This document shows, in pieces, positions 1 to 64,000 of a DNA stretch of 64,000 nucleotides. Within the stretch, counting starts at the first letter, position 1; the number at the start of each line of letters is the position of its first letter. The translations under genes were made by a program, and so were the position numbers. This DNA comes from Planctomycetota bacterium (GTDB lineage Bacteria; Planctomycetota; B15-G4): positions 42,232 through 106,231 of the forward strand of contig JBBQUR010000017.1 in NCBI GenBank assembly GCA_038212275.1. Reading direction: 5' to 3'. The notes beneath the pieces are model-generated. The model did no database searches and was not told the DNA's origin. It worked only from the letters and a program-made list of their open reading frames with translations.

Positions 1-670
1 CGGGAACGTGCCCCTCGCTGCCGGCCACGCGCCCGGCCCACGCGTTGCGCAGCACGGCCAGGACGTCGCTGTGGCGGCCGTAGCGCGAGAAGAAGCCGTC
101 GTCGGGCACCCATGCCTCGTCGCGGAAATCATTGCCCACGTAGAACTCGAGCACCACGACATCCGGCCGCAACGCAGCGCCCTGCAGCTGCCACATGCGG
201 CGCTCGAAGGACGGGCCGACCATGGGCATGCCGAGGTTGATGACTTCCACCGGCTGACGCAGGCCCTCGTGGAGCAGTTGCTGCAGCTTCGTGGTCCACA
301 GGTCCGACCACGGCACGCCGCCGCTCGCGAACGTGAACGAATCGCCGAGCGCCACGACACGCAGCACACCGGGTTCCCCGGCCATCTGAAACACCGGCGT
401 GCGCAGGCCGCGCGAGTTGGTGACGAAGCCGCCGACGTCGCGGCACGGTCGGTACCCCAGGGCGGTCATGTCGAGCAGGTCGGGAAGCGAGTCCGCCGAC
501 GCGAAGTCGTGACTGTCCTGCGGGACGACCGTCCACGAGCGCACGGACTGCGACCAGGGCGAGACCAGCCGCAACACGACTTCGAACAGGAGCAGCCCGA
601 CGACGAGCTGGAGTCCGAGCAGTCTGGCGAAGTCCACCAGCCGCCTGCGATGTCTGCGCGACTCGGCCAC
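1..670 (-). CDS. SGNH/GDSL hydrolase family protein with N-terminal TM helix (runs off the left edge)
   Basis: Absent from the ORF track; translated manually. GTG at 670 with GGAGG upstream. Motifs NSRGLR, RVVALGDSFTF, EVINLG, PDVVVLEFYVGNDF. Confidence 0.8.
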   Translation of the reverse strand, partial: MAESRRHRRRLVDFARLLGLQLVVGLLLFEVVLRLVSPWSQSVRSWTVVPQDSHDFASADSLPDLLDMTALGYRPCRDVGGFVTNSRGLRTPVFQMAGEPGVLRVVALGDSFTFASGGVPWSDLWTTKLQQLLHEGLRQPVEVINLGMPMVGPSFERRMWQLQGAALRPDVVVLEFYVGNDFRDEAWVPDDGFFSRYGRHSDVLAVLRNAWAGRVAGSEGHVP

Positions 671-936
671 CCCGGCCCTCCAGCGGCGGACCGGCGCCCG
701 TGCCTCCGATCGCCTCGGGGGCGCACGGAACGCCGGAGGCGCCTGTTCCCGCGCCAGAAGTATGCCTTCCTGGGATCGTCGTCACCGCAGCGGCCGGCGC
801 GACACGTCGCGCCGGGAGTCATCCCGCCGCGCGACGCGCGCGCCAGCCCCTGCAATGGCCTCTGCCGCGGCTCCCGCGATCCGTGCCTCAGTGAGAGCCA
901 CTGCTGGCCATGACGCCGCAGACCGCGGAGTCGCCG

Positions 937-3450
937 CTACGGCAGCAAAGTCACCTGCAGCGCATTGGAGAAGCCGAGGCCCTGCGGCTGTCCGGCATCG
1001 ATGAGGACGCACTGCAGAAAGAGGACCGCGGGGCCGTTGCCACCCGCGATGCCCGGGATGGAGATGTCGCCGTCCGCGTCCGTGGTCAACGGCACGATGA
1101 CAGCCCACGGCTGCGGCACGAGCAGGCCGCCCTTGAGCGGTCCCGGCGCGTTCGTCGCACCCACGACGAGGAAGGCAGGTGCGAAGGCCGGCCCGCCCGT
1201 CAGCTGGAGAGCCGCGCTGCCGCCGGTAGACAGGTCGTCGCCACACAGGGACAGCGTCGAGGAGCCGGGGCCGCCGAAGCCGAGGTCCGGCTGGCACACG
1301 ACGGTCGAGGTTCGCGGGAGATCGCGCGCGAGGATGGTGATCGTCGCCGTGTCCACCGCATGCATGCCGCTGCTGTCCTCGGCGGACACCTGCAGGACAT
1401 GCGTGCCCACGCTGAGATCGGCCACCGAAGTGAGCCGTCCCGATCCGAGCGAGCCGTCCAGACTGGAAGACCATTGCAGGCTCTGTCCCTCCAGAGCGTG
1501 ATCCTCGAGATCCCAGCCCGAGCTGTGCAGGATCACCGTGGCGCCTTGCCGGAAGACGCTGCCATCGTCGGGAGTGACGATCTGCACCCATGGTGCGTTG
1601 CCGCCGCCGAGCTGCGCCGACGAGAGATTGAGCGGCTGCGTACGCGTGACGGTCGTGTTGAGGCCGTCGCTGGCGAGCAGCTCGAAGAAGGCCTTGCCGG
1701 CGACGGGCGCGGGCAGCGCGTTCAGATCGACGTCCACGCTGGTGAGGTCGAGGCCCGAAGCGAGCGGCACGAAGCGCTTGCCGCCGTCGGGGCTGTAGCG
1801 CAGATAGCAGTGAAGTGCGTCACCGTCCGCGTCCGAACCGGTCCACGAAACGACGAGCTTGCCCGCGTTCACGACTCCGTTGATGGGTGACGTGAAGCCG
1901 ACGTGCGGAGCCCAGGACGTGCGCTGCCGTTCGAGCGGCAGCGCATGGGCCCCGCCCGCTGCGGCAACGACGACTCGATCGATCGAATCGACGCCCTCGG
2001 CATTCAGCGGCAGGATCGCCGTGAAGGGCACGACGGGATCGGCCGGGCCCGCGGAGTCCGCATCGCCGCCACCGCACTCGGGGCACTCGTCCGCGGAGCT
2101 TCGCGCCAGCAGCGGAAGTTCGGTGACCAGCGTGGATCCGGCGAAGGCACGCACCACGAGATTCGCCTCGTGCGGCGAGGCAGGCACCGATGCCACGGCT
2201 GCGGGCAGGGTCAGCATGTCGGTCAGCCGGATTTCGCCCGACTGCCTGTTCCACAGGCCCGCGAGCAGCAGTCCAGGCGGCGCGTTCGTCGATGCCGCGG
2301 TCAGTGCGGGCGCATCGAACAGCGGGAGATTGCAGAAGTAGTTGAAGGTGCTCGGCGCGACCCAGGCCTCCTGCGTGAGGAGCCCGGCGAACATGATGTC
2401 CTTCAGCGTGGCCGCCTTGATCTGCGGCAGGTTCTGCGTGAGGTGGAGGTGGTGCTCCACATCCACGCCGATGACGCCGGTCGTCAGGCTGTTGTGCTGC
2501 AGGCCCACGTTGTGACCAAGCTCATGAGCGAGCGTCCGCTGGTAGCGGATGAGTTCCGTGTTCCCCATCGACACGTTGCCGTTGATGTAGGACTGGCCGT
2601 TGTAGGACAGGCCGCCCGGCACGAAGCCGTAGAGGAAGTCGGGCTTGGGCTGCATGAGGTTGATGTCCACCTGCAGCGCATTGAGCAGGTCGACGCCGGT
2701 GCCCGCGAGCGACGATGTCCACAACTTGCTGGGGGCGTCGGTCCGGTGGTAGCGCCAGTCGGGCGCCGGGTAGATGCCCTGCACGAAATTGTCACCCATG
2801 CCGGGCTCGATCCGCGCTGCATCCGGAAGATTGGGAATGCTGCCGCCACCCGGCCTGTAGTCGATCGGCACGTAGGCCAGCTCGGGCGCGCGGAAGTACG
2901 CGAACGAGAGCGGGACGCTCGAGAAGGTATTGTTGGATGTGTTCGCCTCGGCCACGAAATTGGGACCGGCCGGATTCACTTCTGCGGTGAGCACGACCTG
3001 GGCGGATTCGGGAGCCAGGAAAATGAAATTCAGCGAGCCGTCTTCGACGGTGAAATCGATGGGAAGCTTTGCCGGGAAAGGCCCGTTGTCGGAGTAGATG
3101 GGCGAGTCGGCCGCCTCGACGCCGTTCACGTAGATGCGCAGCAGGCCATCCACGAGGGGAGTCGCGGGCAGCGGGTTGGTGACGCGTACGGAAACTCGAG
3201 CAAAGGTCGTGCGCCCGGCGACCAGCGGCGTGGTGCCTGTCTGCACGGCCTGATTCACCTCGATCTTGGAGATTGAGTAGTCGAGAACCTGAGCCGCCAC
3301 CGCGGGGACGGCCACCGCGAGCACGAGACCGCCTCGCGCGAGGCTCTTCAGGATGCCGGCAGAACGCGAGGGATCACGGGAACAAGCTTGATTTCGAGAC
3401 AAGGGAGAACTCCATGGTGCCACGACGTACGCCGACGAAAGCAGGCGCAT
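937..3450 (-). CDS. Secreted zinc metallopeptidase (metzincin-like) with Ig-like domains and the shared C-terminal domain
   Basis: LAHELGHNVGLQH fits HExxHxxGxxH. Signal-like segment LVLAVAVPAVAA. C-terminal PLKGGLLVP...SNAL motif. Start uncertain. Confidence 0.75.
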   Translation of the reverse strand: MRLLSSAYVVAPWSSPLSRNQACSRDPSRSAGILKSLARGGLVLAVAVPAVAAQVLDYSISKIEVNQAVQTGTTPLVAGRTTFARVSVRVTNPLPATPLVDGLLRIYVNGVEAADSPIYSDNGPFPAKLPIDFTVEDGSLNFIFLAPESAQVVLTAEVNPAGPNFVAEANTSNNTFSSVPLSFAYFRAPELAYVPIDYRPGGGSIPNLPDAARIEPGMGDNFVQGIYPAPDWRYHRTDAPSKLWTSSLAGTGVDLLNALQVDINLMQPKPDFLYGFVPGGLSYNGQSYINGNVSMGNTELIRYQRTLAHELGHNVGLQHNSLTTGVIGVDVEHHLHLTQNLPQIKAATLKDIMFAGLLTQEAWVAPSTFNYFCNLPLFDAPALTAASTNAPPGLLLAGLWNRQSGEIRLTDMLTLPAAVASVPASPHEANLVVRAFAGSTLVTELPLLARSSADECPECGGGDADSAGPADPVVPFTAILPLNAEGVDSIDRVVVAAAGGAHALPLERQRTSWAPHVGFTSPINGVVNAGKLVVSWTGSDADGDALHCYLRYSPDGGKRFVPLASGLDLTSVDVDLNALPAPVAGKAFFELLASDGLNTTVTRTQPLNLSSAQLGGGNAPWVQIVTPDDGSVFRQGATVILHSSGWDLEDHALEGQSLQWSSSLDGSLGSGRLTSVADLSVGTHVLQVSAEDSSGMHAVDTATITILARDLPRTSTVVCQPDLGFGGPGSSTLSLCGDDLSTGGSAALQLTGGPAFAPAFLVVGATNAPGPLKGGLLVPQPWAVIVPLTTDADGDISIPGIAGGNGPAVLFLQCVLIDAGQPQGLGFSNALQVTLLP

Positions 3451-3648
3451 GGCGTGCTCGGGGGAACACGCGGCCGGGATGCTACCTCAGGCTCCCGGAA
3501 GCAGACAGTCGCAGAATCGTCATGCCTTCCATGCACGGGGTCCGATTCACACAGCCCTCGATGTCACGCACGGGCCTGTGGGAACGCTTTCCGGAGAGCG
3601 AACGAGGCGATTCATGCAGAGTCCGCAGCCGATCTCACAATCTCCTTG

Positions 3649-3677
3649 TTGATTTGGCACGGCCCCTGGTTTCTAAT
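3649..3677 (+). promoter_or_regulatory. Putative sigma70 promoter for the DNA-binding protein trio
   Basis: TTGATT-N17-TCTAAT, 31 bp upstream of ATG 3709; RBS GAGGT at 3699-3703. Confidence 0.5.
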
Positions 3678-3708
3678 GCACCCTCCCCCCCATTGAGTGA
3701 GGTCTCTC

Positions 3709-4182
3709 ATGGCTCTCAAATCCATGTCCACGCGTGAGCTCCGTCGCGAATTGGAGCGTCGCGAGGCGGGCGCCAGCAAGTTGAAGGCGCAGCACGCGGA
3801 CCTCGCCAAGCGGCTGGCAGCGGTCGAGTCCGAACTCGCCGACCTCGGCGTGGAGAGCGTCCCGGCTCGCAAGGGCCGCAAGCCCGGCCGTCCGGCGGGC
3901 GCAGGCAAGGCCAAGGGCAAGGCCGGTCGTCCCAAGGGAAGCAGGAACAAGGCAAAGGGCAAGGGAAGCAAGCGCGCGAAGAACGAGATGACGCTTCCCG
4001 AGGCCATCATCTCCGGCGTGAAGGTCGGCGCCACCGTCTCGCCCGCGGAGGCTGCCGTGACCGCCAGGAAGGCCGGATACAGGAGTTCGAGCTCCAACTT
4101 CGGCATGATCGTCGCCAATGCGCTGGCCAAGGACAGCCGCTTCAAGAAGCTGGGACGCGGCCAGTACCAGCGCTCGAAGTGA
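3709..4182 (+). CDS. Basic putative nucleoid-associated protein, paralog 1 (coiled coil, K/G-rich linker, winged HTH)
   Basis: MSTRELRRELERRE coiled coil; linker with KPGRP and GRPKG; C-terminal RAKN..L.EA...SPAEAA...GY.S...F...V..AL....F....RG.Y. Confidence 0.75.
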   Translation: MALKSMSTRELRRELERREAGASKLKAQHADLAKRLAAVESELADLGVESVPARKGRKPGRPAGAGKAKGKAGRPKGSRNKAKGKGSKRAKNEMTLPEAIISGVKVGATVSPAEAAVTARKAGYRSSSSNFGMIVANALAKDSRFKKLGRGQYQRSK

Positions 4183-4388
4183 CCGATACTCAGGCTGACA
4201 TGCGCATCGACCGGGACTTCCTGCGGGAGATTGATCCGCGCAAGAGTTACGACCGCGGCCCGATGTCACTTCCCGCCGCAGGGCCTCCCGTGACAGTTGC
4301 TGTTCCGAACTCCGAGCATGTGTCGGGTTCCGACGCATCCCGGATCAGCGGACACCTTCCGTCCATCACCACCTGGACCCGCCGCGAG

Positions 4389-4838
4389 ATGAGTGATTCC
4401 GTACAAGACCTTTCCTCGATGTCTCTCGATGACCTCCGTCGTGAATTGAGGCGGCGCGAGGACGCCGTGTCGCGCCTGCAGGAAAAGCGCGCCAGGGTGG
4501 CTGCCGAGCTCGCCATGGTCGAGGCCGAGCTCCGCAAGTGCGGCGGCGAGGCAGCTCTCTCCGGCGGCGAGCCGGGGGATGAGAAGGCTCCGTCGGTTCC
4601 GCGAGGTCCGTCGCGCTCCGGCACGCCTCGACCCAGGAACACGCTCAACCTCGCGGATGCGCTCACGGCTGCGGTTGACGCGGGCATGGTGGTCTCACCC
4701 ACCGAAGCAGCCGACCTGGTCCGGAAGAGCGGTTATCTCACCAACTCGAAGACATTTACCCAGACCGTCACCGTGGCGCTGTCCAATCACTCGGGCTTCC
4801 GGCGCGTGGAGCGCGGTCGCTACGAGTGCATCCGCTGA
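4389..4838 (+). CDS. Putative nucleoid-associated protein, paralog 2
   Basis: Same N-terminal (MSLDDLRRELRRRE) and C-terminal (RPRN...SPTEAA...GY...FRRVERGRY) motifs as 3709..4182. Start chosen by homology. Confidence 0.7.
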   Translation: MSDSVQDLSSMSLDDLRRELRRREDAVSRLQEKRARVAAELAMVEAELRKCGGEAALSGGEPGDEKAPSVPRGPSRSGTPRPRNTLNLADALTAAVDAGMVVSPTEAADLVRKSGYLTNSKTFTQTVTVALSNHSGFRRVERGRYECIR

Positions 4839-4890
4839 GCACGTCTCGGCCGACATCCACCATGTCCGACTCCCGGGCCCGGAACTGAAC

Positions 4891-5706
4891 ATGTCCGCGA
4901 CCACGTCCGCGCCGTTCGCCGACCCTGAGGGCCATGCAAGCGAGTTGCCGGTCGTGTCGCCGGTCGGCGCGCCGGTCGCCAACGCGGCTTCCGATACGGC
5001 GGCTGCGCCCGTCGCGACAGCGCCCTCCGCGCCTGCCGCCGAGACGCAGACCGCCCGGCCTGAAGCCGCAAAGCCGCTGCCGCGCCGCGAGCCGCGCGAC
5101 GTCGGCACATCCCGGAGCCGGCGCCCGGATGCAGTGCCAGCCGTGATGTCGCTGCCGCCGCTCGAGTCGGGCTTTCCGTGGGAGCGCTCGCCACTCGCGG
5201 GCATCTCGAGCACGAAAATCCTGGCTGAGCTGCAGCGCCGACGGGAGCGATCTGCGCAACTCCTCGCGGAACGCGATCGCATCCTCGAACTCATGGACGC
5301 CATCGAGGAACGCCTGACGATGATCGGGCACGATGGCGCAAAGTTCGCCACCACCGAACGACCACGGCCGGCCCCAACCGGTCGCCGAGGTCAGCCCGGC
5401 AAAGCCGGCAAGCCCGGCCAGCTCGGCAAGCCCGGCAAAGCCGACAAGTCCGGCAAGCCTGGTCGCCGAGGCCAGCCCGGTCAGCGCAAGACTTCCAAGG
5501 CCCGGAACACCGTCAGCCTGCGTGAGGCCATCGCGCTGGCCGTCGAGCCGCGCGCCCTGGTCACGCCTGCAGAGGCCGCCGAACTCCTGAAGCGCAACGG
5601 CTACCGCTCCACGGCGGCCAATTTCGCGACGCTCGTCGGCAATGCGCTCGCCAGGGACGAGCGCTTCCGCAGGCTCGGCCGCGGATCCTACGAACGGATC
5701 GGCTGA
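4891..5706 (+). CDS. Putative nucleoid-associated protein, paralog 3, with Ala/Pro-rich N-terminal extension
   Basis: ISSTKILAELQRRRE coiled coil; GKP tripeptide-repeat linker; KARN...TPAEAA...GYRS...FRRLGRGSY. Confidence 0.7.
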   Translation: MSATTSAPFADPEGHASELPVVSPVGAPVANAASDTAAAPVATAPSAPAAETQTARPEAAKPLPRREPRDVGTSRSRRPDAVPAVMSLPPLESGFPWERSPLAGISSTKILAELQRRRERSAQLLAERDRILELMDAIEERLTMIGHDGAKFATTERPRPAPTGRRGQPGKAGKPGQLGKPGKADKSGKPGRRGQPGQRKTSKARNTVSLREAIALAVEPRALVTPAEAAELLKRNGYRSTAANFATLVGNALARDERFRRLGRGSYERIG

Positions 5707-5761
5707 CTCCTTCGCATCGCTCCGGCGCCGGTCGTGCCCGGCCCCATCCCGGACGGTACTC

Positions 5762-6490
5762 ATGAGCCTGGCCTACGAGGAACTCGACTTCGCGCAGACC
5801 CGTTTCGGCGAGTTGATCCTGCGGCGACGGCGCGCCCTGTCCGTGCAGGGAGTGGACATCTACGAGGTCAAGCTCGACGGTCAGTTCCTGATGTCCAGCC
5901 TCGTGAACGGCTCCGAGATCGCGCTGGCGGAACTCGGACTGGCGGAGGCGGGCAGCGGGGCACTGGACGTCGTGGTGGGCGGACTCGGATTGGGTTGCAC
6001 GGCCGCGGCCGCGCTGGACCATGCCGCCGTCCGTTCGCTGATCGTCGTCGAATACCTTCCCGAGGTCATCTCGTGGCACCGGCGCCACCTCGTTCCGCTG
6101 GGCTCCCGCCTCACGGGTGACTCGCGCTGCCGCCTGAGCCAGGGCGACTTCTTCGCGCTGGCTGCTTCCTCCGGCGGCGGCTTCGATGCCGAGGCGCCGG
6201 GCCGCCGCTTTCATGCGGTGCTGCTCGACATCGACCACTCGCCGCGCGGCCTGCTGCACGCGAGCCACGCCGGTTTCTATGGACCCGACGGCCTCGCTGC
6301 GCTCGCGGATCGCCTGCACCCCGGAGGCGTGTTCGCGCTCTGGTCGGCGGAGCCGCCTGACGAGGCCTTCACCCGACGCCTCGGCGAGGTGTTCGCCTCG
6401 GCGCGCGCCGAAGCGATCAGCGTCTTCAATCCGCTGCTCGACGAGGACGAGGTGAACACCATCTACCTCGCCGTGACGGCCACGCACTGA
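5762..6490 (+). CDS. Spermidine synthase-like SAM-dependent transferase
   Basis: VGGLGLG motif I, VVE, GDFF, LLDIDH, GGVFALWS. Confidence 0.8.
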   Translation: MSLAYEELDFAQTRFGELILRRRRALSVQGVDIYEVKLDGQFLMSSLVNGSEIALAELGLAEAGSGALDVVVGGLGLGCTAAAALDHAAVRSLIVVEYLPEVISWHRRHLVPLGSRLTGDSRCRLSQGDFFALAASSGGGFDAEAPGRRFHAVLLDIDHSPRGLLHASHAGFYGPDGLAALADRLHPGGVFALWSAEPPDEAFTRRLGEVFASARAEAISVFNPLLDEDEVNTIYLAVTATH

Positions 6491-6526
6491 GTCGCCTCGG
6501 GGGCGACGGCGCCGCACAGCGCCCGC

Positions 6527-6967
6527 TCAGTCGGCCGATTCGACGAGGCGCTTGAGTCGTTCGAGGTTGCCCGCCACCTGCTGCTGATTGGCGACGCGAA
6601 TCATGGGCGCCATGAGCCGCAGCGTGAAGCTCTTCAGGTCGATGGACACGACGTGCGAGACGCGCGTGCCGTCGGGCAACGCGTCGAAGCGCAGCGCTAC
6701 CGCCACGCCGAACATCTCGTCCGCGAACTCCATGCGCAGCTCGCGGCCAGGCGCCCATGCCGTGACACGGCCGGTCATGCGCACTTCGTGACCTCCCTGC
6801 TGGTGCACGTAGTGCAGCAGCGCCCCGTGCCCCCATCCCTCCGGCGACGCGAGCGACAGCGCCACGCAGCCCTGCAACCACTCCGGCGCGCGACTCACGT
6901 CGCACACGCATGCGAAGAGGACCGCGGCGGGGCGTCGGATGTCCAGACTGGCTTCGGCTTCGATCAT
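6527..6967 (-). CDS. SRPBCC/polyketide cyclase-like protein
   Basis: 146 aa; ASLDIRRPAAVLF...APEW start and C-terminal helix NLERLKRLVE. Confidence 0.75.
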   Translation of the reverse strand: MIEAEASLDIRRPAAVLFACVCDVSRAPEWLQGCVALSLASPEGWGHGALLHYVHQQGGHEVRMTGRVTAWAPGRELRMEFADEMFGVAVALRFDALPDGTRVSHVVSIDLKSFTLRLMAPMIRVANQQQVAGNLERLKRLVESAD

Positions 6968-6980
6968 GTTGCGCCGGCGC

Positions 6981-8225
6981 TCATGAGCTGGCGCCAGAGC
7001 AGGCGAAGGCCTGGAAGGCGCCGGGCAGCGCGACCTCGAGCAGCTCGAAGTCCTCGCTACACGCGCCGAGGGCATGCGGAACATGCGCCGGGATCACGAA
7101 GGCATCGCCCGGGGCGATGCGCACGGCGCCGGTCGCCGCCGCGTCGTGACCAAGGTCCGTTCCGGCTGCGCTCACGGCGTCACCGGCCCCATGAGCGCGA
7201 TCGAGGGTCGCGACACGCAGCATCGCGTGCCCGCTCAGCACGAAGGAGAACAGCAGCTCCGCGTCGTGGGACCGGATTTCCTCAGCCGATGAGGAACCCT
7301 TGCCTTGTGCGCCGCGGGCGCGCAGCACGCGCACGCCGGCCAGCCCGCAGGTGGCCTCCGAGATGCCCGTTTCGGCGGACTGCAGGCCGGGGCGCCAGGA
7401 GGCCGCCCACGTGGACTCGGCCGCGCGGTGGCAGACGAAACGCTGGCCGGCATGCGTGCGCTCGCGTTGCACCACGGAATCGGGAAGCGCCAGCGCGTGA
7501 TCCGCGCAGGTCTCGTGCTCTGCCGGACACGTGACCTCGACGACCTCCAGGCCCGGGGAACACTCGAGCACGCGGTGCCGGATGCGCGGCGGCTGCAGCA
7601 GGCAGTCGCCAGCCTGCAGGACGAGCGATGGTCCCTGGCCCTCGTAGGCCACGCGCACCCAGCCGCGCACGAAGTGGATCACCTGGAAGTGGATCTTGTG
7701 AAAGTGCACGTAGTCGGGCACGGGGCCGCCGTCCCTGATGCGGATGTGCGACGCGATGTATCGGCCGCCCAGCCGGTCCGGGATCAGGTCGCGGTATTCC
7801 ATCCCGGCGCGGCCGCGCTTCCATGCGTCGGGTGCACCGGCGCCGTCCTGCCGTGTCAGCACGAAAGCGGGACGCATCGGCGGCAGGACGAGCTCGGGAT
7901 CCGCCTGTGCCAGCACGATGCGCGTGCCGTTGGGCGCGGTGAGTTCGAGCGCGCCGCCGGCGACCGCAGCCCGCTCCGCCGCATGCAGGCGAAGCGTGAC
8001 GGCGCCCCCCGCGCCGAGCGCGCCCCCCGCGCCGGCACGCTGCCGCTCGAGGCGCAGCCTCAGGCCGGCGCCGGACAGGATGGCGACGAGCGGATCGTCC
8101 GCCGGGATGATCGACTCGATGCAAAAACCCAGTCGCTCGACGAAGAAGCGTGTCGTGGCATCGAGCTCGACGCACGGCAGCACGACCTCGCCCTGCGTGC
8201 ATGCCGGCGTGCGCGACGGATCCAT
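6981..8225 (-). CDS. VOC/glyoxalase-like plus cupin domain protein
   Basis: N-terminal ELDATTRFFVERLGF; cupin motifs HFHKIHFQ...GW and QPPRIRH; second cupin GDAFVIPAHVPH. Confidence 0.75.
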   Translation of the reverse strand: MDPSRTPACTQGEVVLPCVELDATTRFFVERLGFCIESIIPADDPLVAILSGAGLRLRLERQRAGAGGALGAGGAVTLRLHAAERAAVAGGALELTAPNGTRIVLAQADPELVLPPMRPAFVLTRQDGAGAPDAWKRGRAGMEYRDLIPDRLGGRYIASHIRIRDGGPVPDYVHFHKIHFQVIHFVRGWVRVAYEGQGPSLVLQAGDCLLQPPRIRHRVLECSPGLEVVEVTCPAEHETCADHALALPDSVVQRERTHAGQRFVCHRAAESTWAASWRPGLQSAETGISEATCGLAGVRVLRARGAQGKGSSSAEEIRSHDAELLFSFVLSGHAMLRVATLDRAHGAGDAVSAAGTDLGHDAAATGAVRIAPGDAFVIPAHVPHALGACSEDFELLEVALPGAFQAFACSGASS

Positions 8226-8300
8226 GCCGCGATGATCCCAGATCCTGTGCCGAGCGGCGAGTGCGTGCAGCCGAAGGGCGTCACGCCCCTTCCGTGAAGA

Positions 8301-9599
8301 CTACGGCTCGTTCACGTAGATGAGGTGATCCGTGGGACGAACGCTGCCCATGATCGGGGTCGGGAACGGACCGGCCAGCGGCGCGGTGTAGTTGTCCACG
8401 AGATCGGTGAAGTTGGTCGGCGAACCTGGGATCGACAGGACGGTCCAGCCGTTGCGTGTCGATGCGCCGTACTTCTGCTCGAGGAAGCTGCCCGTGCATG
8501 CATCCTGGTGAACGAACAGGCCTTCGTCGACCCAGACGGATTCCGTGCTCGGATACATGTTGGGATTGGTCCACCGGCCGATGCTCGTGCTCACCATGTG
8601 AAGCCAGGGCAGCGTCGGGAAGTTGATGTTGAGAGAGGTCCAGGCGCCCGGAGTCCCGGCCGTGGTCGTGCACTGCGTCTGTCCCGTGAACTGCCGCAAC
8701 GTCTGCTGTTTGGGGCTGATCGACAGCGTGCACACGCAGCCCGCGCCGAGCGGCGTCATCGAGCCGAAAGCGACGGGATCCTCGACGGTGCATGCAAAGG
8801 GCGGCAAGCCGCTGGTGGTCACGCTGCGCGTGGCTTCCGCGAAGACATTGCCGCCGGGAGCGACGACGTTGACCGGCACGAACGGCTGCAGCGCCGAGTG
8901 TGGTGCGACGATCGCGAAGGACGAACTCGCGTGAAAAACGCCTGGCCGGTCGGAGAGTCCCGGCGCGTGGATGAAGCGGTCACACGCATGGTAGAGCACG
9001 AGAACGTTCTCCCAGGTGCCCGCCGCAGTGCAGTTGGTGTAGTCCACGTAGCCGTAGAAGAAGGCGGTCGGGTGCGGGCCGACGGGCGCAATGCAGTTGG
9101 GGACAGGACAGGGAGGCCCGCCTGGCGCCGCCAGTGAAACGAGGTCGGCCTTTGCCGTGAAGCGCCAGACCTGAGCCACCGTGCCTGTCGTCGTGATTTC
9201 GTCCCAGGTGCGCGTGTAGTCCAGCGTCAGCTGGCCGCCGAGCAGCGGCAGGCCGGAGCTGCCGTCGAACACCGTGAGCGTCGTGGTGTATTCGGCGCAG
9301 AACGGCTGCGCGGGCGGGGTCCAAGCCACCTTGAGCGTGCGCTGGTTGTTGACGGTGCACTGTCCCCAGCAGATGCCGAGGCCCGGCAGCGACGCTCCGG
9401 GAAACACCGGCAGGTTGGGGAGCGTGGCCGCGCAGCACGGGCCGAGATCCAGGTTGTCGGGCCCGAAGCATTGCGCCGAGACGACGGGCGCAGCGGGAAG
9501 GAGGAGCGCCCCCAGCATCGCGAGCATCGCGATCTTTGTGATCTTTGTGATCTTCGCGAGCCTTGCGATCGTTGCCGGCACGGCGGGTCGACGGATCAT
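8301..9599 (-). CDS. Secreted Cys-rich hypothetical protein
   Basis: Signal peptide ending VVSAQ; many Cys; coding-like codon use. Start could be further upstream (ORF extends to 9728). Confidence 0.7.
   Translation of the reverse strand: MIRRPAVPATIARLAKITKITKIAMLAMLGALLLPAAPVVSAQCFGPDNLDLGPCCAATLPNLPVFPGASLPGLGICWGQCTVNNQRTLKVAWTPPAQPFCAEYTTTLTVFDGSSGLPLLGGQLTLDYTRTWDEITTTGTVAQVWRFTAKADLVSLAAPGGPPCPVPNCIAPVGPHPTAFFYGYVDYTNCTAAGTWENVLVLYHACDRFIHAPGLSDRPGVFHASSSFAIVAPHSALQPFVPVNVVAPGGNVFAEATRSVTTSGLPPFACTVEDPVAFGSMTPLGAGCVCTLSISPKQQTLRQFTGQTQCTTTAGTPGAWTSLNINFPTLPWLHMVSTSIGRWTNPNMYPSTESVWVDEGLFVHQDACTGSFLEQKYGASTRNGWTVLSIPGSPTNFTDLVDNYTAPLAGPFPTPIMGSVRPTDHLIYVNEP
9513..9560. repeat. In-frame 9-bp tandem repeats in a signal-peptide coding region
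   Basis: (AGCATCGCG)x2 followed by GATCTTTGT-type units x3, encoding KITKITKIAMLAML. Confidence 0.7.
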
Positions 9600-9894
9600 G
9601 CGCGAAACGTGCAGCACGCAGCACCTCCTTGGAATGAGCAGGCCCCTGCCGAAGTCCCGAAGTTGCAGCCGTGGTGTGGTGCGCGGAGCCCGGGCGCATG
9701 ACCACCTGCGCCGCGGATGATATGGCACGACCCGAGATTCGAACAGGCGGCGGCGGGAGAGGAATCCTCCCGCGTGAGGCGCGCGGCCCGGGCCCGAGAA
9801 GACTCAGGATGCGAGCCTCGCCGGGCGCTGGCGGGCGCCACGCGGCGGACGCCACCGTCAGGCGCACCGCAGCGCAGCGCGGCGCGCGGACGGC

Positions 9895-11541
9895 TCAGGG
9901 CGTGGTGCCCTTCACGGCGTTGCTCGCGGCAAAGCCGGACGGCCCGGCCGCGTCCTGAACCCAGAACTGGTAGTACGTGGCGAGGGCCGACGGCACGCCG
10001 ACCGGCCACAGTGTCGCGATCGCGACGGTGCCGCCCGCGGTCGTCGGAATCGCGAAGACGAAGTTCACGTCCGGCACCATGAGGCCGCCCTTGAAGGGTG
10101 CGCCGAGCGCCGAAAGGCCGAGCACGAACCACGCCGGGCTGTTGCCGAGCGCCTGCGCGAGCGACACGCCGAGAGCACTGCCGGCGCTGAGCGTGCCCGT
10201 GAGCTCCAGCGTCGGATCGCCCGACGTGCCGGCAAGGCTGCTGCCGAGGTCGAGCCACGCGGAGGGAAATTCCCGGGCGCCGATGTCCACGACCGGCGCC
10301 GGGCCGATGCCGGTGTCGGCGACGGAGAGCACGTCCGCGAGGCGCGGCTGGTGCGCGTAGTCCAGCAGGGCGCCGGCCGGCACGGCCGAGGAATCGCCGG
10401 CATCGATGCCGGGCGAGGCGGAGGTCGGCGAGAAATCACCCCCGACGAGATCCAGCAGGCCGGGATCCGCGGACAGATTGCCCGTGCCGGCGAAGCCGCC
10501 CTGCACGATGGAGTGCGTGACGACGGTCGCCGCATTCACCTGGTTGCCCGCGGCCTGCGCGCCGCCGGGCCCGGTGTTGTCCCAGAAGATGCAGTTGACG
10601 ACCGTGGCATTGGTGGCGGCCTGGTTGCGCAATCCGGCGACGGCGTTCACCGTGGACGTGTTGCCGATGATCGTGCAGTTGCGGATGCGCGGATCGCCGC
10701 CCGTGCCCACCCAGATGGCCCCGCCGCCGCCCGAACCGGTGGCCGTGTTGCCGGTGAAGACGCAGTTGTTCACCAGCACGCCGTTGGTGGAGAAGACCTC
10801 CAGCGCGCCGGCGCGAGCGGCCGTGTTGCCCTTGAACAGGCAGCGCTCGTAGAGCACCGCCCCGCCGGAGGCGATGTCGAAGGCGCCGCCGAAGGACCCG
10901 CCGACGCCGTCCTCGAAGCTGCAATCGGTGAAGCTCGGCGCCGCGCTGCTGCTGATGTAGCCGGCCGCGCCGCCGAAGCTGCTGCGGTTGCCGACGAAGC
11001 GGCAGTTGCGCACGGTCGGGCTCGCGCCGCTCAGGCACAGGATGCCGCCGCCGCGGTCCTGATTGCCTCCGTTGACAGTCGCGGCGCCGCTCGAAATCAC
11101 GAAGCCGTCGAGCACCGCGCTCGGGCCGGTGCCCGTCGTGGTGATGAGGTGGATGGAGTTGTCGCCGAAGGCCAGTGCGCCATCGTTGCCCGCAAGATCG
11201 CCGCTGAGCACGCTGGGCGCCGTGCCGAAGGGCGGGCGCTGGGCTGGCGACGTCTCCGTCCCGAGGAAGGACCCGTAGATCGCGACGTCATTCTTGAGCG
11301 CGAAGGCCACGGTGCGCGACAGCGTGGCTGTCGGGAGGCAGGTGCCTTGCGCCACGAAGATCTGGTCGCCCGCGATGGAGACGGCGAGAGCGGCCTGCAG
11401 GCCGTGCGGCCCCTGAAATGCGTCGGCCCAGCTCGAGCCGTCGTTGGCCCCCGTCGCGAGGTCGGCATTCACGTGGTGCGTGCCGGCCGCCACGGCAGGC
11501 GAGAGCGCGAGCAGGCACGACAGGGCAAGGGCGATGTGCAT
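9895..11541 (-). CDS. Secreted right-handed beta-helix (pectin-lyase-fold) protein with the shared C-terminal domain
   Basis: Signal peptide; NDGSSWADAF; repeated GGA/NC.F..N units; SPGIDAG, VDIGARE; shared CTD. Confidence 0.85.
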   Translation of the reverse strand: MHIALALSCLLALSPAVAAGTHHVNADLATGANDGSSWADAFQGPHGLQAALAVSIAGDQIFVAQGTCLPTATLSRTVAFALKNDVAIYGSFLGTETSPAQRPPFGTAPSVLSGDLAGNDGALAFGDNSIHLITTTGTGPSAVLDGFVISSGAATVNGGNQDRGGGILCLSGASPTVRNCRFVGNRSSFGGAAGYISSSAAPSFTDCSFEDGVGGSFGGAFDIASGGAVLYERCLFKGNTAARAGALEVFSTNGVLVNNCVFTGNTATGSGGGGAIWVGTGGDPRIRNCTIIGNTSTVNAVAGLRNQAATNATVVNCIFWDNTGPGGAQAAGNQVNAATVVTHSIVQGGFAGTGNLSADPGLLDLVGGDFSPTSASPGIDAGDSSAVPAGALLDYAHQPRLADVLSVADTGIGPAPVVDIGAREFPSAWLDLGSSLAGTSGDPTLELTGTLSAGSALGVSLAQALGNSPAWFVLGLSALGAPFKGGLMVPDVNFVFAIPTTAGGTVAIATLWPVGVPSALATYYQFWVQDAAGPSGFAASNAVKGTTP

Positions 11542-11611
11542 CAGTTGTCTCAGGTGTCGGGCACGGGTGAGGAAGCGGGGGATGTTAACACCCTCCGCGC
11601 CGCAGAGGGCG

Positions 11612-12583
11612 TCAGCTCTCCATCTCGCGCCCGAGAAAGAAGCCGTCGTCGCCCTGGCTCTGGTAGAGAGGAAAGACGAGCCAACCGTCCTCGTCCGCCC
11701 GCACTTCGCCGTGCCGATCGCGCGCGAGCAGCGTGCCGGCGCGGACGCGCTGCAGGTTCGCGAAGCCGGGCTCCATGCGGAAGTCGTCGTCCTTCCGGAG
11801 CGCGTGCCGGTGATGAACCTGAATCACGCGTGGCAGTCCGCGGCTCGCGCCCTGCAGCCGCGCGGCGTGCTGCGCGAGGTCCGGCAGCGCCGTGCCTTCC
11901 ACCAGACCGGTGAAGGCAAGCGCCAGCATCAACACCGAGTGCAGCTGGTCGACCGAGCCAGGATCGTCGTTCTGCCCGCCCTCCACCACGAGCGAGACGC
12001 AGCCGCGACGAGTCAGGTATCCGGCGAGGATGCCGTGGACTCTTTCGAGCATTCCGCGGAGGGCGGGCAGGCCCACGGCCAGCGCGAAGCCGCTGCTGTC
12101 CGCCGTGCCGGCCACGATCGAGAAGGCGAAACCCGCGGCGGACGAGGTGTGCAGGTCGAGCACGAAGACGCGCCGCCCGTCGTGCAGGAAGGGTTCGATG
12201 GCCGCGAGCAAGTCGAGCTGCTCGCGGTCCTCGGTCTCGGGCGCGGCGCCCGCTGGCGACCCGTTGCCGTTCCCGTGGCTGCCCGTCGCCGAGCGGAGAT
12301 GCGCGAGGCTCTCCTCGGTCCAGCCGCGATTGAGGTCGCGCGTGAGGAAGCGTCGCTGCTGCTGCAGTGCACCGCGATTGCCGAGCAGCACGAGCAGCTC
12401 GCCGTGCATCGGCACGTGCTCCTCGCGGAGTCTCGCGAGCACGCGCCGGGCCGCCGCGATGCCGGCGGGCTCGTTGCCGTGAATGCCCGCGATGACGAGG
12501 AGCAGCGGGCCTCCCTGGGTGCCGCGCAGGTGGCCGAGCACACGGCCGTCGGCCGCGTTGCTGCCGGCGGCCCCCGCCGTCAC
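11612..12583 (-). CDS. Succinylglutamate desuccinylase/aspartoacylase (M14) family hydrolase
   Basis: AGIHGNE, RDLNR, LDLHT motifs; GTG start overlaps the upstream TGA. Confidence 0.85.
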   Translation of the reverse strand: MTAGAAGSNAADGRVLGHLRGTQGGPLLLVIAGIHGNEPAGIAAARRVLARLREEHVPMHGELLVLLGNRGALQQQRRFLTRDLNRGWTEESLAHLRSATGSHGNGNGSPAGAAPETEDREQLDLLAAIEPFLHDGRRVFVLDLHTSSAAGFAFSIVAGTADSSGFALAVGLPALRGMLERVHGILAGYLTRRGCVSLVVEGGQNDDPGSVDQLHSVLMLALAFTGLVEGTALPDLAQHAARLQGASRGLPRVIQVHHRHALRKDDDFRMEPGFANLQRVRAGTLLARDRHGEVRADEDGWLVFPLYQSQGDDGFFLGREMES

Positions 12584-14490
12584 TCGGCGAGCTTCTGCTT
12601 GAGAAGCTGGCTGGCGATGTCGGCGAAGTCGCCGGGCGTGATCATGCCCACGAGACGTCCGCGGTGGACGACGGGCAGGCACCCGACCTTGTGCGTGTTC
12701 ATGAGCTCGATCGCGCGCATGGTGGTCGTGCCCGGTGCGACCGTGAACGGATCGCGGTGCATCACTTCCGAGACGGGGATCGCGTCGGCGCCGCGCGCGG
12801 CGTCCTGCGCCGTCAGCAGCCGCAGCAGCGAGCGATAGGAGACCAGGCCCACCAGCCGGTGCTCCTGATCTTCCACCGGAACGTGGCGGATGCCGTGCCA
12901 CTGCATGAGGTTGGCGGCCAGCTCCACCGGATCGTCTTCCTGCACGGTGTACAGGTCGGTGGACATGTACTGCTCGATGTGCACGTAGTTGTGCTTCCAG
13001 CCGCCGGCCTCGACGCGCTGCGCGGGCTCCCACGACTCCACCGTGGCGCCGCTCTGCTGTCGCGCGGCCGTGGCGGAGGTCAGCGCGGTCAGTCGTTCGG
13101 CGGCCGTGCCGTGCCCCTTCATCTGGGCCAGCGAGAAGAGCAGCCAGCGCGCGCCGGTGCGGCCGGTGCGCACGCGGCGCTCGATGACGCCGAGATAGCG
13201 CTCGCGATCCGCATCGTCGACGCCGCCGCTGCGCAGGCCGGCCTCGGCGAGCGGCAGCAGGTGGTCCAGCACCAGGTGCGGCGCCGACATCTCCTCGCCG
13301 TCCAACCAGATCATGGGTGCGCCGAGTCCGTAGCGCGCGCCGGTGGTGAAGTTGGCCCGCGCGTGCTCGAACTCCATGACCTTCGTGATGTCCTCGTGCT
13401 TTGCCGCGAGGCCGAGCATGCAGCCGTACCAGAAGGCGCCGTTGGCGACTTCGTCAGTGACACTTGGACCCGACGGCAGCACGCGGTTCTCGATGCGGAG
13501 GTGCGGCTTGCCGTCGGTCACGCCGTAGCAGGCGCGGTTCCAGCGGTAGACGGTGCCGTTGTGCAGGCGCAGGCTGCGCAGTTCGGGCACGCCGCCGCGC
13601 TCGAGAATCGCCATCGGATCCTCGCCGCTCTCGCCGCCGACCAGCGTGCGGAAGCGCGCGACGTCCTCGCGGTAGATCTCCACCACCGAGCGCCGCAGCC
13701 AGCGATCGCCGAAGGACACGCGCGCCTGAACGTCGCGCTCGTGATTCGGGCTGCGCGTGTCCACGGCCTGCTCGAAGAGCGCGATGCGCGTCTCGGTCCA
13801 CAGCCTGCGGCCGAAGAGCAGCGGCGAATTGCTGCAGCAGGAGAGCAGCGGCCCGGCCAGGGCCTGCGCGATGTTGTAGAGATTGGGGAACTCCGCCGCT
13901 CCCGACTGCAGGTGCACCTGGAAGCTCGTGTTGCAGGCCTCCACCATCACCGAGTCGTGCTTGAGGCGCAGTTCGTCGGCGCCTTCGATGGCGATCTCGT
14001 AGTCCTGCCCGCGCAGCGCGGTCATCGCGCGGTTGAGCATCTGGTAGCGCGGGTTGGGAACCATGTTCTCCAGCCCGAGATCGGAGCGGCGCAGCGACGG
14101 CAGGATGCCCGTGAGCACGATCTCCAGCCCGGCAGGCCCGATCGCGCGACGCAGCTGCCCGAGCAGACCGGAGAGCTGGTGCTCCATGCGCCGGAAGCAG
14201 TCGCCGCCGAAGAGCTGAGGATCGAGGTTGCACTCGAGCTGGAACAGCCCCAGCTCCGTGGTGAAGTGCGGGTCATTCACCAGCTCGAGGGCCTTGAGCG
14301 ATGCCGGCGCCGGGTGCCAGTGCCGATCCACGAGGAAGACTTCCTGCTCGGCGCCCACGCGGCGCACGCCTTCCTCGATCAGCCCGTTGGACAGCATGGC
14401 CTCGAGCGCCTGAAGGTCACGCAGGATCGCGCGCATGAAGCGCCGCCGGTCCGGGCCCGCGAACTCGGCATCGACTTTCTGCTCACCCAT
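12580..14490 (-). CDS. Glutamate-cysteine ligase (GCS2)-like carboxylate-amine ligase fused to a CBS pair
   Basis: GAEQE, TTELGLFQLE, TSFQVHLQ, NSP, WNR, HLRIENRVLP; two C-terminal CBS domains. Confidence 0.88.
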   Translation of the reverse strand: MGEQKVDAEFAGPDRRRFMRAILRDLQALEAMLSNGLIEEGVRRVGAEQEVFLVDRHWHPAPASLKALELVNDPHFTTELGLFQLECNLDPQLFGGDCFRRMEHQLSGLLGQLRRAIGPAGLEIVLTGILPSLRRSDLGLENMVPNPRYQMLNRAMTALRGQDYEIAIEGADELRLKHDSVMVEACNTSFQVHLQSGAAEFPNLYNIAQALAGPLLSCCSNSPLLFGRRLWTETRIALFEQAVDTRSPNHERDVQARVSFGDRWLRRSVVEIYREDVARFRTLVGGESGEDPMAILERGGVPELRSLRLHNGTVYRWNRACYGVTDGKPHLRIENRVLPSGPSVTDEVANGAFWYGCMLGLAAKHEDITKVMEFEHARANFTTGARYGLGAPMIWLDGEEMSAPHLVLDHLLPLAEAGLRSGGVDDADRERYLGVIERRVRTGRTGARWLLFSLAQMKGHGTAAERLTALTSATAARQQSGATVESWEPAQRVEAGGWKHNYVHIEQYMSTDLYTVQEDDPVELAANLMQWHGIRHVPVEDQEHRLVGLVSYRSLLRLLTAQDAARGADAIPVSEVMHRDPFTVAPGTTTMRAIELMNTHKVGCLPVVHRGRLVGMITPGDFADIASQLLKQKLAE

Positions 14491-14496
14491 GTGCTT

Positions 14497-15222
14497 TCAG
14501 ACGAACTCGTTCAGGTACAGCGGCAGCATCGTGCGCCACGTAGGCCAGTCATGGTGCCACTCGGCTCCCCACGGGTCCACTCGGTTGGGGATGCCCCGGC
14601 TGCCGAGCACGTCCGCCATGCGCCAGCTTTCGCCGATGTCCTCGGCGCGCCCCTGCCCGGAGGCGAGCAGGATGAAGCGCTTGCGGATCGCCTCGAGCGC
14701 CTCGCCCTGAAGCTGCGGAAGGAAGTGGATCGGGGACGCGTAGTGGAAGTCCTCGCCGCCGTCGCCCTTGAGGAAACGGGAGACGTCGTAGGTGCCGCTC
14801 ATGCACAAGGCGTGCGAGAAGACCTCCGGGTAGCGGCAGACCATGGCCAGCGAGTGGAAGGCGCCGATGGACGCGCCGGTGGCCACCACCTCGACCGACT
14901 GCTGCCCGCAGTCGGCGGCGATGGCGGGCACCAGCTCGTGGCGCACGAACTCGTGGAAGCGATTCTGCATGCGGCCGCGGTAACGGCTGCTGCCCTCGCC
15001 CGCCACCATGACCTGACCGGCCACGCTGTCGCAGGAGTAGACCTTGATGCGGCCCGCGTCGATGAGGGGCTGCACCGCGCCGATCATGTGAAAGCGCTCG
15101 ACCTCCTCGGCGTCCCCGCCGGCGGTCGGGAAGAGCAGCACCGGCTTGCCGTAATGGCCCCAGCGCACGACCGAGACGTCCTGGGCGACGCGCGTGGAAT
15201 ACCAGCGTGTGGCGTGCTTCAT
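14497..15222 (-). CDS. Alpha/beta-hydrolase (esterase family)
   Basis: WGHYGKPVLLFPT, GASIG nucleophile elbow, HDWPTW; ATGA overlap with the upstream gene. Confidence 0.85.
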   Translation of the reverse strand: MKHATRWYSTRVAQDVSVVRWGHYGKPVLLFPTAGGDAEEVERFHMIGAVQPLIDAGRIKVYSCDSVAGQVMVAGEGSSRYRGRMQNRFHEFVRHELVPAIAADCGQQSVEVVATGASIGAFHSLAMVCRYPEVFSHALCMSGTYDVSRFLKGDGGEDFHYASPIHFLPQLQGEALEAIRKRFILLASGQGRAEDIGESWRMADVLGSRGIPNRVDPWGAEWHHDWPTWRTMLPLYLNEFV

Positions 15223-16472
15223 TTCAGCCCCGCCGCTGCGCCGGACTCGTGCTCGCGCCAGAGCTGGATGCGCGACCAGAACAGCTCCGTGAACTGGTCC
15301 ACTTCGCGCGCGGGGAAAAGCGCCGCCACCTTGATGCGCACGGCGTGCTTCGCCGTGTCGGTGGCGAAGAACTCCCACGCGGTCTCGTCCAGGTGCGGCA
15401 GGTGCCGGGCGCAGAATTCCTCGAAGCGCGCGGCATCGAAGCGCTTGCGGGCCAGTGCGGCGCACGCGGTCAGCCGCTTGTTCGCGTCCGGCTCGTCGTT
15501 CGCGATCTCGAAAAACGGATTCCAGTCGAGGTTCTGGCGCATCGGGCGCTTCGTCGCCGCGCAGAAGATCGACCAGCGCAGGTTCGCCTTGAGCAGCCAC
15601 GGGAAGTGATAGTGCAACGAGGTCACCTGGCTGTCCGGGCAGGCATTGGCGAAGTCGATCGGGTGCCACGTGCCGTCGCGGCGCAGCGCCTCGCAGGAAT
15701 TGAAGTCCCAGCCGAAGAAGGCGTTGATCGTGAGGGTCATGTCGCGCAGCACCTGCGCCTGGTCGGGCGGCGCGACGTCGCGGTCCATCGTGTAGCGGTC
15801 GTGCAGCGGCGCCGAGGCGTCGTAGCGGATGAGCCGCGTCTGCGGCCCGAAGCCGATGCAGCGCACGAAGCTGTCGTGCGGGTCCACCGCCTTCTGCAGG
15901 TGCATGACGTTCGTGCCGCTCTTCTCGTAGGCGGCGCGCAGCGCGGCCTCGTCCTTGATCTGCGACACGCCCGCCCAGCCGCCGCCATCGTAGGGCTTCA
16001 TGAATGACGGGTAGCCCAGCGCCTTGCCCACCTGCCCGATGTCGAAGAGCTTCGCGTAGCGTTCGAGCGTGCTCTGCAGGTCGTCCCTCGGGGCATACTC
16101 CTTGGGCGGCAGCAGCCAGGTGTCCGGCACCGGCAGGCCCAGCTTCATCATCGCGCAGTAGGTCGTGTGCTTCTCGTTGGCCTGGATGGACCACGGATTG
16201 TTGAAGACATAGAGCCCGTCCATGACGACGCACTTCTTGATCCACTCGCGGCTCGGCATGTACCAGTGCGTGAGCCGGTCGATGACCAGGTCGTAGCGGC
16301 AGGGCTGGCGCAGGTCGAAGGGCTCGATGCTGACGCGCTCGACCTCGAAGCGCACCGTGTCGCGCCCGATGCGCAGCGACAGCTTGAGGCGCGCCATCAA
16401 CTCCTCGTAGCAGAGCGGCCAGCACAGGTCCGCGCCCAGCGACAAGCCGATCTTTCGAACGATCTCAACCAT
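15219..16472 (-). CDS. ATP-grasp ligase (RimK/GshB-like)
   Basis: LGLPVPDT, GYPSFMKPYDGGGW, HLQKAV, PIDFAN. Confidence 0.85.
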   Translation of the reverse strand: MVEIVRKIGLSLGADLCWPLCYEELMARLKLSLRIGRDTVRFEVERVSIEPFDLRQPCRYDLVIDRLTHWYMPSREWIKKCVVMDGLYVFNNPWSIQANEKHTTYCAMMKLGLPVPDTWLLPPKEYAPRDDLQSTLERYAKLFDIGQVGKALGYPSFMKPYDGGGWAGVSQIKDEAALRAAYEKSGTNVMHLQKAVDPHDSFVRCIGFGPQTRLIRYDASAPLHDRYTMDRDVAPPDQAQVLRDMTLTINAFFGWDFNSCEALRRDGTWHPIDFANACPDSQVTSLHYHFPWLLKANLRWSIFCAATKRPMRQNLDWNPFFEIANDEPDANKRLTACAALARKRFDAARFEEFCARHLPHLDETAWEFFATDTAKHAVRIKVAALFPAREVDQFTELFWSRIQLWREHESGAAAGLK

Positions 16473-16511
16473 CGTGAACTCCGTGAACCTCTCTGCCCGT
16501 GCGGGGTGCCA

Positions 16512-17678
16512 TCACTCGTAGACCATCCAGAGCTGGCCGGGGAAGAGCCAGGTGAGGCCGTCGCGCAGGCGATCGCGCCAGTTTTCCCAATTGTGACCGT
16601 CGCGCGCCTCCGTGTAGCGCACCTCCATGCCGGTCTCGATCAGCAGCGGGATCAGCGAACGGTTCTCGTAGATGAGCGGCTCGTAGATGCCGCAGCTCAC
16701 GAAGACCTGCTCGGCGACGCGGATCGGCTTCTCGCGGAAGGTGTTCACGAAGTCCACCACCGGATCGTACGCCGGCCCGCGCCGGTTCGGGCCGATGTCC
16801 GTGAAGCCGAAGGAGCCGGAGAGCAGCGCCAGCCTGCCGAAGGACTCCGGCCGGCTCGCGGCCGTCGCCAGCGAGGCCACAGCCCCGAAGCTCGCTCCCA
16901 TGAGTCCACGCGCGGCGGGCTCGTCCAGCAGCGACTCCCTGGCCTGCAACCAGGGCAGCAGCTCCCCGGCGATGAACTGCGCGTGCCGCGGGTCCGCGGC
17001 ATACTCGTGCAGGCGCTGCACGGGATGCGTGAAGGCCACCACCATCTCGGCCAGCTCGAGCCGGTGCGTGAGGTTGTCCAGCACCGTCTTCATGCTCGAA
17101 TAGTTCAGGAAGTCGCCGCCGTCGTGGACGATGAGCAGCGGGTAGCGGCGCTCGCGGCGGTAGCGCGCGGGGCGATAGAGCGTGATGCGGGCGTCGCGAC
17201 CCAGCGCGCGGCTCGGCAGCACCAGATCCTCCAGCGTGCCCGGGCGCGTCTCGGGATGCGGGAGCGTCCACTCGGGGGTCTCGTAGCCGACGCCGTGCAC
17301 GACCGAGGTCGTGCCGAAGGGATCGCGTGCGTGACGCCGGTTGAAGGCATCCTCGACCAGCGTCGTCGTGTCGCCCACTCGCACCTCGAATTTGTATTCG
17401 ATGCGCGAGGCCTCCGGCAGGTCGAAGGCGAGGTGCCAGAACGGGCCGGGCGCCGCGCGGTTCAGCGGCAGCCTCGAGGTCAGGCCGGCGATGCGGTGCT
17501 GAAGGTGCACGGCGTCGGCCTCGCCTCGATAGAGGAACAGGCAGCGTCGGCCATCCACGATCGGGCAGCCGTGCGCGTCGACGAAGCGCTGCAGAGCCTC
17601 GGTCGACGGCGGATCCGCCGACAGCAGCGCGATGAGCTGGCGCAGGTCCTGCGATGCGTGACTGACGATGGCCGTCAT
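16512..17678 (-). CDS. Enterochelin-esterase-like alpha/beta hydrolase with N-terminal CBM48-like domain
   Basis: N-terminal W...RIEYKF...D..N segment; YPLLIVHDG, MGASFG, GHNW. Confidence 0.85.
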   Translation of the reverse strand: MTAIVSHASQDLRQLIALLSADPPSTEALQRFVDAHGCPIVDGRRCLFLYRGEADAVHLQHRIAGLTSRLPLNRAAPGPFWHLAFDLPEASRIEYKFEVRVGDTTTLVEDAFNRRHARDPFGTTSVVHGVGYETPEWTLPHPETRPGTLEDLVLPSRALGRDARITLYRPARYRRERRYPLLIVHDGGDFLNYSSMKTVLDNLTHRLELAEMVVAFTHPVQRLHEYAADPRHAQFIAGELLPWLQARESLLDEPAARGLMGASFGAVASLATAASRPESFGRLALLSGSFGFTDIGPNRRGPAYDPVVDFVNTFREKPIRVAEQVFVSCGIYEPLIYENRSLIPLLIETGMEVRYTEARDGHNWENWRDRLRDGLTWLFPGQLWMVYE

Positions 17679-18622
17679 GCGCCGGTCCAGACGTGGACCG
17701 AACCGTCGGCCCCCATGCGGCGCGTGCCCGCCGGGAAGCTCCACGCGCCGTCGAGCAGGTCCACGCGCTCGCCGTCGTCGAGCGGCACGCAGAGGGCGGG
17801 CGCAAAGCGTCGCGCCGTGAGCAGCACGCGGTGCACGTCGTCGAATCGCAGTCGATGGCGCGCGTGCGGAAAGGGCAGCAGCGCAGGAGCCAGCGCCAGC
17901 CCTGCGCCGAACACTTCCGTGTGACCGGGTCCGTGCGGCGGCGTGTTGTGGAACAGGACGACGCGCTCGGCAAGCGCCATCGCGCCCGCCGACCACGCGA
18001 GCACGGTGGCGCCCTTCAGCAGCGAGGCGATGTCGAACAGTCGCAGGCGATTGAGCAGCACAGCCACCTGTCCGCCGGCGATCGCGACCGCGCCGGCGTC
18101 GCGCACCAGCGCCTCGATCTGCCGGCGCTCGTGGGCCACGGCCGGCCGCTGGACGGGCTGCCAGCGCGCGTCGAACTGCTCGTGCACGTCGGCCACGCGC
18201 CGCAGATGCTCCTCATCGAGGACTCGCAGGGCCTCGATGGAGGCGGCGCGCTCGTGCCGCAGCGGGACCTCATTGCCGGCTCGGTGCAGCAGCTGCATGC
18301 AGGCGGCCATGGCATGCGCGAGCCGGAGGCGGTAGAGCGCCTGCAATTCGCGCAGCAGCAGGAGCCGGTCCTTGAGGGCCTGCTCCAGCTCGGGGTCGCG
18401 CCTGAGAACCGTCTCCGAGCGGGACCAGAGATCCAGGTTCACGGTGCGGCCGCCGAAGTGCTCGTCCAGCTCGCGGTCCTCGCGTTCACGCTCCATCCAG
18501 CCGGCGGTGATCGTCGCGATCTTCGCGCCCTCGTCCACGCCCAGCACGCGCGCTGCCTCGACGAGCGACGGCTTGTGCCGCTGCGGTCCGAGCAGACAGG
18601 CGCACCGCATGGCGCTGCTCAT
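17675..18622 (-). CDS. Peptidase S51 (dipeptidase E/cyanophycinase-like, class I GATase fold)
   Basis: ITAGW, IAGGQ, AWSAGAM nucleophile, FPH. Confidence 0.75.
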   Translation of the reverse strand: MSSAMRCACLLGPQRHKPSLVEAARVLGVDEGAKIATITAGWMEREREDRELDEHFGGRTVNLDLWSRSETVLRRDPELEQALKDRLLLLRELQALYRLRLAHAMAACMQLLHRAGNEVPLRHERAASIEALRVLDEEHLRRVADVHEQFDARWQPVQRPAVAHERRQIEALVRDAGAVAIAGGQVAVLLNRLRLFDIASLLKGATVLAWSAGAMALAERVVLFHNTPPHGPGHTEVFGAGLALAPALLPFPHARHRLRFDDVHRVLLTARRFAPALCVPLDDGERVDLLDGAWSFPAGTRRMGADGSVHVWTGA

Positions 18623-19842
18623 GAAGCGTGCACCTTGAGCGTGCGGCCGACGTGATCGAGCATCTCGCGAAGCGTGTCGTAGTCCGGGTGCTTGAGGCGC
18701 AACCACGCGTTGGCCATGTAGCCGGCCTCGACGGGCTGCGTGGGCGTGCCGGCCGGCGGCAGGTGAGCGTCGATGATCCAGCGCTCGAACATCGAGCGGA
18801 TCTCCTCCACGCCCGAGTAGCCGCGGATGGTGCCGTCGCAGTCGGGGCGCAGCGCGATGATGCCGGCCGAGAAGGCGCGCGAGGCCCGCTGCGACGGGCG
18901 GCCGTGCACGATCGCCATGGCCCATTCGCGATAGATGTCCATGTCGTTGGCCGCGGCGTAGAGGTCCCACGCGCGCACGCCCGGCGGCCGGCAGCCGATC
19001 TCCGAGAACTTCAGCCCCTTGGGCCCGGCGAACCACTCCATGTGCGTGGCCGACGTGCCGATGCCCAGCACGGGCAGCACGCGTCGACCGAGCGCCTTCA
19101 CCTCCGCATAGCCCGGCTCGCTGTCGACGCGGTTCGTGGCGATGAACTGCGGCGAGATCCAGCGCGTGCGCATGGCCTCGAGAACGTTCGGGTAGTAGTG
19201 GCACACGAACTCGTGCGCGACTTCGCCGCCGATGGAGATGGTGTCGTAGAAGCCCTCGTGTCCCTCGATGAACTCCTCGACGGCGATCGATCCACCGCGG
19301 TCGAAGGGCACGCCGGCCAGTACGGCCTCCAACGCCTGGCGGTCGTCGACGCGGTGCGTGCCCGAGGCGCCCGCGCCGTCGCGCGGCTTGAGGATGAGCG
19401 GATAGCCGACGCGCTCCGCGAAGGCGCGCACCGCGTCCGCGGACTCGCCGCCCAGCGAGGCCGCCGTCGGGACGCCTGCCTCGCGCAGCACGTCCTTCAT
19501 CGTCGGCTTGTCGCGGCAGAGCCAGGCCGTGCGCGTGGAGGTGCCCGGAATGCCGCAGGCCTCGCGCACGCGGGCCGCCGCACTGATGTGCGCCTCGACC
19601 GTGGCCTCCAGCCGCTCCACTCTGACCTTGCTCTGCACGAAACGCACGGCCTTCAGCAGTGCGTCCTCGTCCACGACGGAACGCACCTGCTCGTAGTGCG
19701 AGAGCCATTGCTTCAGTTCAGGATCGAGCGACTCCTTCGGCCGCTCGCCGATGCCGATGGTGGTCGCGCCCACCGCGTGCAGCGCGCGCGCGAACTCGCG
19801 CTGGTTGGCCGGAAAGCACGGCTCGACGAGGATCACGTTCAT
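18619..19842 (-). CDS. ATP-grasp ligase (L-amino-acid ligase-like)
   Basis: RDKPTMK, YPLILKPRDGAGA, EEFIEGHE, THMEWF, SEIGCRPPG. Confidence 0.88.
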   Translation of the reverse strand: MNVILVEPCFPANQREFARALHAVGATTIGIGERPKESLDPELKQWLSHYEQVRSVVDEDALLKAVRFVQSKVRVERLEATVEAHISAAARVREACGIPGTSTRTAWLCRDKPTMKDVLREAGVPTAASLGGESADAVRAFAERVGYPLILKPRDGAGASGTHRVDDRQALEAVLAGVPFDRGGSIAVEEFIEGHEGFYDTISIGGEVAHEFVCHYYPNVLEAMRTRWISPQFIATNRVDSEPGYAEVKALGRRVLPVLGIGTSATHMEWFAGPKGLKFSEIGCRPPGVRAWDLYAAANDMDIYREWAMAIVHGRPSQRASRAFSAGIIALRPDCDGTIRGYSGVEEIRSMFERWIIDAHLPPAGTPTQPVEAGYMANAWLRLKHPDYDTLREMLDHVGRTLKVHAS

Positions 19843-21473
19843 GGCACTGCTTTCCCCGTGGTGGGCTTCGATGAGGACCTGGATGCCGGCGCCGACCGCG
19901 CGATCGGCACGTCTGGCGCGGCGGGCGCGGCCGGCGCGGCCGACCGTCCGTGCAGCCGCTCGTACAGCTCGATGTAGCGCCGGCACTGCGTGCGCCACGA
20001 GAAGTCGCGGAGCATGCCGTTGGTCTGCAGCCGCCGCCAGGCCTTGCGATCCTCGAAGACGGACAGCGCGCGTCCCAGCGCCCAGCGCAGCCCCTCGGCG
20101 GTGAAGTGGTCGAAGAGAAAGCCGGTGCCCTCGCTCGTGGCGGAGCTCCAGGGATCCACCGTGTCGGCGAGCCCGCCGGTGCGGCGCACCACCGGAACCG
20201 TGCCGTAGCGCAGGCTGTACATCTGGTTGAGGCCGCACGGTTCGTACAGCGACGGCATGAGGAAGAGGTCGCTGCCCGCCTCGATGCAGTGCGCGAGTTC
20301 CTCGCTGAAGCCGCGGAAGAAACAGACGCGCCCGGGGAAGCTCAGCTGGAGCCGCGCCAGCGCCGCCTCGTAGCTCGGCTCTCCGCTGCCCAGCGCGGCG
20401 AAGCGCAGAGTCGTCCGCTGCAGCAGCCCCGGCAGCACGGCCAGCAGCAGCTCCACGCCCTTCTGTGCCGACAGCCTCGAGACGAAGCCCGCCAGCGGCG
20501 CCTCCTTGTCGGCCGACAATCCCAGGCGCGCGAGCAGGTCCGACTTGTTCTTCGCCTTGCGCGCAAGGCTCTTCACGGAATAGTGCGTGGCGATGTGCGG
20601 GTCGGTGAGCGGATTCCAGATCTCGTCGTCGATGCCGTTCAGGATGCCGACCAGCGCGCCGGCGCTCGCGCGCGCGGCCAGCAGCGCATGCAGGCCCACG
20701 CCATGCGCCTCGGTCCGGATTTCCTCCGCATAGCCGGGACTCACCGTCGTGAGCACGTCGGCGTAGAGCAGACCGTGCTTGAGAAAGCCGATGCGGCCCG
20801 CGCGCAGGTCGTCCTGGTGGAGCATGGGCGCCGCGTCGCCCAGCGACAGGTCGGGCAGGATGTCGGCGCCGAAGCCGCCCTGGTAGCCGAGGTTGTGGAT
20901 GGTGAGCACCGTGCGCGTGTTCGCGAAGAGCTTGTCCCACGCGTAGATCGAGCGCAGGTAGAGCGGCACCAGCGCGGTCTGCCAGTCGTTGCAGTGCAGG
21001 ATGTCCGGGCCCCACTGCGCGCGCTGCAGGCACTCGATCGTCGCGCGCGAAAGCAGCAGGAAGCGCAGGTGCTCGTCGGCGTCCTGCGTGTAGATGCCGG
21101 GGCGCTCGAACAGCGGCGGGCAGTCGATGAAGTAAACGTCCAGCTCGCTGCCGGGCAGCCGCGCCGTGCGCAGGGTGACCGGGTAGCGGCGCGAGCCCAG
21201 GGTCAGCAGGAAGGGCGGGATTCCGGGCACCGGCCGGAGCTCGACGCCCTGCTCGCGCACCCGCGCATAGAGCGGCATGAACACGCGCACGTCGTGACCG
21301 GCGCGCTGCAATTCGCGCGGCAGCGCCGCCGACACGTCCGCGAGGCCGCCCGTCTTCGCGAAAGACGCCATTTCGGAGGTGACGAACGCGATGCGCAACG
21401 GATCTCTCGCTGGCTGGCCTGGCGGCCCGGGCGGGAGCGGAGTGTGGCGCGGGGCCCGAACGCGGCGCGGCAT
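19839..21473 (-). CDS. glgA: Glycogen synthase
   Basis: KTGGLADV, HCNDWQT, TIHNLGYQG, TVSPGYA, MPSLYEPCGLNQ, TGGLADTV. Confidence 0.96.
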   Translation of the reverse strand: MPRRVRAPRHTPLPPGPPGQPARDPLRIAFVTSEMASFAKTGGLADVSAALPRELQRAGHDVRVFMPLYARVREQGVELRPVPGIPPFLLTLGSRRYPVTLRTARLPGSELDVYFIDCPPLFERPGIYTQDADEHLRFLLLSRATIECLQRAQWGPDILHCNDWQTALVPLYLRSIYAWDKLFANTRTVLTIHNLGYQGGFGADILPDLSLGDAAPMLHQDDLRAGRIGFLKHGLLYADVLTTVSPGYAEEIRTEAHGVGLHALLAARASAGALVGILNGIDDEIWNPLTDPHIATHYSVKSLARKAKNKSDLLARLGLSADKEAPLAGFVSRLSAQKGVELLLAVLPGLLQRTTLRFAALGSGEPSYEAALARLQLSFPGRVCFFRGFSEELAHCIEAGSDLFLMPSLYEPCGLNQMYSLRYGTVPVVRRTGGLADTVDPWSSATSEGTGFLFDHFTAEGLRWALGRALSVFEDRKAWRRLQTNGMLRDFSWRTQCRRYIELYERLHGRSAAPAAPAAPDVPIARSAPASRSSSKPTTGKAVP

Positions 21474-21503
21474 GGGGGCGACACTCTATCAACTCGGATC
21501 CGC

Positions 21504-21549
21504 GCCGCCGAGACATGCCGCCGAGACATGTGTCGGAGCAGTCGGAGCA
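21504..21549. repeat. Tandem repeats in the divergent promoter region
   Basis: GCCGCCGAGACAT x2 (21504-21529) and GTCGGAGCA x2 (21532-21549). Confidence 0.7.
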
Positions 21550-21626
21550 ACGGGCGCTGCAGATCTCGCTGCGGAGATACGCCGCTGTTGTCCCCTGCTC
21601 CCGCCGCCAGTAGATTGCTGCGGCCC

Positions 21627-22859
21627 ATGACCACGGTTGCGTTCGTAGCCCCGTATTCGCTCGAGACGACGATGCGCTTCGTGCAAGCGGTCGCCGAGCT
21701 CCCGGGCGTTCGCTTCGCGCTCGTGACCCACGAGGCCGAGGAGCGGGTGCCCGAGGCGATCCGCGCGCGGCTTGCGCAGCACTGGCGCGTGACGAACTGC
21801 CTCGACCCCGACCAGCTTGCGGCCGCGGTCGAGGGCATCGGCCGCCGCATCGGCCGCGTCGAGCAGCTCATCGGCACGCTGGAGGAGCTGCAGGTGCCGC
21901 TGGCGCAGGTGCGCGCGCGGTTCGGCATTCCGGGTCTCGGCGTGGAGGCGGCGCGCAACTTCCGCGACAAGACGCGCATGAAGAGCGTGCTGCAGGCGGC
22001 AGGCCTGCCGTGTGCGCGACACCGGGAGGTCGAGAGCGCGGAGGCGGCCGTGGCCTTCGCGCGAGACGCGGGCTTTCCGCTCGTCGCCAAGCCGCCCGCG
22101 GGTGCCGGTGCGCGCAACACCTTCCGCATCGAGGATGCCGCGCAGCTCCGGCAGTGGCTGGACAGCTCGCCCCCCACCCCCGGCGCGCCCGTGCTGCTCG
22201 AGGAGTTCATCACCGGCGCCGAACATTCCTTCGACAGCGTGATGGTCGGCGGCCGGCTGGTGTGGCACTCCATCAGCCGCTACTTCCCCACGCCGCTGGA
22301 TGTCCTGAGCAACCCGTGGATCCAGTGGTGCGTCATGCTGCCGCGGGAGATCCATCACGCGGCGTACGACGACATCCGCGCGGCGGCAGAAGCCAGCCTG
22401 CGCGTGCTCGGCATGGAGACCGGGCTCACGCACATGGAGTGGTTCCGCCGGCCCGATGCACGGCACGGCTCGAGCCTCGCCATCTCGGAAGTGGCCGCGC
22501 GTCCGCCCGGCGCACAGTTCACGACGCTGCTCTCGTACGCGCACGACCTCGATCTGTACAAGGCCTGGGCACGTCTCGCGGTGACTGGCGCCTTCGAGGC
22601 GCCCGAGCGGCGCTGGGCCGTCGGCGCGGCATACCTGCGCGGCCAGGGGCACGGCAAGGTGGTGGCCGTGCACGGCCTCGATGTCGTCGCCGAGGAACTC
22701 GGCCCGCTCATCGTGGAGTCGCGCCTGCCTCGCAAGGGGCAGCAGCCGACGGGCAGTTACGAAGGCGAGGGCTACGTGATCCTGCGGCACCGGGACACCG
22801 AGGTCGTCGAGCGCGCGCTGGCGCGACTCGTGAGCGTGGTGCGCGTGGAGCTGGCATGA
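21627..22859 (+). CDS. ATP-grasp ligase (L-amino-acid ligase-like)
   Basis: RDKTRMK, KPPAGAGA, EEFITGAE, THMEWF, SEVAARPPG. Confidence 0.88.
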   Translation: MTTVAFVAPYSLETTMRFVQAVAELPGVRFALVTHEAEERVPEAIRARLAQHWRVTNCLDPDQLAAAVEGIGRRIGRVEQLIGTLEELQVPLAQVRARFGIPGLGVEAARNFRDKTRMKSVLQAAGLPCARHREVESAEAAVAFARDAGFPLVAKPPAGAGARNTFRIEDAAQLRQWLDSSPPTPGAPVLLEEFITGAEHSFDSVMVGGRLVWHSISRYFPTPLDVLSNPWIQWCVMLPREIHHAAYDDIRAAAEASLRVLGMETGLTHMEWFRRPDARHGSSLAISEVAARPPGAQFTTLLSYAHDLDLYKAWARLAVTGAFEAPERRWAVGAAYLRGQGHGKVVAVHGLDVVAEELGPLIVESRLPRKGQQPTGSYEGEGYVILRHRDTEVVERALARLVSVVRVELA

Positions 22860-24073
22860 ACGTCCTGATGCTTTCGCCGGGCTACCCGCCCGAGATGCCG
22901 CAATTCGCGCGCGGACTCGCGGCCGTCGGTGCGCGCGTGATCGGCCTCGGCGACCAGCCGGAGTCGGCCCTGCCGGCACCCGCTCGCGCGGCGCTCTCGG
23001 CCTACGTGCGCGGACCGGGCTGGGGCGACGAGGACGCGGTGATCGTGGAGGTCGAGCGCCTCGCGCGGCGCGTGTCCATCGATCGCGTCGAGAGCCTCTG
23101 GGAACCGCTCATGGTGCTGGCGGCCCGCATCCGCGAGCGGCTCGGCCTGCCGGGCATGACGGTGGAGCAGACGCTCCCGTTCCGCGACAAGGAACTCATG
23201 AAGCAGGTGCTCGACGCGGCCGGCATCCGCACGCCTCACCATGCACGCGCACACGATGTGAATGAGGTGATGCAGGCCATCGAACGCGTGGGTTATCCGG
23301 CGATCCTCAAGCCGATCGCCGGCGCGGGTTCCAAGGACACCTTCCGCGTGAACGACGCGGCGGAGCTGGCCGCCGTGCTGCCGCGCCTGCGCCACGTGGC
23401 CGAAGTGAGCGTCGAGGAGTTCGTCGACGGCGAGGAATTCACCTTCGACACCGTGTGCGCCGACGGCCGCATCCTCTATCACAACATCAGCATGTACCGG
23501 CCACGGCCGCTGCTCGCACGCCAGCTCGAGTGGGTTTCTCCGCAGACGATTGCCCTGCGCGAACCGGAAGCGCCGGCGCTGCAAGGCGGCCGCAAGCTGG
23601 GCGAAGCCGTGCTGCGCGCGATGAACTTCCGCGAAGGCTTCACGCACATGGAGTGGTTTCGCAAGGCCGACGGCGAGGTCGTCTTCGGCGAGATCGGCGC
23701 GCGCCCGCCCGGTGCGTACAGCGTGGACATCATGAACTACGCCTCGGACATCGACCTCTTCACCGGCTGGGCGGAAGCCGTCTGTCACGGCCGCTTCAGC
23801 CAGCCGCTCGAGCGCCGCTACAACTGCGCGTCCATCTTCAAGCGCGCGCGCGGCCAGGGCCGCATCCAGCGCATCGAGGGCCTCGGTCCGCTGCTGGCCG
23901 AGTTCGGCCCGCAGATCGTGCTCGTGGATCTGCTGCCGCCGGGAACTCCCCGCCGCGACTGGCTCAACACGCTCATCTCCGACGGCATGGTCATCGTGCG
24001 TCACCCGGACTTCTCGATCACCTGCGACATCGCCGACCGCATCGGCACCGACCTGCAGATGGTCGCCGGGTGA
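22856..24073 (+). CDS. ATP-grasp ligase (L-amino-acid ligase-like)
   Basis: RDKELMK, KPIAGAGS, EEFVDGEE, THMEWF, GEIGARPPG; ATGA overlap. Confidence 0.88.
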   Translation: MNVLMLSPGYPPEMPQFARGLAAVGARVIGLGDQPESALPAPARAALSAYVRGPGWGDEDAVIVEVERLARRVSIDRVESLWEPLMVLAARIRERLGLPGMTVEQTLPFRDKELMKQVLDAAGIRTPHHARAHDVNEVMQAIERVGYPAILKPIAGAGSKDTFRVNDAAELAAVLPRLRHVAEVSVEEFVDGEEFTFDTVCADGRILYHNISMYRPRPLLARQLEWVSPQTIALREPEAPALQGGRKLGEAVLRAMNFREGFTHMEWFRKADGEVVFGEIGARPPGAYSVDIMNYASDIDLFTGWAEAVCHGRFSQPLERRYNCASIFKRARGQGRIQRIEGLGPLLAEFGPQIVLVDLLPPGTPRRDWLNTLISDGMVIVRHPDFSITCDIADRIGTDLQMVAG

Positions 24074-26439
24074 GCCGCGCGCGGCCGCCCGCGCCGGGAT
24101 CTGCGCCGGCGCCGGCGCCGTGGCCCGGCGCCGCCAGCGTCGCAGACATCGAGCGCCTCGTGCGCGGCGAGCACGGCAGCCCCTTCGACGTGCTCGGCCC
24201 GCACGCGCCAGGCGAGGCACCGGCTGAGTCGCGCGAGGCGTCTGCTGCGCCGCGCGAGGCGCCAGCTGCGCCGTCGGCGCGGACTGCGCCTGGCGGACAG
24301 GCCGTGACTCTGCGGGTCTGGATTCCAGGCGCTCGCGAGGTGCAGGCCGTGCTCGGCCGGCGTCGTGTGCCGCTCGAGCGCCGCCATCGCGACGGCTTCT
24401 TCGAGACGCGCCTCGAGACGCCCGACGCTGCGGCGGACCTGCGCTACCGCCTCGCCGTCACTGACAGCGAAGGTGTCACCACACTTCGCGATGATCCCTA
24501 CCGCTTTCCGCCGCTGCTCGGCGACTTCGACCTGCACCTCTTCGGCGAGGGCACGCACGACCGCATCCACGAAGTGCTCGGTGCGCACCTCCTGCAGCGG
24601 GACGACGTGCGCGGCGTGAACTTCGCCGTGTGGGCGCCGAATGCGCTGCGCGTGTCGGTGATCGGACCGTTCAACCGCTGGAACGAGCGTGCGCACCCGA
24701 TGCGACTGCGCCCGCAGAGCGGCGTGTGGGAACTCTTCGTGCCGGGCCTGACCGCGGGCGAGCTCTACAAATTCCACATCCGCACGCGGCTGGCCGGCCG
24801 CGGCACGGTGAAAGCCGATCCGCTCGGATTCGCCATGGAGCGGCGTCCGCAGACGGCGTCCGTGGTGAGTGACCTGGAAGCCTTCCGCTGGCGCGACGGC
24901 ACGTGGGTGGCGGGACGCGCGGCGAAGCAGGCGGCGGACCGCCCGATCCTCATCTACGAAGTGCACGCCGGCTCGTGGCGTCGCGTCGCGGGCGAGCAGA
25001 ACCGCTGGCTCGACTGGCGCGAGCTGGCGCGGCAGCTCGTGCCCTACGCAAAGCGCATGGGCTACACGCACCTGGAACTGATGCCCGTGTCGGAGCACCC
25101 CTACGACGCCTCGTGGGGCTACCAGCCGACCGGCCTGTTCGCGCCCACGTCGCGCTTCGGCACGCCCGACGACTTCCGCGCCTTCGTCGATGCCGCGCAC
25201 CGCGCCGGCCTCGGCGTGATCATCGACTGGGTGCCGGCGCACTTCCCCAAGGACGCGCACGGCCTCGGCTTCTTCGACGGCACGCACCTCTACGAGCACG
25301 CCGACCCGCGCAAGGGCGAGCACAAGGACTGGGGCACCTACATCTACAACTTCGGCCGGCCGCAGGTGGTCAGCTTCCTGATTGCGAGCGCGCTGTTCTG
25401 GCTGGAGCACTATCACATCGACGGCCTGCGCGTGGACGCGGTGGCCTCGATGCTGTACCTGGACTACTCGCGCAAGGAAGGCGAGTGGGAACCCAATCGC
25501 CACGGCGGGCGCGAGAACCTCGAGGCGGTGGAGTTCCTGAAGCGCTTCAATCATCTCGTGCACGCGCGCTTCCCGGGCGTGCTCACCATCGCGGAGGAAT
25601 CCACCGCCTGGCCCGGCGTCACCGCGCCCGTGGAGCACGGCGGGCTCGGCTTCGACCTCAAGTGGAACATGGGCTGGATGCACGACATGCTCGAATACAT
25701 GAGCGCGGACCCGCTGGGCCGTTCGCACATGCAGGGGAAGCTCACGTTCTCGCTCTACTACGCCTTCAGCGAGCGATTCCTGCTGCCGCTCTCGCACGAC
25801 GAGGTCGTGCACGGCAAGCGCTCGCTGCTGTTCAAGATGCCCGGCGACCGCTGGAACAAGTTCGCCAACCTGCGCGCGCTCTACGCCTACATGGCGGCGC
25901 ACCCGGGCAAGAAGCTGCTCTTCATGGGCGGCGAGCTCGGCCAGCGCCGCGAGTGGAACCACGACGACCAGCTCGACTGGGCGCTGCTGGAGCCCGACGA
26001 GAAGCACAGTCACGACGGCCACCGAAAGCTGCACCGCTTCGTGCGTGACCTGAACAGGCTGGTCCAGTCCGTGCCTGCGCTGCACGTCGAGGACTACGGC
26101 CCGCAAGGTTTCCAGTGGATCGACTTCCAGGACGAGGCGAGCAGCGTGGTGTCCTTCGTGCGCCGCGGCCGGCTGCCCGACGAGCTGCTGCTCGTCGTCG
26201 CGAACTTCACGCCGGTGCCGCGCACTCTCTATCGCATCGGAGTGCCCGTCGGCGGTGCGTGGGCTCAGCGACTGAACAGCGACGACACCCGCTACGGCGG
26301 CAGCGGCCTGGGTCAGCCTGCGGGCGTGAACGCCGAGGCCGAGCCGTGGCATGGCCACCCGCAGTCGATCGTGCTCACGCTGCCGCCGCTGGCCGTGCTC
26401 TTCCTGGAGCCGCGGACCGTCCGGCAAGCCGAGGGCTGA
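24070..26439 (+). CDS. glgB: 1,4-alpha-glucan branching enzyme
   Basis: FAVWAPNA, IYEVHAGSW, SWGYQ, DWVPAHF, DGLRVDAVASM, AEEST, SHDEVVHGK; GTGA overlap. Confidence 0.97.
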   Translation: MSRARPPAPGSAPAPAPWPGAASVADIERLVRGEHGSPFDVLGPHAPGEAPAESREASAAPREAPAAPSARTAPGGQAVTLRVWIPGAREVQAVLGRRRVPLERRHRDGFFETRLETPDAAADLRYRLAVTDSEGVTTLRDDPYRFPPLLGDFDLHLFGEGTHDRIHEVLGAHLLQRDDVRGVNFAVWAPNALRVSVIGPFNRWNERAHPMRLRPQSGVWELFVPGLTAGELYKFHIRTRLAGRGTVKADPLGFAMERRPQTASVVSDLEAFRWRDGTWVAGRAAKQAADRPILIYEVHAGSWRRVAGEQNRWLDWRELARQLVPYAKRMGYTHLELMPVSEHPYDASWGYQPTGLFAPTSRFGTPDDFRAFVDAAHRAGLGVIIDWVPAHFPKDAHGLGFFDGTHLYEHADPRKGEHKDWGTYIYNFGRPQVVSFLIASALFWLEHYHIDGLRVDAVASMLYLDYSRKEGEWEPNRHGGRENLEAVEFLKRFNHLVHARFPGVLTIAEESTAWPGVTAPVEHGGLGFDLKWNMGWMHDMLEYMSADPLGRSHMQGKLTFSLYYAFSERFLLPLSHDEVVHGKRSLLFKMPGDRWNKFANLRALYAYMAAHPGKKLLFMGGELGQRREWNHDDQLDWALLEPDEKHSHDGHRKLHRFVRDLNRLVQSVPALHVEDYGPQGFQWIDFQDEASSVVSFVRRGRLPDELLLVVANFTPVPRTLYRIGVPVGGAWAQRLNSDDTRYGGSGLGQPAGVNAEAEPWHGHPQSIVLTLPPLAVLFLEPRTVRQAEG

Positions 26440-26715
26440 AGCGGGCCGGGGCTTGCGCACAGCGCGAGAGTGACCTCGGCATCCGTCGGTGCGAGCACGT
26501 CACTCTTTCGTCGCACCGCGTGACCACGCGTGATCGCGCATGCCGACGGATCCGGAACTGCCGTCCGGCTTCGGCGAGTCGCGTGACGCGAGCATGAATC
26601 CGACAGAGGACTTCGGCTCCTTCGCCTACCGTGCCGGATTGACGCGCTCTGTGAACCGTGTTGCATTTCACATGGCGGCCACTACAGGGCGAACCCACTA
26701 CCCAGGAATCCACTC

Positions 26716-28089
26716 ATGAAGTTCCCGATCCGCCTGATGTCGACGTGCCTCGCCGGTCTGCTGTCCGCCGATGCTGGCTTCGCCCAGTCGGCTCCAAGCG
26801 CCCCCGTTGCTCCCAATCCGAGAACCTGGTCGCGCACGTACGGCGGCCCCGTTTCGGAACAGGGCCTCTACGACGTGCGCCAGCTGCCCGGCGGGCAACT
26901 GGCCGTCGCCGGCTTCACCGGATCGTTCGGCGGTCCGACCGATGCCGACTGGTTCATGAGGCTCGACCTCGGCACCGGGGATGTGCAGGTGGAGAAGGCG
27001 AGCACCAGCAGCTTCGGAGGGTTTACCGACGGCGCGGCCATCGCGGCGGACGGCGGAGTGCTCTTCCTCGGCCGCAATGTGCAGGACATCTTCGTCAAGC
27101 ACGACGCATGGCTCGTGCGCGTGGACGATGCCGGCAACGTCGTCTGGTCGCAGGGATTCACGCGCCCGGGCCCGGGGCGCTTCTTCCTCCTCGACGCCGC
27201 GGAACTGGACGACGGCTCCTGGATCGCCGTCGGAACAGCCGGCATTCTCGACCAGCCGCCGCAGGCCGCGTGGATCGTGCGCCTCACGGCCGCGGGCGTT
27301 CCGATCTGGCAATACCAGTACGGCGGCGGTCTCGTGGAAACGGCACGCTCCGTCACGCCCACCTCCGACGGCGGCTTTGCCGTGGCCGGATGGAGCAGTT
27401 CCTCGGGCGCAGGCGGCGACGACGTCTGGGTCATGAAGATCGACGCCGATGGCGCCATCCAATGGCAAAAGACCTTCGGCGGCATGGACATCGATCAGGC
27501 CGAGGACATCGTCGAGCTCGACGACGGCGGCTTCGTCGTGGCCGCGTCCAGCAACAGCCTCACTCCCTCGGGTCACGCCCCGTGGATCCTCCGCCTCGAT
27601 GACACCGGCGCGCTGCTCTGGCACCGCGTGGTGGCCGACGACGTGTGGGGCGACCTCGGCGCCGTCACGAAGACCGACGACGGGCAGGTGGTCGTCGTCG
27701 GCCGCGTCGCGGAAACGGGCTTCCCGACGAACGATCTCTGGTGCGCCAAGTTCGACGTCACCCACGGGCGCATGCTCTGGCAGCGCGCCTACGAGGGCGA
27801 CACCGGCGACTTCGGCTCGGCCGTGATCCCGCTCGCCAATGCCGGCTTCGTCGTCGGCGGCACCTGGGGCTGGGGCTTCGAAGGCGAGAGCATCTGGCTC
27901 CAGCGCACCGATCGCACGGGCGACATCCCCGGCTGCAACCTCGTGCGCACGACGTCGTTCTCGCTGGTCAGGCCGCCCATCACGGTGCAGGACGGCATCA
28001 CCGAGCAGGCTCCGGGAGGCGCACAGACCTTCCTCGTCGGCACGAAGGTTTCGGCGAGCGCGGCCAAGGTGATCGAGCGCTGCCGCTGA
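26716..28089 (+). CDS. Secreted beta-propeller repeat protein
   Basis: Signal peptide; about 7-8 repeats of DGG..vaG...D.W...D..G...W...yGG. Confidence 0.8.
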   Translation: MKFPIRLMSTCLAGLLSADAGFAQSAPSAPVAPNPRTWSRTYGGPVSEQGLYDVRQLPGGQLAVAGFTGSFGGPTDADWFMRLDLGTGDVQVEKASTSSFGGFTDGAAIAADGGVLFLGRNVQDIFVKHDAWLVRVDDAGNVVWSQGFTRPGPGRFFLLDAAELDDGSWIAVGTAGILDQPPQAAWIVRLTAAGVPIWQYQYGGGLVETARSVTPTSDGGFAVAGWSSSSGAGGDDVWVMKIDADGAIQWQKTFGGMDIDQAEDIVELDDGGFVVAASSNSLTPSGHAPWILRLDDTGALLWHRVVADDVWGDLGAVTKTDDGQVVVVGRVAETGFPTNDLWCAKFDVTHGRMLWQRAYEGDTGDFGSAVIPLANAGFVVGGTWGWGFEGESIWLQRTDRTGDIPGCNLVRTTSFSLVRPPITVQDGITEQAPGGAQTFLVGTKVSASAAKVIERCR

Positions 28090-28145
28090 CCCGACCTTCA
28101 CGGCGAACGCCGGGGAGCGCGGTGCAGTCGCGGTGAGTCGCGCCG

Positions 28146-29723
28146 TCAGCGCACCGCGTGGATGCGCGCGCTCCCCGCCGAGCGTCGCGCCAGCTGCCGT
28201 TGCGCCGCCGCCACCATGCGGGCATCGCCCTCCGCGTGCACCTCGCGCAAGGCCTCCAGCTCGGGATCGAGCAGGTCCTCCACGCCCGACTCGATGAGGT
28301 CCAGGGCCTGCTCCGTGACCGAGATCATCAGCTCGTTCGACTCCGCGATGAGCGCGCGCGATGCGTCGACGATGTCTTCGTCGCGCGGATGCCCGGGCAG
28401 GTCGAGGTGCGCCTCGTAGGAGAGCAGCCGCAGCAGATTCCAGGTGCCGTGCACCGAGCCCGCGTTGCGCGAGCCGAGACCGTGCAGCGTCCAGTCGTAG
28501 AAGCGGTCGAGTCGCGGGTCGAGGAAGCGGTAGTCCACGTCGAAGCCGCGCTCGATGAGCCGACCCTCGGCGGCCACCCTGGCGGCCGCCGGCGTGCCCG
28601 CATACGGCAGCATGCGGCAGAAGCCCGCGGCCGATGCCCCATCGCCCACGAACTCGCGCAGGAAGGCCAGGTTGGCGCGCACGGAAGCGACGTCCGACCA
28701 CGGATTGAGCAGCATGAAGCCGAAGTCGAAGGAGAGCTCGAGGTTGCGCAGCACGTCGCCGGCGCGCAGGTGCACGTCGGAGCGCAGCAGCTTGTTGAGG
28801 CGCTTGAGGTCGTCGTCGCTGCCGGCCTCGACGCCGAGGTAGACGTGCGTGAGGCCGGCGTCGACGAGCGGCGCCAGCACCGACTCCTTGACCTCGTCCG
28901 AACGGCAGCTGATCTTCCAGCGCATCGCGCGCGAGAGTCCGCGCCGTTGCAGTTCGCGCGCGATGTCGTGAGCCCAGCGCGTGGCAGCCGGGCCGCCGGC
29001 GAGGAAGTCGTCGTCCTGCCAGAGCAGGATCTCCACGCCGCGTTCGCGGTGCAGGAACTCGATCTCGTCCACCACGCGCTGCGGATCACGGCGACGCCGC
29101 CCCCGCGTGCCGTTGCCCTCGTAGAAGGTGATGATCGAGCAGAAGGAGCAGCGCCACGGACAGCCGCGGCTGCCCAGCATCGAGGCCATCGGCAGAGCCT
29201 TGGAGGCGTAGTCGATGTCGTCGCGTTCCGGCCACGGCAGCGTGTCGAGGTCTTCTCGAGCAGGCGCCGCTCCGGTTTCCACCAGCGTGCCGTCGTCGGC
29301 GAGACAGGCCAGGCCGGGGAGGTCGCGCCACTCGCGGCCGGCCACGACGCGTTCGGCAAGCGCCACCAGGCTGTCCTCGCCCTCGAAGCGCACGACCGAG
29401 TCGAGCCCCGGCATGCCGGCCAGCACGCGCCCGGGTTCGAAGGACGCGAAGTGCCCGCCCACACACAGATGCGCGGACAAGCCGGACGCGCGCAGCGCCG
29501 CCACGACCTCCGCGAAGCGCGGCGCATAGAACTGGAAGATCAGCGAGAGGCCGACGACGTCCGGGCGGAAGGCCCGGGCGGCATCGACCACTGCCGCCGG
29601 GCCCTCCCGGAATCCCGTCAGGCGCGGCTCGTGTCCTGCCTCGCGCAAGCGGCTCGCGAGGTAGCGCAGGCCGAGATTGTCCTGGTCCTCGTAGCCGACG
29701 AGCAGGACACGAGCCGGGCGCAT
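28146..29723 (-). CDS. Cobalamin-dependent radical SAM enzyme
   Basis: N-terminal B12-binding region (NLGLRYLAS, GGH); SRGCPWRCSFC CxxxCxxC; DDDF; LGVE. Confidence 0.92.
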   Translation of the reverse strand: MRPARVLLVGYEDQDNLGLRYLASRLREAGHEPRLTGFREGPAAVVDAARAFRPDVVGLSLIFQFYAPRFAEVVAALRASGLSAHLCVGGHFASFEPGRVLAGMPGLDSVVRFEGEDSLVALAERVVAGREWRDLPGLACLADDGTLVETGAAPAREDLDTLPWPERDDIDYASKALPMASMLGSRGCPWRCSFCSIITFYEGNGTRGRRRRDPQRVVDEIEFLHRERGVEILLWQDDDFLAGGPAATRWAHDIARELQRRGLSRAMRWKISCRSDEVKESVLAPLVDAGLTHVYLGVEAGSDDDLKRLNKLLRSDVHLRAGDVLRNLELSFDFGFMLLNPWSDVASVRANLAFLREFVGDGASAAGFCRMLPYAGTPAAARVAAEGRLIERGFDVDYRFLDPRLDRFYDWTLHGLGSRNAGSVHGTWNLLRLLSYEAHLDLPGHPRDEDIVDASRALIAESNELMISVTEQALDLIESGVEDLLDPELEALREVHAEGDARMVAAAQRQLARRSAGSARIHAVR

Positions 29724-29724
29724 G

Positions 29725-30588
29725 TCACTGGCCCTTCGTGGAGCCGCTGATCTTCTTCGAGAGCGCCTGCTCCTCCGCCTGCAGGCGCTTGATCTCGGAC
29801 TTCACCCGAGCCAGCGACTGCCGCGCATCGGCCGTGCCGCCGGCGACGACCGACGCCCCGGCGACGACAGGCGCCCCGGCGAGCTTCGCCTGGAGTTGGG
29901 CCGCCACGAGCGCGAGCCGGAACAGGTCCTCGGGACCCGGATCGACCGGCGAGACGTCCAGGATTCCGACCTCGGCGAGGTCGAAGAGATGCTTGAGGAT
30001 GCCGACATCGATTCCCGGCGACTTGGGCTTCTTGTAGAAGGCCACGTAGAAGCCGCCCTGCTTGGCGGGAATGATCACGTCATCGCTGCTGAGTGAGCCT
30101 GCGCCGAAGACGAGCCACTTCACGAAGTCGCGCGCGCCGATCGAATCCTTCGCGTCGATCGTGACGGAGCCGGAGGAGGCCGGCGTCACGCTGCTGCTTC
30201 CCGTCGTCCACAGACTGGACGGGACCACCGAGCCGATGGGCGACGTGCCGGACAGCTCGACATTGGCGTCCACGTCGAAAGCGTAGGTCGTGATCGAGGT
30301 GCCGTCGCCACCCGGCGAGCATCCGTGCGAATACCAACCCGTGACGACCGTCGTGCCCTTCACCGTCACGCTCACCGACTGTGAGGTCGAGATGGCTCCG
30401 GCCGCATTCCAGAAGAGACGGCTGTAGATGCAGTAGTCGTATTCCGTGTTGGCCGGCGGCGTTTCGTAATACGGGCCATTGTCCTGGATCGACACGACCG
30501 TGCCGTCGGCGACGTTGTTGATCGTCTCGGTCGGCTTGAACGTCGCGCCCGTGGGGAAGACTCGATACTCCTTGACCAGTGAACCCAT
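29725..30588 (-). CDS. Hypothetical protein, co-transcribed with the radical SAM gene
   Basis: AAGGAG RBS; Ser/Thr-rich beta region, VDPGPED motif, C-terminal coiled coil; stop 1 bp from the rSAM start. Confidence 0.75.
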   Translation of the reverse strand: MGSLVKEYRVFPTGATFKPTETINNVADGTVVSIQDNGPYYETPPANTEYDYCIYSRLFWNAAGAISTSQSVSVTVKGTTVVTGWYSHGCSPGGDGTSITTYAFDVDANVELSGTSPIGSVVPSSLWTTGSSSVTPASSGSVTIDAKDSIGARDFVKWLVFGAGSLSSDDVIIPAKQGGFYVAFYKKPKSPGIDVGILKHLFDLAEVGILDVSPVDPGPEDLFRLALVAAQLQAKLAGAPVVAGASVVAGGTADARQSLARVKSEIKRLQAEEQALSKKISGSTKGQ

Positions 30589-30925
30589 GTGCCGCTCCTT
30601 GTCCGGCATCGCGCGGTCGAACGACCGGCGCGCGCCTGTCCCGTCATTGCCTCGAACCCAGTGGCGGCATTGAACCGCGATCCCGCACTTCGTGTTTCGG
30701 ATTCCGTGCCTTCGCGTGGGCCGGATCGCATGCGTGGCGCCGCCGAGACCCTCGAGTCGCACATCGAATCGGCTCCATCGGAGCAGTCCTCGCACGGACT
30801 TACGGCATGGGGCTGGCCATCGTGCGGGCACTGGACCGACATGTTGCAACCAACAGGCCCCCTCGATACCGTCGTCGCCGCCCGCTCGGGAAACAGTCAC
30901 GTCGCATCCATCGAGAATCTGGAGC

Positions 30926-32008
30926 ATGCGCTACATGCGCTTTCCGTTCGGCCGGACGCTCGTGATCATCGCCGCCCTCTCGGCCGGCAGCAGTTGCACG
31001 ACACTGGGCCCGTCGTCCATCGCATCGGGCCGCGCGGCCTACACGGACGTCATCACGCGCACGAATGACGAGCAGCTGCTCAACACGCTCGTGCGCATGC
31101 GCTACGCCGAGACGACGACCATGCTCGTGGTCAGTTCCGTGACCACGCAGAGCGAGGTGAGCCTTGGCACCGGCATCCAGACAGGCACGGGTTCCGCAAA
31201 GGATGCCTACTCGGGAAACCTCGTGCCCTTCGAGCTCAGCGGAGGCTACCGCGACACGCCCACGATCAGCTACACGCCGTTGAGCGGCGAGCACTACCTG
31301 AAGCAGCTCGTCACCCCCATTTCGCTCGATCTCTACGGGCTGCTCATCGACAGTTCGCGCGATGCCGAGGCGATGCTCCGCCTGCTCACGCGCGGCATCG
31401 CGGACATGGAATCGCCGGTGCAGTACGAATCCGCGCGCGCCGCAGACCTTGCGCAGACCCTCACGCTGATGGGTCGGCTGCGACGGGCCGGGCTGCTGAG
31501 CTTCGCGTACGACGCAGGCGCCGACGACAGGATCACCGGCGTCGCTCTGGTGCTGCAGCGCCCTGCCGGCCGAACGTCGGATGACACCGCAGCGCTCATG
31601 GCGCTCCTCGGCAAACCGGTGCCGGAGCAAGCGGGTGCACAGGTGCGGCTCCCGCTGCGCATGGGTCCGGTGACGACAGCACAGGATTCGCTGCAATTGC
31701 AGACCCGCAGCACGCTGGAGATGCTGCAGCTCGCGTCCCGCGGAGTCGACGTTCCGCAGTCGCAGCTGGAGTCGGGCATCGCGCCGCCCGACGAGGCGGC
31801 CTCGGCGCAGCCCTTTCTGAAGGTGCACAGCGGGACCAGCGCACCGGACGACCCGTTCGTCGCGGTGCAGTATCGCGGTCACTGGTTCTGGGTGGATTCC
31901 AGCGACATCCCCAGCAAGCGCGGTTTCGTGGCCATGCAGACGCTGCTGATGTCCTGCCTGAACGAGAAGGAAGCCTCGCGACCGCAACTCTCTCTGCCCA
32001 TCAACTGA
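30926..32008 (+). CDS. Hypothetical lipoprotein
   Basis: Lipobox-like SAGSSC; EQLLNTLVRMRY, PTISYTPL, VQYRGHWFWV. Start may be 30935. Confidence 0.75.
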   Translation: MRYMRFPFGRTLVIIAALSAGSSCTTLGPSSIASGRAAYTDVITRTNDEQLLNTLVRMRYAETTTMLVVSSVTTQSEVSLGTGIQTGTGSAKDAYSGNLVPFELSGGYRDTPTISYTPLSGEHYLKQLVTPISLDLYGLLIDSSRDAEAMLRLLTRGIADMESPVQYESARAADLAQTLTLMGRLRRAGLLSFAYDAGADDRITGVALVLQRPAGRTSDDTAALMALLGKPVPEQAGAQVRLPLRMGPVTTAQDSLQLQTRSTLEMLQLASRGVDVPQSQLESGIAPPDEAASAQPFLKVHSGTSAPDDPFVAVQYRGHWFWVDSSDIPSKRGFVAMQTLLMSCLNEKEASRPQLSLPIN

Positions 32009-32011
32009 GCC

Positions 32012-32028
32012 GAGGCGTGCGGCGCCTC
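32012..32028. terminator. GC hairpin between convergent genes
   Basis: GAGGCG-TGCGG-CGCCTC directly after the stop at 32008; weak U-tract. Confidence 0.35.
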
Positions 32029-32172
32029 GCTTCTCGACCGACCGGATGACGCGGTGCGCCGCTCGACGACGTCCTCAAGCTCTGCGCCGAGCGCGACGGC
32101 GAGTCGATGGACGGCCTCACGCAGGTCGCCACGGTCCCCGACGCCCGAGGCGCGCGAGGCAGGCGGTCACCG

Positions 32173-33252
32173 TCACTGCGGAAGTGCGGGCGTCGCGGGA
32201 GTGCGGGTCGTGGAGAGCACCTCGAATTGCACGCTGCGCCCGAGCTTTGACGGCGTCCCGTCGGGAGCCGGCAGCGTGTCCACCGGCTTGCCGTCGAGCT
32301 CCGCCCAGCCGCCGAACATGACGTTGATCGCGCCGGCCGCAGCGGGCGGCGTGAGCTGGAAGTTGCGGCCTTCCCAGAGGCTCACGCGCGTCGAGCTGAG
32401 CGATGCCCACGTGTGGGCGTCGGGCGTGGCGCAGCCGTCGCTGGCGACGATGTCGTTGGGCACCCAGCCCAGGCCTGGCACGAAGACCTCGATCCAGCAG
32501 CGGTAGCCGGGGTCGTAGGGTGCGCCGGCCTTCGCATCGAGCAGCCGGTAGCCGAACTGGATGCGCGCAGGGATGCCGCGGGCGCGCGCCAGCGCGATGA
32601 AAAGCGAGTGCAGGTCCGTGCAGCAGCCGCCGCCCTGCATGAGGCAGTTGTCCGCGGAGCCGATGCCGCACTTGGGTTTGCTGGAGTCCTTGCTGTAGTG
32701 GTCGGCGCTGGCGGCGACGTATTGCATGAGGAGCAGCGCCTGGCGGCCGACATCGCGCTCATCGCCGCAGGCCTTGTCCGCGAGCGCGCGCATGCCGGCG
32801 TCCGCCTCCATGAGCGTCTCGTTCTGGTCGAGCGCCTCCGCGAAGAGTTCGGGCTGGATGGCATTCGCCGAGGTCGCGCCATCGAGTTCGAAGTGGACGC
32901 CCTGCCGCTCCACCGTGCACTCGAAGACGACGGAAGCGGAACCTGGAGCCGGATTGCGCACCTCGGTGTACACGAACGCGCCGCGGCCTTCGGCCTGCTC
33001 GATCACACGGGCGTTGCCCGGTGCGGACACCAGCTTCGCGTCGATCACGCGCTGCCACGGCCCGTCGGACGGCACGGGCACCCAGAGGCGGAGTTGCGCG
33101 CAGCCCTCCGGGATGTCGGCAAGCGTCACGGTCTGCGTGAGCTTCACCGTACGGGTCTCGACGACCTGCGGAGCAACTGCCCACGCACTGTCAGGGAACA
33201 CGGAGGCAAGGAGGAGCACGGCCAGCGAACGCGCGAGTCGAGTGTGATGCAT
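32173..33252 (-). CDS. Secreted transglutaminase-like protein
   Basis: LRLWVPVP, GGCCTDLHSLFIALARARGIPAR, CWIEVFVPGLGWVPND. Confidence 0.88.
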   Translation of the reverse strand: MHHTRLARSLAVLLLASVFPDSAWAVAPQVVETRTVKLTQTVTLADIPEGCAQLRLWVPVPSDGPWQRVIDAKLVSAPGNARVIEQAEGRGAFVYTEVRNPAPGSASVVFECTVERQGVHFELDGATSANAIQPELFAEALDQNETLMEADAGMRALADKACGDERDVGRQALLLMQYVAASADHYSKDSSKPKCGIGSADNCLMQGGGCCTDLHSLFIALARARGIPARIQFGYRLLDAKAGAPYDPGYRCWIEVFVPGLGWVPNDIVASDGCATPDAHTWASLSSTRVSLWEGRNFQLTPPAAAGAINVMFGGWAELDGKPVDTLPAPDGTPSKLGRSVQFEVLSTTRTPATPALPQ

Positions 33253-33353
33253 GCCACACACTTGATCCCCGAAGCCTGCGACTGTCAAGGAGTGACGATG
33301 CAGACCTCGCATTCCGCTTGGCACGCGCAGCGTGCACGAGGGATCCTGTGGCG

Positions 33354-34181
33354 ATGCCCACTCTGCGCTTCGGAACGTGCTCCTGGTCGGAGAAGTCGTG
33401 GGTCGGGCCGTTCTATCCGGCCGGGACAAAATCCGGCGACTACCTCGCCCACTACGGGACACAGTTCGACTCGGTCGAGGCGGACAGCACCTATTATGCG
33501 TGCCCGCCCGCCGATCGGGTGCGCAACTGGCACGCGGTCACGCCGGGCGCCTTCATGATGTCCACCAAGCTGCCGCGCACCGCCTTCCTCGGCAACGACG
33601 CGCGCGAGCTGGACGCGGGACGCGTCCTGCGCGCCGAGGAGTTCGGCGCCGAGATCGCGCGCTACTACGACGTCCTCGCGGGGCTCGAGGAGAAGGCCGG
33701 CCCCGTCGTGCTTCAGCTCCCGTGGCTGCCGAAGACGATCTTCCGCGATCCCGGGGAGTTTCTGGAGCGGCTCGACACCTTCCTTGCGGCGCTTCCCTCC
33801 ACCGGGCGGCTCGGCGTCGAGGTGCGGAACCGCGAGTTTCTGCACGACGAGTTGCTCGCCGTCCTGCGGAAGCACCGCACCGCGCTCGTGCTTTCCGAGA
33901 TCCGTGGCATGCCGCATCCGGCGGACGTCGCCGAGCGCCTCGACGTGATGACGACCGACTTCTTCTACGCGCGGCTCATCGGCGACCGCGCAGTCGTCGA
34001 GCGCAGGACGAAGAGCTTCGACAAGGTGGTCGTCGACAAGTCGGCGAGCCTGCAGCGCTGGGCGCACCTGGTGCGCGTCCTCGGCACGAGCGCCGACGGC
34101 TTCATCTACGTGAACAATCACTACGCGGGCCATGGGCCGGAGGGCGCCCGGGAGTTGAAGCGACTCGTCGCGGACCGCTGA
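33354..34181 (+). CDS. DUF72 family protein
   Basis: GTCSWS..W.G.FYP, SVEADSTYY, LQLP, VEVRN, YVNNHYAGHGP. Confidence 0.92.
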   Translation: MPTLRFGTCSWSEKSWVGPFYPAGTKSGDYLAHYGTQFDSVEADSTYYACPPADRVRNWHAVTPGAFMMSTKLPRTAFLGNDARELDAGRVLRAEEFGAEIARYYDVLAGLEEKAGPVVLQLPWLPKTIFRDPGEFLERLDTFLAALPSTGRLGVEVRNREFLHDELLAVLRKHRTALVLSEIRGMPHPADVAERLDVMTTDFFYARLIGDRAVVERRTKSFDKVVVDKSASLQRWAHLVRVLGTSADGFIYVNNHYAGHGPEGARELKRLVADR

Positions 34182-34257
34182 GCCACGGGCGGAGGTTGCG
34201 GCTGGCTCACCGCCAAAGGCGCATGACGGGCGGCAGTCGTCAGGACGGCGAGTTGCC

Positions 34258-35172
34258 TCAGTGTGTGCGCCGATCGCGGTGCAGCTCCGGCGCGAGCAGA
34301 TCGCGCGCGCGTCCCGGCGAGAGCCCGAACTCGCGGCGGAATGCGGACGTGAAGTGGCTGTGACTGCCGAAGCCGACGTCCAGCGCGACCGTCGTGAGGT
34401 CGGGCGCGCCCCGGGCCAGGGCGCGCAGCGCGTGCCGCAGCCGGATGCGCACGAGGCGGGCATGCACCGTCGAGCCGGTGGCCTGCCGGAACTGCTTGGC
34501 CACGTGCCAGACCGAGCGCCCGGCCTCACGCGCCACCTCGTCCAGGTGAATGGGCCGCGCAAACGACTCGTTCAGGACTTCGAGCACGACCCGCGCCGTG
34601 CGGCGCGCGGCCTCGGATGCTGGCTCGCGGTCGTCGTCCGCAACGTCGAGCGCGACGGCGTCCAGGACAAGCTGCAGCACGCGCTCCTCGCAGTCGAGCG
34701 GGTCGAGGTCGGCCGCGTGCGCCGCGAGCACGTTGAGCGCGAACACGAGCGACGCGGGGCACGGCAGGGCGGCGTGGGCGAACCCGTTGCGTGCACCCGT
34801 CGCGCGCCGTCGCGCAGCGCACATGGCGTCCCAGGCGCGAGCGTCGATGCGAATCGTCGTGCCCTCGTTCGCGTCCCCGATCGGGTGCCGGATCTCGAAC
34901 GACTCCCCGGGGTTGAAGAGCACCAGCGTGCCGACGTCCGCGAGCATGCGCTCGCGACCACGCCGTCTCTCGAAGGTGCCCGAGCCCATGACCTCGATCG
35001 CTGCGTAATCGAGACAGTCGCTGGCGCGCTCGGGGTGCACGTGCCGGTTCCAGCGAGTCGAGAGCAGCGCGAGGCCCGATCTGCGGAAGAGATCGCATGC
35101 CGCGAGTCGCGCCTCGAGTCGCAACTGTGGTGCGTCGGCGGCGCCAAGATCGTGATAGCGGCCCGGGTCCAT
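34258..35172 (-). CDS. AraC family transcriptional regulator
   Basis: LDEVAREAG, VALDVGFGSHSHFTSAFRREFGLSP. Confidence 0.92.
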   Translation of the reverse strand: MDPGRYHDLGAADAPQLRLEARLAACDLFRRSGLALLSTRWNRHVHPERASDCLDYAAIEVMGSGTFERRRGRERMLADVGTLVLFNPGESFEIRHPIGDANEGTTIRIDARAWDAMCAARRRATGARNGFAHAALPCPASLVFALNVLAAHAADLDPLDCEERVLQLVLDAVALDVADDDREPASEAARRTARVVLEVLNESFARPIHLDEVAREAGRSVWHVAKQFRQATGSTVHARLVRIRLRHALRALARGAPDLTTVALDVGFGSHSHFTSAFRREFGLSPGRARDLLAPELHRDRRTH

Positions 35173-35246
35173 GGCGACCGATGGTATCGCCCGGCGGCGG
35201 CCCGCGGCGGGTCGCACGCCGCCCGACACCCGCGAGCCACGCTTCC

Positions 35247-36959
35247 ATGATGCACGAACCATCCGCGCCACGACTCATTCTCCTGAGGGCTGCCGCGCTC
35301 GCGTCCGTCCTGATGCCGGGACTGCCCGCGATGGGCGACGTCGAAGTCCCCTCCCCCACTGCATTCGTGCACGTGAACGTGCTGCCGATGGACGTCGATG
35401 GCGTGCTGCGCGACCAGACGGTTCTTGTCCGCGACGGACTCATCGCGCGCGTCGGCCCGGCGTCCGACGTCGTCGTGCCCGAGGACGCGCAGCGCATCGA
35501 CGGACGCGGCGAGCTCTTCCTCATGCCGGGGCTGTGCGACAGCCATGTGCACGTGATCGACCCGGACGAGTTCGTGCTCTACCTCGCGAACGGCGTGACC
35601 ACCGTGCGAAACATGAGCGGCGAGCCCTTCCACCTGACCTGGCGCCGCGAACTCGCCGAAGGGACGCGGCTCGGTCCGACGCTCGTGACCACGGGTCCGA
35701 CGCTGGAGAGCCGGCCATCCGACGCGAGCAACGTGCGCGTGGTCACGACGCGCGCCGAAGGCGAACGCGCGGTCGAGGACATCGTTGCGCAGGGCTATGA
35801 CCTCATCAAGGTGTACAGCGGCCTCGAGGCCGAGCCTTATGCGGGCATTCTCGACGCGGCGCATCGTCTCGGCATGAAGGTGGTCGGACACATCCCGCTC
35901 TCGGTCGGACTCGAGGGAGTGCTGGCCGCCAGGCAGGCGTCCATCGATCACGCCGAGGAGTACCTCTACACCTTCTTCGATCATGCCGGCCCTGAAGCCA
36001 TCCCCGAGGCCGTGCGACTCACCCGCGAGGCGGGCGCGTGGCTCACGCCGACCCTCGTGACCTACGCCACCATCGGCCGCCAGGTCGAGGACGCGGCGGC
36101 GCTCGCGCGACGTCCCGAGATGCGCTTCGTCGACCCGGATGTGCTGGCGCGCTGGCAGACGCAGGAGAACGGTTACCTGCGCCGGTTCTCGTCCGCCGAC
36201 GTGCCGGCCTTCCGCGCGCGCCTGGCGTTCCTGCAGGAACTCGTGCGCCGGATGCATGAGGCCGGCGTGCCATTGCTCGCGGGCACGGACGCAGGGATCG
36301 CGTTCGGCGTGTCGTTCGTGCTGCCGGGCTGGTCGTTGCACGAAGAGCTCGCGCAACTCGTCACGTGCGGATTGTCGCCGCAGGCCGCATTGCGCGCCGC
36401 GACATCCGACGCAGCCGCCTTCCTGAATCGCGCGGGAGAGTTCGGCGTGGTGCGGGAGGGTGCGCGTGCGGATCTTCTGCTGCTGCGCGCCGATCCGAGT
36501 GTCGACGTGGCGAACGCGGCGACTCGCGAGGGCGTGATGTTGCGGGGGCGCTGGATGCCGTCGGCCGAGTTGGAAGCGTTGCTCGAGACCATCCCGAGGC
36601 TGTACCGCGACGAACGGGCTTTCATGGACCTGCTGGAGACCGAAGGCATCGAGCCTGCCTTGGCCCACTTCCACGAGATGCGACGCCTCGACCGGAGCGC
36701 GCGTCTCTTTCGCGAGGCGACGCTCAGCTCGTTCGGCTACCGGCTGCTGAACTCGGGAGACGCGTCGTCCGCAGTGGCCGTGCTCGAGATCGTCGCGGAA
36801 GCGTATCCCGCGTCGGCGGACGCCCAGGACAGTCTCGGCGAGGCCTGCGCTGCCGCCGGCGACCGGAAGCGCGCGATCGACTGCTACGAGCGATCGCTGA
36901 CACTCGATCCGTCCAACGCGAACGCGACGGCCAGGCTCGCGGAGCTGAGCTCCGAGTGA
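35247..36959 (+). CDS. Secreted amidohydrolase with C-terminal TPR
   Basis: PGLCDSHVH, GVTTVR, IKVY, AGTD, ADLLLL; TPR DSLGEA...YERSLTLDP. Confidence 0.9.
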   Translation: MMHEPSAPRLILLRAAALASVLMPGLPAMGDVEVPSPTAFVHVNVLPMDVDGVLRDQTVLVRDGLIARVGPASDVVVPEDAQRIDGRGELFLMPGLCDSHVHVIDPDEFVLYLANGVTTVRNMSGEPFHLTWRRELAEGTRLGPTLVTTGPTLESRPSDASNVRVVTTRAEGERAVEDIVAQGYDLIKVYSGLEAEPYAGILDAAHRLGMKVVGHIPLSVGLEGVLAARQASIDHAEEYLYTFFDHAGPEAIPEAVRLTREAGAWLTPTLVTYATIGRQVEDAAALARRPEMRFVDPDVLARWQTQENGYLRRFSSADVPAFRARLAFLQELVRRMHEAGVPLLAGTDAGIAFGVSFVLPGWSLHEELAQLVTCGLSPQAALRAATSDAAAFLNRAGEFGVVREGARADLLLLRADPSVDVANAATREGVMLRGRWMPSAELEALLETIPRLYRDERAFMDLLETEGIEPALAHFHEMRRLDRSARLFREATLSSFGYRLLNSGDASSAVAVLEIVAEAYPASADAQDSLGEACAAAGDRKRAIDCYERSLTLDPSNANATARLAELSSE

Positions 36960-37061
36960 GAGCCAGAACGTCTCCCGCGCCGGCCGACGGATCGCAGGAA
37001 AAGCCACATGTGCTCCATCGGAGGACAGTGCCCGAGTGAGAATGCAGGGCCTTCTCTGCCG

Positions 37062-38345
37062 CTACGGGGTCAGCGCCTTCAGCGCGTTGCTCAGTGACAC
37101 GCCCTTCGGCGCGGCTGCGTCCTGGATCGCGTACTGGAAGTAAAGCGATGTTGCCGAGGGCAGGCCGCTCGGCCACGTGAACGGGAGCAGCAGCGTGCCA
37201 CTGCCGAACGTGACCAGCGACAGGTTCAGGGTGACGGGGTTCGCGACGAGCACTCCGCCCTTGAACGGCGCCGGCACGCTGGCCAGCGCCACGAAGAGCA
37301 CGGCGGGCTTGGAGGCAGCGGCCGACGTCAGAGACAGACTGCACGAAGAGCCGGGTGCGAGCGTGCCCATCCCCACCAAGTGGGGAATGCCGCTGATGCC
37401 GGCAAGGCCCGACCCGAGGTCGGAGAATACGGACGCGCCACTCGAGCGAATCGCGATGATGTTCGCGCCGCTGGCGACGAAAAGGGTCTGTCCGTCCGGC
37501 GCGAACGTGATGTCGCCGTCGAAGCCCGTGGTTCCGAAGACGAAGCCGCTCGCAAACGTCGTCACGCTCGCATTGGGCGCAACGCGCCGCACGGAGTTCG
37601 TCAGAGTGTCCGTGACATACGCAAAGTCACCGAACGGTCCAAATGGATCGGGGCTGAAGCGCATGTCGAGCGATTGGCCCGTGCCCGTCGCGAACACCGA
37701 TCCGCTGCCCGCCGCGTTCACTCGCACAATCTCGCCGGTCAGGAAGACGCTCGTGAACAGATCGCCGCCAAACGCGCTTCCGGCGGCAGGAAAATCGACG
37801 CCGAGCGGAGCGTTGGCGAAGTTGCTCGCAGCAGAAAACAACGCGGTCCCGCCCCCGGACGTGGCGCTGGTGATCGTGCCCGAACCGGGATTTCCATTGG
37901 AGACGAACAACTTCGCGCCGAAGGCGCTGCCGACCGGCGCCATCGCCAGGCCATTGCAGCTGAAAAGCGAGCCGCCGGAAGCGAACAGCGAGACCACGCC
38001 GCTGGACGTGATCTTCATGACCGTCGAATTGTTCTGCGCGACGTACAGCAGGCCCGTGCCGAACGTGCCCTCGTCGAAGGCAAGCCCGGACGGCCTGTCG
38101 AAGCCAGTGGCCAGGCCGCTTGCGAAGGGAGTGACACTGCCGGTCACCACGTCGACGCGTCTCACCTCGCCGCTGGTACTGGCGTAGAGGTCCACGCCGA
38201 AGGCGCCGCCGTTGGCGACGGCCATCCCCGTGACTTCGGCGCCGAACGGAATCGATGTGGCAGTGAAGCCGGATGGAACGACGACCTGGCCCAGGCCTCC
38301 TCCAATCAACGACGCGGCGAGAAGGCAGAGCGAAAGGGTCAACAT
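37062..38345 (-). CDS. Secreted NHL/SMP-30-like beta-propeller protein with the shared C-terminal domain
   Basis: Signal peptide; repeated G.FG..Lyv...G.V..FAsG units; shared CTD. Confidence 0.8.
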   Translation of the reverse strand: MLTLSLCLLAASLIGGGLGQVVVPSGFTATSIPFGAEVTGMAVANGGAFGVDLYASTSGEVRRVDVVTGSVTPFASGLATGFDRPSGLAFDEGTFGTGLLYVAQNNSTVMKITSSGVVSLFASGGSLFSCNGLAMAPVGSAFGAKLFVSNGNPGSGTITSATSGGGTALFSAASNFANAPLGVDFPAAGSAFGGDLFTSVFLTGEIVRVNAAGSGSVFATGTGQSLDMRFSPDPFGPFGDFAYVTDTLTNSVRRVAPNASVTTFASGFVFGTTGFDGDITFAPDGQTLFVASGANIIAIRSSGASVFSDLGSGLAGISGIPHLVGMGTLAPGSSCSLSLTSAAASKPAVLFVALASVPAPFKGGVLVANPVTLNLSLVTFGSGTLLLPFTWPSGLPSATSLYFQYAIQDAAAPKGVSLSNALKALTP

Positions 38346-38661
38346 GTCACACTCCCCGAAACTGCACTGGCCCCTCCACCAGGTGATGGTGAAGTGGGTG
38401 CGATGGTGATGAAAGGCGATGGTGTCGTGCGCCCGAGCGACTTTCGGCCATGCTAGCCACAGGCTTGCAGGCCGTCTACGAAGGATCATCGGAGACGCTT
38501 CGAGAGTGTGACACGCCACCACCGGCGCCCAGCCGGCAATACCGACGCCCAGCCGATGACACCGGCGCGCGACGACGCCCGACACTTCAGAACACCAGGT
38601 TTGGCCCGAAGTCCGTCAGCCCTCCTGCGCAGCCCGCGCGGAGCAATTGTTCAGGTCGTCG

Positions 38662-39082
38662 TCAGCCGGCATCGAGCAGACGTTCGCACGCCGAATCAAG
38701 GTCTCCCTGCCGGAGGGCAAGCAGGCCGAGCGATCGGTCGTCGGCCATGGAGAGGCACGCTCCAGGCCCGGCATTCGCTGCTTCGTCGCCTGCCGGACGA
38801 ACCATGACCCGCAGCCGCTCCCGGTCGGCGGCGTCCAGCCCCGGCAGGCCTGCGATGACGGCCGCTCGTGACTCGGGTCGCTCGGCCAGCACGTGCTGAG
38901 GCAGCCGTCTCGTCGATCGTCAGCCCCGAGAAGACTCGCAGCTCGACAACTTGCGCCGCTCGAGGACTCACTCGGCCGAGAACCTCCACCGCATCGTCAG
39001 GGTCGATCACGTCGGCCTTCCACGCCGTATCCATCGAGGCCTGCAATGCCTCGGGAATTCCAGGATCCGGTGCGTTCGCCAC
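38662..39082 (-). pseudogene. Relic of an ECF sigma factor (region 4), plus possible Ser/Thr kinase and TPR fragments
   Basis: VSPRAAQVVELRVFSGLTIDETAA resembles planctomycete-type ECF C-termini and region 2 is missing. An adjacent frame has ERPESRAA and LGLLALRQGDLDSA. Confidence 0.55.
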
Positions 39083-39242
39083 CGAGTCGCCAGCCTTGCA
39101 GCGGGCGCGCGGGCCTCCGGAGTTGTTCCGAGAGGTGTGAGGCGTGACGCGCGAGGTGAGTTGCCGACGCGCGCGGCAGGATCCGGGTCTTGTGTGGCGT
39201 ATCCTCCCGGGCAGCTATCATCCGCCTCGAGAGGCATCGACA

Positions 39243-41336
39243 ATGAATCTCAATCGACGCGAGTTCGTTCAATTGGCCGCGGGAATGGGGGCGGCGCTGG
39301 CGTGGGGCAGCTCCGCTCGAGCGTCAAGCACCGGCTGGCGTGAGCGGCGCGAGCTCTATCCGGAAGGCGTCGCGTCCGGCGATCCCGATCCGACGAGCGT
39401 GATCCTCTGGACTCGGCGGCCGTTCGAATCCGGCGACCGGCACGTGCTCACGCTCGAAGTCGCCGAGGACGATGCATTCCTGAGCGTCGTCGCAAAGGCG
39501 TCCGCGCCGGTCTCAGCGGAATCGGATTGGACGTCGCGCGTGTTGGTCGGTCACCTCAAACCTGCGCGCGTCTACTGGTACCGCTTCACCGATGGAGAGG
39601 GAAACGGGAGCCGCGTCGGTCGCACGATCACCGCCCCGCTCGCGGACGATCCACGACCGGTCAACTTCGCCTTCGTCAGCTGCCAGAGTCTTAACGAAGG
39701 CAAGCTCAACGGCTATCGCCGGATGATCTTCGAAGATGAGCGCGCGGCGCCCCCTGGACCGGGCGACAACCCAGGCGTTGTCGGCGATACCCAACTTGGT
39801 TTCGTTCTCCACCTCGGTGATTTCATTTACGAGGTCGTCGAATATCCCGACGAGGTGAAGACGCGGTACGACCGCACGATTTACGACGTCGGCCGGATTC
39901 CCGATGGCGGCAAAACCAGCAACTTCCATTACCCGCTCACGGTCGAAGGCTATCGCGTCGTCTACAAGGGCTACCTGGCTGATCCCGATCTGCAAGACGC
40001 ACGAGCGCGCTGGCCGTTCGTCGCCATCTGGGACAACCACGAATTCTCATGGCAGGGCCGGCAGAGCATCGTGCAGGCGGGAGGCCCGCCGCAGCCTGGA
40101 CAAACGGTGAAGGTCGCCGCAAACCAGGCCTGGTTCGAATACATTCCCGCGCGCGTGAAGGCGCCGAGCGGATCGCTCGACACGTTCGGCACGGTGCCGG
40201 TGAACAATGTGCCGATCGAAAACTGGAGCGACAGCGGCCTCGACATCGAACCGAACAATCAGACGGCCATCAACAGCCTGATCGCCTATCGGTCGTTGCG
40301 CTACGGCCGGCACCGCGATCTCATTCTCACCGACCAGCACAGCTTCCGCGGCGATGACGCGACCGATGCGGAGGGCGTCGGCGAGATTTACGACCCGTCG
40401 TTCAACGGGATGTTCTCCGAACCGGCGATGATCGCGCTCGATGCCGGCCGCACGTGCAACGACGGAAAACCGCCCGCCGAACTGAGCTTTGGCGAAACAG
40501 GAATTCCGAATCCGCGGAAAGAGTCACCGCCGCGCACGATCCTCGGAACCCATCAGAAGAAGTGGTTCATGGACCAGCTGCGTCAGTCGGCGGCCACCTG
40601 GAAGATCTGGGGCAATTCGCAGGGTGCTCTCGATCAGCGGGTCGACCCGCAGAACCTGCCGGATGGCCTGACCGAGAACACGTGGCCGGCCGATACCTTC
40701 GCCCAGATCGGCAGCGGCGATTGGGGCAGCGCCTACCACGAGCGCGGAGAAATCTATGACCTCGTCCGCGATGCGAAGATCACAGGATTCGCGATCGTGT
40801 CGGGCGACCGTCACAGTTTCTGGGCCGGCTATGCCGCTTCCCTCTTGCCACCCGCCAAGTTCGAGCCGGTCGGCATCAGTTTCGTCGGCGCGTCGCTCGT
40901 CAGCCCGGGCACGATGGAGGCCTACGAGCACAGTCTCCGCAAAGATCATCCGCTGCGTGCGCTGTTCCTGGCTGATCGGCCAGACGGCAAGCCCGAATGG
41001 ACGTACAACATGCTCCTCAAGCACGGAGTCCGCTCGTGCCTCGAATACGCCAAAAGCTTCGACCTGAAGCGGGCTCACGCTCTTTCCAATCCGCAGCTTG
41101 CTCCGCACCTCGAATTCGTGGATCTGGGCGGTCACGGCTACGCGACGGTGCGGCTCACCAGCCGTGAAATGCGAACCGAGTTCGTCTGCATTCCGCGCCC
41201 CATCACTCGCAGCGATCGTCCGGATGGCGGTCCGCTTCGCTACCGCGTCGTCCACACGGCATCGCTCTGGGAACCGGGCGAGCGACCGCTGCTGCGCCAG
41301 CAAGTCATTGAAGGCGATCCCGGACTGTCCATCTGA
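39243..41336 (+). CDS. phoD: Alkaline phosphatase D family protein, Tat-exported
   Basis: NRREFV Tat motif; GVASGDP, LHLGDFIYE, WDNHE, SGDRHSF. Confidence 0.92.
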   Translation: MNLNRREFVQLAAGMGAALAWGSSARASSTGWRERRELYPEGVASGDPDPTSVILWTRRPFESGDRHVLTLEVAEDDAFLSVVAKASAPVSAESDWTSRVLVGHLKPARVYWYRFTDGEGNGSRVGRTITAPLADDPRPVNFAFVSCQSLNEGKLNGYRRMIFEDERAAPPGPGDNPGVVGDTQLGFVLHLGDFIYEVVEYPDEVKTRYDRTIYDVGRIPDGGKTSNFHYPLTVEGYRVVYKGYLADPDLQDARARWPFVAIWDNHEFSWQGRQSIVQAGGPPQPGQTVKVAANQAWFEYIPARVKAPSGSLDTFGTVPVNNVPIENWSDSGLDIEPNNQTAINSLIAYRSLRYGRHRDLILTDQHSFRGDDATDAEGVGEIYDPSFNGMFSEPAMIALDAGRTCNDGKPPAELSFGETGIPNPRKESPPRTILGTHQKKWFMDQLRQSAATWKIWGNSQGALDQRVDPQNLPDGLTENTWPADTFAQIGSGDWGSAYHERGEIYDLVRDAKITGFAIVSGDRHSFWAGYAASLLPPAKFEPVGISFVGASLVSPGTMEAYEHSLRKDHPLRALFLADRPDGKPEWTYNMLLKHGVRSCLEYAKSFDLKRAHALSNPQLAPHLEFVDLGGHGYATVRLTSREMRTEFVCIPRPITRSDRPDGGPLRYRVVHTASLWEPGERPLLRQQVIEGDPGLSI

Positions 41337-41350
41337 GCGGCAATGGTTCA

Positions 41351-41403
41351 CCACCCTTGCGTCGATACGAGCTTCTCTCGAGTTCGTATAAGCTCAAGGG
41401 TGG
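41351..41403. other. Imperfect palindrome at the left boundary of the island
   Basis: CCACCCTTG/CAAGGGTGG outer arms; ATACGAGCT/AGTTCGTAT inner arms. Confidence 0.6.
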
Positions 41404-41717
41404 ACCACCGGTCCACGCGCGATACGAGCTGTGCTGATCACGACGAAATCCACTTCGCATCCTCTGCCGCACCCGGAACCGAGGTCCATTCGGCCAGCGG
41501 ACGACTCTTAGTGAACCACACATCTGTACACCGCTCAAGGCCACAGAAACGGCCGATCCTCGCCCGGAAAGATCGCTGGGCCAGCACACCGCTCTCCTGC
41601 AGCTCCGGATCCTTCCCGAGCTGCTCGTGATCGATCACGCGCGCAATCCGCCATCAAGCGCACCTCAACTCGTCGCGGCATGAGCGGGCACGAAATCGGC
41701 ACTTATTCCCCGGGCTG

Positions 41718-42122
41718 CTAGACGTCTGACTCTCGGTTCCGCCTCCACAACGAGGCGACGATAAGTGCTCCACAAATAATGACGCCTATCAACGCATATG
41801 GGTTGCCCCACATCAACCCGAGCAAGCACAACGCCATCCCGAACGCGGAGATGACTATCACGAAGTACCGCGACAGCTTGTCGCCCCACACCGCACAATC
41901 TGCATCGAACTTTGTGGAATGGGACTCCTGCAAGAGCGTACGCGCCTGATCCAAGAGGTGATCGGGGACCATGAGCTGCTCGCGACGAGCAGCACTGCCC
42001 ACCCACGGGAAACCTCGGAGCTTGGTTTGCTTTACGTGATGCGAAAGCCCGCTTCGGCTGAGCAGCTCCGCACTGGCGTGCACCTTCGCAGGACTCGACG
42101 TGAGCACCGCTACGTCGGTCAT
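41718..42122 (-). CDS. Small membrane protein (DUF2007-like N-terminus, 2 TM helices)
   Basis: LL...GL...LMVP...LDQARTLL pattern, then two hydrophobic helices. Confidence 0.6.
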   Translation of the reverse strand: MTDVAVLTSSPAKVHASAELLSRSGLSHHVKQTKLRGFPWVGSAARREQLMVPDHLLDQARTLLQESHSTKFDADCAVWGDKLSRYFVIVISAFGMALCLLGLMWGNPYALIGVIICGALIVASLWRRNRESDV

Positions 42123-42266
42123 GGCGGTGCCCGTGCGCTAGCAGCCGCTCCACTCGACGCGACCTCACTTCCCGGCTGGTACACGCTCTTGCGTTGGGAA
42201 CACTTGCATGACAAGACTTGGACCTCGCGGCCGGCGTGGTGCATCAGCATCAAGCCGAGCCTGCCG

Positions 42267-43328
42267 CTATCGCCGGCCACTCGGACCTTGCGAAGGGCTA
42301 TCCAGGGATGCTAGCGAGTCGATCAGTGACCTCCGAATTCCTTCATTGGATGTCTTCACGAGTGCATCGGTGATCGCAGCCGCAAGTTCCGGATTGGGTC
42401 CCAAAACTCCGTCAGCACCTGCAACTCGTACTCTGCTTCCCATGACTGCAACGGAGGCAACCATGCTTGCCTTCACAAGCTCATCGTTCCCAGAACGGAT
42501 GCAATCGAGAACATAGCCTTCCACACGACCTTGTCCTGCCGGTGTTATGGGATTTCCGCCAAACGATAGTTTCGCGGCATCTCCCTTTTCGGCAAGAGTG
42601 ACGATGACGGCACGCTTACCGTGAACATCGGTCGCCATGTCAAGCAGCGAGAGGAACGACGCCTCGCTCCCGGCCTCATGCGCCAAGACCCGGCTTCCGG
42701 CCCGCCTGATTCCGTAGGAAGCATCAGACGACTCGACGAAGCCACGGCAAAGGCTTTCGAACTCCCCGCTCGACCCACCAAGGCGCAGCCGAGTCTCAAT
42801 CGAATCCGCCACGACTTGGTTTTCCACTGCGTCTGAATAGTGATTCGCCAGCGCAAGATTTGCGTATCGCACGAGCACATCTTCGACCGCCTTGCGAGCC
42901 GCCACTGCATCGTGCCCCTCCATCTGCGCCACGACCGGAAGAACTGCCCTTACTCCGACGGGATCCTGAAGCCCCTCCAGAAGGAGATCCGGTGCAATCG
43001 AAGGACGCTGGCTCGCAAGAGTAGCGACCACTCCGTACGCTTGCCCACGCACGCGATCGGCGACTGGAGGAGATGCATGGAACACACGGCTACGCAGCGC
43101 CTCGACCACACCGGAAGCAGGAAGTCGGACGAGCTTGTTCATGCCCTCGATCTCGGTTCGATAGGCCAGGAATAAATCTATGGCCCGGTCAACCTCTTCC
43201 TGGAGGACGGTGTCAGCTACGGCTAGAGCTTCGTCATGCGTCGAGGAGCCGGGTTGAGTTTGACCGATGGTCACCGGCGAAAGCGCCGCTACGCCTATGG
43301 TCAACATTAGACTTCTGTGCATTTTCAT
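42267..43328 (-). CDS. Secreted alpha-helical (HEAT-like) hypothetical protein
   Basis: Long ORF in the lower-GC region; signal peptide MKMHRSLMLTIGVAA. Confidence 0.65.
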   Translation of the reverse strand: MKMHRSLMLTIGVAALSPVTIGQTQPGSSTHDEALAVADTVLQEEVDRAIDLFLAYRTEIEGMNKLVRLPASGVVEALRSRVFHASPPVADRVRGQAYGVVATLASQRPSIAPDLLLEGLQDPVGVRAVLPVVAQMEGHDAVAARKAVEDVLVRYANLALANHYSDAVENQVVADSIETRLRLGGSSGEFESLCRGFVESSDASYGIRRAGSRVLAHEAGSEASFLSLLDMATDVHGKRAVIVTLAEKGDAAKLSFGGNPITPAGQGRVEGYVLDCIRSGNDELVKASMVASVAVMGSRVRVAGADGVLGPNPELAAAITDALVKTSNEGIRRSLIDSLASLDSPSQGPSGRR

Positions 43329-43416
43329 AAATCCCTGAGATAATGCAGTGGAATTCGTGTCTTTCGTTCGGACCGCACAACAGTGCGGCCCGCTGATGAG
43401 GGTGGTAGCGTCGTGA

Positions 43417-45687
43417 TCATGGTAGCCCGGGAACCGCAGACCACTGATACAGGTACGGAACGGGATCGTCGACCAGACTCCACATCGTGGTCTCCGTGTC
43501 ACATGGGTTGCACACGTGCGGCAACAGCTCGGATCCGTTCAAGTAGACTTCATGCCATGGAAACTTGTCGTGGTTCATCAGGAGCGTGAATTCGATCGGT
43601 CCAAGTTGCCCAGTCAGTGGATCGTGCACCTGACGAAGCAACATCCCGCCATTGGCGTCAACATCGGGTGCGAATGAAAGGCCAAACAGTCCGGAGCACC
43701 CCGGCCCGACCGCAAAGCCAAATGGCAGCACTGCTGCCTGATGCTCCCCTGAGGATGCGGGCAACTCGTCATACGTTGGCGGCACGAATGTGTGCACGGG
43801 GCCCTCTTCTGGACCGCAGATCACCATTGATAAGTACTCCCACACCACGTGGCAGAATTTTTGACACCAAGTTCCCTCGCTGTTCTCCGGAAGGCAATTG
43901 TCAACTATGCTGGACAACGCATGGCTGGTGACATATGTCTGCGGGGTGATTCCGCTCCATGAGAGCTTGAATGTCATCATTCCGCGACTTGCCGAGTTCT
44001 GGTAACCATACGTCCTGGCATCTCCCGTTGTGAAAATGACCGGCAATACGAGAGGCATGTATTCGCACTGCAGAAATGCTCGGTAGGAAACTTCGATGTC
44101 CGGAAGTTCTGATACGGCAACAACGTGTCCGGCCGTAAATTGATCGCCGCCCGGTGCAGTGTACAGCAACGAAACGGTGATGGATTGCGAATCGAACGAC
44201 TGCCACGTCACCAAGTGCGTAGTAGTCCCACTGATGGAATTTACAACGTGTCCTTGTGCATCCACCAACGCCCCTGACGAAGCCCCTTCCGCGAGAGTCC
44301 ACTCGTACGATCCATTTTCGGCACCGCCCACCTTCGTCAGGTCCGTCGAATGGCCAGCCACGAGCCGACTGGCCCCGTCGATCGCGACTGGCGGCGCCCC
44401 GATATACACATCCTTCGACTTGCTCTTGTTGTTGTTTAGGCTTTGCTCGGTGCCCGCATTCACAAACCGAAGCCGGAACGCTCGCTTCTTTCCGTAGTTT
44501 TCCGGACCCGTGAGACTTCCACCCAGCACGATGATCTGAATCGGCGACGTCTTTACTCCTGACTGACACGGGATGGCGCCGATGGGAATGAGGACGCCGG
44601 GCAGTGCTTGCCAGCTCCCGTTCTTCGCCTTCATCTCAACGAGCACTGCAGTATTGTCGCTTGTGGTCGACGTTCCATTGTTCTGGTACTGGAACTGGAA
44701 CTTCAGGACGCCGCCGCTGGACACAGTCGGCACGGTCGCAGGAGAGATCGGCTGAGGAGCCAGCCATATCCAAGGATTGTTCGTGAAGGAGACATCTGCC
44801 TTGAGACTGATGGCGTCGCGCTCGCCCCATGGCGTATGGTAGAAGGGCACGCCAGCGGTTTCGCGTGCTTTCAACGCGAAGTAGCGCTTGCCGGCATAGT
44901 TCGGGAAAGTGAACGTCCGCGTGAATTCACTGATGGGCCATCCACCGTGGATCTGTCCCAGCGAGAAGGATGCGACCCATTGCGGGTCGCCCGACATGTC
45001 CGACGTGGCTGCCGAATAGAGGTCCATGATAGCATCGGGCACCGCGAGCTCGCCCCCATTTATCAGCCGAAAGGTGGCAGTGGCCGGCGCGCCGCCGCAG
45101 ATATGCTTCTCGTCTAGGATATCCAGCCAGCCCGCATGAATATCGGCGACATCGGGTCGCGTCAGGAAGAACTCCTGGGAAGGTGAGTGAGACGTGTCCA
45201 AGAACCCATTTATGTACGTCGTCAGGTTAAAACGCAGGTAGTGGAACCCCACCTTGAACTCTGTCGAGGGCAGAGTCGTCCAGAGGTTGTTCGGTGTAGG
45301 AGCGATTTCATCGCAGCCGAGACATGGCGGGATAGGAAGCGATGCATCCCAACTGGAAAATGTCGAGGTCGGCTTTTCGGAAATGGTTGGGTAGCCGTAG
45401 GATCCAATGCAAATTGGTGCTCCGTTCGAGTAGTTGCAGGGAGTGTGAGGAGCCTGCCTCGTGAATCGCACCCAAACTTTTTCGTCACCGACCGTCATCG
45501 GTACATTGAACGAATTGGTATTCAAGTTTACTTGGGCTGGCGTTTTCCGATACCAAGTTACGTCGAGTGCGGTCCACGTCGATTGTGCCGACGCCGTGCC
45601 CACGCATCCCAAGACAATTAGGATCGCAGCCACGCGAGAGTTGAGGTGGAGCAACATGCCTGAAACTGAACGATTTCCTTGTGGCAT
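43417..45687 (-). CDS. Large secreted protein with CARDB/Ig-like domains
   Basis: 756-aa ORF; signal ending TASAQ; FRLINGG, FQYQNNG, EQSLNNN motifs. Confidence 0.72.
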   Translation of the reverse strand: MPQGNRSVSGMLLHLNSRVAAILIVLGCVGTASAQSTWTALDVTWYRKTPAQVNLNTNSFNVPMTVGDEKVWVRFTRQAPHTPCNYSNGAPICIGSYGYPTISEKPTSTFSSWDASLPIPPCLGCDEIAPTPNNLWTTLPSTEFKVGFHYLRFNLTTYINGFLDTSHSPSQEFFLTRPDVADIHAGWLDILDEKHICGGAPATATFRLINGGELAVPDAIMDLYSAATSDMSGDPQWVASFSLGQIHGGWPISEFTRTFTFPNYAGKRYFALKARETAGVPFYHTPWGERDAISLKADVSFTNNPWIWLAPQPISPATVPTVSSGGVLKFQFQYQNNGTSTTSDNTAVLVEMKAKNGSWQALPGVLIPIGAIPCQSGVKTSPIQIIVLGGSLTGPENYGKKRAFRLRFVNAGTEQSLNNNKSKSKDVYIGAPPVAIDGASRLVAGHSTDLTKVGGAENGSYEWTLAEGASSGALVDAQGHVVNSISGTTTHLVTWQSFDSQSITVSLLYTAPGGDQFTAGHVVAVSELPDIEVSYRAFLQCEYMPLVLPVIFTTGDARTYGYQNSASRGMMTFKLSWSGITPQTYVTSHALSSIVDNCLPENSEGTWCQKFCHVVWEYLSMVICGPEEGPVHTFVPPTYDELPASSGEHQAAVLPFGFAVGPGCSGLFGLSFAPDVDANGGMLLRQVHDPLTGQLGPIEFTLLMNHDKFPWHEVYLNGSELLPHVCNPCDTETTMWSLVDDPVPYLYQWSAVPGLP

Positions 45688-45698
45688 CGTGAGGCGAT

Positions 45699-46001
45699 TC
45701 AGTAGTCGATTACTGTGTCGATCAGGATCGACGAGTTCGTCAGAAGCCTACTCTCATCCGGACCCTCGAGTTCAATATCGTCGTCCTGGCGGACGCCGGG
45801 ATCCGCCTCGAAGTCCGCATTGATGGTATCTGGGTCCGGGATGCCTGCGGCGCCATCACCATCGGGGGGGTCGTCAACGGGGGCTGGAACATGAAGGTTT
45901 GCTGCTTCGAGACGAGACGGCGTCATTGTCACAACCGCTCCGACAACCAGCGTCACCGAAGCTGCTAAGACAAATGCCGAGGAACGGATGCCTTTCGCCA
46001 T
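45699..46001 (-). CDS. Small acidic secreted hypothetical protein
   Basis: AGGAG RBS; signal peptide; Asp/Pro-rich body. Confidence 0.6.
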   Translation of the reverse strand: MAKGIRSSAFVLAASVTLVVGAVVTMTPSRLEAANLHVPAPVDDPPDGDGAAGIPDPDTINADFEADPGVRQDDDIELEGPDESRLLTNSSILIDTVIDY

Positions 46002-46468
46002 GGATTCACTCCTGTTCGAGATCACCGTGTCATCCCCGGTGCGGCACAGCGCCGAACGCCTGATCAACCCAAACTCAGCCTCTGTAGCCGTATCCGGTTA
46101 TAGACCTTTCCGCACCGGAGATGGTCCCACGCATGCGGCAGTCGGTCAAGCGCTGCGAGCACCAATCCGCGGAGCATGCCGTGCGGTGGTTCGCCAATGA
46201 GGCCGCAAAGTGCATTTCTGGCACTTCCGGCTTTCGTGTGGGTAGCTGGGACGCCATCACCCACCGTTTCGACCTGCGTCGGTAGCTGTTCACGACGCAT
46301 CCCGCCCCTGGCCCGAGGGCCCCAGGCCGGACTTGCCCTTTCCGCCCTAACCTTGATGTGTCGAGTAGATCAGATGGGATGAGAAGGCCAGCCTCCTTCG
46401 CGGGATACCTGTGGGGTTCCCATCGTCATCACGAGCTCGAGGGCTCACAGACAGAAGGAGGCTGATCC

Positions 46469-47551
46469 TTGGAAAAGGCTACCACGACCATGTCCACCCT
46501 GACCATCGGCATCGACCTTGGCGACCGGCACAGCCACCTGTGCCTGCTCGACGACGGCGGCAAGGTCATCGAGGAATCCCGACTGGCGACCACGCCGGAA
46601 GCGTTCCGAGGCCGCTTCGCCGGACTTTCGAAGACTCGCGTCGCGATCGAGGTCGGGACGCATTCACCTTGGATCTCTGCGCTGCTGGCGGAGCTGGGCC
46701 ATGAAGTGCTCGTCGCCAACCCGCGCAAGCTGCGCATGATCTACCGCAACGACAGCAAGAATGACCGCTGCGATGCCGAGCAACTTGCGCGAGTGGCGCG
46801 CATGGATCCGAGCCTGTTGTATCCGATCGAGCACCGCGGCCGGCAGGCGGCCGTCGACCTTGCCGTGCTGCGCTCGCGAGACACGCTGGTCGCGGCGCGC
46901 ACACGCCTCGTCAACCATGTGCGCGGCACGCTGAAGGCCCTTGGCCTGCGCGCGAAAAAGTGCTCCACGCCGTCGTTCGACAAGCAGGTGCCCGAAGCGA
47001 TCCCCGAGGAGCTGCAGCCGGCGCTGGCTCCCATCCTCACCGCGATCGGCGAGCTGACGACGGCAATCAAGGGCTACGACAAGGTCATCGCCACACTGTG
47101 TCGCGACTCGTATCAGGAGACCGAGCTGTTACGTGCTGTCCCCGGTGTTGGTCCCGTGACCGCGCTGAGTTTCGTGCTGACTCTGGAGGATCCAATCCGG
47201 TTCAAGAAGAGCCGCGCTGTCGGAGCCTTCTTAGGATTGCGGCCGAAGCAGCGGCAGTCCGGCAGCAGCGATCCCGAGCTGCGCATCACGAAAGCCGGTG
47301 ACCGGGATCTGCGACGCCTGCTGGTGCAGAGTGCGCAGTACACCTTGGGGCCCTTCGGCAAGGACTCCGACCTGCGGCGCTGGGGTCTCGCACTGGCGGC
47401 GCGCGGCGGAAAAGCCGCCAAGAAACGCGCGGTCGTCGCCGTGGCGCGCAAACTGGCGGTGCTGCTGCACCGCCTGTGGGTGACCGCTGAGGTCTACGAG
47501 CCGCTGCGCCAAGCCGGGAAAGTCGACAGCCGCAAAGCAATACCTGCGTAA
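46469..47551 (+). CDS. IS110 family transposase/recombinase (DEDD RuvC-like)
   Basis: IGIDLG, AIEVG, KNDRCDA, VPGVGPVTA, GLRPKQRQSG, ITKAG, VAVARKL; AAGGAGG RBS before TTG. Confidence 0.97.
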   Translation: MEKATTTMSTLTIGIDLGDRHSHLCLLDDGGKVIEESRLATTPEAFRGRFAGLSKTRVAIEVGTHSPWISALLAELGHEVLVANPRKLRMIYRNDSKNDRCDAEQLARVARMDPSLLYPIEHRGRQAAVDLAVLRSRDTLVAARTRLVNHVRGTLKALGLRAKKCSTPSFDKQVPEAIPEELQPALAPILTAIGELTTAIKGYDKVIATLCRDSYQETELLRAVPGVGPVTALSFVLTLEDPIRFKKSRAVGAFLGLRPKQRQSGSSDPELRITKAGDRDLRRLLVQSAQYTLGPFGKDSDLRRWGLALAARGGKAAKKRAVVAVARKLAVLLHRLWVTAEVYEPLRQAGKVDSRKAIPA

Positions 47552-47609
47552 TTATCCAACACCTGAATCTCTGGAGAACGAAAGCCGGCGCACCGCGAGC
47601 GAGTCTCGG

Positions 47610-47833
47610 GTGATTCCTGGAACACAATCGAACTGCATTCAACCGCCCAGTCCGGGTGACTGCGACGAATGGCTAGGCCAGACGTGCACTCACGTGCCCC
47701 GAAGGTCGCAGATCAGATGGCAGCATCCGCACTGGACGGACCCCAACAAGCACCGAGCCGCAACCACGCTGGGCTCATCAAGAGTGCGCATGGAAGCACG
47801 GCGGACGATGCGCTTCGATCCACCAGGAATCAC
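47610..47833 (+). ncRNA. Putative bridge/seek RNA of the IS1111 element
   Basis: Closing stem GTGATTCCTGG/CCAGGAATCAC; two stem-flanked loops whose sequences match the target flanks and the IS end. Exact RNA ends unknown. Confidence 0.82.
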
Positions 47834-47860
47834 TTGACGCGTAGGGCCTTCTCATGGAAG

Positions 47861-48045
47861 CCATTCGGCTTCACCCGCACAGATCGGGACTGCCGCTTTC
47901 CCGCATTCGGCTCTTCCGGGAGGTGTCCTGAATCCAGCTACGTCGGATCGCTAAGGTGCACGGAGACGGAGTCTGGAGAGAGGGTAGCGCGCGAGCAGGG
48001 CATTAAACCGTCATGGGGGCAGGCCGTGATTCCCACCTTGCCGGC
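47861..48045. repeat. Copy 1 (right part) of the ~200-bp non-coding repeat; left part at 46360-46373, split by the IS
   Basis: Shares TGAATCCAGCTACG, TCGCTAAGGTGC, CGGAGACGGAGTCT, TAGCGCGCGAGCA and CAGGCCGTG with 54568-54767. Confidence 0.9.
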
Positions 48046-48127
48046 TCCGGCTGACGTGGAGCGCGAGGGCAGAGACGCACGTTGGCCGAAGTAAGGCCTC
48101 AGCCGATCGTGGGCGGACTTCGCTGCT

Positions 48128-49132
48128 TCACGAGGTAGTGCCCTTCAGTGCGTTGCTAGCCGAAAAGCCAAAGCTCGCCGTGGGATCGGAGACCCACACT
48201 TGGAAAAAGATCTCTGTGCCAGGCGGTAGGCCGGACGGCAAGGTGAACGCGAAAGCAGCCGATCCAAGCCCGTCCGTGCCAAGGGGAAGGAAGAGCACCG
48301 GATTGGGAACCATGACACCGCCTTTGAACGGGGCATCTAGTTCCGAAACGCCGACGACCAGCGTGGCCGCCGAGAAAGGTCGCGCCTTGCTCAGATTCAG
48401 GTGGTTCACCGAGCCAGCGTAGAGAAATCCATCGGCGGTCAGCCACGGCACGCCCTGCGATCCGCTCTTTCCGTGGTCGAGATCCGTCCAGGTCTGCGGC
48501 CCATCCACCCGAAACGCGATCTCGTTGGCGATCGTTCCGAAGCCGTTGCCATAGTTGGTGAGCGTGCATTCGATGTATTGAGCGGTGACAGGAAGAAACG
48601 GCAGGATGATCGCATCCGCATTCGGTGTGGGAAGGTTGAAATAGCTGCCTACGTTGATGGCACCGCTAGAAAAGTCGCCATCTAGGTCAGCCCGCACCAC
48701 CATAGTGCTGATCGCCTGGCTGTGGAAATTGCTGCCTTGCCACAGGGCGATGGCAGAGACCTGATAGGCAGCGCCAAGATCAAAGACCATCACTCCCGAC
48801 GACACGAATGCTGCCGAGTTCCACGACCCCAGACCGTGGTGAGGCGTCGCCGGGACAAACACGTCGAAGTTCGTGATGCCACTCGCATACGGCGCGTCCA
48901 ATCCCGATTGATCGACGAGATGCACGGCCTCGAGCCCTGGCTGCTCCCCCATCGAGTTCGATGCGATCGTTGGCTGAACAATGAACTGCGCGGCAGCACT
49001 TCCTACGGATGCCAAGACCCCGAGCAGCGCACTGATGCCCAAAGCAACGCTGCTAGGGCGGCCCGATCCGACGATCTGGCCTCTGCCGAGATTCGGCCAC
49101 ATTGCCTGACGTTGATACAGTCTGTCATTCAT
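48128..49132 (-). CDS. Secreted discoidin-like (jelly-roll) domain protein with the shared C-terminal domain
   Basis: Signal ending AAAQ; LVDQSGL, VFDLG, IALWQ, EIAF; shared CTD. Confidence 0.78.
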   Translation of the reverse strand: MNDRLYQRQAMWPNLGRGQIVGSGRPSSVALGISALLGVLASVGSAAAQFIVQPTIASNSMGEQPGLEAVHLVDQSGLDAPYASGITNFDVFVPATPHHGLGSWNSAAFVSSGVMVFDLGAAYQVSAIALWQGSNFHSQAISTMVVRADLDGDFSSGAINVGSYFNLPTPNADAIILPFLPVTAQYIECTLTNYGNGFGTIANEIAFRVDGPQTWTDLDHGKSGSQGVPWLTADGFLYAGSVNHLNLSKARPFSAATLVVGVSELDAPFKGGVMVPNPVLFLPLGTDGLGSAAFAFTLPSGLPPGTEIFFQVWVSDPTASFGFSASNALKGTTS

Positions 49133-49231
49133 GGCGCGTCATCCTTGGTGGAGGGGCACTCGTCGCAATCGCTCACCGAGAGACAGGGGATCGCCGGAGT
49201 AAAACGAAGGTGTTTCCTTACGCCCTACAGA

Positions 49232-51829
49232 CTACGGAGTGACGGCCGACAGGCCATTTGTCGCCGAGAACCCGACCGGACCTCCTGCATCGGCAATCCA
49301 GGCCTGCATCACGATCTCTGTCCCGACCGGGAGACCCGACGGCCATGGAAACGTGAGGTCGAAGCCCCCCGTTGCCGGCACGACGAACTCAATAATGAGA
49401 ACAGGTTCTGGGATCAGCGTGCCACCCTTCAGCGGCAACGCGACTTGGCTCAGCCCGACAACCAGAAAGGCGGGCGCGTTGGCCACCGCATGATTCAGCG
49501 CCAGTGACGTCACACCGCCCGCCACCAGATCGCCGCTACCAATGAAGTGTGGCTCGATGCCGCCCCTGCTTGCCAAGCCGTGTCCGAGGTCCGTCCACGG
49601 CGCACAGTTGAACTTGAGCACGAAGCCCATGTTGGCATCCCCCGTACCGAAGTCGGGCATGAAGGAGCCTGGTGTCGTCGGAAAGTCCGGGGCATGCGTG
49701 TACCCGGCCACAATGGCATCTCCAAGCTCATCCACCGCCACCACCAGCGGAAACTCGTAGAGCGTCGAACCTCCGAAGTAAGTGCAGTAAAGGAGACTCG
49801 ATCCATCGGCCGAGAGTTCGGCGAAGTACGCGCCGTCGTTTCCGCTGAGCGCAGGATCAAAGGCATCTGGAGTGACGGGCAGATTGGTGCTGAATGTTCG
49901 GCCCGCAATGAAGAGGCGCTGCTGGGCATCGACCGCGATCGAGAAGCTCTGGTCCGTCCCCGAGCCACCAAAGAACGTGCCATAATCGAGTGCTCTGCCG
50001 TCCGGTGACAGCTTCGCGATGAACGCATCGTGGTCGCCGTTGAAAGTGACGTCGAAGGCTCCCGGTGTCGTGGGAAACGTGGATCCGTCCGTATCCCCCG
50101 TGACGTAAGCAGACCCACTGGAGTCCACGGCGATGCCGTACACGATCTCGATCCCGGCACTTCCGAACGTGGACGAGTAAACGAGTGCATTCCCGTCGAA
50201 GTCGAACTTGTAAACAAACACGTGTTCGCTTGAGGTATGAAAAGCCCCTGGCGTCTTGATGTACCCGGAGCCGGCATGGCCCGTCACATAAGCGTGACCC
50301 ACTGCGTCCAGCGCGAGGCCCTTCGTGGTGCTGGCACCCGGTACGAACGTGGAATACTCGAGAGTTGAGCCGTCCGCACTCAGTCTGCCCAAGCTGCCGG
50401 CAACCCCTATCGGCGGCATGATTGACACGAACGCGTTGGGAGTCACCGGATAGTCCGAGGACCACGTCTTGCCGGCGAAGCATGCTCGCCCCTCGTCGTC
50501 TACGCCCATGCCAAGAATGGCGTCTTGCTTACTGCCGCCAATCATCGTTGAGAAGACAAGATCGGAGCCGTCGGCAGCAAGTCTGACTATGTATCCGTCA
50601 GTCAGGCCGCTAAGCACCGAATCAAAGGCGCCTTGGGTGGTCGGAAAGTTCGTCGAACCCGTCGAACCCGCGACCGTCACTTCACCGTCATTAACTACGG
50701 AAATCTGCGACGGCGCGTCCTGAGTATCGTTCCCCCCAATATAGGTCGCATAGACTATCGAATCCCCTGCCGCGGACATCTTCGCTACGAATCCATCCGG
50801 CTTGAACGATCCGATTGTCGTAGAGAAGGCTCCCGGAGTCACCGGGAAGTCGGTCCCGGACGAGGTGCCGCCGCCTAGGTAAATGTATCCGAAGGCGTCC
50901 ACAGCCGTGCAGTTGACCTCGTCTGCGCTGCTCCCGCCGATGAATGTGCCGAAGATCAGTTCAGGGTCAATCACGAGCGGGAGCGATGGCTCGCGTCCTT
51001 CCACCTCGAAGCCGAATCGCTGGGGGTCGATCAGTCGGTAGCGACACGCCACCCGGCGCTCAGCGCCGCGATTGTCCAGTTCCCACGTCGGGGGCGGGGC
51101 CTGGTGTATCGGGCCGCCCGCCGTGTCGATGCACAACGTGCCGTCGGACTGCAGGGAAAGCCCCTCGGCGCCGTCGACACGGATGACGAACGACGCAAGA
51201 TCAGCCCCCGGAGCCAGGCTCACGTCATACTCCAAATGGCCCGACTCGCCGCTAAGTTCGACGCTGACCCCCGGATACAAGTCGTCCCACCGAAGGCGAC
51301 TGTGACCGACGACGCCTTTGACCCACCGCGCCGGATCATTGCCCAGGAAGTAGCTGAATCGCGTGGCCGTGGGTTCCAAGGCACGGACGAAGGCACACGA
51401 CGCGGCGTTCTCGAAAGTCAGGGCCACGTTGGCGGCCAGAACCGGACTCATGGCACCGGATTCTCCGGTCTCCTCGCCGACACCGTACTCACTCCGCGGC
51501 GTGGCAAGCCGTGGCGCGGACTTCGCCGTGGTCAGCACCAAGCCCGCGTTGGTAATCCAACTCATGGCGTGCGGCGCGCCCACGACGAAGCGCGCCGGCT
51601 CGGGAAACTGTCCCCGATTCTCGACGAACTGCACGGGTAGCACTCCGAAGGACTTTGCATGCGGCTGCATGACGGGTTGGGTTGGTTCAACCCGAACCGT
51701 CCTCTGTTCTGCCGTGAGCGACGCTCGTTCGATACACTCGCGCTGCGTGCCGCCGTGGGCTGAAAGCAGTCGGAGCGTCAAGCACGCAGTGCCGACGACG
51801 ACCGCGAACCACTTGATGTTCATCAACAA
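49232..51829 (-). CDS. Secreted SBBP-repeat beta-propeller protein with the shared C-terminal domain
   Basis: FVENRGQ, YFLGND..W, LVIDP; repeated AVD..G..YvtG.T....FP.TPGAF...YsT..GGS; shared CTD. Confidence 0.9.
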   Translation of the reverse strand: MLMNIKWFAVVVGTACLTLRLLSAHGGTQRECIERASLTAEQRTVRVEPTQPVMQPHAKSFGVLPVQFVENRGQFPEPARFVVGAPHAMSWITNAGLVLTTAKSAPRLATPRSEYGVGEETGESGAMSPVLAANVALTFENAASCAFVRALEPTATRFSYFLGNDPARWVKGVVGHSRLRWDDLYPGVSVELSGESGHLEYDVSLAPGADLASFVIRVDGAEGLSLQSDGTLCIDTAGGPIHQAPPPTWELDNRGAERRVACRYRLIDPQRFGFEVEGREPSLPLVIDPELIFGTFIGGSSADEVNCTAVDAFGYIYLGGGTSSGTDFPVTPGAFSTTIGSFKPDGFVAKMSAAGDSIVYATYIGGNDTQDAPSQISVVNDGEVTVAGSTGSTNFPTTQGAFDSVLSGLTDGYIVRLAADGSDLVFSTMIGGSKQDAILGMGVDDEGRACFAGKTWSSDYPVTPNAFVSIMPPIGVAGSLGRLSADGSTLEYSTFVPGASTTKGLALDAVGHAYVTGHAGSGYIKTPGAFHTSSEHVFVYKFDFDGNALVYSSTFGSAGIEIVYGIAVDSSGSAYVTGDTDGSTFPTTPGAFDVTFNGDHDAFIAKLSPDGRALDYGTFFGGSGTDQSFSIAVDAQQRLFIAGRTFSTNLPVTPDAFDPALSGNDGAYFAELSADGSSLLYCTYFGGSTLYEFPLVVAVDELGDAIVAGYTHAPDFPTTPGSFMPDFGTGDANMGFVLKFNCAPWTDLGHGLASRGGIEPHFIGSGDLVAGGVTSLALNHAVANAPAFLVVGLSQVALPLKGGTLIPEPVLIIEFVVPATGGFDLTFPWPSGLPVGTEIVMQAWIADAGGPVGFSATNGLSAVTP

Positions 51830-51930
51830 CCCTCTTGGTGCCCTGGCCGCCTCGACGTGCCACCCGCTAGTCTACACCAGGCTGCGAACGCTCTTCGTCT
51901 GCGATGCGAAGGGGGCCAAACCGGCCCCAA

Positions 51931-54348
51931 TCAAGGCGTTCCGGACAGCTGGAGCCGGTGTACCCCTCCATTGCCGTCTGCAACGTAGAATGCAGGTCCG
52001 GACGTGTCAGATGGCGCAGGCGCGAGGGCCTGAGGCTGAAATGGCGTCGGTATTGTAAGCAACAGCGACATCGGGCTTGCTGCGGTGTCTAGCACTTCGA
52101 TGGAGCCATTTAGAAATGCCACATAAAGATTGCTGTCTCCTGATGGGCCATGCATGACGCCGAGCACCGACTGCCCGCTGTGTACATAGGTCTTGAGCAG
52201 CGATGGTGTCGCGCCGGGAGTGGCAGAGAACGTGGCGACTCCATTGCATCCGAATCCGGCAAACAAAGATCCCGAGCGGTAGTGAATACGCCCAACAAGC
52301 GAGTCAGTATCGGTACTTATCTGAGCCTTTCCGAGATAGCTGCAGACAACCTCTGTTCCGGTCCATTCTGCATCAATCGCGACGACACCAATGCCTGGAT
52401 ACGTCGAGTCATCACTACCGTACGTCGCCCATACTGTGAAGTTATTGCTGCCATCGGGCTCTACCCACAAACCAACCAAGCTGCCGCGCTGGCCGTCGAA
52501 GGACGAATCGCAGCGCAGCGGGACCCACGCACCGATTTCCACAGCCAGTGACGGCAAGAGGTGATTACCACCATTCTTTCCCAATCGGTAGATGCGGATC
52601 GCCCCGACGGCTTCCTTGCCTGGACACGCCCCCCTTGATGCCGCGCTGTCAGACCTGTTCAGCGCGAAGAGCCACGGGTATCCATCAGGTGTGGAGCCAG
52701 CAGGGATTGCTTGTGCTGAATAGACACGACCGTTCGTTGCTAGTGAGCCATAGCTAGTGAGCGATTGAATTATGCCGCTGCTGAACGTCGGTTCAACGAA
52801 GATGACACCATCAAAATTGGTATCAAATATCATCGCGCGATACGTGCCATCCGGACCGGTTCCCGAGTCCATGGTCGAGAGCCACACTCCACCTGTGTGC
52901 ACATAATCGGTTGGCTCCTCCAGCAGTGACGAACTTGACGTAGAGATTGAGCCATCAAATGTAGCAACGCCGGACTCGGTGCAAACAACGATGTTGTCCC
53001 CGAACACTGCAACGTCATCGGCATTTGAGATAGGAAGGTTGCCATCGGATTGGTCAAAACTTCCGACTTCCGTTAGATGCCATGACGATCCGCTTCGCGC
53101 CGCCTCGACTACGCGCAGCCCGCTCTGACGCGCGGCGACATCAATTCGAATTGTGTTGTCGTCAACAGCTCTCGCGGATACCTTCACGGGGATACCACCC
53201 AGCGGCCCCTCGCCTGATGCTGAAATGGTTGCCAAACGCGTCGCGGTGCCCGTCGCAGTATAGAGCCTAACTGAGAGCTCAGCCGTCCCGCTGTCGTCTA
53301 ATGACTGATCGTCGCAAGTGGATGGCATTGAGCATGCCCCCCACTCCTGGCGATCGGCAGGAAAGGAAGGGCCGAGCACAATCGCGAGCAAGTACTCCTG
53401 AGAAGTCGGCTCCGCCAATGCAAGGCCTTGGTAACGGCAAGCGGTGCCGCCACACAGAATCGGCCAGCCATAGCCAACAGTCTCGTTCAAGTTTCCAATA
53501 TTCAAGCGATGCACTCCTCGGGTGTTCGCTGCCACATAAGCAACGCCTCCCCCCGGATCGATGACAATGTCATGGATAAATGTCGGCACTGGCTGTGAGC
53601 TGACCTCAACACTCCATGTAGCTGCTGGGGATGATGGAATCGTCAATGGCGCGCCACTCGAAATGTCGAAGTCATACTCCTGAAGTGCATCACCACTCGA
53701 CGAACCGCCCGCACAAGCGGTGCCGACAAGGACGATGAGCTTGCCATTCTCCGTGTCCAGGGTGGATGCAAGCGAATAGACTGGTCTTCCAACGGACTTG
53801 CTTGCCATTAACTGAAGGCCGCTGTTGTTCGACAACAGCAACTCAATCGTACCCGCGGTATCAGAGGTATTTGTTCCGACGATCACGACCTCGGTGGGTC
53901 CAACAAGCTGGTGAGTAACAGCCCACGCTTCTGCGTTGCCTGTAAGGAATGCTTGCGCCCCCGGATTACCGTCCAGTGTGGGGCGGTCGAATCGCACCAG
54001 TCCGTTTCGCGACGCCGCTGCATAGACATACGATTCCGACACGTCTAGCCGGTGAACGAATCCTCCGGCGCGAAGTTGATTCTTCACTCCGCTTGGCGTC
54101 GTCGCAAGGACTGGCTCGTCGGAGGCTCCGTTGAGAACGTAGATGCCGCCGCCTGAGCTCATGAAGATCGTATCGCCGTCCGAAACGCTCGTTTGGCATC
54201 CCGCAAATGGATACGTGTGCGTTAGTGTCGTAGTCACTTGTGACTTGGCAACTGTGCCTGCGCACACCAGCATCGCCAGCATCGCCAGCACCGTCAGCCC
54301 CGTCAGCCCCGTCAGCCCCGTCAGCCCCGTCTGAATGGTCGTTCTCAT
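51931..54348 (-). CDS. Secreted beta-propeller (LVIVD-like) protein, low GC
   Basis: 805-aa ORF; YVYAAA..GL, AYVAA...GV, FYVADG.GGV repeats. Confidence 0.78.
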   Translation of the reverse strand: MRTTIQTGLTGLTGLTGLTVLAMLAMLVCAGTVAKSQVTTTLTHTYPFAGCQTSVSDGDTIFMSSGGGIYVLNGASDEPVLATTPSGVKNQLRAGGFVHRLDVSESYVYAAASRNGLVRFDRPTLDGNPGAQAFLTGNAEAWAVTHQLVGPTEVVIVGTNTSDTAGTIELLLSNNSGLQLMASKSVGRPVYSLASTLDTENGKLIVLVGTACAGGSSSGDALQEYDFDISSGAPLTIPSSPAATWSVEVSSQPVPTFIHDIVIDPGGGVAYVAANTRGVHRLNIGNLNETVGYGWPILCGGTACRYQGLALAEPTSQEYLLAIVLGPSFPADRQEWGACSMPSTCDDQSLDDSGTAELSVRLYTATGTATRLATISASGEGPLGGIPVKVSARAVDDNTIRIDVAARQSGLRVVEAARSGSSWHLTEVGSFDQSDGNLPISNADDVAVFGDNIVVCTESGVATFDGSISTSSSSLLEEPTDYVHTGGVWLSTMDSGTGPDGTYRAMIFDTNFDGVIFVEPTFSSGIIQSLTSYGSLATNGRVYSAQAIPAGSTPDGYPWLFALNRSDSAASRGACPGKEAVGAIRIYRLGKNGGNHLLPSLAVEIGAWVPLRCDSSFDGQRGSLVGLWVEPDGSNNFTVWATYGSDDSTYPGIGVVAIDAEWTGTEVVCSYLGKAQISTDTDSLVGRIHYRSGSLFAGFGCNGVATFSATPGATPSLLKTYVHSGQSVLGVMHGPSGDSNLYVAFLNGSIEVLDTAASPMSLLLTIPTPFQPQALAPAPSDTSGPAFYVADGNGGVHRLQLSGTP
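54268..54331. repeat. In-frame 9-bp tandem repeats in a signal-peptide coding region
   Basis: CAGCATCGC x2 then CCGTCAGCC x4, encoding GLTGLTGLTGLTVLAMLAML. Confidence 0.85.
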
Positions 54349-54567
54349 TCACATTTCCCCTTCTAGTCGAGTGTTTGCGAAAGCAATCCCTAACAATCCG
54401 AGTTGGACGCGATGAAGCTGAACCCCGCCCGGTTCCCATCGAAGGGACTTGCCCGGCAACCGAGCCAGCGCGGTCGCACGTCGCTCGATCAACTCGTTCA
54501 TGGCACGTTCCCCCAGCGACCAGAGGGTATCGCCGATCTGTCGTGATGTCTATGCACTCGGCCATAC

Positions 54568-54767
54568 GTCGAGTAGATCGGCCATTCGGCTTCTCCCTCG
54601 CAGATCCGGACTTGCGGCATTCCCGCATCCGGCTCGTCCCGGCGGTGTCATGAATCCAGCTACGCAGGGTCGCTAAGGTGCGCGGAGACGGAGTCTCGGG
54701 AGGGGATAGCGCGCGAGCATGGCATAGAACCGGTCCCAGGACAGGCCGTGCTTCCTGCCCCGCCGGC
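54568..54767. repeat. Copy 2 (intact) of the ~200-bp non-coding repeat, containing a near-empty IS target site
   Basis: GTCGAGTAGATC-GG-CCATTCGGCTTC matches the rejoined IS flanks (which have AG in place of GG); homology continues for ~175 bp. Confidence 0.9.
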
Positions 54768-55551
54768 GCTGGGCTTCGCAGCCAGATCCGGCGGACGTGA
54801 AGCGCGACGACTTCCCAGAGCCCGGTCGTTGCTGGGGAACCCCAACGCGCCCTGCCCGTTCCGTCGCCCCCTGTATCGTCGAGATCCCACTGTGGCGCCG
54901 GCGGACGAGCCGACCGCCACGCCTAACCACTGCCTGCGAGCGGAGTCGCGTGCGACCCATGCGCATCACCTCGTGTGCCTCGATTGGGTGCGCGGCGACT
55001 TCGATCCGGTGCGCTTCGTGTTGGCCATGGGTATATCGCGGATCGGCAGCCACACTTACTTCGTGACGCATTGGGTATAAGTCGATCAGCGCTTTTCTTG
55101 CCCACTTCGCGTTGATTTACAAGTTCTGTGTCCTTCTGTGTATTTTCCTAACTGTGCTCCCATTTCCTTCATGATCGGACGGCTTCCCCGCCGGGGTACC
55201 GATCTGGGGATCTTCGGGGAACTCGTCAGCGACCCAGGGCCGCCGGCCTGACTTTGAATTCCTGCGGCGTCAGCGCCACTCGTTCGCCGATCCGAGCCCC
55301 TTTTCGATGTTGAAAGCGGCGATGCGCCAGTCCCACCGGTTCATCGCCAGCTGCCATCCGGACCCTCGCCGTTCACCGGGTGGGCACCGATCTCGGGCTC
55401 TGTCGCGGACGATGGCTGACTTTGAAAGCTGCAATGCCTTTCTGGCACGTGAGTTAGCTAGCCCTGCACTCGCAGCGACACGGTGCACCGCGTTCCCTGC
55501 CGGGGAACTGGGAACCACCGGGGAACCGCTGGCTCGCCGGCTTGGCTCCGA

Positions 55552-55631
55552 CCGATCCGCATTTTGAATGTCGGCCTGACCTGGCGGCACGGTGGAGATG
55601 CCCCGACTCCGCCGAACCGCACTTTGAATGT
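55552..55631. repeat. 20-bp direct repeats spaced 60 bp apart
   Basis: CCGATCCGCATTTTGAATGT and CCGAACCGCACTTTGAATGT; related CTGACTTTGAA twice upstream (near 55248 and 55416). Confidence 0.65.
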
Positions 55632-55948
55632 TGAGCCATCCGCCCCACCCCGACGCCGCGGCTGAGCCAACCCGTCGCAGCACGATCCAGCGATGGTCGT
55701 TCGAATGCTGCAGGCACCTCGGCATCACGTCGCCGTCCCGCCGCCTGCCACCCAGCTGTTCCGACAGCCGCGGGCGCGTCACTCATAGACCGAACGCCAC
55801 AGCGCCCTTTCGGCGAACGAAGCTTGAACGCTCCCACTTGCTGCAGTAGCGTTTCCAGTGCTCCGAGCCATTCCAAGGGCGACCCCGTGGGTCGCCACCA
55901 TTCCAAGCCACTCCGAGCGCCGTGCAGTCACTGCACGAGGAGGTGGCC

Positions 55949-57331
55949 ATGGAAGTCTCCGAGCTCGAAGTTGCGTGGGTGCCCGTCGCGCGGGTCCATT
56001 GCAGTCCCACCAACCCGCGCCACAACGACCCCGCGGTTCCCCATGTGGCTGCGTCGCTGCGCCGCTTCGGTTGGCAGCAGCCCATCGTGGCCCGACCCTC
56101 CGGCGAGGTCATCGCCGGCAACACGCGCCTGAAGGCCGCGCAGAGCCTCGGGATGACGCAGGTACCCGTGGTCTGGTTCTCGGGGAGCGACCTCGAGGCC
56201 AAGGCCTTCGCCATCGCCGACAACCGCACGCACGAGTTCTCCGCGTGGATCGAGGCTGACCTGGCCACGATCCTGCAGGAGCTGCGTGCCGAGGACGCGC
56301 TGGAGGGCGTCGGCTACGCGACGTCCGATATCGACGCCTTGCTGGACGAGCTGCAAGCCGCGGCCGGCGGCGGCGACGCGGACCTGGACGCCATCCCCGA
56401 CCCGCCAGAGGATCCGACCACGCGCCCCGGCGACCTGTGGATCCTCGGTGAGCACCGCCTGCTGTGCGGCGACTCAAGTTCCCCCGCCGACCTCGACCGG
56501 CTGCTGGCCGGTGCACCGGTCCATCTCGTGAACACCGACCCGCCCTACAACGTGAAGGTCGAGCCGCGCTCCAACAACGCCATCGCCGCCGGCAACAGCA
56601 GCTTCACCAAGGCGCCCGCCACGCATCACCAGAAGATGGACCTGGCCCGGCACCCCGAGAAGGCCAAGCCGACGAGCCGCATGCGTGCCAAGGACCGGCC
56701 GCTGGCGAACGACTTCGTGACGGCCGAGGCATTCGACGAGCTGCTCGCCGCGTGGTTCGGAAACATCGCGCGCGTGCTGCTCCCGGGTCGGTGCTTCTAC
56801 ATCTGGGGCGGCTACGCCAACTGCGCCAACTACCCGCCCGTTCTGAAAGCCCACGAGCTGTACTTCAGCCAGTCGATCATCTGGGACAAGCAGCACCCCG
56901 TGCTCACGCGCAAGGACTTCATGGGGGCGCACGAGTGGTGCTTCTATGGCTGGAGGCTCGGCGCAGGTCATGAGTTCTTCGGGCCCAGCAACGCCACGGA
57001 CCTGTGGGCGATCAAGAAGGTCAACCCGCAGTCGATGGTGCACCTCACCGAGAAGCCGGTGGAGCTGGCCAGCAGGGCGCTGCTGTACAGCAGCCGTCGC
57101 GGCGAGCACATCCTGGACTTGTTCGGCGGCAGCGGCAGCACGCTCATCGCGGCGCACACCACCGAACGCCGTGCCTTCCTGATGGAGCTGGACGCCCCCT
57201 ATTGCGACGTGATTCTCACGCGCTGGGAGGCCCTCACGGGGAAGTCCGCCGTGCTGCAAGCCACGGGGGAGACCTTCACCAACACCGCCATCGACCGTGC
57301 CGGTCCTGCGGCACCCATCGGGGAGAACTGA
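55949..57331 (+). CDS. Phage-type ParB-N domain plus N4/N6 DNA methyltransferase (beta order)
   Basis: GAGGAGG RBS; NPR, FGWQQPIV, IAGNTRLKAA, ADN; TDPPY precedes HLTEKP and LDLFGGSGS. Confidence 0.93.
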   Translation: MEVSELEVAWVPVARVHCSPTNPRHNDPAVPHVAASLRRFGWQQPIVARPSGEVIAGNTRLKAAQSLGMTQVPVVWFSGSDLEAKAFAIADNRTHEFSAWIEADLATILQELRAEDALEGVGYATSDIDALLDELQAAAGGGDADLDAIPDPPEDPTTRPGDLWILGEHRLLCGDSSSPADLDRLLAGAPVHLVNTDPPYNVKVEPRSNNAIAAGNSSFTKAPATHHQKMDLARHPEKAKPTSRMRAKDRPLANDFVTAEAFDELLAAWFGNIARVLLPGRCFYIWGGYANCANYPPVLKAHELYFSQSIIWDKQHPVLTRKDFMGAHEWCFYGWRLGAGHEFFGPSNATDLWAIKKVNPQSMVHLTEKPVELASRALLYSSRRGEHILDLFGGSGSTLIAAHTTERRAFLMELDAPYCDVILTRWEALTGKSAVLQATGETFTNTAIDRAGPAAPIGEN

Positions 57332-57333
57332 CC

Positions 57334-57618
57334 ATGCTGTACTGGATCTGCGCAGCAGCCGCCATGCTCGGCGTCTGGATCAACATCCGCAAGCACCCGG
57401 CCTGCTACTGGATCTGGCTGTGCACCAATGCGGTCTGGACCTACTCGTGTTTCGATCACGGGATGCATGCGCAGGCCTGCCTGCACATCGCCTACATGGG
57501 TCTGTCGGTCTACGGGATTCGACAGTGGGGCCGCGGGCTGTGGAGCTGGCGTGGAATCAAGCTCAGACCGGCGCGCCCCACCGCCCCGCCGCGCCTCGCT
57601 GAGCCCTGGGACAACTGA
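57334..57618 (+). CDS. Small PnuC-like (nicotinamide riboside transporter-like) membrane protein
   Basis: Three hydrophobic segments; W...N..W and Q...Y..LSVYG..W pattern. Confidence 0.6.
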   Translation: MLYWICAAAAMLGVWINIRKHPACYWIWLCTNAVWTYSCFDHGMHAQACLHIAYMGLSVYGIRQWGRGLWSWRGIKLRPARPTAPPRLAEPWDN

Positions 57619-57620
57619 GC

Positions 57621-58106
57621 ATGGCGAGGATCCCCACCGATGCCTTCGACTGCTACTTCGCCCTCGGCGCGGGGCGCAGCTACCAGGCGGTGGCGGACAA
57701 GTTCGGCGTCACGAAACGCGCGATCACCAAGTGCGCCGCGCGCGAGGGCTGGCAGCAACGTCTCGGCGATCTCGAGCGCAAAGCCCGCGAGCGCAGCGAC
57801 GACAAAATCGTCGAGTCGCTCGACGCCATGAACCACCGCCACCTTCGCATGTGGCAGATCGTGCAGGGCCGTGCCTTGGAGACCCTGAAGTCCTTCCCCC
57901 TGAAGGACGCCATGTCGGCCGTGCGCGCACTCGACACGTCCGTGAAGGGCGAACGCATCGCCCGTGGAGAGCCGGGAGAGCGCGGCGAGGTAAGCATCGA
58001 GTCCATCGTCCGGCGCGAGTACGAGCAGTGGATGCGGCCCGCCTCCCCTGCCGGGGTGACGGGCAGCGGCACGGAGCGCGACGATGCCACGATCGCCGGG
58101 CGGTGA
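57621..58106 (+). CDS. Putative terminase small subunit (N-terminal HTH)
   Basis: AF..Y..LG..RSY..VA.K.G......W..R; overlaps the terminase large subunit start. Confidence 0.65.
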   Translation: MARIPTDAFDCYFALGAGRSYQAVADKFGVTKRAITKCAAREGWQQRLGDLERKARERSDDKIVESLDAMNHRHLRMWQIVQGRALETLKSFPLKDAMSAVRALDTSVKGERIARGEPGERGEVSIESIVRREYEQWMRPASPAGVTGSGTERDDATIAGR

Positions 58107-59370
58107 GCTCAGCTTCGACAAGGCGCGCTTCTTCCACTCGCTCGCCTACCGGCCCCATCCGGGCCAGCAGGAGGTGCACCGCAGCACGGCGCGGCGCCGC
58201 GTCGTGGCCTGCGGCGTGCGCTGGGGCAAGACGCACTGCGCTGCGATGGAGGCCCTTGCGGCCGCCATGGCTCCGGCCGAGCGCTGCATGGGCTGGATCT
58301 GCGCACCGACCTACGACCTGGCCGACAAGGTCTTTCGCGAAGTCGAGTTGATCGCCGCGACGCACCTGCGCCACCGCATCGTCGTGCTGCGGGAACACGA
58401 TCGCCGCCTCGTGCTGCGCAACATGGCGGGTGGCCTGTCGGACGTGCGCGCCAAGTCAGCCGACAACCCGGTCTCGCTGCTCGGCGAGGGGCTGGACTTC
58501 GTCATCGTGGACGAGGCTGCGCGGCTCAAGCCGGCAATCTGGGAGAGCCATCTGTCCCAGCGGCTCCTCGATCGCCACGGCTGGGCGCTGCTCATCTCTA
58601 CGCCGCGTGGCAAGGGTTGGCTCTACGAGCTGTACCAGCGCGGCCAGCGCGGCGAGCCCGATCATGCGAGTTGGAACGCCCCGTCGTGGGGCAACCCGCA
58701 CCTCGACCGTGTCCTCATCGATGCCGAACGGCTGCGGCTACCCGAGCGTGTTTTCAAGCAGGAGTATGGCGGCGAGTTTCTGGAGGGCAGCGGTGCGGTC
58801 TTCCGCTACGTGCGCGAGTGCGCCACGGGCAGCTGGCAGCCCCCACGGGAACGGGAGGAGTACTTCGCCGGCCTCGATCTGGCCAAGGTCGAGGACTTCA
58901 CGGTCCTGGTCATCATGGACCGGCAGCGGCGCGTCGTGTGCGTGGATCGGTTCCATCGCCTCGACTGGGCCATCCAGGTCCAACGCATCGTGGCGCTGAC
59001 CAGCAAGTACAACAACGCCCGCACTCTGGTGGATTCCACGGGTGCCGGTGAGCCCGTCTACGAGTCGTTGTGCCGTGCCGGGTGCAACGCCAAGCCGTAC
59101 CCGTTCACGCAGCGCTCCAAGGCCGCCTTGATCGACAACCTCGCGCTGCTGCTCGAGCAGCGGCTCATCACGTTGCCGCGTGCCGAAGTCTGGCCTGAGG
59201 GCATCGACGAGCTCGAGGGTTTTGAATACTCGGTCACCGAGGGCGGCACGGTGCGCAGCAGTGCACCGGGGGGCACCCACGATGATTGCGTCGCGGCGCT
59301 CGGGCTCGCAGCCTGGCAGCTCCAGCCCAGAGACGAAACGCCATCGATCCTGCGCCTTCGAGGATTCTGA
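58084..59370 (+). CDS. Phage terminase large subunit
   Basis: PHPGQ, Walker A GVRWGKT, APTY, Walker B FVIVDEAA, STPRG, nuclease GLDLA...HDDCV. Confidence 0.93.
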   Translation: MPRSPGGELSFDKARFFHSLAYRPHPGQQEVHRSTARRRVVACGVRWGKTHCAAMEALAAAMAPAERCMGWICAPTYDLADKVFREVELIAATHLRHRIVVLREHDRRLVLRNMAGGLSDVRAKSADNPVSLLGEGLDFVIVDEAARLKPAIWESHLSQRLLDRHGWALLISTPRGKGWLYELYQRGQRGEPDHASWNAPSWGNPHLDRVLIDAERLRLPERVFKQEYGGEFLEGSGAVFRYVRECATGSWQPPREREEYFAGLDLAKVEDFTVLVIMDRQRRVVCVDRFHRLDWAIQVQRIVALTSKYNNARTLVDSTGAGEPVYESLCRAGCNAKPYPFTQRSKAALIDNLALLLEQRLITLPRAEVWPEGIDELEGFEYSVTEGGTVRSSAPGGTHDDCVAALGLAAWQLQPRDETPSILRLRGF

Positions 59371-59510
59371 AGGCTCACCCGCGTCGTCGGCTACGAGCCC
59401 CCCAGGAATCGCGAAGCATTGGCCCATCGGGGCGAGGCATCCGGGGACCCCGGCGACTTGCAGCGCTGACGAGAATGAGCCCTCATGGCCTCCCTTCTCG
59501 GGAGCCTGCC

Positions 59511-60413
59511 ATGCGACTACTCGCCGCCCTCGACCGCTACCTCCTCCAGCTGCGCGCCGATGGCCGTTCGGTCCACACCATCGAGCAGTACACGCGCCAC
59601 CTACGACTGCTCGACCGTTGGCTTGCCGCGGAGCGCGAGGGCCGAACGCTGGCGACGATCGACCACGAGGTCCTGGCGCGCTTCCTCGTCTCCGATCCGG
59701 CACGGGTCCGCGCCGACGGCCAGCCGAAGAAGGCGACCGCCACGAACACGCTGCGCAGCAGCCTGCGCGCCTTCTTCAGTTACGTGCACGCCGCCGGGCT
59801 CGCGCGCCACAACGCTGCCGCGCTGGTGCGACGGGCCAAGTGTGCCTGCCCCCCGCCGCGGTCACTCTCGGAACCCGATTGCAAGCGCCTCCTCACGACG
59901 CTCGCACGCGGGACGAGCGAGGTCGCGGTCCGGGACCACCTGCTCTTCCACTTGATGTTGAGGACCGGCATCCGCGTCGGATCGGCGGTCGCTATCGAAA
60001 AACGCGATATCGACCTCCCGCGCGGCGAGGTCTTCCTGCGGACCACCAAGGGCGACCGGCCGGCCATGGTGCTGCTCGACAAGGCGATCGTCGCGCACCT
60101 GCGTGCCTTCGTCCACCGGCGCGCAGAGGGTCCCTTGTTCACGGGGGCGAGCGGGAAGCCGCTGACGACACGGCAGGTCAGGCGGCGGCTCGCAGACTGG
60201 TTGGGCCGCGCCGGCGTGCGGCATGCCTCGCCGCACGCACTCCGGCACACCTTCGCCACCAACCTGTACAGTCGGACCGAGGACATCCTGCTCGTGCGGG
60301 ACGCCCTGCGTCATCGGTCGCTGCAGTCCACGATGGTCTATGCACGTGGCGACGATGCCCGTCTCCGTGCCGCGCTCCAACGCCGACCGACGTTGTTCAT
60401 GGCGTCCCGCTAG
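59511..60413 (+). CDS. Tyrosine recombinase/integrase (XerC/D-like)
   Basis: TGIRVG (R), TKGD (K), HALRHTFAT (HxxR), LRHRS (H), TMVY (Y). Confidence 0.93.
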   Translation: MRLLAALDRYLLQLRADGRSVHTIEQYTRHLRLLDRWLAAEREGRTLATIDHEVLARFLVSDPARVRADGQPKKATATNTLRSSLRAFFSYVHAAGLARHNAAALVRRAKCACPPPRSLSEPDCKRLLTTLARGTSEVAVRDHLLFHLMLRTGIRVGSAVAIEKRDIDLPRGEVFLRTTKGDRPAMVLLDKAIVAHLRAFVHRRAEGPLFTGASGKPLTTRQVRRRLADWLGRAGVRHASPHALRHTFATNLYSRTEDILLVRDALRHRSLQSTMVYARGDDARLRAALQRRPTLFMASR

Positions 60414-60467
60414 GCAGGGCAATGGCTCGACCGTGGCCAACTCGCCCGGGCCATCGAGCGGGTCAGG

Positions 60468-61163
60468 TCACTTCGGTCGCAGCGCCGCTTGGTTCGCCTT
60501 CGCGGCTGCCTCGACCGCGGTTTTCAATTGCAGGAAGGCCACGGGGCCACCCGACAGCTCTCGCAGCGCCTTGAGCATGATCGAATGCTGGCTTCGTTTC
60601 CGGTCATTGAGGGCGTTGCAGGGGAGCACATAGAACTCCCACTGGTCCAAGTTGAGCGGGTCGACGGTCGGCTTGTGCCGGTGGGCCAGAAGCGCAAAGA
60701 CGTAGACCTCGGCGTGGCGGCCGCACAGCGGATCCTGACGATTCGAATCGGCGTCCCAACCACGGCGCGCCTTCACAACGAATGAAATGCTCGACAGCTC
60801 CCGTTGCGCCCAGCTCTGGATGTAGGCCGAGGACTTGACCTGGATCCGAACGCCGTCGCTGGTCAGCAGATCGAACGCATCCCACTCCTCACGGACGCCA
60901 TCGGTGCTGATGCCGACGGCCTGCGCGACGATGAACTCTGCAAACCTCCCACGAGTCAGGTTGCTGACGAGGTCGGAGACCGACCAGCGCCAGAAAGCCA
61001 ACAGGTCTGCTTCGGGCCGGGCACCTGCGCCGTGGAGGCACTCATTACCGACCTGGCGACGGAGTGTCAGCCGACCAAGATCCGCCGTGGCGGGATCGCT
61101 TTCCGGCCAGGAGGCGTTGCGCCCCCCGTTCGGTCGCCAATAGTTGCTTCGCGCGTCCACCAT
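60468..61163 (-). CDS. Putative PD-(D/E)XK nuclease
   Basis: RGRFAEFIV...WDAFDL....G.RIQVKSSAY; start uncertain. Confidence 0.7.
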   Translation of the reverse strand: MVDARSNYWRPNGGRNASWPESDPATADLGRLTLRRQVGNECLHGAGARPEADLLAFWRWSVSDLVSNLTRGRFAEFIVAQAVGISTDGVREEWDAFDLLTSDGVRIQVKSSAYIQSWAQRELSSISFVVKARRGWDADSNRQDPLCGRHAEVYVFALLAHRHKPTVDPLNLDQWEFYVLPCNALNDRKRSQHSIMLKALRELSGGPVAFLQLKTAVEAAAKANQAALRPK

Positions 61164-61231
61164 GTGACGCATAGTCCACACATGGCCGCGACAGGGCAAG
61201 GCGTTATGTGACTTCTAGTCCGTGGTACCAT
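61162..61231. promoter_or_regulatory. Two C-box-like operators plus a putative -10 element
   Basis: ATGTGACGCATAGTCC (61162-61177) and ATGTGACTTCTAGTCCGTG (61206-61224; GACT-N3-AGTC palindrome); TACCAT at 61226-61231. Confidence 0.72.
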
Positions 61232-61259
61232 CGTCCGCGTCGCCCGAACCTAGCCCTTC

Positions 61260-61514
61260 GTGGCGAAGCACGACGACGGCGATGCACTCTTCAAGGCCTT
61301 TGGCGAGGCAGTCCGCCAAGTCCGAAAGCGCCACGAGATGTCGCAGGAGGACCTCTGCTTCAGGGCGGGCCTGGATCGGACCTACATTTCAGGGATCGAG
61401 CGCGGCGTCCGCAACCCGACCCTGAGGACGATGGCCATCCTTGCGCGGGCGCTGGAGACGCAGCCGTCAGCCCTACTCCGCGCCGCCGAGAAGCGGCTTC
61501 AGCGGGCATCGTAG
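61260..61514 (+). CDS. XRE-family HTH regulator, RM controller (C-protein)-like
   Basis: FGEAVRQVR...SQEDL...AGLDRTYISGIERGVRNPTL. Confidence 0.92.
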   Translation: MAKHDDGDALFKAFGEAVRQVRKRHEMSQEDLCFRAGLDRTYISGIERGVRNPTLRTMAILARALETQPSALLRAAEKRLQRAS

Positions 61515-61878
61515 GCAGCCCGCCGTTCCACACACGCGGCATGGGATCTGACGACGATGCCTGAATGGGTGCGGGCCAGGTGCGGAATTCGCGTGATCCG
61601 TGGCACCTCCGCTGACTCGACGCCGAGTCCGCGCCATGGCGGAGCCGTCGATTCGCGCGCGCGTGGCACGTCGGCCGGGCGGCCTGAGCGGCGCGGGTCG
61701 CTGGCACGCCAGGACGTCTCGGGCTTTACAAACTTCTCATCACCGAGCCTGAGACCGCGTATAGAGCGACGATGGAAAACGCCCGGACGGGGCGGCAAGA
61801 ATGCCATTCGATCCCGGCTGGAACTGGGAGTCCCTAGTGCGCGTCGGCCTTGCCACGGCTGCGCGCGGAGTCGCTGAT

Positions 61879-62961
61879 ATGAGCAGCAACGTGGGTCACC
61901 GTAGCCCGGCGCCGGCCGCGCCTGCAAGGCCGGAGTGCCGCTGGACCGATCCACCGTGCGATCCCCCGTGGGCCATCATCGGCAGCTTCATCGACACGCT
62001 GACTCTGCGTCTGCCCCGGGCACGGGGCGACGACCTCACCGAGATCGACGACGACATACGCGCCGCCCTCGACGCCGAGTGCGGGCAGCCGTGCTTCATC
62101 GCGCCGTCACCTGGCGGTCCTGGAATGCCACCCAGGCACACCGCGGTCACGCTTTACCAACCCGGACCCCGTGCCCTGTTACTCGCCGACGACGTGCTCG
62201 CGCGCTACGTCGTCGGCGAGATCCAGTGGGACGACTTCTTCAGCTCGGAGTCCCGGACCGACGCCGCGTTCAAAGTGCGTGAGCGCGGTGAGATCCAAGC
62301 CGTCGAGTGCAGTCTGGAGGTTGCCGCGGCGTCCGCCGTAGACGCGCGGCGCATCGCCACCTACCTCAAGCAACGGCTTCGTCGGCCCTATGCTCGCGGG
62401 CCCTGTTACGTCTATACGAACAAAGACGGCAGCGACGGAGCCAGCGGCTCAAGCAGCAAGCGCTGGGCGGTGGACCGGCACTATGAATATGCAGGGGAGT
62501 CGAAGCTGCAGCCCGGACGACCGTGCGTGCGCGTGGAACGCCAGCTCCGCGGGACGGCCTTCGCGCGCCGAGGCCTCGCCGGTGTCTGTCGGCCATCGGA
62601 CGTTCCCGACCTCCTGCCGACCATCTGGACGAACGGCTCGCGACGGCTCCGCTTCGAGGAGCCCGACCTGAGAGCGCTCGGCAGGCAGGCCGCGCTGAGA
62701 TCCAAGGCGAAGAAGGCGAGGCCGCTGCGCGGGCGCTGGCGCCCCCCCTACGACGAGGACGAGGAAATGGGAGCGCTCGTTCAGCGGCAAGCCTCGATAG
62801 CGGCCAATGAACCGTGGCTTCACGGCTCCGCTCAGACTGTCCGCGCGCTCGTGGCTCAGTTGAATCACGACTACAAGGGAGTGCGCGGGGCCGTGAGGTT
62901 CTATCCCAAGACCTTCATGGTGGAGATTCCGCTGGCCGCACTCTTCGCCGGCCCCTGGTAG
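61879..62961 (+). CDS. Hypothetical protein, possibly a Rep_trans-like replication initiator
   Basis: GGAG RBS; IDTLTL, VECSLEV, Y.Y and CVRVERQLRG fall in the order of Rep_trans-fold motifs, but are degenerate. Confidence 0.45.
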   Translation: MSSNVGHRSPAPAAPARPECRWTDPPCDPPWAIIGSFIDTLTLRLPRARGDDLTEIDDDIRAALDAECGQPCFIAPSPGGPGMPPRHTAVTLYQPGPRALLLADDVLARYVVGEIQWDDFFSSESRTDAAFKVRERGEIQAVECSLEVAAASAVDARRIATYLKQRLRRPYARGPCYVYTNKDGSDGASGSSSKRWAVDRHYEYAGESKLQPGRPCVRVERQLRGTAFARRGLAGVCRPSDVPDLLPTIWTNGSRRLRFEEPDLRALGRQAALRSKAKKARPLRGRWRPPYDEDEEMGALVQRQASIAANEPWLHGSAQTVRALVAQLNHDYKGVRGAVRFYPKTFMVEIPLAALFAGPW

Positions 62962-62983
62962 TTACCCATAGAAAGTGTTGGGT

Positions 62984-63228
62984 CCCCCCCCCCCAGCCCC
63001 AAGTCCAGCCAGATAAACCGGCTGAGTTAGGGGGACGGGGCTCGTTTGGATCAACCAGCAGCCAACCAGCCCTCAGTCCAGCCGGATCAGCTAGTTAGAC
63101 CAGCTAGATCAGCCGGCACCTGGTCCAGCTAGAGCAACCAGCCGGATCAACCAGCAGCCAACCAGCTCAATGAACAGACCGCACGAAGTCCAGCCAGCTC
63201 AACCAGCAGCCGGCTAGTTAAACCAGCG
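62984..63228. repeat. Poly-C tract plus CCAGC-rich iteron-like repeat array
   Basis: GGATCAACCAGCAGCCAACCAGC at 63048-63070 and 63144-63166; AAGTCCAGCCAG at 63001 and 63186; several GCTAG(TTA) units. Confidence 0.75.
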
Positions 63229-64000
63229 AAGTAGAACGCCGTCCCAGGGCCGGGCTCTCCCGGCAGTGCCCTTCGTAGAGGTGGCCTGGCGATCCACCAA
63301 GCAAGTCCCCGAAACGCCGAGCGCGACCGCTGTTCAATTGCCAGTACTCCGCGTGCCGGACCGCGCTGGTGCGGCGCGGGAGTATGCCGAACGGCGTCTG
63401 CGCCGGAATCGCGCGTGGCCAGCTCCGGTCTCGCAATTGCTGATAACGCTCCCGGCGATCGGCTGCGCGTTCCGGTGTCCCCGTGGCCCCATTCCGTGCT
63501 TCTCATCAACTGGGTGACACTACAGGTCCTTGGGTGGTGCCACGGGATCATCTTCGGTGGCAGGACTGCTTCCGGCCTTGAATCAACAGCTAGTTCACCC
63601 GGCGGATAAACCTCCGGTTCCGTTTGCCTTGGGTCGGCACCTCCGGCTCCTGGGCCAGGAAGCCATTCAACACTCCCCGTCCCGGTGGGCTTCTCCACGG
63701 TGGCGCGGAAACGCGCCCAAATCGCACTCAACGCATCGCAGACCCTGCAGGGCATGCGATCCTTCACGCCCCTCTCGCCCGTTGAGTGGCAACAGGGACG
63801 CTTCTGCGAGTTGACGCCGTGCCAGTGGCTGATGTCGTCGTTGCACAAGATGTTCCCGGACTCGTATATGAAACGCGCGCGCACGTCATGGGTGGGGAGT
63901 TCAGCATGGTAGCAGCGATAACCAAGTGACCAACGTCTTGGCGAAGGTTCCCGATTCGAGACTAAAGTTCAGCAAGGCTGTCCAGACCACTGCCGACATT

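Follow-up and report, generated by a model that had tools for sequence, protein, structure and literature searches.

What a locus makes in which glycogen genes stand among five ligase and four hydrolase genes is the question raised by positions 11612–26439 of a Planctomycetota contig. We analysed this locus within a window of 64,000 nucleotides, which is the whole stretch of DNA under study.

Organization of the locus and its glycogen enzymes

Third-position GC frame plots and start-codon inspection gave eleven genes in two divergent strings. The leftward string (− strand) consists of glgA, AG1, the S51-like gene, Est1, AG4, Est2, GCS2-CBS and the AstE-like gene, and the rightward string (+ strand) of AG2, AG3 and glgB. 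Seven of the nine gene junctions are 4-base overlaps (five ATGA, two GTGA), whereas at the remaining two the genes lie 6 and 39 bases apart. glgA is joined to AG1 by an ATGA overlap, and AG3 to AG2 and glgB by ATGA and GTGA, respectively. The divergent, mostly overlapping strings described in the initial annotation were thus borne out, and the five ligases and four hydrolases hold up as a real unit. No consensus promoter, terminator or Rfam match was found in the divergent intergenic region between both strings (21474–21626, bounds from the gene calls).

Families were assigned by Pfam and NCBIfam scores relative to the model cut-offs. All earlier family assignments were backed in this way, the weak cases being the S51 match (below cut-off) and AG4 (no Pfam match). 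GlgA (19839–21473, − strand, 544 aa; alternative ATG start at 21371) is an ADP-glucose-type glycogen synthase with a visible KTGGL motif and a TIGR02095 score of 536.8 bits (cut-off 328). GlgB (24070–26439, + strand, 789 aa), a 1,4-alpha-glucan branching enzyme, reached 996 bits with NF003811 (cut-off 741). Both are thus glycogen enzymes with full scores. The genome has two copies of each gene; the window copy is only 40% identical to the other for glgA and 53% for glgB.

Recurrence of the gene set and linkage to glycogen genes

We surveyed 80 fetched loci anchored on the S51-like gene, which has more than 4291 homologues. The S51-like gene and Est1 were found together in all 80 loci, which carried about a dozen taxon labels. 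Because the gene set recurs in 80 loci from many bacterial phyla, we regard the cassette as beyond chance. AG4 was present in 62 loci, directly behind Est1, and in all five genomes checked whose locus lacked it, AG4 was located elsewhere in the genome. Est2 was found in 50, AG3 in 24 and AG2 in 21 of the 80 loci. GCS2-CBS, always downstream of Est2, and the AstE-like gene appear to be accessories rather than core components, because they occurred in only 11/80 and 7/80 loci. The module was not accompanied by an exporter, a carrier protein or any further conserved family.

At least one gene of eight glycogen families (GlgA, GlgB, GlgC, GlgP, GDE, GlgX-like, GH57 and MalQ) was present in 30/80 loci, and GlgA itself in 17. 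Among the 43 long loci (at least 18 kb) the number was 21, where we roughly estimate a chance expectation of 3–4%. The linkage to glycogen genes on which the initial annotation was built is thus conserved well beyond chance. It is frequent but not obligatory, as 22 of the 43 long loci had no glycogen gene within 10 kb; this counts against the chemical decoration of a glucan that we consider below. glgB follows AG3 in the loci L035, L036 and L039, as it does in the window.

In relatives of the same family, GlgA stood beside AG2-AG3-S51-Est1-AG4-Est2 in 8/8 loci. In a set of 41 relatives, AG1, AG4 and Est1 were present in the identical 22 genomes. Of the 11 same-family relatives that bear the module, 10 yielded no GlgA with this query other than the module-type one, so the glucan concerned is ordinary glycogen. 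In f2, a related family, the module lies in three pieces (S51-Est1-AG4; AG1 with an M14 protein; AG2-AG3), all away from glgA. Within the window's own phylum, glgA was detected in 51/54 AG4-bearing genomes versus 156/247 others (Fisher p 8e-7, without correction for kinship), and in a second phylum in 9/9 versus 91/142. AG4-bearing genomes thus nearly always carry glgA, compared with 63–64% of the others, in counts that ignore shared ancestry. The three AG4-bearing genomes without detected glgA are all assemblies of at least 890 contigs.

Block transfer of the cassette

In the trees of GlgA, AG1 and AG4, the window copies grouped with loci L036 and L053 (support 95–98) and apart from the same-family clade (support 97–99). 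These neighbours are Binatia- and Limnocylindria-labelled records, and the window GlgA clusters with module-linked GlgA of other phyla. In L036 the order of the 11 genes is identical to that in the window. Since the three trees agree and this order is the same, glgA and glgB travel with the ligases. The cassette moved as a block that included glgA. We conclude that the cassette genes are translationally coupled and co-inherited.

Ligases

AG1 (18619–19842, − strand, 407 aa) was assigned by ATP-grasp models and a PDB profile search, in which the L-amino acid ligase RizA (4wd3) came first (E 1.7e-22), followed by BacD and BL00235. AG2 (21627–22859, + strand, 410 aa; its start may be TTG 21615 or ATG 21627) matched ATP-grasp models of Pfam and NCBIfam and is a paralogue of AG1 (~33% identity). 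AG3 (22856–24073, + strand, 405 aa) matched the Pfam families ATPgrasp_N and ATP-grasp. The ATPgrasp_N domain is carried by all three, and their best PDB matches are the same L-amino acid ligases (E 1.7e-22 to 6e-13), which places AG1–3 among the ATP-grasp enzymes of the L-amino-acid-ligase type.

RizA, BacD and BL00235 belong to antibiotic pathways, where their products are free dipeptides. These matches of AG1, together with the resemblance of Est1 to a siderophore esterase described below, would fit a secondary-metabolite pathway for an antibiotic- or siderophore-like peptide, with the glycogen neighbourhood being incidental. We consider this very improbable. Unlike the pathways of RizA and BacD, which yield antibiotic dipeptides, the cassette has three paralogues fixed alongside esterases and glycogen enzymes. 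Its conserved companions include no transporter, receptor, NRPS or resistance gene, and for a secondary-metabolite pathway the identities across phyla of AG1 (62–77%) and AG4 (61–76%) would be very high. Chance would also hardly account for the link to eight families of glycogen genes, the near confinement to genomes with glgA or the transfer as a block with glgA.

AG4 (15219–16472, − strand, 417 aa) had no Pfam family match. Its ATP-grasp nature is indicated by weak NCBIfam and PDB matches and by the predicted fold (AlphaFold model, pLDDT 86), to which a C-terminal helical domain is added. The top Foldseek matches were RimK (5zk6 with RpsF, 7qyr, 4iwx) and ArgX/LysX (3vpc, 3vpb, 3vpd), and Ddl/VanA ranked after these. 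The model therefore suggests a divergent RimK/LysX/Ddl-like ATP-grasp ligase.

The fifth ligase (12580–14490, − strand, 636 aa) combines a GCS2-type carboxylate-amine ligase domain (PF04107, 30.9 bits) with a C-terminal CBS pair. The CBS match (94.7 bits) falls in two stretches, and residues 501–631 match CBS proteins of the PDB. The energy-charge control proposed in the initial annotation would act through this CBS pair, which belongs to an accessory gene of the module.

Esterases and other hydrolases

Est1 (16512–17678, − strand, 388 aa) is a two-domain protein of the serine esterase family PF00756 (72 bits). Ser263 within GASFG is invariant and His362 is kept in at least 90% of 30 sequences. 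Est2 (14497–15222, − strand, 241 aa; PF00756, 46.5 bits) is smaller, with a visible GASIG nucleophile motif, and a sequence search of the PDB gave no match for it. Both proteins thus carry the motifs expected of serine esterases.

Using the Est1 model (pLDDT 91), the lowest Foldseek E-values (~1e-23) were obtained with CBM48+CE1 esterases (6rzn, 7b5v, 8bf3; TM 0.58–0.66), whereas the whole-protein TM values for the enterobactin esterase Fes (2b20, 3c87, 3mga) were higher (0.70–0.72). CBM48+CE1 esterases likewise have a beta-sandwich at the N-terminus with an alpha/beta hydrolase behind it, and they strip ester-linked acyl groups off a polysaccharide, namely xylan outside the cell. Fes (PF11806 plus PF00756) has the two-domain fold in common with Est1 and cuts amino-acyl (seryl) esters. 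One Est1 homologue bears PF11806, the N-domain family of Fes, and the catalytic domain of Est1 is similar in sequence to Fes, with a family score (89.7 bits) below the cut-off of 222. The initial annotation called Est1 CBM48-like. This holds for the fold found by Foldseek but not for the sequence, as Pfam detected no CBM48 in the N-domain and hhalign against the CBM48 of GlgB gave a probability of 4.3%. In the predicted structure, the N-domain appears equally or more Fes-like than CBM48-like. Unlike Fes, Est1 lacks a context of siderophore synthesis or uptake and has a tail of its own. Inspection of the translated N-terminus by eye, for Est1 alone, revealed no apparent signal peptide.

This tail (...PGPxxxxYE) ends in Tyr-Glu in 79/79 readable loci of the 80, and in 50/52 by ORF calling. 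It extends beyond the region that aligns to Fes. RimK and LysX/ArgX are ATP-grasp ligases that act on the C-terminal Glu of a protein, and the best structural matches of AG4 include RimK with its substrate RpsF (S6) and ArgX/LysX with LysW. AG4 could accordingly be a ligase of this kind whose substrate is the invariant Tyr-Glu end of its neighbour Est1. Est1 would then be either an enzyme switched by residues put on and taken off its tail or a LysW-like carrier, with the product of AG1–3 assembled on the terminal Glu. The position of AG4 directly behind Est1, its presence elsewhere in the genome where it is absent from the locus and the identical distribution of both genes among relatives fit this possibility. 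So do the carboxypeptidase-type partners, AstE-like here and M14 in f2. Among the module proteins, solely Est1 has a terminal pair that is invariant in all sequences; AG2 and AG3 tails are partly conserved (LG in 13/24 and AG in 17/24). The conserved C-terminus may, however, be purely structural, and it is hydrophobic, unlike the acidic tails of S6 and LysW. AG4 differs from RimK and LysX by its additional helical domain and scores below both family cut-offs (23.6 versus 143 bits for RimK), and the cassette lacks a small carrier protein such as LysW. Ligation to a tail would also, taken alone, leave the glycogen linkage unexplained. We regard this explanation as unlikely.

The S51-like (type 1 glutamine amidotransferase-like) serine hydrolase (17675–18622, − strand, 315 aa) scored 22.7 bits with PF03575, just below the Pfam cut-off of 23.9. 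Nineteen of 27 homologues matched this family at E ≤0.001, and Ser211 of WSAG is conserved in 27/27, Glu236 in 26/27 and His253 in 24/27. A sequence search of the PDB gave no match. The AstE/AspA-like zinc deacylase (11612–12583, − strand, 323 aa, GTG start) matched PF24827 (AstE_AspA_cat) with 57.9 bits (cut-off 25) and, among PDB sequences, succinylglutamate desuccinylase 1yw6 (E 5e-8). Its translation contains an HGNE metal motif, and the protein misses the AstE equivalog cut-off (51 versus 306 bits).

Proposed roles: reversible decoration of glycogen or a separate compound

The reading that we favour, at a probability of roughly 0.35, is that the cassette works as a self-contained system, which produces a branched alpha-glucan and attaches amino-acyl or short peptide groups to it in a reversible manner. 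The ligases would activate amino-acid carboxylates as acyl phosphates, and one of them would form an ester with a hydroxyl of a glucose unit in nascent glycogen or in a maltooligosaccharide. Because AG4 is flanked by both esterases, it is the likeliest candidate for this step. Further residues, probably acidic ones, would be joined to this group in amide linkage by the L-amino-acid ligases and GCS2. The two esterases would cut the ester link, while the S51-like hydrolase and the AstE-like (or M14) enzyme would trim and recycle the peptide. Such a cycle would adjust how charged, soluble or accessible the glucan is, as a carboxyl-ester counterpart of the starch phosphorylation/dephosphorylation cycle.

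Decoration is supported by a core with two esterases and by the fold of Est1, which matches CBM48 polysaccharide esterases as well as Fes. The glgA-AG1 and AG3-glgB overlaps, the glycogen linkage of the loci, the dependence on glgA and the block transfer also speak for it. The same applies to the GlgA adjacency within the family, to the shared AG1/AG4/Est1 distribution among relatives, to the finding that the glucan is ordinary glycogen, and to the lack of an accompanying exporter or carrier and of an apparent signal peptide on Est1. There are parallels in starch, where glucan water dikinase acts with the phosphatases SEX4/LSF2, and in the mycobacterial methylglucose lipopolysaccharide, which is acylated. 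These systems follow the logic of our favoured reading, with ATP-driven ester addition to an alpha-glucan, removal by a hydrolase with a glucan-binding-type domain, and dedicated GlgA-like and branching enzymes in one gene cluster. They differ from the cassette in using other enzyme families and in the groups attached, which are phosphate or short acyl/methyl groups. Against decoration stand the lack of a CBM48 signal in Est1, its higher TM to Fes and the homologue with PF11806, as well as the split f2 module away from glgA and the three AG4-bearing genomes without detected glgA. We also know of no ATP-grasp enzyme that esterifies a sugar hydroxyl.

Several of these observations would suit another possibility, which we consider somewhat less probable than decoration. 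The ligases may build a separate cytoplasmic amino-acid compound that is turned over in step with glycogen and has no covalent link to the glucan, keeping carbon and nitrogen reserves in balance. Candidates are a cyanophycin-like poly-amino acid, a Ser/Thr-ester depsipeptide or a small peptide solute. The combination of ATP-grasp ligases and an S51-like hydrolase is reminiscent of cyanophycin synthetase (CphA) and cyanophycinase (CphB/CphE, S51), a system that shares non-ribosomal ATP-grasp amide chemistry, an S51-type serine hydrolase and a cytoplasmic, reserve-like context with the cassette. AG1–3 are nearest to dipeptide-forming ligases, Est1 is nearest overall to an enzyme that cuts seryl esters in a peptide-like trilactone, and MdnC, an ATP-grasp enzyme that forms Ser/Thr esters, is among the fold matches of AG4. 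The f2 module, where AG1 and a protein with an M14 carboxypeptidase domain form a pair away from glgA, and the half of long loci without glycogen genes point in the same direction. However, CphA is a protein of ~900 aa with an ATP-grasp and a Mur-ligase-like domain, an architecture absent from all cassette proteins (best scores 27–38 versus 850–877 bits). The cassette also differs from the cyanophycin system in having four individual ATP-grasp proteins and two esterases and in its coupling to glgA/glgB, and its S51 match is itself borderline. The overlap and joint transfer of glgA-AG1 and AG3-glgB likewise argue against a separate compound, as does the flanking of the module by eight glycogen gene families across lineages. 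As far as we know, distinct reserve polymers do not normally have intermingled genes with translational coupling.

The initial annotation had proposed a non-ribosomal oligopeptide or poly-amino acid, possibly ester-linked to or co-stored with glycogen. Its observation of the locus is confirmed and its interpretation as a whole is partly supported. It named no characterised product, and our literature search found neither a product of the module nor a paper describing the cassette. Taken together, our findings suggest that a so far undescribed amino-acid-based chemistry may be attached to bacterial glycogen or accompany it.

Organization of the cassette

The window DNA has a G+C content of ~70 %, and shadow frames crowd its raw ORF lists. 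Genes were called from third-position GC frame plots and from the rise in GC3 at candidate starts. In the region 11612-26439, this yielded eight genes on the minus strand (in ascending coordinate those for AstE-like, GCS2-CBS, Est2, AG4, Est1, S51-like, AG1 and GlgA) and three on the plus strand (AG2, AG3 and GlgB). AG1 to AG4 denote ATP-grasp ligases, Est1 and Est2 esterases, and the eleven genes together are termed the cassette or module. The genes listed in the initial annotation, which had been read from the sequence alone, coincided exactly with these calls in number, order and coordinates. Seven of the nine junctions within the two strings are 4-base overlaps (ATGA five times, GTGA twice), 6 and 39 bases separate the genes at the remaining two, and 153 bases lie between the divergent strings. 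Because the gaps measure just 6, 39 and 153 bases, there is no room for a small carrier-protein gene, and its presence within the cassette was ruled out. An Rfam scan of window positions 9000-30000 gave no match, and a scan for promoter and terminator consensus sequences found nothing exceeding the level of shuffled sequence.

The surroundings contain several further genes. A right-handed beta-helix protein is encoded at 9895-11541 (minus strand), on the same strand as the AstE-like gene and 70 bases downstream of it; in one relative, a 28 %-identical beta-helix protein lies between Est1 and AG4 (L021:9991-11049). Just past glgB, at 26716-28089 (plus strand), is a gene for a 457-aa protein with no Pfam family and 18 Trp residues (3.9 %). 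A B12-binding radical SAM gene is located at 28146-29723 (minus strand), 1.7 kb past glgB; a 27 %-identical relative immediately precedes the S51-like gene in two related genomes (L019:8654-9526 and L023:6179-7105), a neighbourhood that may be a coincidence. The G+C content is lower (0.57-0.63) over positions 40000-60500, where an IS110-family transposase (46466-47548), a ParB-DNA methylase fusion (55850-57328), a large terminase (58060-59367) and a phage-type integrase (59286-60410) are encoded. The stretch probably represents the remains of a prophage, or an island, with no relation to the cassette.

The glycogen enzymes GlgA and GlgB

GlgA scored 536.8 bits on TIGR02095 (cut-off 328.45), spanning model positions 2-477 of 477, and 253.6 bits on PF08323. 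KTGGL is the N-terminal nucleotide-sugar motif of GlgA (GT5, ADP-glucose type); the window GlgA translation contains FAKTGGLADV, and K40, G42, G43 and L44 are invariant across module-linked GlgA proteins (n=19). GlgB scored 996 bits on NF003811 (cut-off 741) and 920.5 bits on TIGR01515 (cut-off 464), with the Pfam domains CBM_48, Alpha-amylase, Alpha-amylase_C and GlgB_N. By these full family scores, both proteins are glycogen enzymes.

The window genome, a 40-contig assembly, carries a second glgA (G000:C5:172578-173945; 40 % identical and in another deep clade), a second glgB (G000:C5:32982-34835; 53 % identical) and one glgC that is unlinked to the cassette. We considered an acidic GlgA tail as a ligase substrate and rejected it, as the C-termini of module-linked GlgA proteins are not conserved. 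A co-fold of GlgA with AG1 scored 0.00 against a mark of 0.32, which is no evidence for or against an interaction.

Distribution of the module and its association with glycogen genes

More than 4291 homologues of the S51-like protein were found. A one-genome-per-species scan with an S51-like alignment gave 80 loci, whose record titles name Planctomycetota (including Brocadiaceae and a Kuenenia label), Acidobacteriota, Thermoanaerobaculia, Myxococcota groups, Candidatus Eisenbacteria, Binatia, Krumholzibacteriia, Limnocylindria, Multivoradales, Gemmatimonadales, Steroidobacteraceae, Gammaproteobacteria and Actinomycetota. Taxa are the labels in these titles, and their grouping into phyla is our own. 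Components were counted by tblastn with the window proteins; the counts are lower bounds, since 37 of these loci span less than 18 kb. S51-like and Est1 were detected at all 80 loci, AG4 at 62, Est2 at 50, AG1 at 37, AG3 at 24, AG2 at 21, GlgA at 17, GCS2-CBS at 11, AstE-like at 7 and GlgB at 3.

Clustering of all ORFs from 93 loci revealed no additional widely conserved family, and no conserved exporter or carrier gene accompanied the module. The smaller recurrent clusters included GlgC (9 loci), GDE (6), CBM48 alpha-amylase and alpha-glucan phosphorylase (5 each), GH57 (4) and MalQ (3). At least one glycogen gene was located within 10 kb at 30 of the 80 loci and at 21 of the 43 loci of at least 18 kb, where the rough chance expectation is 3-4 %; the remaining 22 loci of that length had none.

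The association also held at the genome level. Among 301 genomes of the window's own phylum (at least 85 % complete), AG4 was found in 54 and glgA in 207; glgA was present in 51 of the 54 AG4-bearing genomes vs 156 of the 247 others (Fisher p 8e-7, on raw counts that ignore shared ancestry). The three AG4 genomes without glgA are assemblies of 890 to 1340 contigs. A second phylum, centred on locus L041, was represented by 151 genomes, of which 100 had glgA, a count that includes three genomes flagged as unpublished. Here, AG4 occurred in nine genomes, seven with strong and two with weak matches (E ~1e-41, 31-32 % identity), and glgA in all nine vs 91 of the 142 others (p 0.02, again ignoring shared ancestry).

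Conservation and transfer of the cassette

AG4 was found in 22 of 41 related genomes. AG1 (two paralogues per genome) and Est1 were each present in the same 22 and in none of the other 19. We compared gene order at 13 fetched loci from these relatives. All eight loci of the window's own family have GlgA and AG1 divergent from AG2-AG3-S51-Est1-AG4-Est2; glgB is at none of them, and three have GCS2-CBS a few kb past AG1. The five loci from two other families consist of S51-Est1-AG4 alone, with or without Est2, and the genomes of these families carry AG1 at a separate place and AG2-AG3 at a third. Directly downstream of the separate AG1, three of four fetched loci encode a protein of ~860-900 aa with an N-terminal Peptidase_M14 domain (L121:9205-11910, L122:9222-11792 and L123:5301-7994). 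AG1 and this protein look like a ligase-carboxypeptidase pair replacing the AstE-like gene.

A GlgA at least 49 % identical to that of the window occurs in 14 relatives, including eleven module-bearing genomes of the same family as well as G027 and G011; the latter genome is 58 % complete and no module gene was found in it. This window-type GlgA is the sole GlgA match (E 1e-30 or better) in 10 of the 11 module-bearing same-family relatives. Genomes of f2, a related family with a scattered module, have only a GlgA of the 39-44 % type, like most module-free genomes.

Every cassette protein of the window is closer to its counterpart at L036 (Binatia), L053 (Limnocylindria), L039 and L035 than to the same-family copies. 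For L036, the identity was 77 % for AG1, 76 % for AG4 and 69 % for GCS2-CBS, compared with 64-67 %, 59-66 % and 47-49 %, respectively, for same-family relatives; the order of all eleven genes at L036 is identical to that in the window. Trees were computed for GlgA (43 rows, IQ-TREE quick), AG4 (72 rows, FastTree) and AG1 (40 rows, FastTree). The window joined L036 in all three trees and also L053 in those of GlgA and AG4 (support 95-98), and the same-family relatives formed a separate clade excluding the window in each (97-99). In the GlgA tree, the 13 main-clade sequences from module-free genomes grouped in a single clade (99) that excluded the module-linked sequences; the label 'linked' required two changes on this tree, and none of 500 shuffles was as low. 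The trees, the identities and the gene order of L036 show that the cassette including glgA moved as a block, with glgB counted in by its position.

The ligases AG1 to AG3 and GCS2-CBS

The nearest solved relatives of AG1-3 are L-amino acid ligases (4wd3, E 1.7e-22; BacD, 2e-14; BL00235, 6e-13), and the ATPgrasp_N domain PF18130 was detected in AG3. By sequence, AG1-3 belong to the L-amino acid ligase group of ATP-grasp enzymes, and dipeptide formation is predicted. They differ from the cyanophycin system: on TIGR02068 and NF010623, AG1-3 reach 27.7-38.3 bits over ~100 residues vs cut-offs of 850-877. Moreover, CphA is an ATP-grasp enzyme fused to a Mur-ligase-like domain, whereas the cassette ligases other than GCS2-CBS are 405-417 aa long. 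With family scores this far below cut-off, a CphA-type synthetase in the cassette was discarded as a candidate. GCS2-CBS scored 30.9 bits on PF04107 (cut-off 21; residues 45-274) and contains two CBS stretches (94.7 bits).

Eight long proteins containing AG1 were considered as Rosetta-stone fusions and rejected, since each forms a cluster of its own and several contain just parts of the joined genes. In four of them (records P0122, P0123, P0125 and P0128), AG1 is joined to pieces of GlgA, S51-like, Est1 or AG4, and these are probably gene calls reading across neighbouring genes in high-GC DNA; the other four consist of AG1 and extra sequence matching no window protein. Since the P0125 record bears the name Actinoplanes digitatis, the module may have a carrier in culture.

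The hydrolases

S51-like was borderline on PF03575 (22.7 bits vs a cut-off of 23.9), a family matched at E 0.001 or better by 19 of 27 S51-like homologues. Its putative catalytic residues are conserved in most of these homologues (Ser211 in WSAG, 27/27; Glu236, 26/27; His253, 24/27). A sequence search of the PDB with S51-like returned no match to any solved S51 structure. AstE-like scored 57.9 bits on PF24827 (cut-off 25) and stayed below the equivalog cut-offs of TIGR03242 (51.4 vs 305.65) and NF002601 (41.4 vs 180). These profile scores place it in the succinylglutamate desuccinylase/aspartoacylase family, as neither AstE nor aspartoacylase itself.

Est1 (16512-17678, minus strand) and Est2 are serine esterases of the PF00756 family, each with a GxSxG motif. 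For Est2, a sequence search of the PDB gave no usable match. In the predicted model of Est1 (pLDDT 91), a beta-sandwich precedes an alpha/beta hydrolase. The lowest Foldseek E-values (~1e-23; TM 0.58-0.66) were obtained with feruloyl and acetyl-xylan esterases of CBM48+CE1 architecture. In the Est1 N-domain, Pfam detected no CBM_48 at E up to 10 and CBM_20 alone at E 0.099, and an hhalign comparison with the CBM48 of GlgB gave a non-significant probability of 4.3 % (control 0.4 %). The description of Est1 as CBM48-like in the initial annotation thus holds for the fold only, because neither Pfam nor hhalign gave a CBM48 sequence signal.

The highest TM-scores of Est1 (0.70-0.72) were those with the enterobactin esterase Fes, and PF11806, the family of the Fes N-domain, was found in a homologue from the protein collection. 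Est1 itself scored 89.7 bits on the Fes model NF007758, below the cut-off of 222, and no family for siderophore synthesis or uptake recurs near the module across the 93 loci. That the module produces a secondary metabolite unrelated to glycogen is highly improbable.

AG4 and the C-terminus of Est1

AG4 (15219-16472, minus strand) has no Pfam family, and its profile found D-Ala-D-Ala ligases weakly in the PDB. In the Foldseek search with the predicted AG4 model (pLDDT 86), ranks 1-5 and 8-10 were RimK or ArgX chains (E 2.6e-9 to 1.7e-8), with target-normalised TM-scores of 0.60-0.65. By fold, RimK ranked best (including the RimK-RpsF complex 5zk6), followed by ArgX/LysX (including LysW complexes) and then Ddl/VanA; the macrocyclase MdnC was lower among the matches. 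The RimK/LysX family is the nearest solved fold to AG4, yet AG4 falls below both family sequence cut-offs (TIGR00768, 23.6 bits vs 143.4; TIGR02144, 21.3 vs 275.6). Residues 290-417 form an extra helical domain in the predicted model. AG4 contains 14 Trp residues (3.4 %), 11 of them invariant across phyla, compared with 3.0 % in GlgB and 1.5-2.0 % in AG1-3. This richness is a weak hint of a carbohydrate- or protein-binding surface.

The C-terminus of Est1 reads PGPxxxxYE, with a Tyr-Glu end in 79 of the 79 readable sequences from the 80 anchored loci. With a cruder ORF caller applied to the 93 loci, YE was found in 50 of 52 Est1 proteins (one YD, one SR). No other module protein has an invariant end pair; partial conservation was seen in AG2 (LG, 13/24) and AG3 (AG, 17/24). 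The tail, whose last ten codons are at window positions 16512-16541, lies outside the region that can be aligned with Fes. AG4 is directly behind Est1 at 62 of the 80 loci, and where the locus lacks AG4, the gene was found elsewhere in the genome in five of five cases. In the RimK-S6 and LysX-LysW systems, the ligases act on the C-terminal Glu of S6 and LysW, and AG4 shares their fold. Because of the invariant YE end, the adjacency of AG4 and its RimK/LysX-like fold, the Est1 tail is suggested as a candidate substrate of AG4. Ligation to this tail as the explanation of the module is unlikely; it would be compatible with decoration of the glucan as well as with a separate reserve.

Proposed function of the module

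In the mechanism we propose, AG1-3 and GCS2-CBS would form amide bonds, which the S51-like and the AstE-like or M14 enzymes would break. Ester bonds would probably be made by AG4 and broken by Est1 and Est2. An ester on a glucose hydroxyl of the GlgA/GlgB glucan would then provide a reversible amino-acyl or peptidyl decoration, a reading to which we assign a probability of roughly one in three. Starch undergoes phosphorylation and dephosphorylation, and mycobacterial glucans are acylated; by analogy, the proposed decoration follows the same logic. A slightly less probable alternative is a separate reserve or solute, made of peptide or depsipeptide and co-regulated with glycogen, and the rest of the probability falls to explanations outside those named here.

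In its wider form, the proposal of a decorated glucan is tentative: the glycogen of bacteria from many phyla would carry amino acids or short acidic peptides in reversible ester linkage, and AG4 would in addition prime or switch the Tyr-Glu end of Est1. ATP-grasp ligases would add the groups, and dedicated esterases and peptidases would remove them. Such a cycle would be the carboxyl-ester counterpart of the starch phosphate cycle and would control the solubility, charge or mobilisation of the reserve.

Searches of literature listings and abstracts returned no paper on the module; the amidoligase study of Iyer et al. 2009 may cover related neighbourhoods. In the first 300,000 characters of a 2024 Chem Rev review of prokaryotic alpha-glucan enzymes (PMC11046441), the terms 'ATP-grasp', 'esterase', 'amino acid ligase' and 'peptidase' are absent.

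The module, itself very well conserved, is situated among glycogen genes and combines ATP-dependent ligases, four to five in number, with three to four hydrolases. Bacterial glycogen is regarded as a pure glucose polymer. Since the module is nearly confined to glgA genomes and travels between phyla with glgA and glgB, our findings point to an undescribed covalent modification of glycogen or a previously unknown companion reserve. This would bring new enzyme chemistry as well, for which ester formation by an ATP-grasp enzyme and a new type of protein-tail ligase, with an esterase as its substrate, are candidates. Either a modification or a companion reserve would alter the reading of carbon and nitrogen storage in module-bearing bacteria of soil, sediment and wastewater, among them genomes of the anammox lineage (Brocadiaceae- and Kuenenia-labelled).

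Follow-up and report, generated by a model that had tools for sequence, protein, structure and literature searches.

Positions 46374-47860 (+ strand) of a 64,000-nt stretch of a Planctomycetota bacterium genome (the window; GCA_038212275.1, contig JBBQUR010000017.1:42,232-106,231; all coordinates are window positions) very probably hold an insertion sequence (IS) of the IS110 family, IS1111 type, in which a gene for a DEDD/serine recombinase is accompanied, in the 3' end, by a bridge/seekRNA of ~169 nt. The original prediction of an IS1111 element with bridge/seekRNA architecture is upheld by matches to PF01548, PF02371 and NF033542, by a conserved RNA scaffold and by guides that covary with the sites they read. 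The element is a clear further example of the RNA-guided mechanism published in 2024 and not a new mechanism.

The element is 1487 bp long, counting the right-hand copy of the core dinucleotide, and its ends are conserved in relatives. The left junction is GTAGATC-AG|ATGGGAT, with the core AG at 46372-46373 and the start of the IS at 46374, while the right junction is CTCATGGA-AG|CCATTCG, with the second core copy at 47859-47860. The similarity of contigs that carry related elements, from other sequencing runs, breaks exactly at 46372 and 47860. These break points and an uninterrupted paralogue of the insertion site (see below) agree with the ends and the target, GTAGATC-AG-CCATTCG, that had been proposed, and both could be read back in the sequence. 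Subterminal inverted repeats of 11 bp each, read from the sequence and conserved among relatives, are positioned at 46379-46389 (ATGAGAAGGCC; +) and 47845-47855 (GGCCTTCTCAT; +), 5 nt from the left end and 5 nt from the right (core included); their length lies within the 7-17 bp that characterize the subterminal inverted repeats of IS1111 elements. The non-coding ends measure 95 nt on the left and 309 nt on the right, the longer one being downstream of tnp, which is the IS1111 layout. At the left end, a hairpin (46389-46464; +) is formed by pairing of CAGCCTCCTTC (46389-46399) with GAAGGAGGCTG (46454-46464), and the transposase gene has its ribosome-binding site in the 3' arm. Of 47 unique left ends of relatives, 27 form a perfect stem of 8 bp or more at the same place, with differing sequences, and 19 of those 27 have a Shine-Dalgarno-like motif inside the stem. 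Searches of the element's own genome by blastn, loose motif scans and the covariance model found this single copy and no solo copies of the RNA; C7:160870-160947 is no more than a 79-nt remnant similar to the N-terminus of a transposase. No identical copy of 46374-47860 was found outside this genome, and there was no sign of recent movement.

The transposase gene (46469-47551; +) encodes 360 aa from a TTG start that aligns with the ATG or GTG of relatives. The product matches PF01548 over residues 13-157 (76 bits), PF02371 over residues 219-291 (74 bits) and the NCBIfam profile NF033542, "IS110 family RNA-guided transposase", over profile positions 1-341 of 343 (218 bits; cut-off 140). Catalytic residues assigned by motif position are D16 (IGID), E61 (AIEVG), and D99 and D102 (KNDRCDA). 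S264 belongs to the serine motif GLRPKQRQSG, in a region alignable with the PDB entries of the ISCro4 and IS621 transposases; similarity to IS621 is limited to this C-terminal domain (E 7e-9). From these motifs the protein is predicted to be a DEDD (RuvC-like) and serine recombinase. Its probable placement in IS1111 rests on the repeats and the non-coding layout, protein identity to IS4321/IS5075 being low (26-27% by tblastn, and at most 35% to any plasmid copy).

A covariance model (R1) built from 37 relatives, with the window sequence left out, matches 47640-47808 (+; 169 nt) over its full length with 114.5 bits and an E value of 1.9e-33; a check of this kind had been proposed with the original prediction, and here a model made from relatives only recovers the RNA unit. 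Among the relatives themselves R1 gives 92 matches in 90 of 97 loci. In the scaffold alignment of 46 sequences 91.5% of the cells are paired and 12 of 28 pairs have changed on both sides; the covariation score of 0.276 compares with 0.04-0.08 for slid partners and was reached by 0 of 500 shuffles. The RNA is predicted to fold as a three-way junction composed of a closing stem P0, a P1-P2 arm with the target-binding internal loop, and a second hairpin P3, with the donor-binding strands predicted to flank P3, between P3 and P1 or P0. All stems are on the + strand. They include P0 (47643-47647 with 47800-47804; 5 bp), in which C-G is replaced by U-A in 9 sequences; P1 (47653-47663 with 47720-47729, A47659 bulged), helix 2 of the alignment, with 94.6% of cells paired and 4 double-changed pairs; P2 (47676-47679 with 47704-47707), helix 3, with 96.2% of cells paired and 2 double-changed pairs; the outer part of P3, GCAC/GTGC (47750-47753 with 47784-47787), which is helix 4 and invariant; and the inner part of P3, GAGCC/GGCTC (47755-47759 with 47772-47776), which is helix 5 and has 4 double-changed pairs.

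The relatives also separate the conserved parts of the stems first described from the local ones. The stem described at 47647-47663/47720-47735 is present but imperfect, and only its part at 47653-47663 with 47720-47729 is conserved and covarying. The inner hairpin ACGTG/CACGT, which sits on P2 (47682-47686 with 47691-47695; +), is present here but variable or absent in relatives. The 11-bp stem said to close the whole unit is real (47610-47620 with 47823-47833; 11 Watson-Crick pairs, a length equalled in 0 of 100 shuffles) but is not conserved, the conserved closure being the 5-bp P0; as a family feature this outer stem was rejected, a comparably unusual stem occurring in just 6 of 53 relatives. 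An Rfam scan of 46200-48100 returned nothing relevant at E values up to 10.

The 5' target guide, CGAATGGCT (47666-47674; +), is the exact reverse complement of the core plus right flank (47859-47867), of which 47861-47867 are flank. The 3' target guide (47710-47718; +) consists of AGATC and the core AG, followed by AU; AGATCAG (47710-47716) equals 46367-46373, that is, the 5 nt of left flank at 46367-46371 and the left core copy at 46372-46373. The top-strand match is placed 5' of the bottom-strand match in the RNA, in the order published for IS1111 seekRNAs (PMC11187229), and the core reads CT on the bottom strand, as had been noted, in an IS621-like geometry that agrees with the published system (PMC11208160). 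Both exact matches were evident on rereading, and their counterparts in relatives covary with the flanks of the other insertions, a comparison that had been suggested with the original prediction. A contiguous match of at least 6 nt between 5' guide and right flank occurs in 37 of 61 unique cognate pairs and in 2 of 3372 non-cognate pairs; for the 3' guide and the left flank, a match of at least 4 nt occurs in 24 of 52 cognate and 3 of 2316 non-cognate pairs, exactly 5 nt being the commonest length and also that in the window. The core dinucleotides of guide and flank are AG/AG in 42 cases, AA/AA in 8 and discordant in 2. In the remaining 24 of the 61 cognate pairs the longest uninterrupted match is below 6 nt; some of these pairs are offset by 1 base or carry 1 mismatch, and L017 and L045 match at neither target guide. 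In the relatives' set the 5' guide is 7-9 nt long and often pairs with just one core base. Downstream of the core, the RNA continues from AGATCAG as ATGG, the first bases of the IS, which places AU at the handshake position; the handshake pairing proposed for the target loop stands insofar as this AU is conserved, but it scarcely covaries. Two relatives, L016 and L044, have two tandem target modules.

The element is positioned within the remnant of a decayed group II intron on the - strand. The left flank (46360-46373; -) is the last 14 nt of the remnant, and the right flank (47861-48045; -) is the rest of it, comprising the 5' half of domain VI and a domain V that is degenerate. At 54568-54637 (-) the target has an uninterrupted paralogue, which matches RF00029 over domains V-VI with 46.5 bits (gathering 40; E 4e-8). 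The right flank is 81% identical to 54581-54767 over 186 nt, and similarity to the paralogues starts at GTCGAGTAGATC, the point at which RF00029 ceases to match the uninterrupted one. From this match of the paralogue to the group II intron model, the cognate site is identified as the 3'-terminal hairpin (domain VI) of a decayed group II intron. The occupied copy itself gave no RF00029 match in the Rfam scan, and its domain V looks degenerate; no maturase or other domains were found beside the paralogous target. The paralogue site (54573-54588) reads GTAGATCgGCCATTCG, with a mismatched core (GG), and a third copy of the target, on contig C33, lacks 1 nt of the core; both empty paralogues differ from the guides in the core only, and both are unoccupied. 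When 42 genomes of the order were searched for the 14-mer target, 3 of them contained it, with 4 exact hits in all; no intron match accompanies any of these, and they look like chance occurrences in unrelated DNA. Targeting of group II introns as a habit of the family was considered and rejected, since RF00029 is found in 1 of 20 relatives' loci (L053), 109 nt outside the IS. Within the part of the published record that our literature searches covered, no report was found of group II introns as a target class of IS110/IS1111 elements.

On the donor side, the 3' donor guide (47789-47797; +) reads (C)AUGGA followed by the core AG and C47797; CATGGAAG (47789-47796) is identical to 47853-47860, which confirms the second-loop guide to the IS right end plus core. 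Its 7-mer tracks the right end through four forms (ATGGAAG, ATAGAAA, ATAGAAG and ATGGAAA) and is identical to it over 7 nt in 42 of 44 cases. A handshake had been suggested for this loop as well: C47797 does match the first right-flank base here, but across relatives 22 of 44 bases at this position fit the flank where composition predicts ~16, which is barely above chance and too weak to count as a covarying position. The 5' donor strand, ACCCCAACA (47740-47748; +), is an imperfect complement of the core and IS left end, agreeing with the expected ATCCCATCT at 6 of 9 positions, just as first read, and at 5 of 7 for ATGGGAT alone. It is possible, though on present evidence unlikely, that the left donor end is read mainly by the protein through the subterminal repeats, the 5' donor strand being structural and the RNA providing half a donor guide. 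Consistent with that idea, the 5' donor strand is imperfect in most clades, matching at 3-7 of 7 positions over 17 distinct forms and at 3-6 in 16 of them, and at the single variable position of the left end no compensation is seen in L026, L030, L099, L111 or L115. In addition, long subterminal repeats set IS1111 apart from IS110, with end recognition that may differ, and an 82-nt seekRNA without the longer part sufficed in a published assay (both as described in PMC11187229). Pairing of the RNA with both donor ends is nevertheless favored by the L060-type clade, which has a perfect 7/7 complement at the same position, by L106, L116 and L119, in which the strand is altered in step with the left end, and by the clear covariation of the 3' donor guide with the right end.

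A cycle can be proposed. The element would be excised as a circle joining CATGGA-AG-ATGGGAT. TTGACG (47834-47839; +) is a candidate -35 element that would be completed in this junction by a 17-nt spacer and then GAAG from the right end with AT from the left, and the resulting promoter, TTGACG-17 nt-GAAGAT, would drive expression of the transposase and the RNA. The ribonucleoprotein would then recombine the circle with the site GTAGATC-AG-CCATTCG, the 3' donor strand AUGGA-AG pairing with the IS right end and core, and the 5' donor strand ACCCCAA pairing imperfectly with the left end. The earlier suggestion that TTGACG forms part of a junction promoter gains from the relatives: 49 of the 52 unique ends have TTGAC at 20-22 nt from the right terminus. 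A promoter scan of the integrated copy gave 0 promoter-like sites, and a terminator scan gave one terminator-like site, on the wrong strand and within the gene. Contigs of four DNA runs contained neither a circle junction nor an empty site, only related ends. Transcription, RNA-protein binding, circle formation, strand exchange and present activity of this copy are all inferred by analogy with published members.

We regard it as improbable that the element is dead or has been domesticated and can no longer leave its one cognate site, its RNA and protein being absent or non-functional, although several observations point that way. The element is single-copy; the genome has no perfect target left, since the core differs in both other copies of the target repeat; 2 positions of the 5' donor strand do not match the left end; the integrated form is without a promoter; and L015, the closest relative (83% identity), lacks an RNA scaffold and is cut short at residue 201. 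Against decay, the open reading frame is full length with respect to NF033542 and has its catalytic motifs, the stems are all perfect, as are both target guides, and the ends and the -35 element are intact. The ACCCCAA donor strand is common to many relatives, which makes it a feature of the clade and not a sign of decay, and a promoterless integrated state is usual for the family (PMC11187229). The reading as a functional bridge-RNA element had originally been worded as an intact, reprogrammable recombinase. The term intact holds as a reading of the sequence, while reprogrammable applies to natural retargeting among relatives and to published members and not to this copy.

That the flank matches are chance or captured scraps of target, and the region merely a structured 3' UTR of the transposase mRNA, is scarcely credible: the matches are short (9 and 7 nt) and the fold of the whole non-coding end is unremarkable (minimum-free-energy z = -1.89), but of 20000 dinucleotide-preserving shuffles of 47552-47838, 40 contained the 9-mer, 579 the 7-mer and 3 the two together, relatives with different flanks have correspondingly different bases at the same two loop positions, the matches lie on opposite strands with an overlap at the core that is also seen in published systems, and the surrounding scaffold is conserved with compensatory changes.

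The organization agrees closely with that of characterized IS1111 members, whose RNA is encoded 3' of tnp and carries the top-strand match on its 5' side (Siddiquee et al. 2024, PMC11187229); bridge RNAs have been predicted in the right end of 93% of IS1111 elements (PMC11208160). In common with ISEc11, ISPa11, ISKpn4 and ISPst6, as described in PMC11187229, the window element has a DEDD transposase with the GL-P----SG motif; subterminal inverted repeats and a long non-coding region 3' of tnp; two short opposite-strand target matches that overlap at the insertion point, in the same order; no internal promoter, with one formed in the circle (a candidate here); and repeated, potentially folded targets with natural retargeting among relatives. 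It differs in the length of its protein, 360 aa against the 330-350 stated for the family in that paper, and in its target, which is a group II intron domain VI hairpin where those of the IS1111 seekRNA elements described there are REP sequences, an attC site or a transposon end. The published elements were tested experimentally, whereas this one is known here from sequence. IS5075, the sole IS1111 member inspected, has no detectable similarity to the RNA scaffold in its non-coding end.

The element also resembles IS621 (Durrant et al. 2024, PMC11208160; Hiraizumi et al. 2024, PMC11208158) in having one target loop and one donor loop; guides of unequal length within each loop, the 5' one longer (9 nt here) than the 3' one (5+2 nt here), that match opposite strands and share the core; CT as the core in the RNA frame; 2 bases 3' of the 3' target guide that match the donor in a handshake-like manner; and a promoter -35 within the right end. 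In contrast to IS621, the RNA is encoded 3' of the gene and not 5', the orientation of the element with respect to the RNA-target geometry is reversed, and the repeats are 11 bp as opposed to 2-3 bp. In the consensus fold the target hairpin would be enclosed by the donor-loop closing stem, in the three-way junction, whereas the two lie side by side in IS621, and pairing of the 5' guide with one core base only is a feature of many relatives of the window element. Like ISPpu9 of Pseudomonas putida with its small RNA Ssr9 (PMC12288879), this is an IS110-family element that has inserted into palindromic repeats and has a small-RNA gene 3' of its transposase gene; solo copies of the RNA occur in that system, and searches of the present genome found none.

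Taken jointly, the results may be read, tentatively and as a whole that could well prove wrong, as an unnamed and widespread clade of IS1111-type bridge-RNA elements (in soil, sediment and freshwater metagenomes, with no Rfam family) in which the target hairpin is nested in the donor loop; the copy in the window would be programmed to home into the domain VI hairpin of group II introns, and the tandem modules of L016 and L044 would perhaps reflect acquisition of targets by duplication and divergence of the target hairpin. If this is true, one mobile element uses decayed copies of another as a repeated safe landing site. With the mechanism on record since 2024, the value of the element is incremental: it provides a cleanly delimited natural bridge-RNA system whose guides can each be compared with the flanks of the same insertion. 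IS1111-type RNAs are less studied than that of IS621, and the alignment of ~90 relatives with its covariance model and many natural guide/target pairs may help to define the programmable positions of this type, namely the 3' guide of 5 nt plus core, the 5' guide of 7-9 nt and the weak 5' donor strand. The group II intron target and the tandem modules in two relatives provide small leads on how targets are chosen and how they change.

The element, an IS1111-type insertion sequence of the IS110 family at window positions 46374–47860, is flanked on both sides by a copy of the core AG (46372–46373 and 47859–47860). Its left terminus is ATGGGATGAGAAGGCC from 46374 and its right terminus GGCCTTCTCATGGAAG up to 47860, with 11-bp subterminal inverted repeats at 46379–46389 and 47845–47855; re-reading 46200–48000 recovered every string quoted in the original prediction, in place. 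The right flank is formed by a repeat (47861–48045) that is 81% identical to 54581–54767, with a third copy on contig C33 of the same genome. Both other copies are uninterrupted, with similarity starting at GTCGAGTAGATC, and read GTAGATCgGCCATTCG and, with a 1-nt deletion, GTAGATCA-CCATTCG. Their sequence fixes the insertion point and leaves the core as the sole difference between the two empty copies and the occupied one. On contigs of related elements from three other runs, similarity stops exactly at 46372 and 47860.

The transposase gene occupies one long frame with a TTG start (46469–47551), opposite which the relatives align an ATG or GTG, and leaves non-coding ends of 95 nt on the left and 309 nt on the right. 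Its product carries PF01548 and PF02371 domains and the motifs IGID, AIEVG, KNDRCDA and GLRPKQRQSG, scores 218 bits against NCBIfam NF033542 ('IS110 family RNA-guided transposase'; cut-off 140), and aligns through its C-terminal domain with the ISCro4 and IS621 transposases of known structure. The genome holds a single copy of the element. A 79-nt stretch on contig C7 (160870–160947), a remnant of another IS110-family gene, shares 78% identity with the beginning of the transposase gene (MTRLSIGIDPGD...) and shows no similarity beyond it. The closest relative (L015, on one contig with L040; 83% identity, left end nearly identical) is a decayed copy, cut off past residue 201 and without the RNA scaffold.

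An Rfam scan of the RNA region gave no match. We describe the fold from relatives of the transposase, gathered at 25 loci in species genomes and 80 in metagenomes. At their 3' ends an invariant scaffold, GACUGCG ... AGAU-GCAGC ... GCACC ... GAGUGCG-AUGGAAG, lines these loci up with the window. The RNA is modelled as a three-way junction of P0 (47643–47647 with 47800–47804), P1 (47653–47663 with 47720–47729), P2 (47676–47679 with 47704–47707) and P3 (47750–47759 with 47772–47787). Across 46 non-redundant sequences the five-helix structure is paired in 91.5% of cells, with both-side changes in 12 of 28 pairs, and pairing drops to 30–43% when partners are slid by 1–3 columns; the covariation score of 0.276 (0.04–0.08 with partners slid) was reached by none of 500 shuffles. 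The original prediction had called for a covariance model from homologous ends; one trained on 37 relatives, with the window left out, recovered the unit at full length (47640–47808, 114.5 bits, E 1.9e-33), found no other match in the genome, and gave 92 matches in 90 of 97 loci of the relatives. The 11-bp outer stem proposed earlier is real here (47610–47620 with 47823–47833), while a comparably unusual stem occurs in only 6 of 53 relatives.

When the non-coding end is shuffled with its dinucleotides preserved, 3 of 20000 sequences contain both the 9-mer and the 7-mer guide match of the window. Under a strict criterion of contiguous perfect matching from the junction onward, 37 of 61 unique element/flank pairs show the 5' target strand matching the right flank over 6 nt or more, compared with 2 of 3372 non-cognate ones. 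For the 3' target strand and the left flank, 24 of 52 pairs match over 4 nt or more, compared with 3 of 2316, the modal 3' match being exactly 5 nt, as in the window's AGATC. Loop sequences covary with the flanks of other insertions, a check that the original prediction had asked for, and we regard this sequence covariation as the decisive test of the predicted reading of flanks by loops. Several failures of the 5' strand come down to a one-base offset or a single mismatch; in L017 and L045, neither target guide matches its flank. The DNA core is followed by the RNA copy of the core (AG/AG in 42, AA/AA in 8, discordant in 2). The window's 5' guide pairs with both core bases, whereas in many relatives its pairing with the flank runs up to the core and takes in just one core base or none, the guide ending, for example, in CA, UG or UA in place of CU.

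Two relatives, L016 (1016–1223) and L044 (1477–1754), carry two tandem target-binding modules, each locus with two covariance-model matches. The actual right flank of L016 is matched by the extra upstream module and not by the canonical one; in L044 the upstream 5' guide fits the right flank better and the canonical 3' guide the left flank. Such modules could provide a route to retargeting by duplication. One target, GGGACC-AG-CGGATTATGAGG, is occupied by distinct elements of different metagenomes (L043, L046, L055, L057, L058, L059 and L080), which points to a widespread repeated sequence.

Among the donor strands, the 3' strand tracks the right end at two variable positions (ATGGAAG, ATAGAAA, ATAGAAG, ATGGAAA), its 7-mer being identical to the right end in 42 of 44. 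Support for the 5' strand as a putative guide is weaker: the window's ACCCCAA matches ATGGGAT at 5 of 7 positions, a perfect AUCCCAU stands there in one clade, and compensation at the single variable left-end position is mixed. The handshake-like extension past the core stands in part. AU, the first two IS bases, follows the 3' target guide in 48 of 52 rows (two with doubtful anchors), which is conservation rather than covariation because the left end hardly varies, and in 22 of 44 cases the base after the 3' donor guide agrees with the first base of the flank, where about 16 are expected from composition.

The suggestion that TTGACG is the -35 of a junction promoter remains a prediction, and agrees with the placing of TTGAC, which 49 of 52 unique ends carry at a distance of 20–22 nt from the right terminus. 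In the window, TTGACG is followed after 17 nt by GAAG+AT spanning the circle junction; a promoter scan of the integrated copy found no promoter-like site. At the left end, an 11-bp stem (46389–46399 with 46454–46464) joins the ribosome-binding site of the transposase gene to the inner edge of the inverted repeat. Among 47 unique left ends of relatives, 27 form a perfect stem of 8 bp or more at this place, differing in sequence, and 19 have an SD-like motif inside it; folding energy alone is unremarkable (z = -1.28).

The target itself is intronic. Rfam RF00029 (group II intron domains V–VI) detects the uninterrupted paralogue (54568–54637, minus strand) at 46.5 bits (gathering 40, E 4e-8), the match stopping exactly at the beginning of the repeat. 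The repeat spans about 190–220 bp in three copies (54568–54637, minus strand; 47861–48045; C33, about 455–560), which are 3' group II intron remnants comprising domains V–VI; none has a maturase remnant, and domain V of the occupied copy is degenerate. In the intron sense, the domain VI hairpin (GAAGCC-GAAU-GGCU|GAUCUACUCGAC) is interrupted by the IS in its 3' strand, 12–14 nt from the 3' end of the intron. Both window copies lie upstream of large minus-strand genes with apparently secreted products; large ORFs with signal-peptide-like starts lie at 43417–45687, 48128–49132 and 51931–54348 (-), to which Pfam assigned no family, giving only a weak F5/8 type C match (334-aa ORF, 18.7 bits, below cut-off). 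Besides one maturase (C12:500–736), the genome contains a second group II intron, present in several copies at contig ends (C4:66–141, C25:66–141, C12:813–888 and C36:426–529; RF00029, 58 bits). Its domain VI is unlike the IS target, and since its copies end at the starts of contigs or close to them, it is a probable cause of breaks in the assembly. Intron targeting as a habit of the clade was rejected, an intron match occurring near 1 of 20 relatives and outside the target; elsewhere in the order, the target 14-mer occurs in unrelated DNA only. In search listings of the literature, no IS110/IS1111 element was described as inserting into a group II intron; papers on attC, a target common to both kinds of element, did appear.

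The RNA of four IS1111 members has been shown to derive from the 3' non-coding region. It co-purifies with the transposase, is reprogrammable, and has its top-strand match 5' of the bottom-strand match with overlap at the insertion point (Siddiquee et al., PMC11187229); for 93% of IS1111 elements a bridge RNA is predicted, located in the right end, and a loop geometry built on a CT core is defined (Durrant et al., PMC11208160), as are the handshake guides (Hiraizumi et al., PMC11208158). The window element fits all these IS1111/IS621 features. Its bottom-strand core is CT, as the original prediction held, and the target in the RNA frame, CGAATGG-CT-GATCTAC, has IS621-like geometry, with the element inverted. 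By sequence comparison it is distant from characterised members: plasmid-borne copies reach at most 35% identity to its transposase and IS4321/IS5075 26–27%, and the IS5075 non-coding end has no scaffold similarity to its RNA.

With guides that covary with flanks, a conserved scaffold and the anatomy of published IS1111 members, the original observation is confirmed and the reading of the element as a bridge/seekRNA system is supported; we infer its transcription, RNA–protein binding, circle and present activity. It is a further example of the RNA-guided IS1111 type, of modest importance because the mechanism is already established, and yields as by-products a model of the RNA of a clade still without a name, a catalogue that pairs natural guides with their targets, the tandem target modules of two relatives, and the target in an intron.
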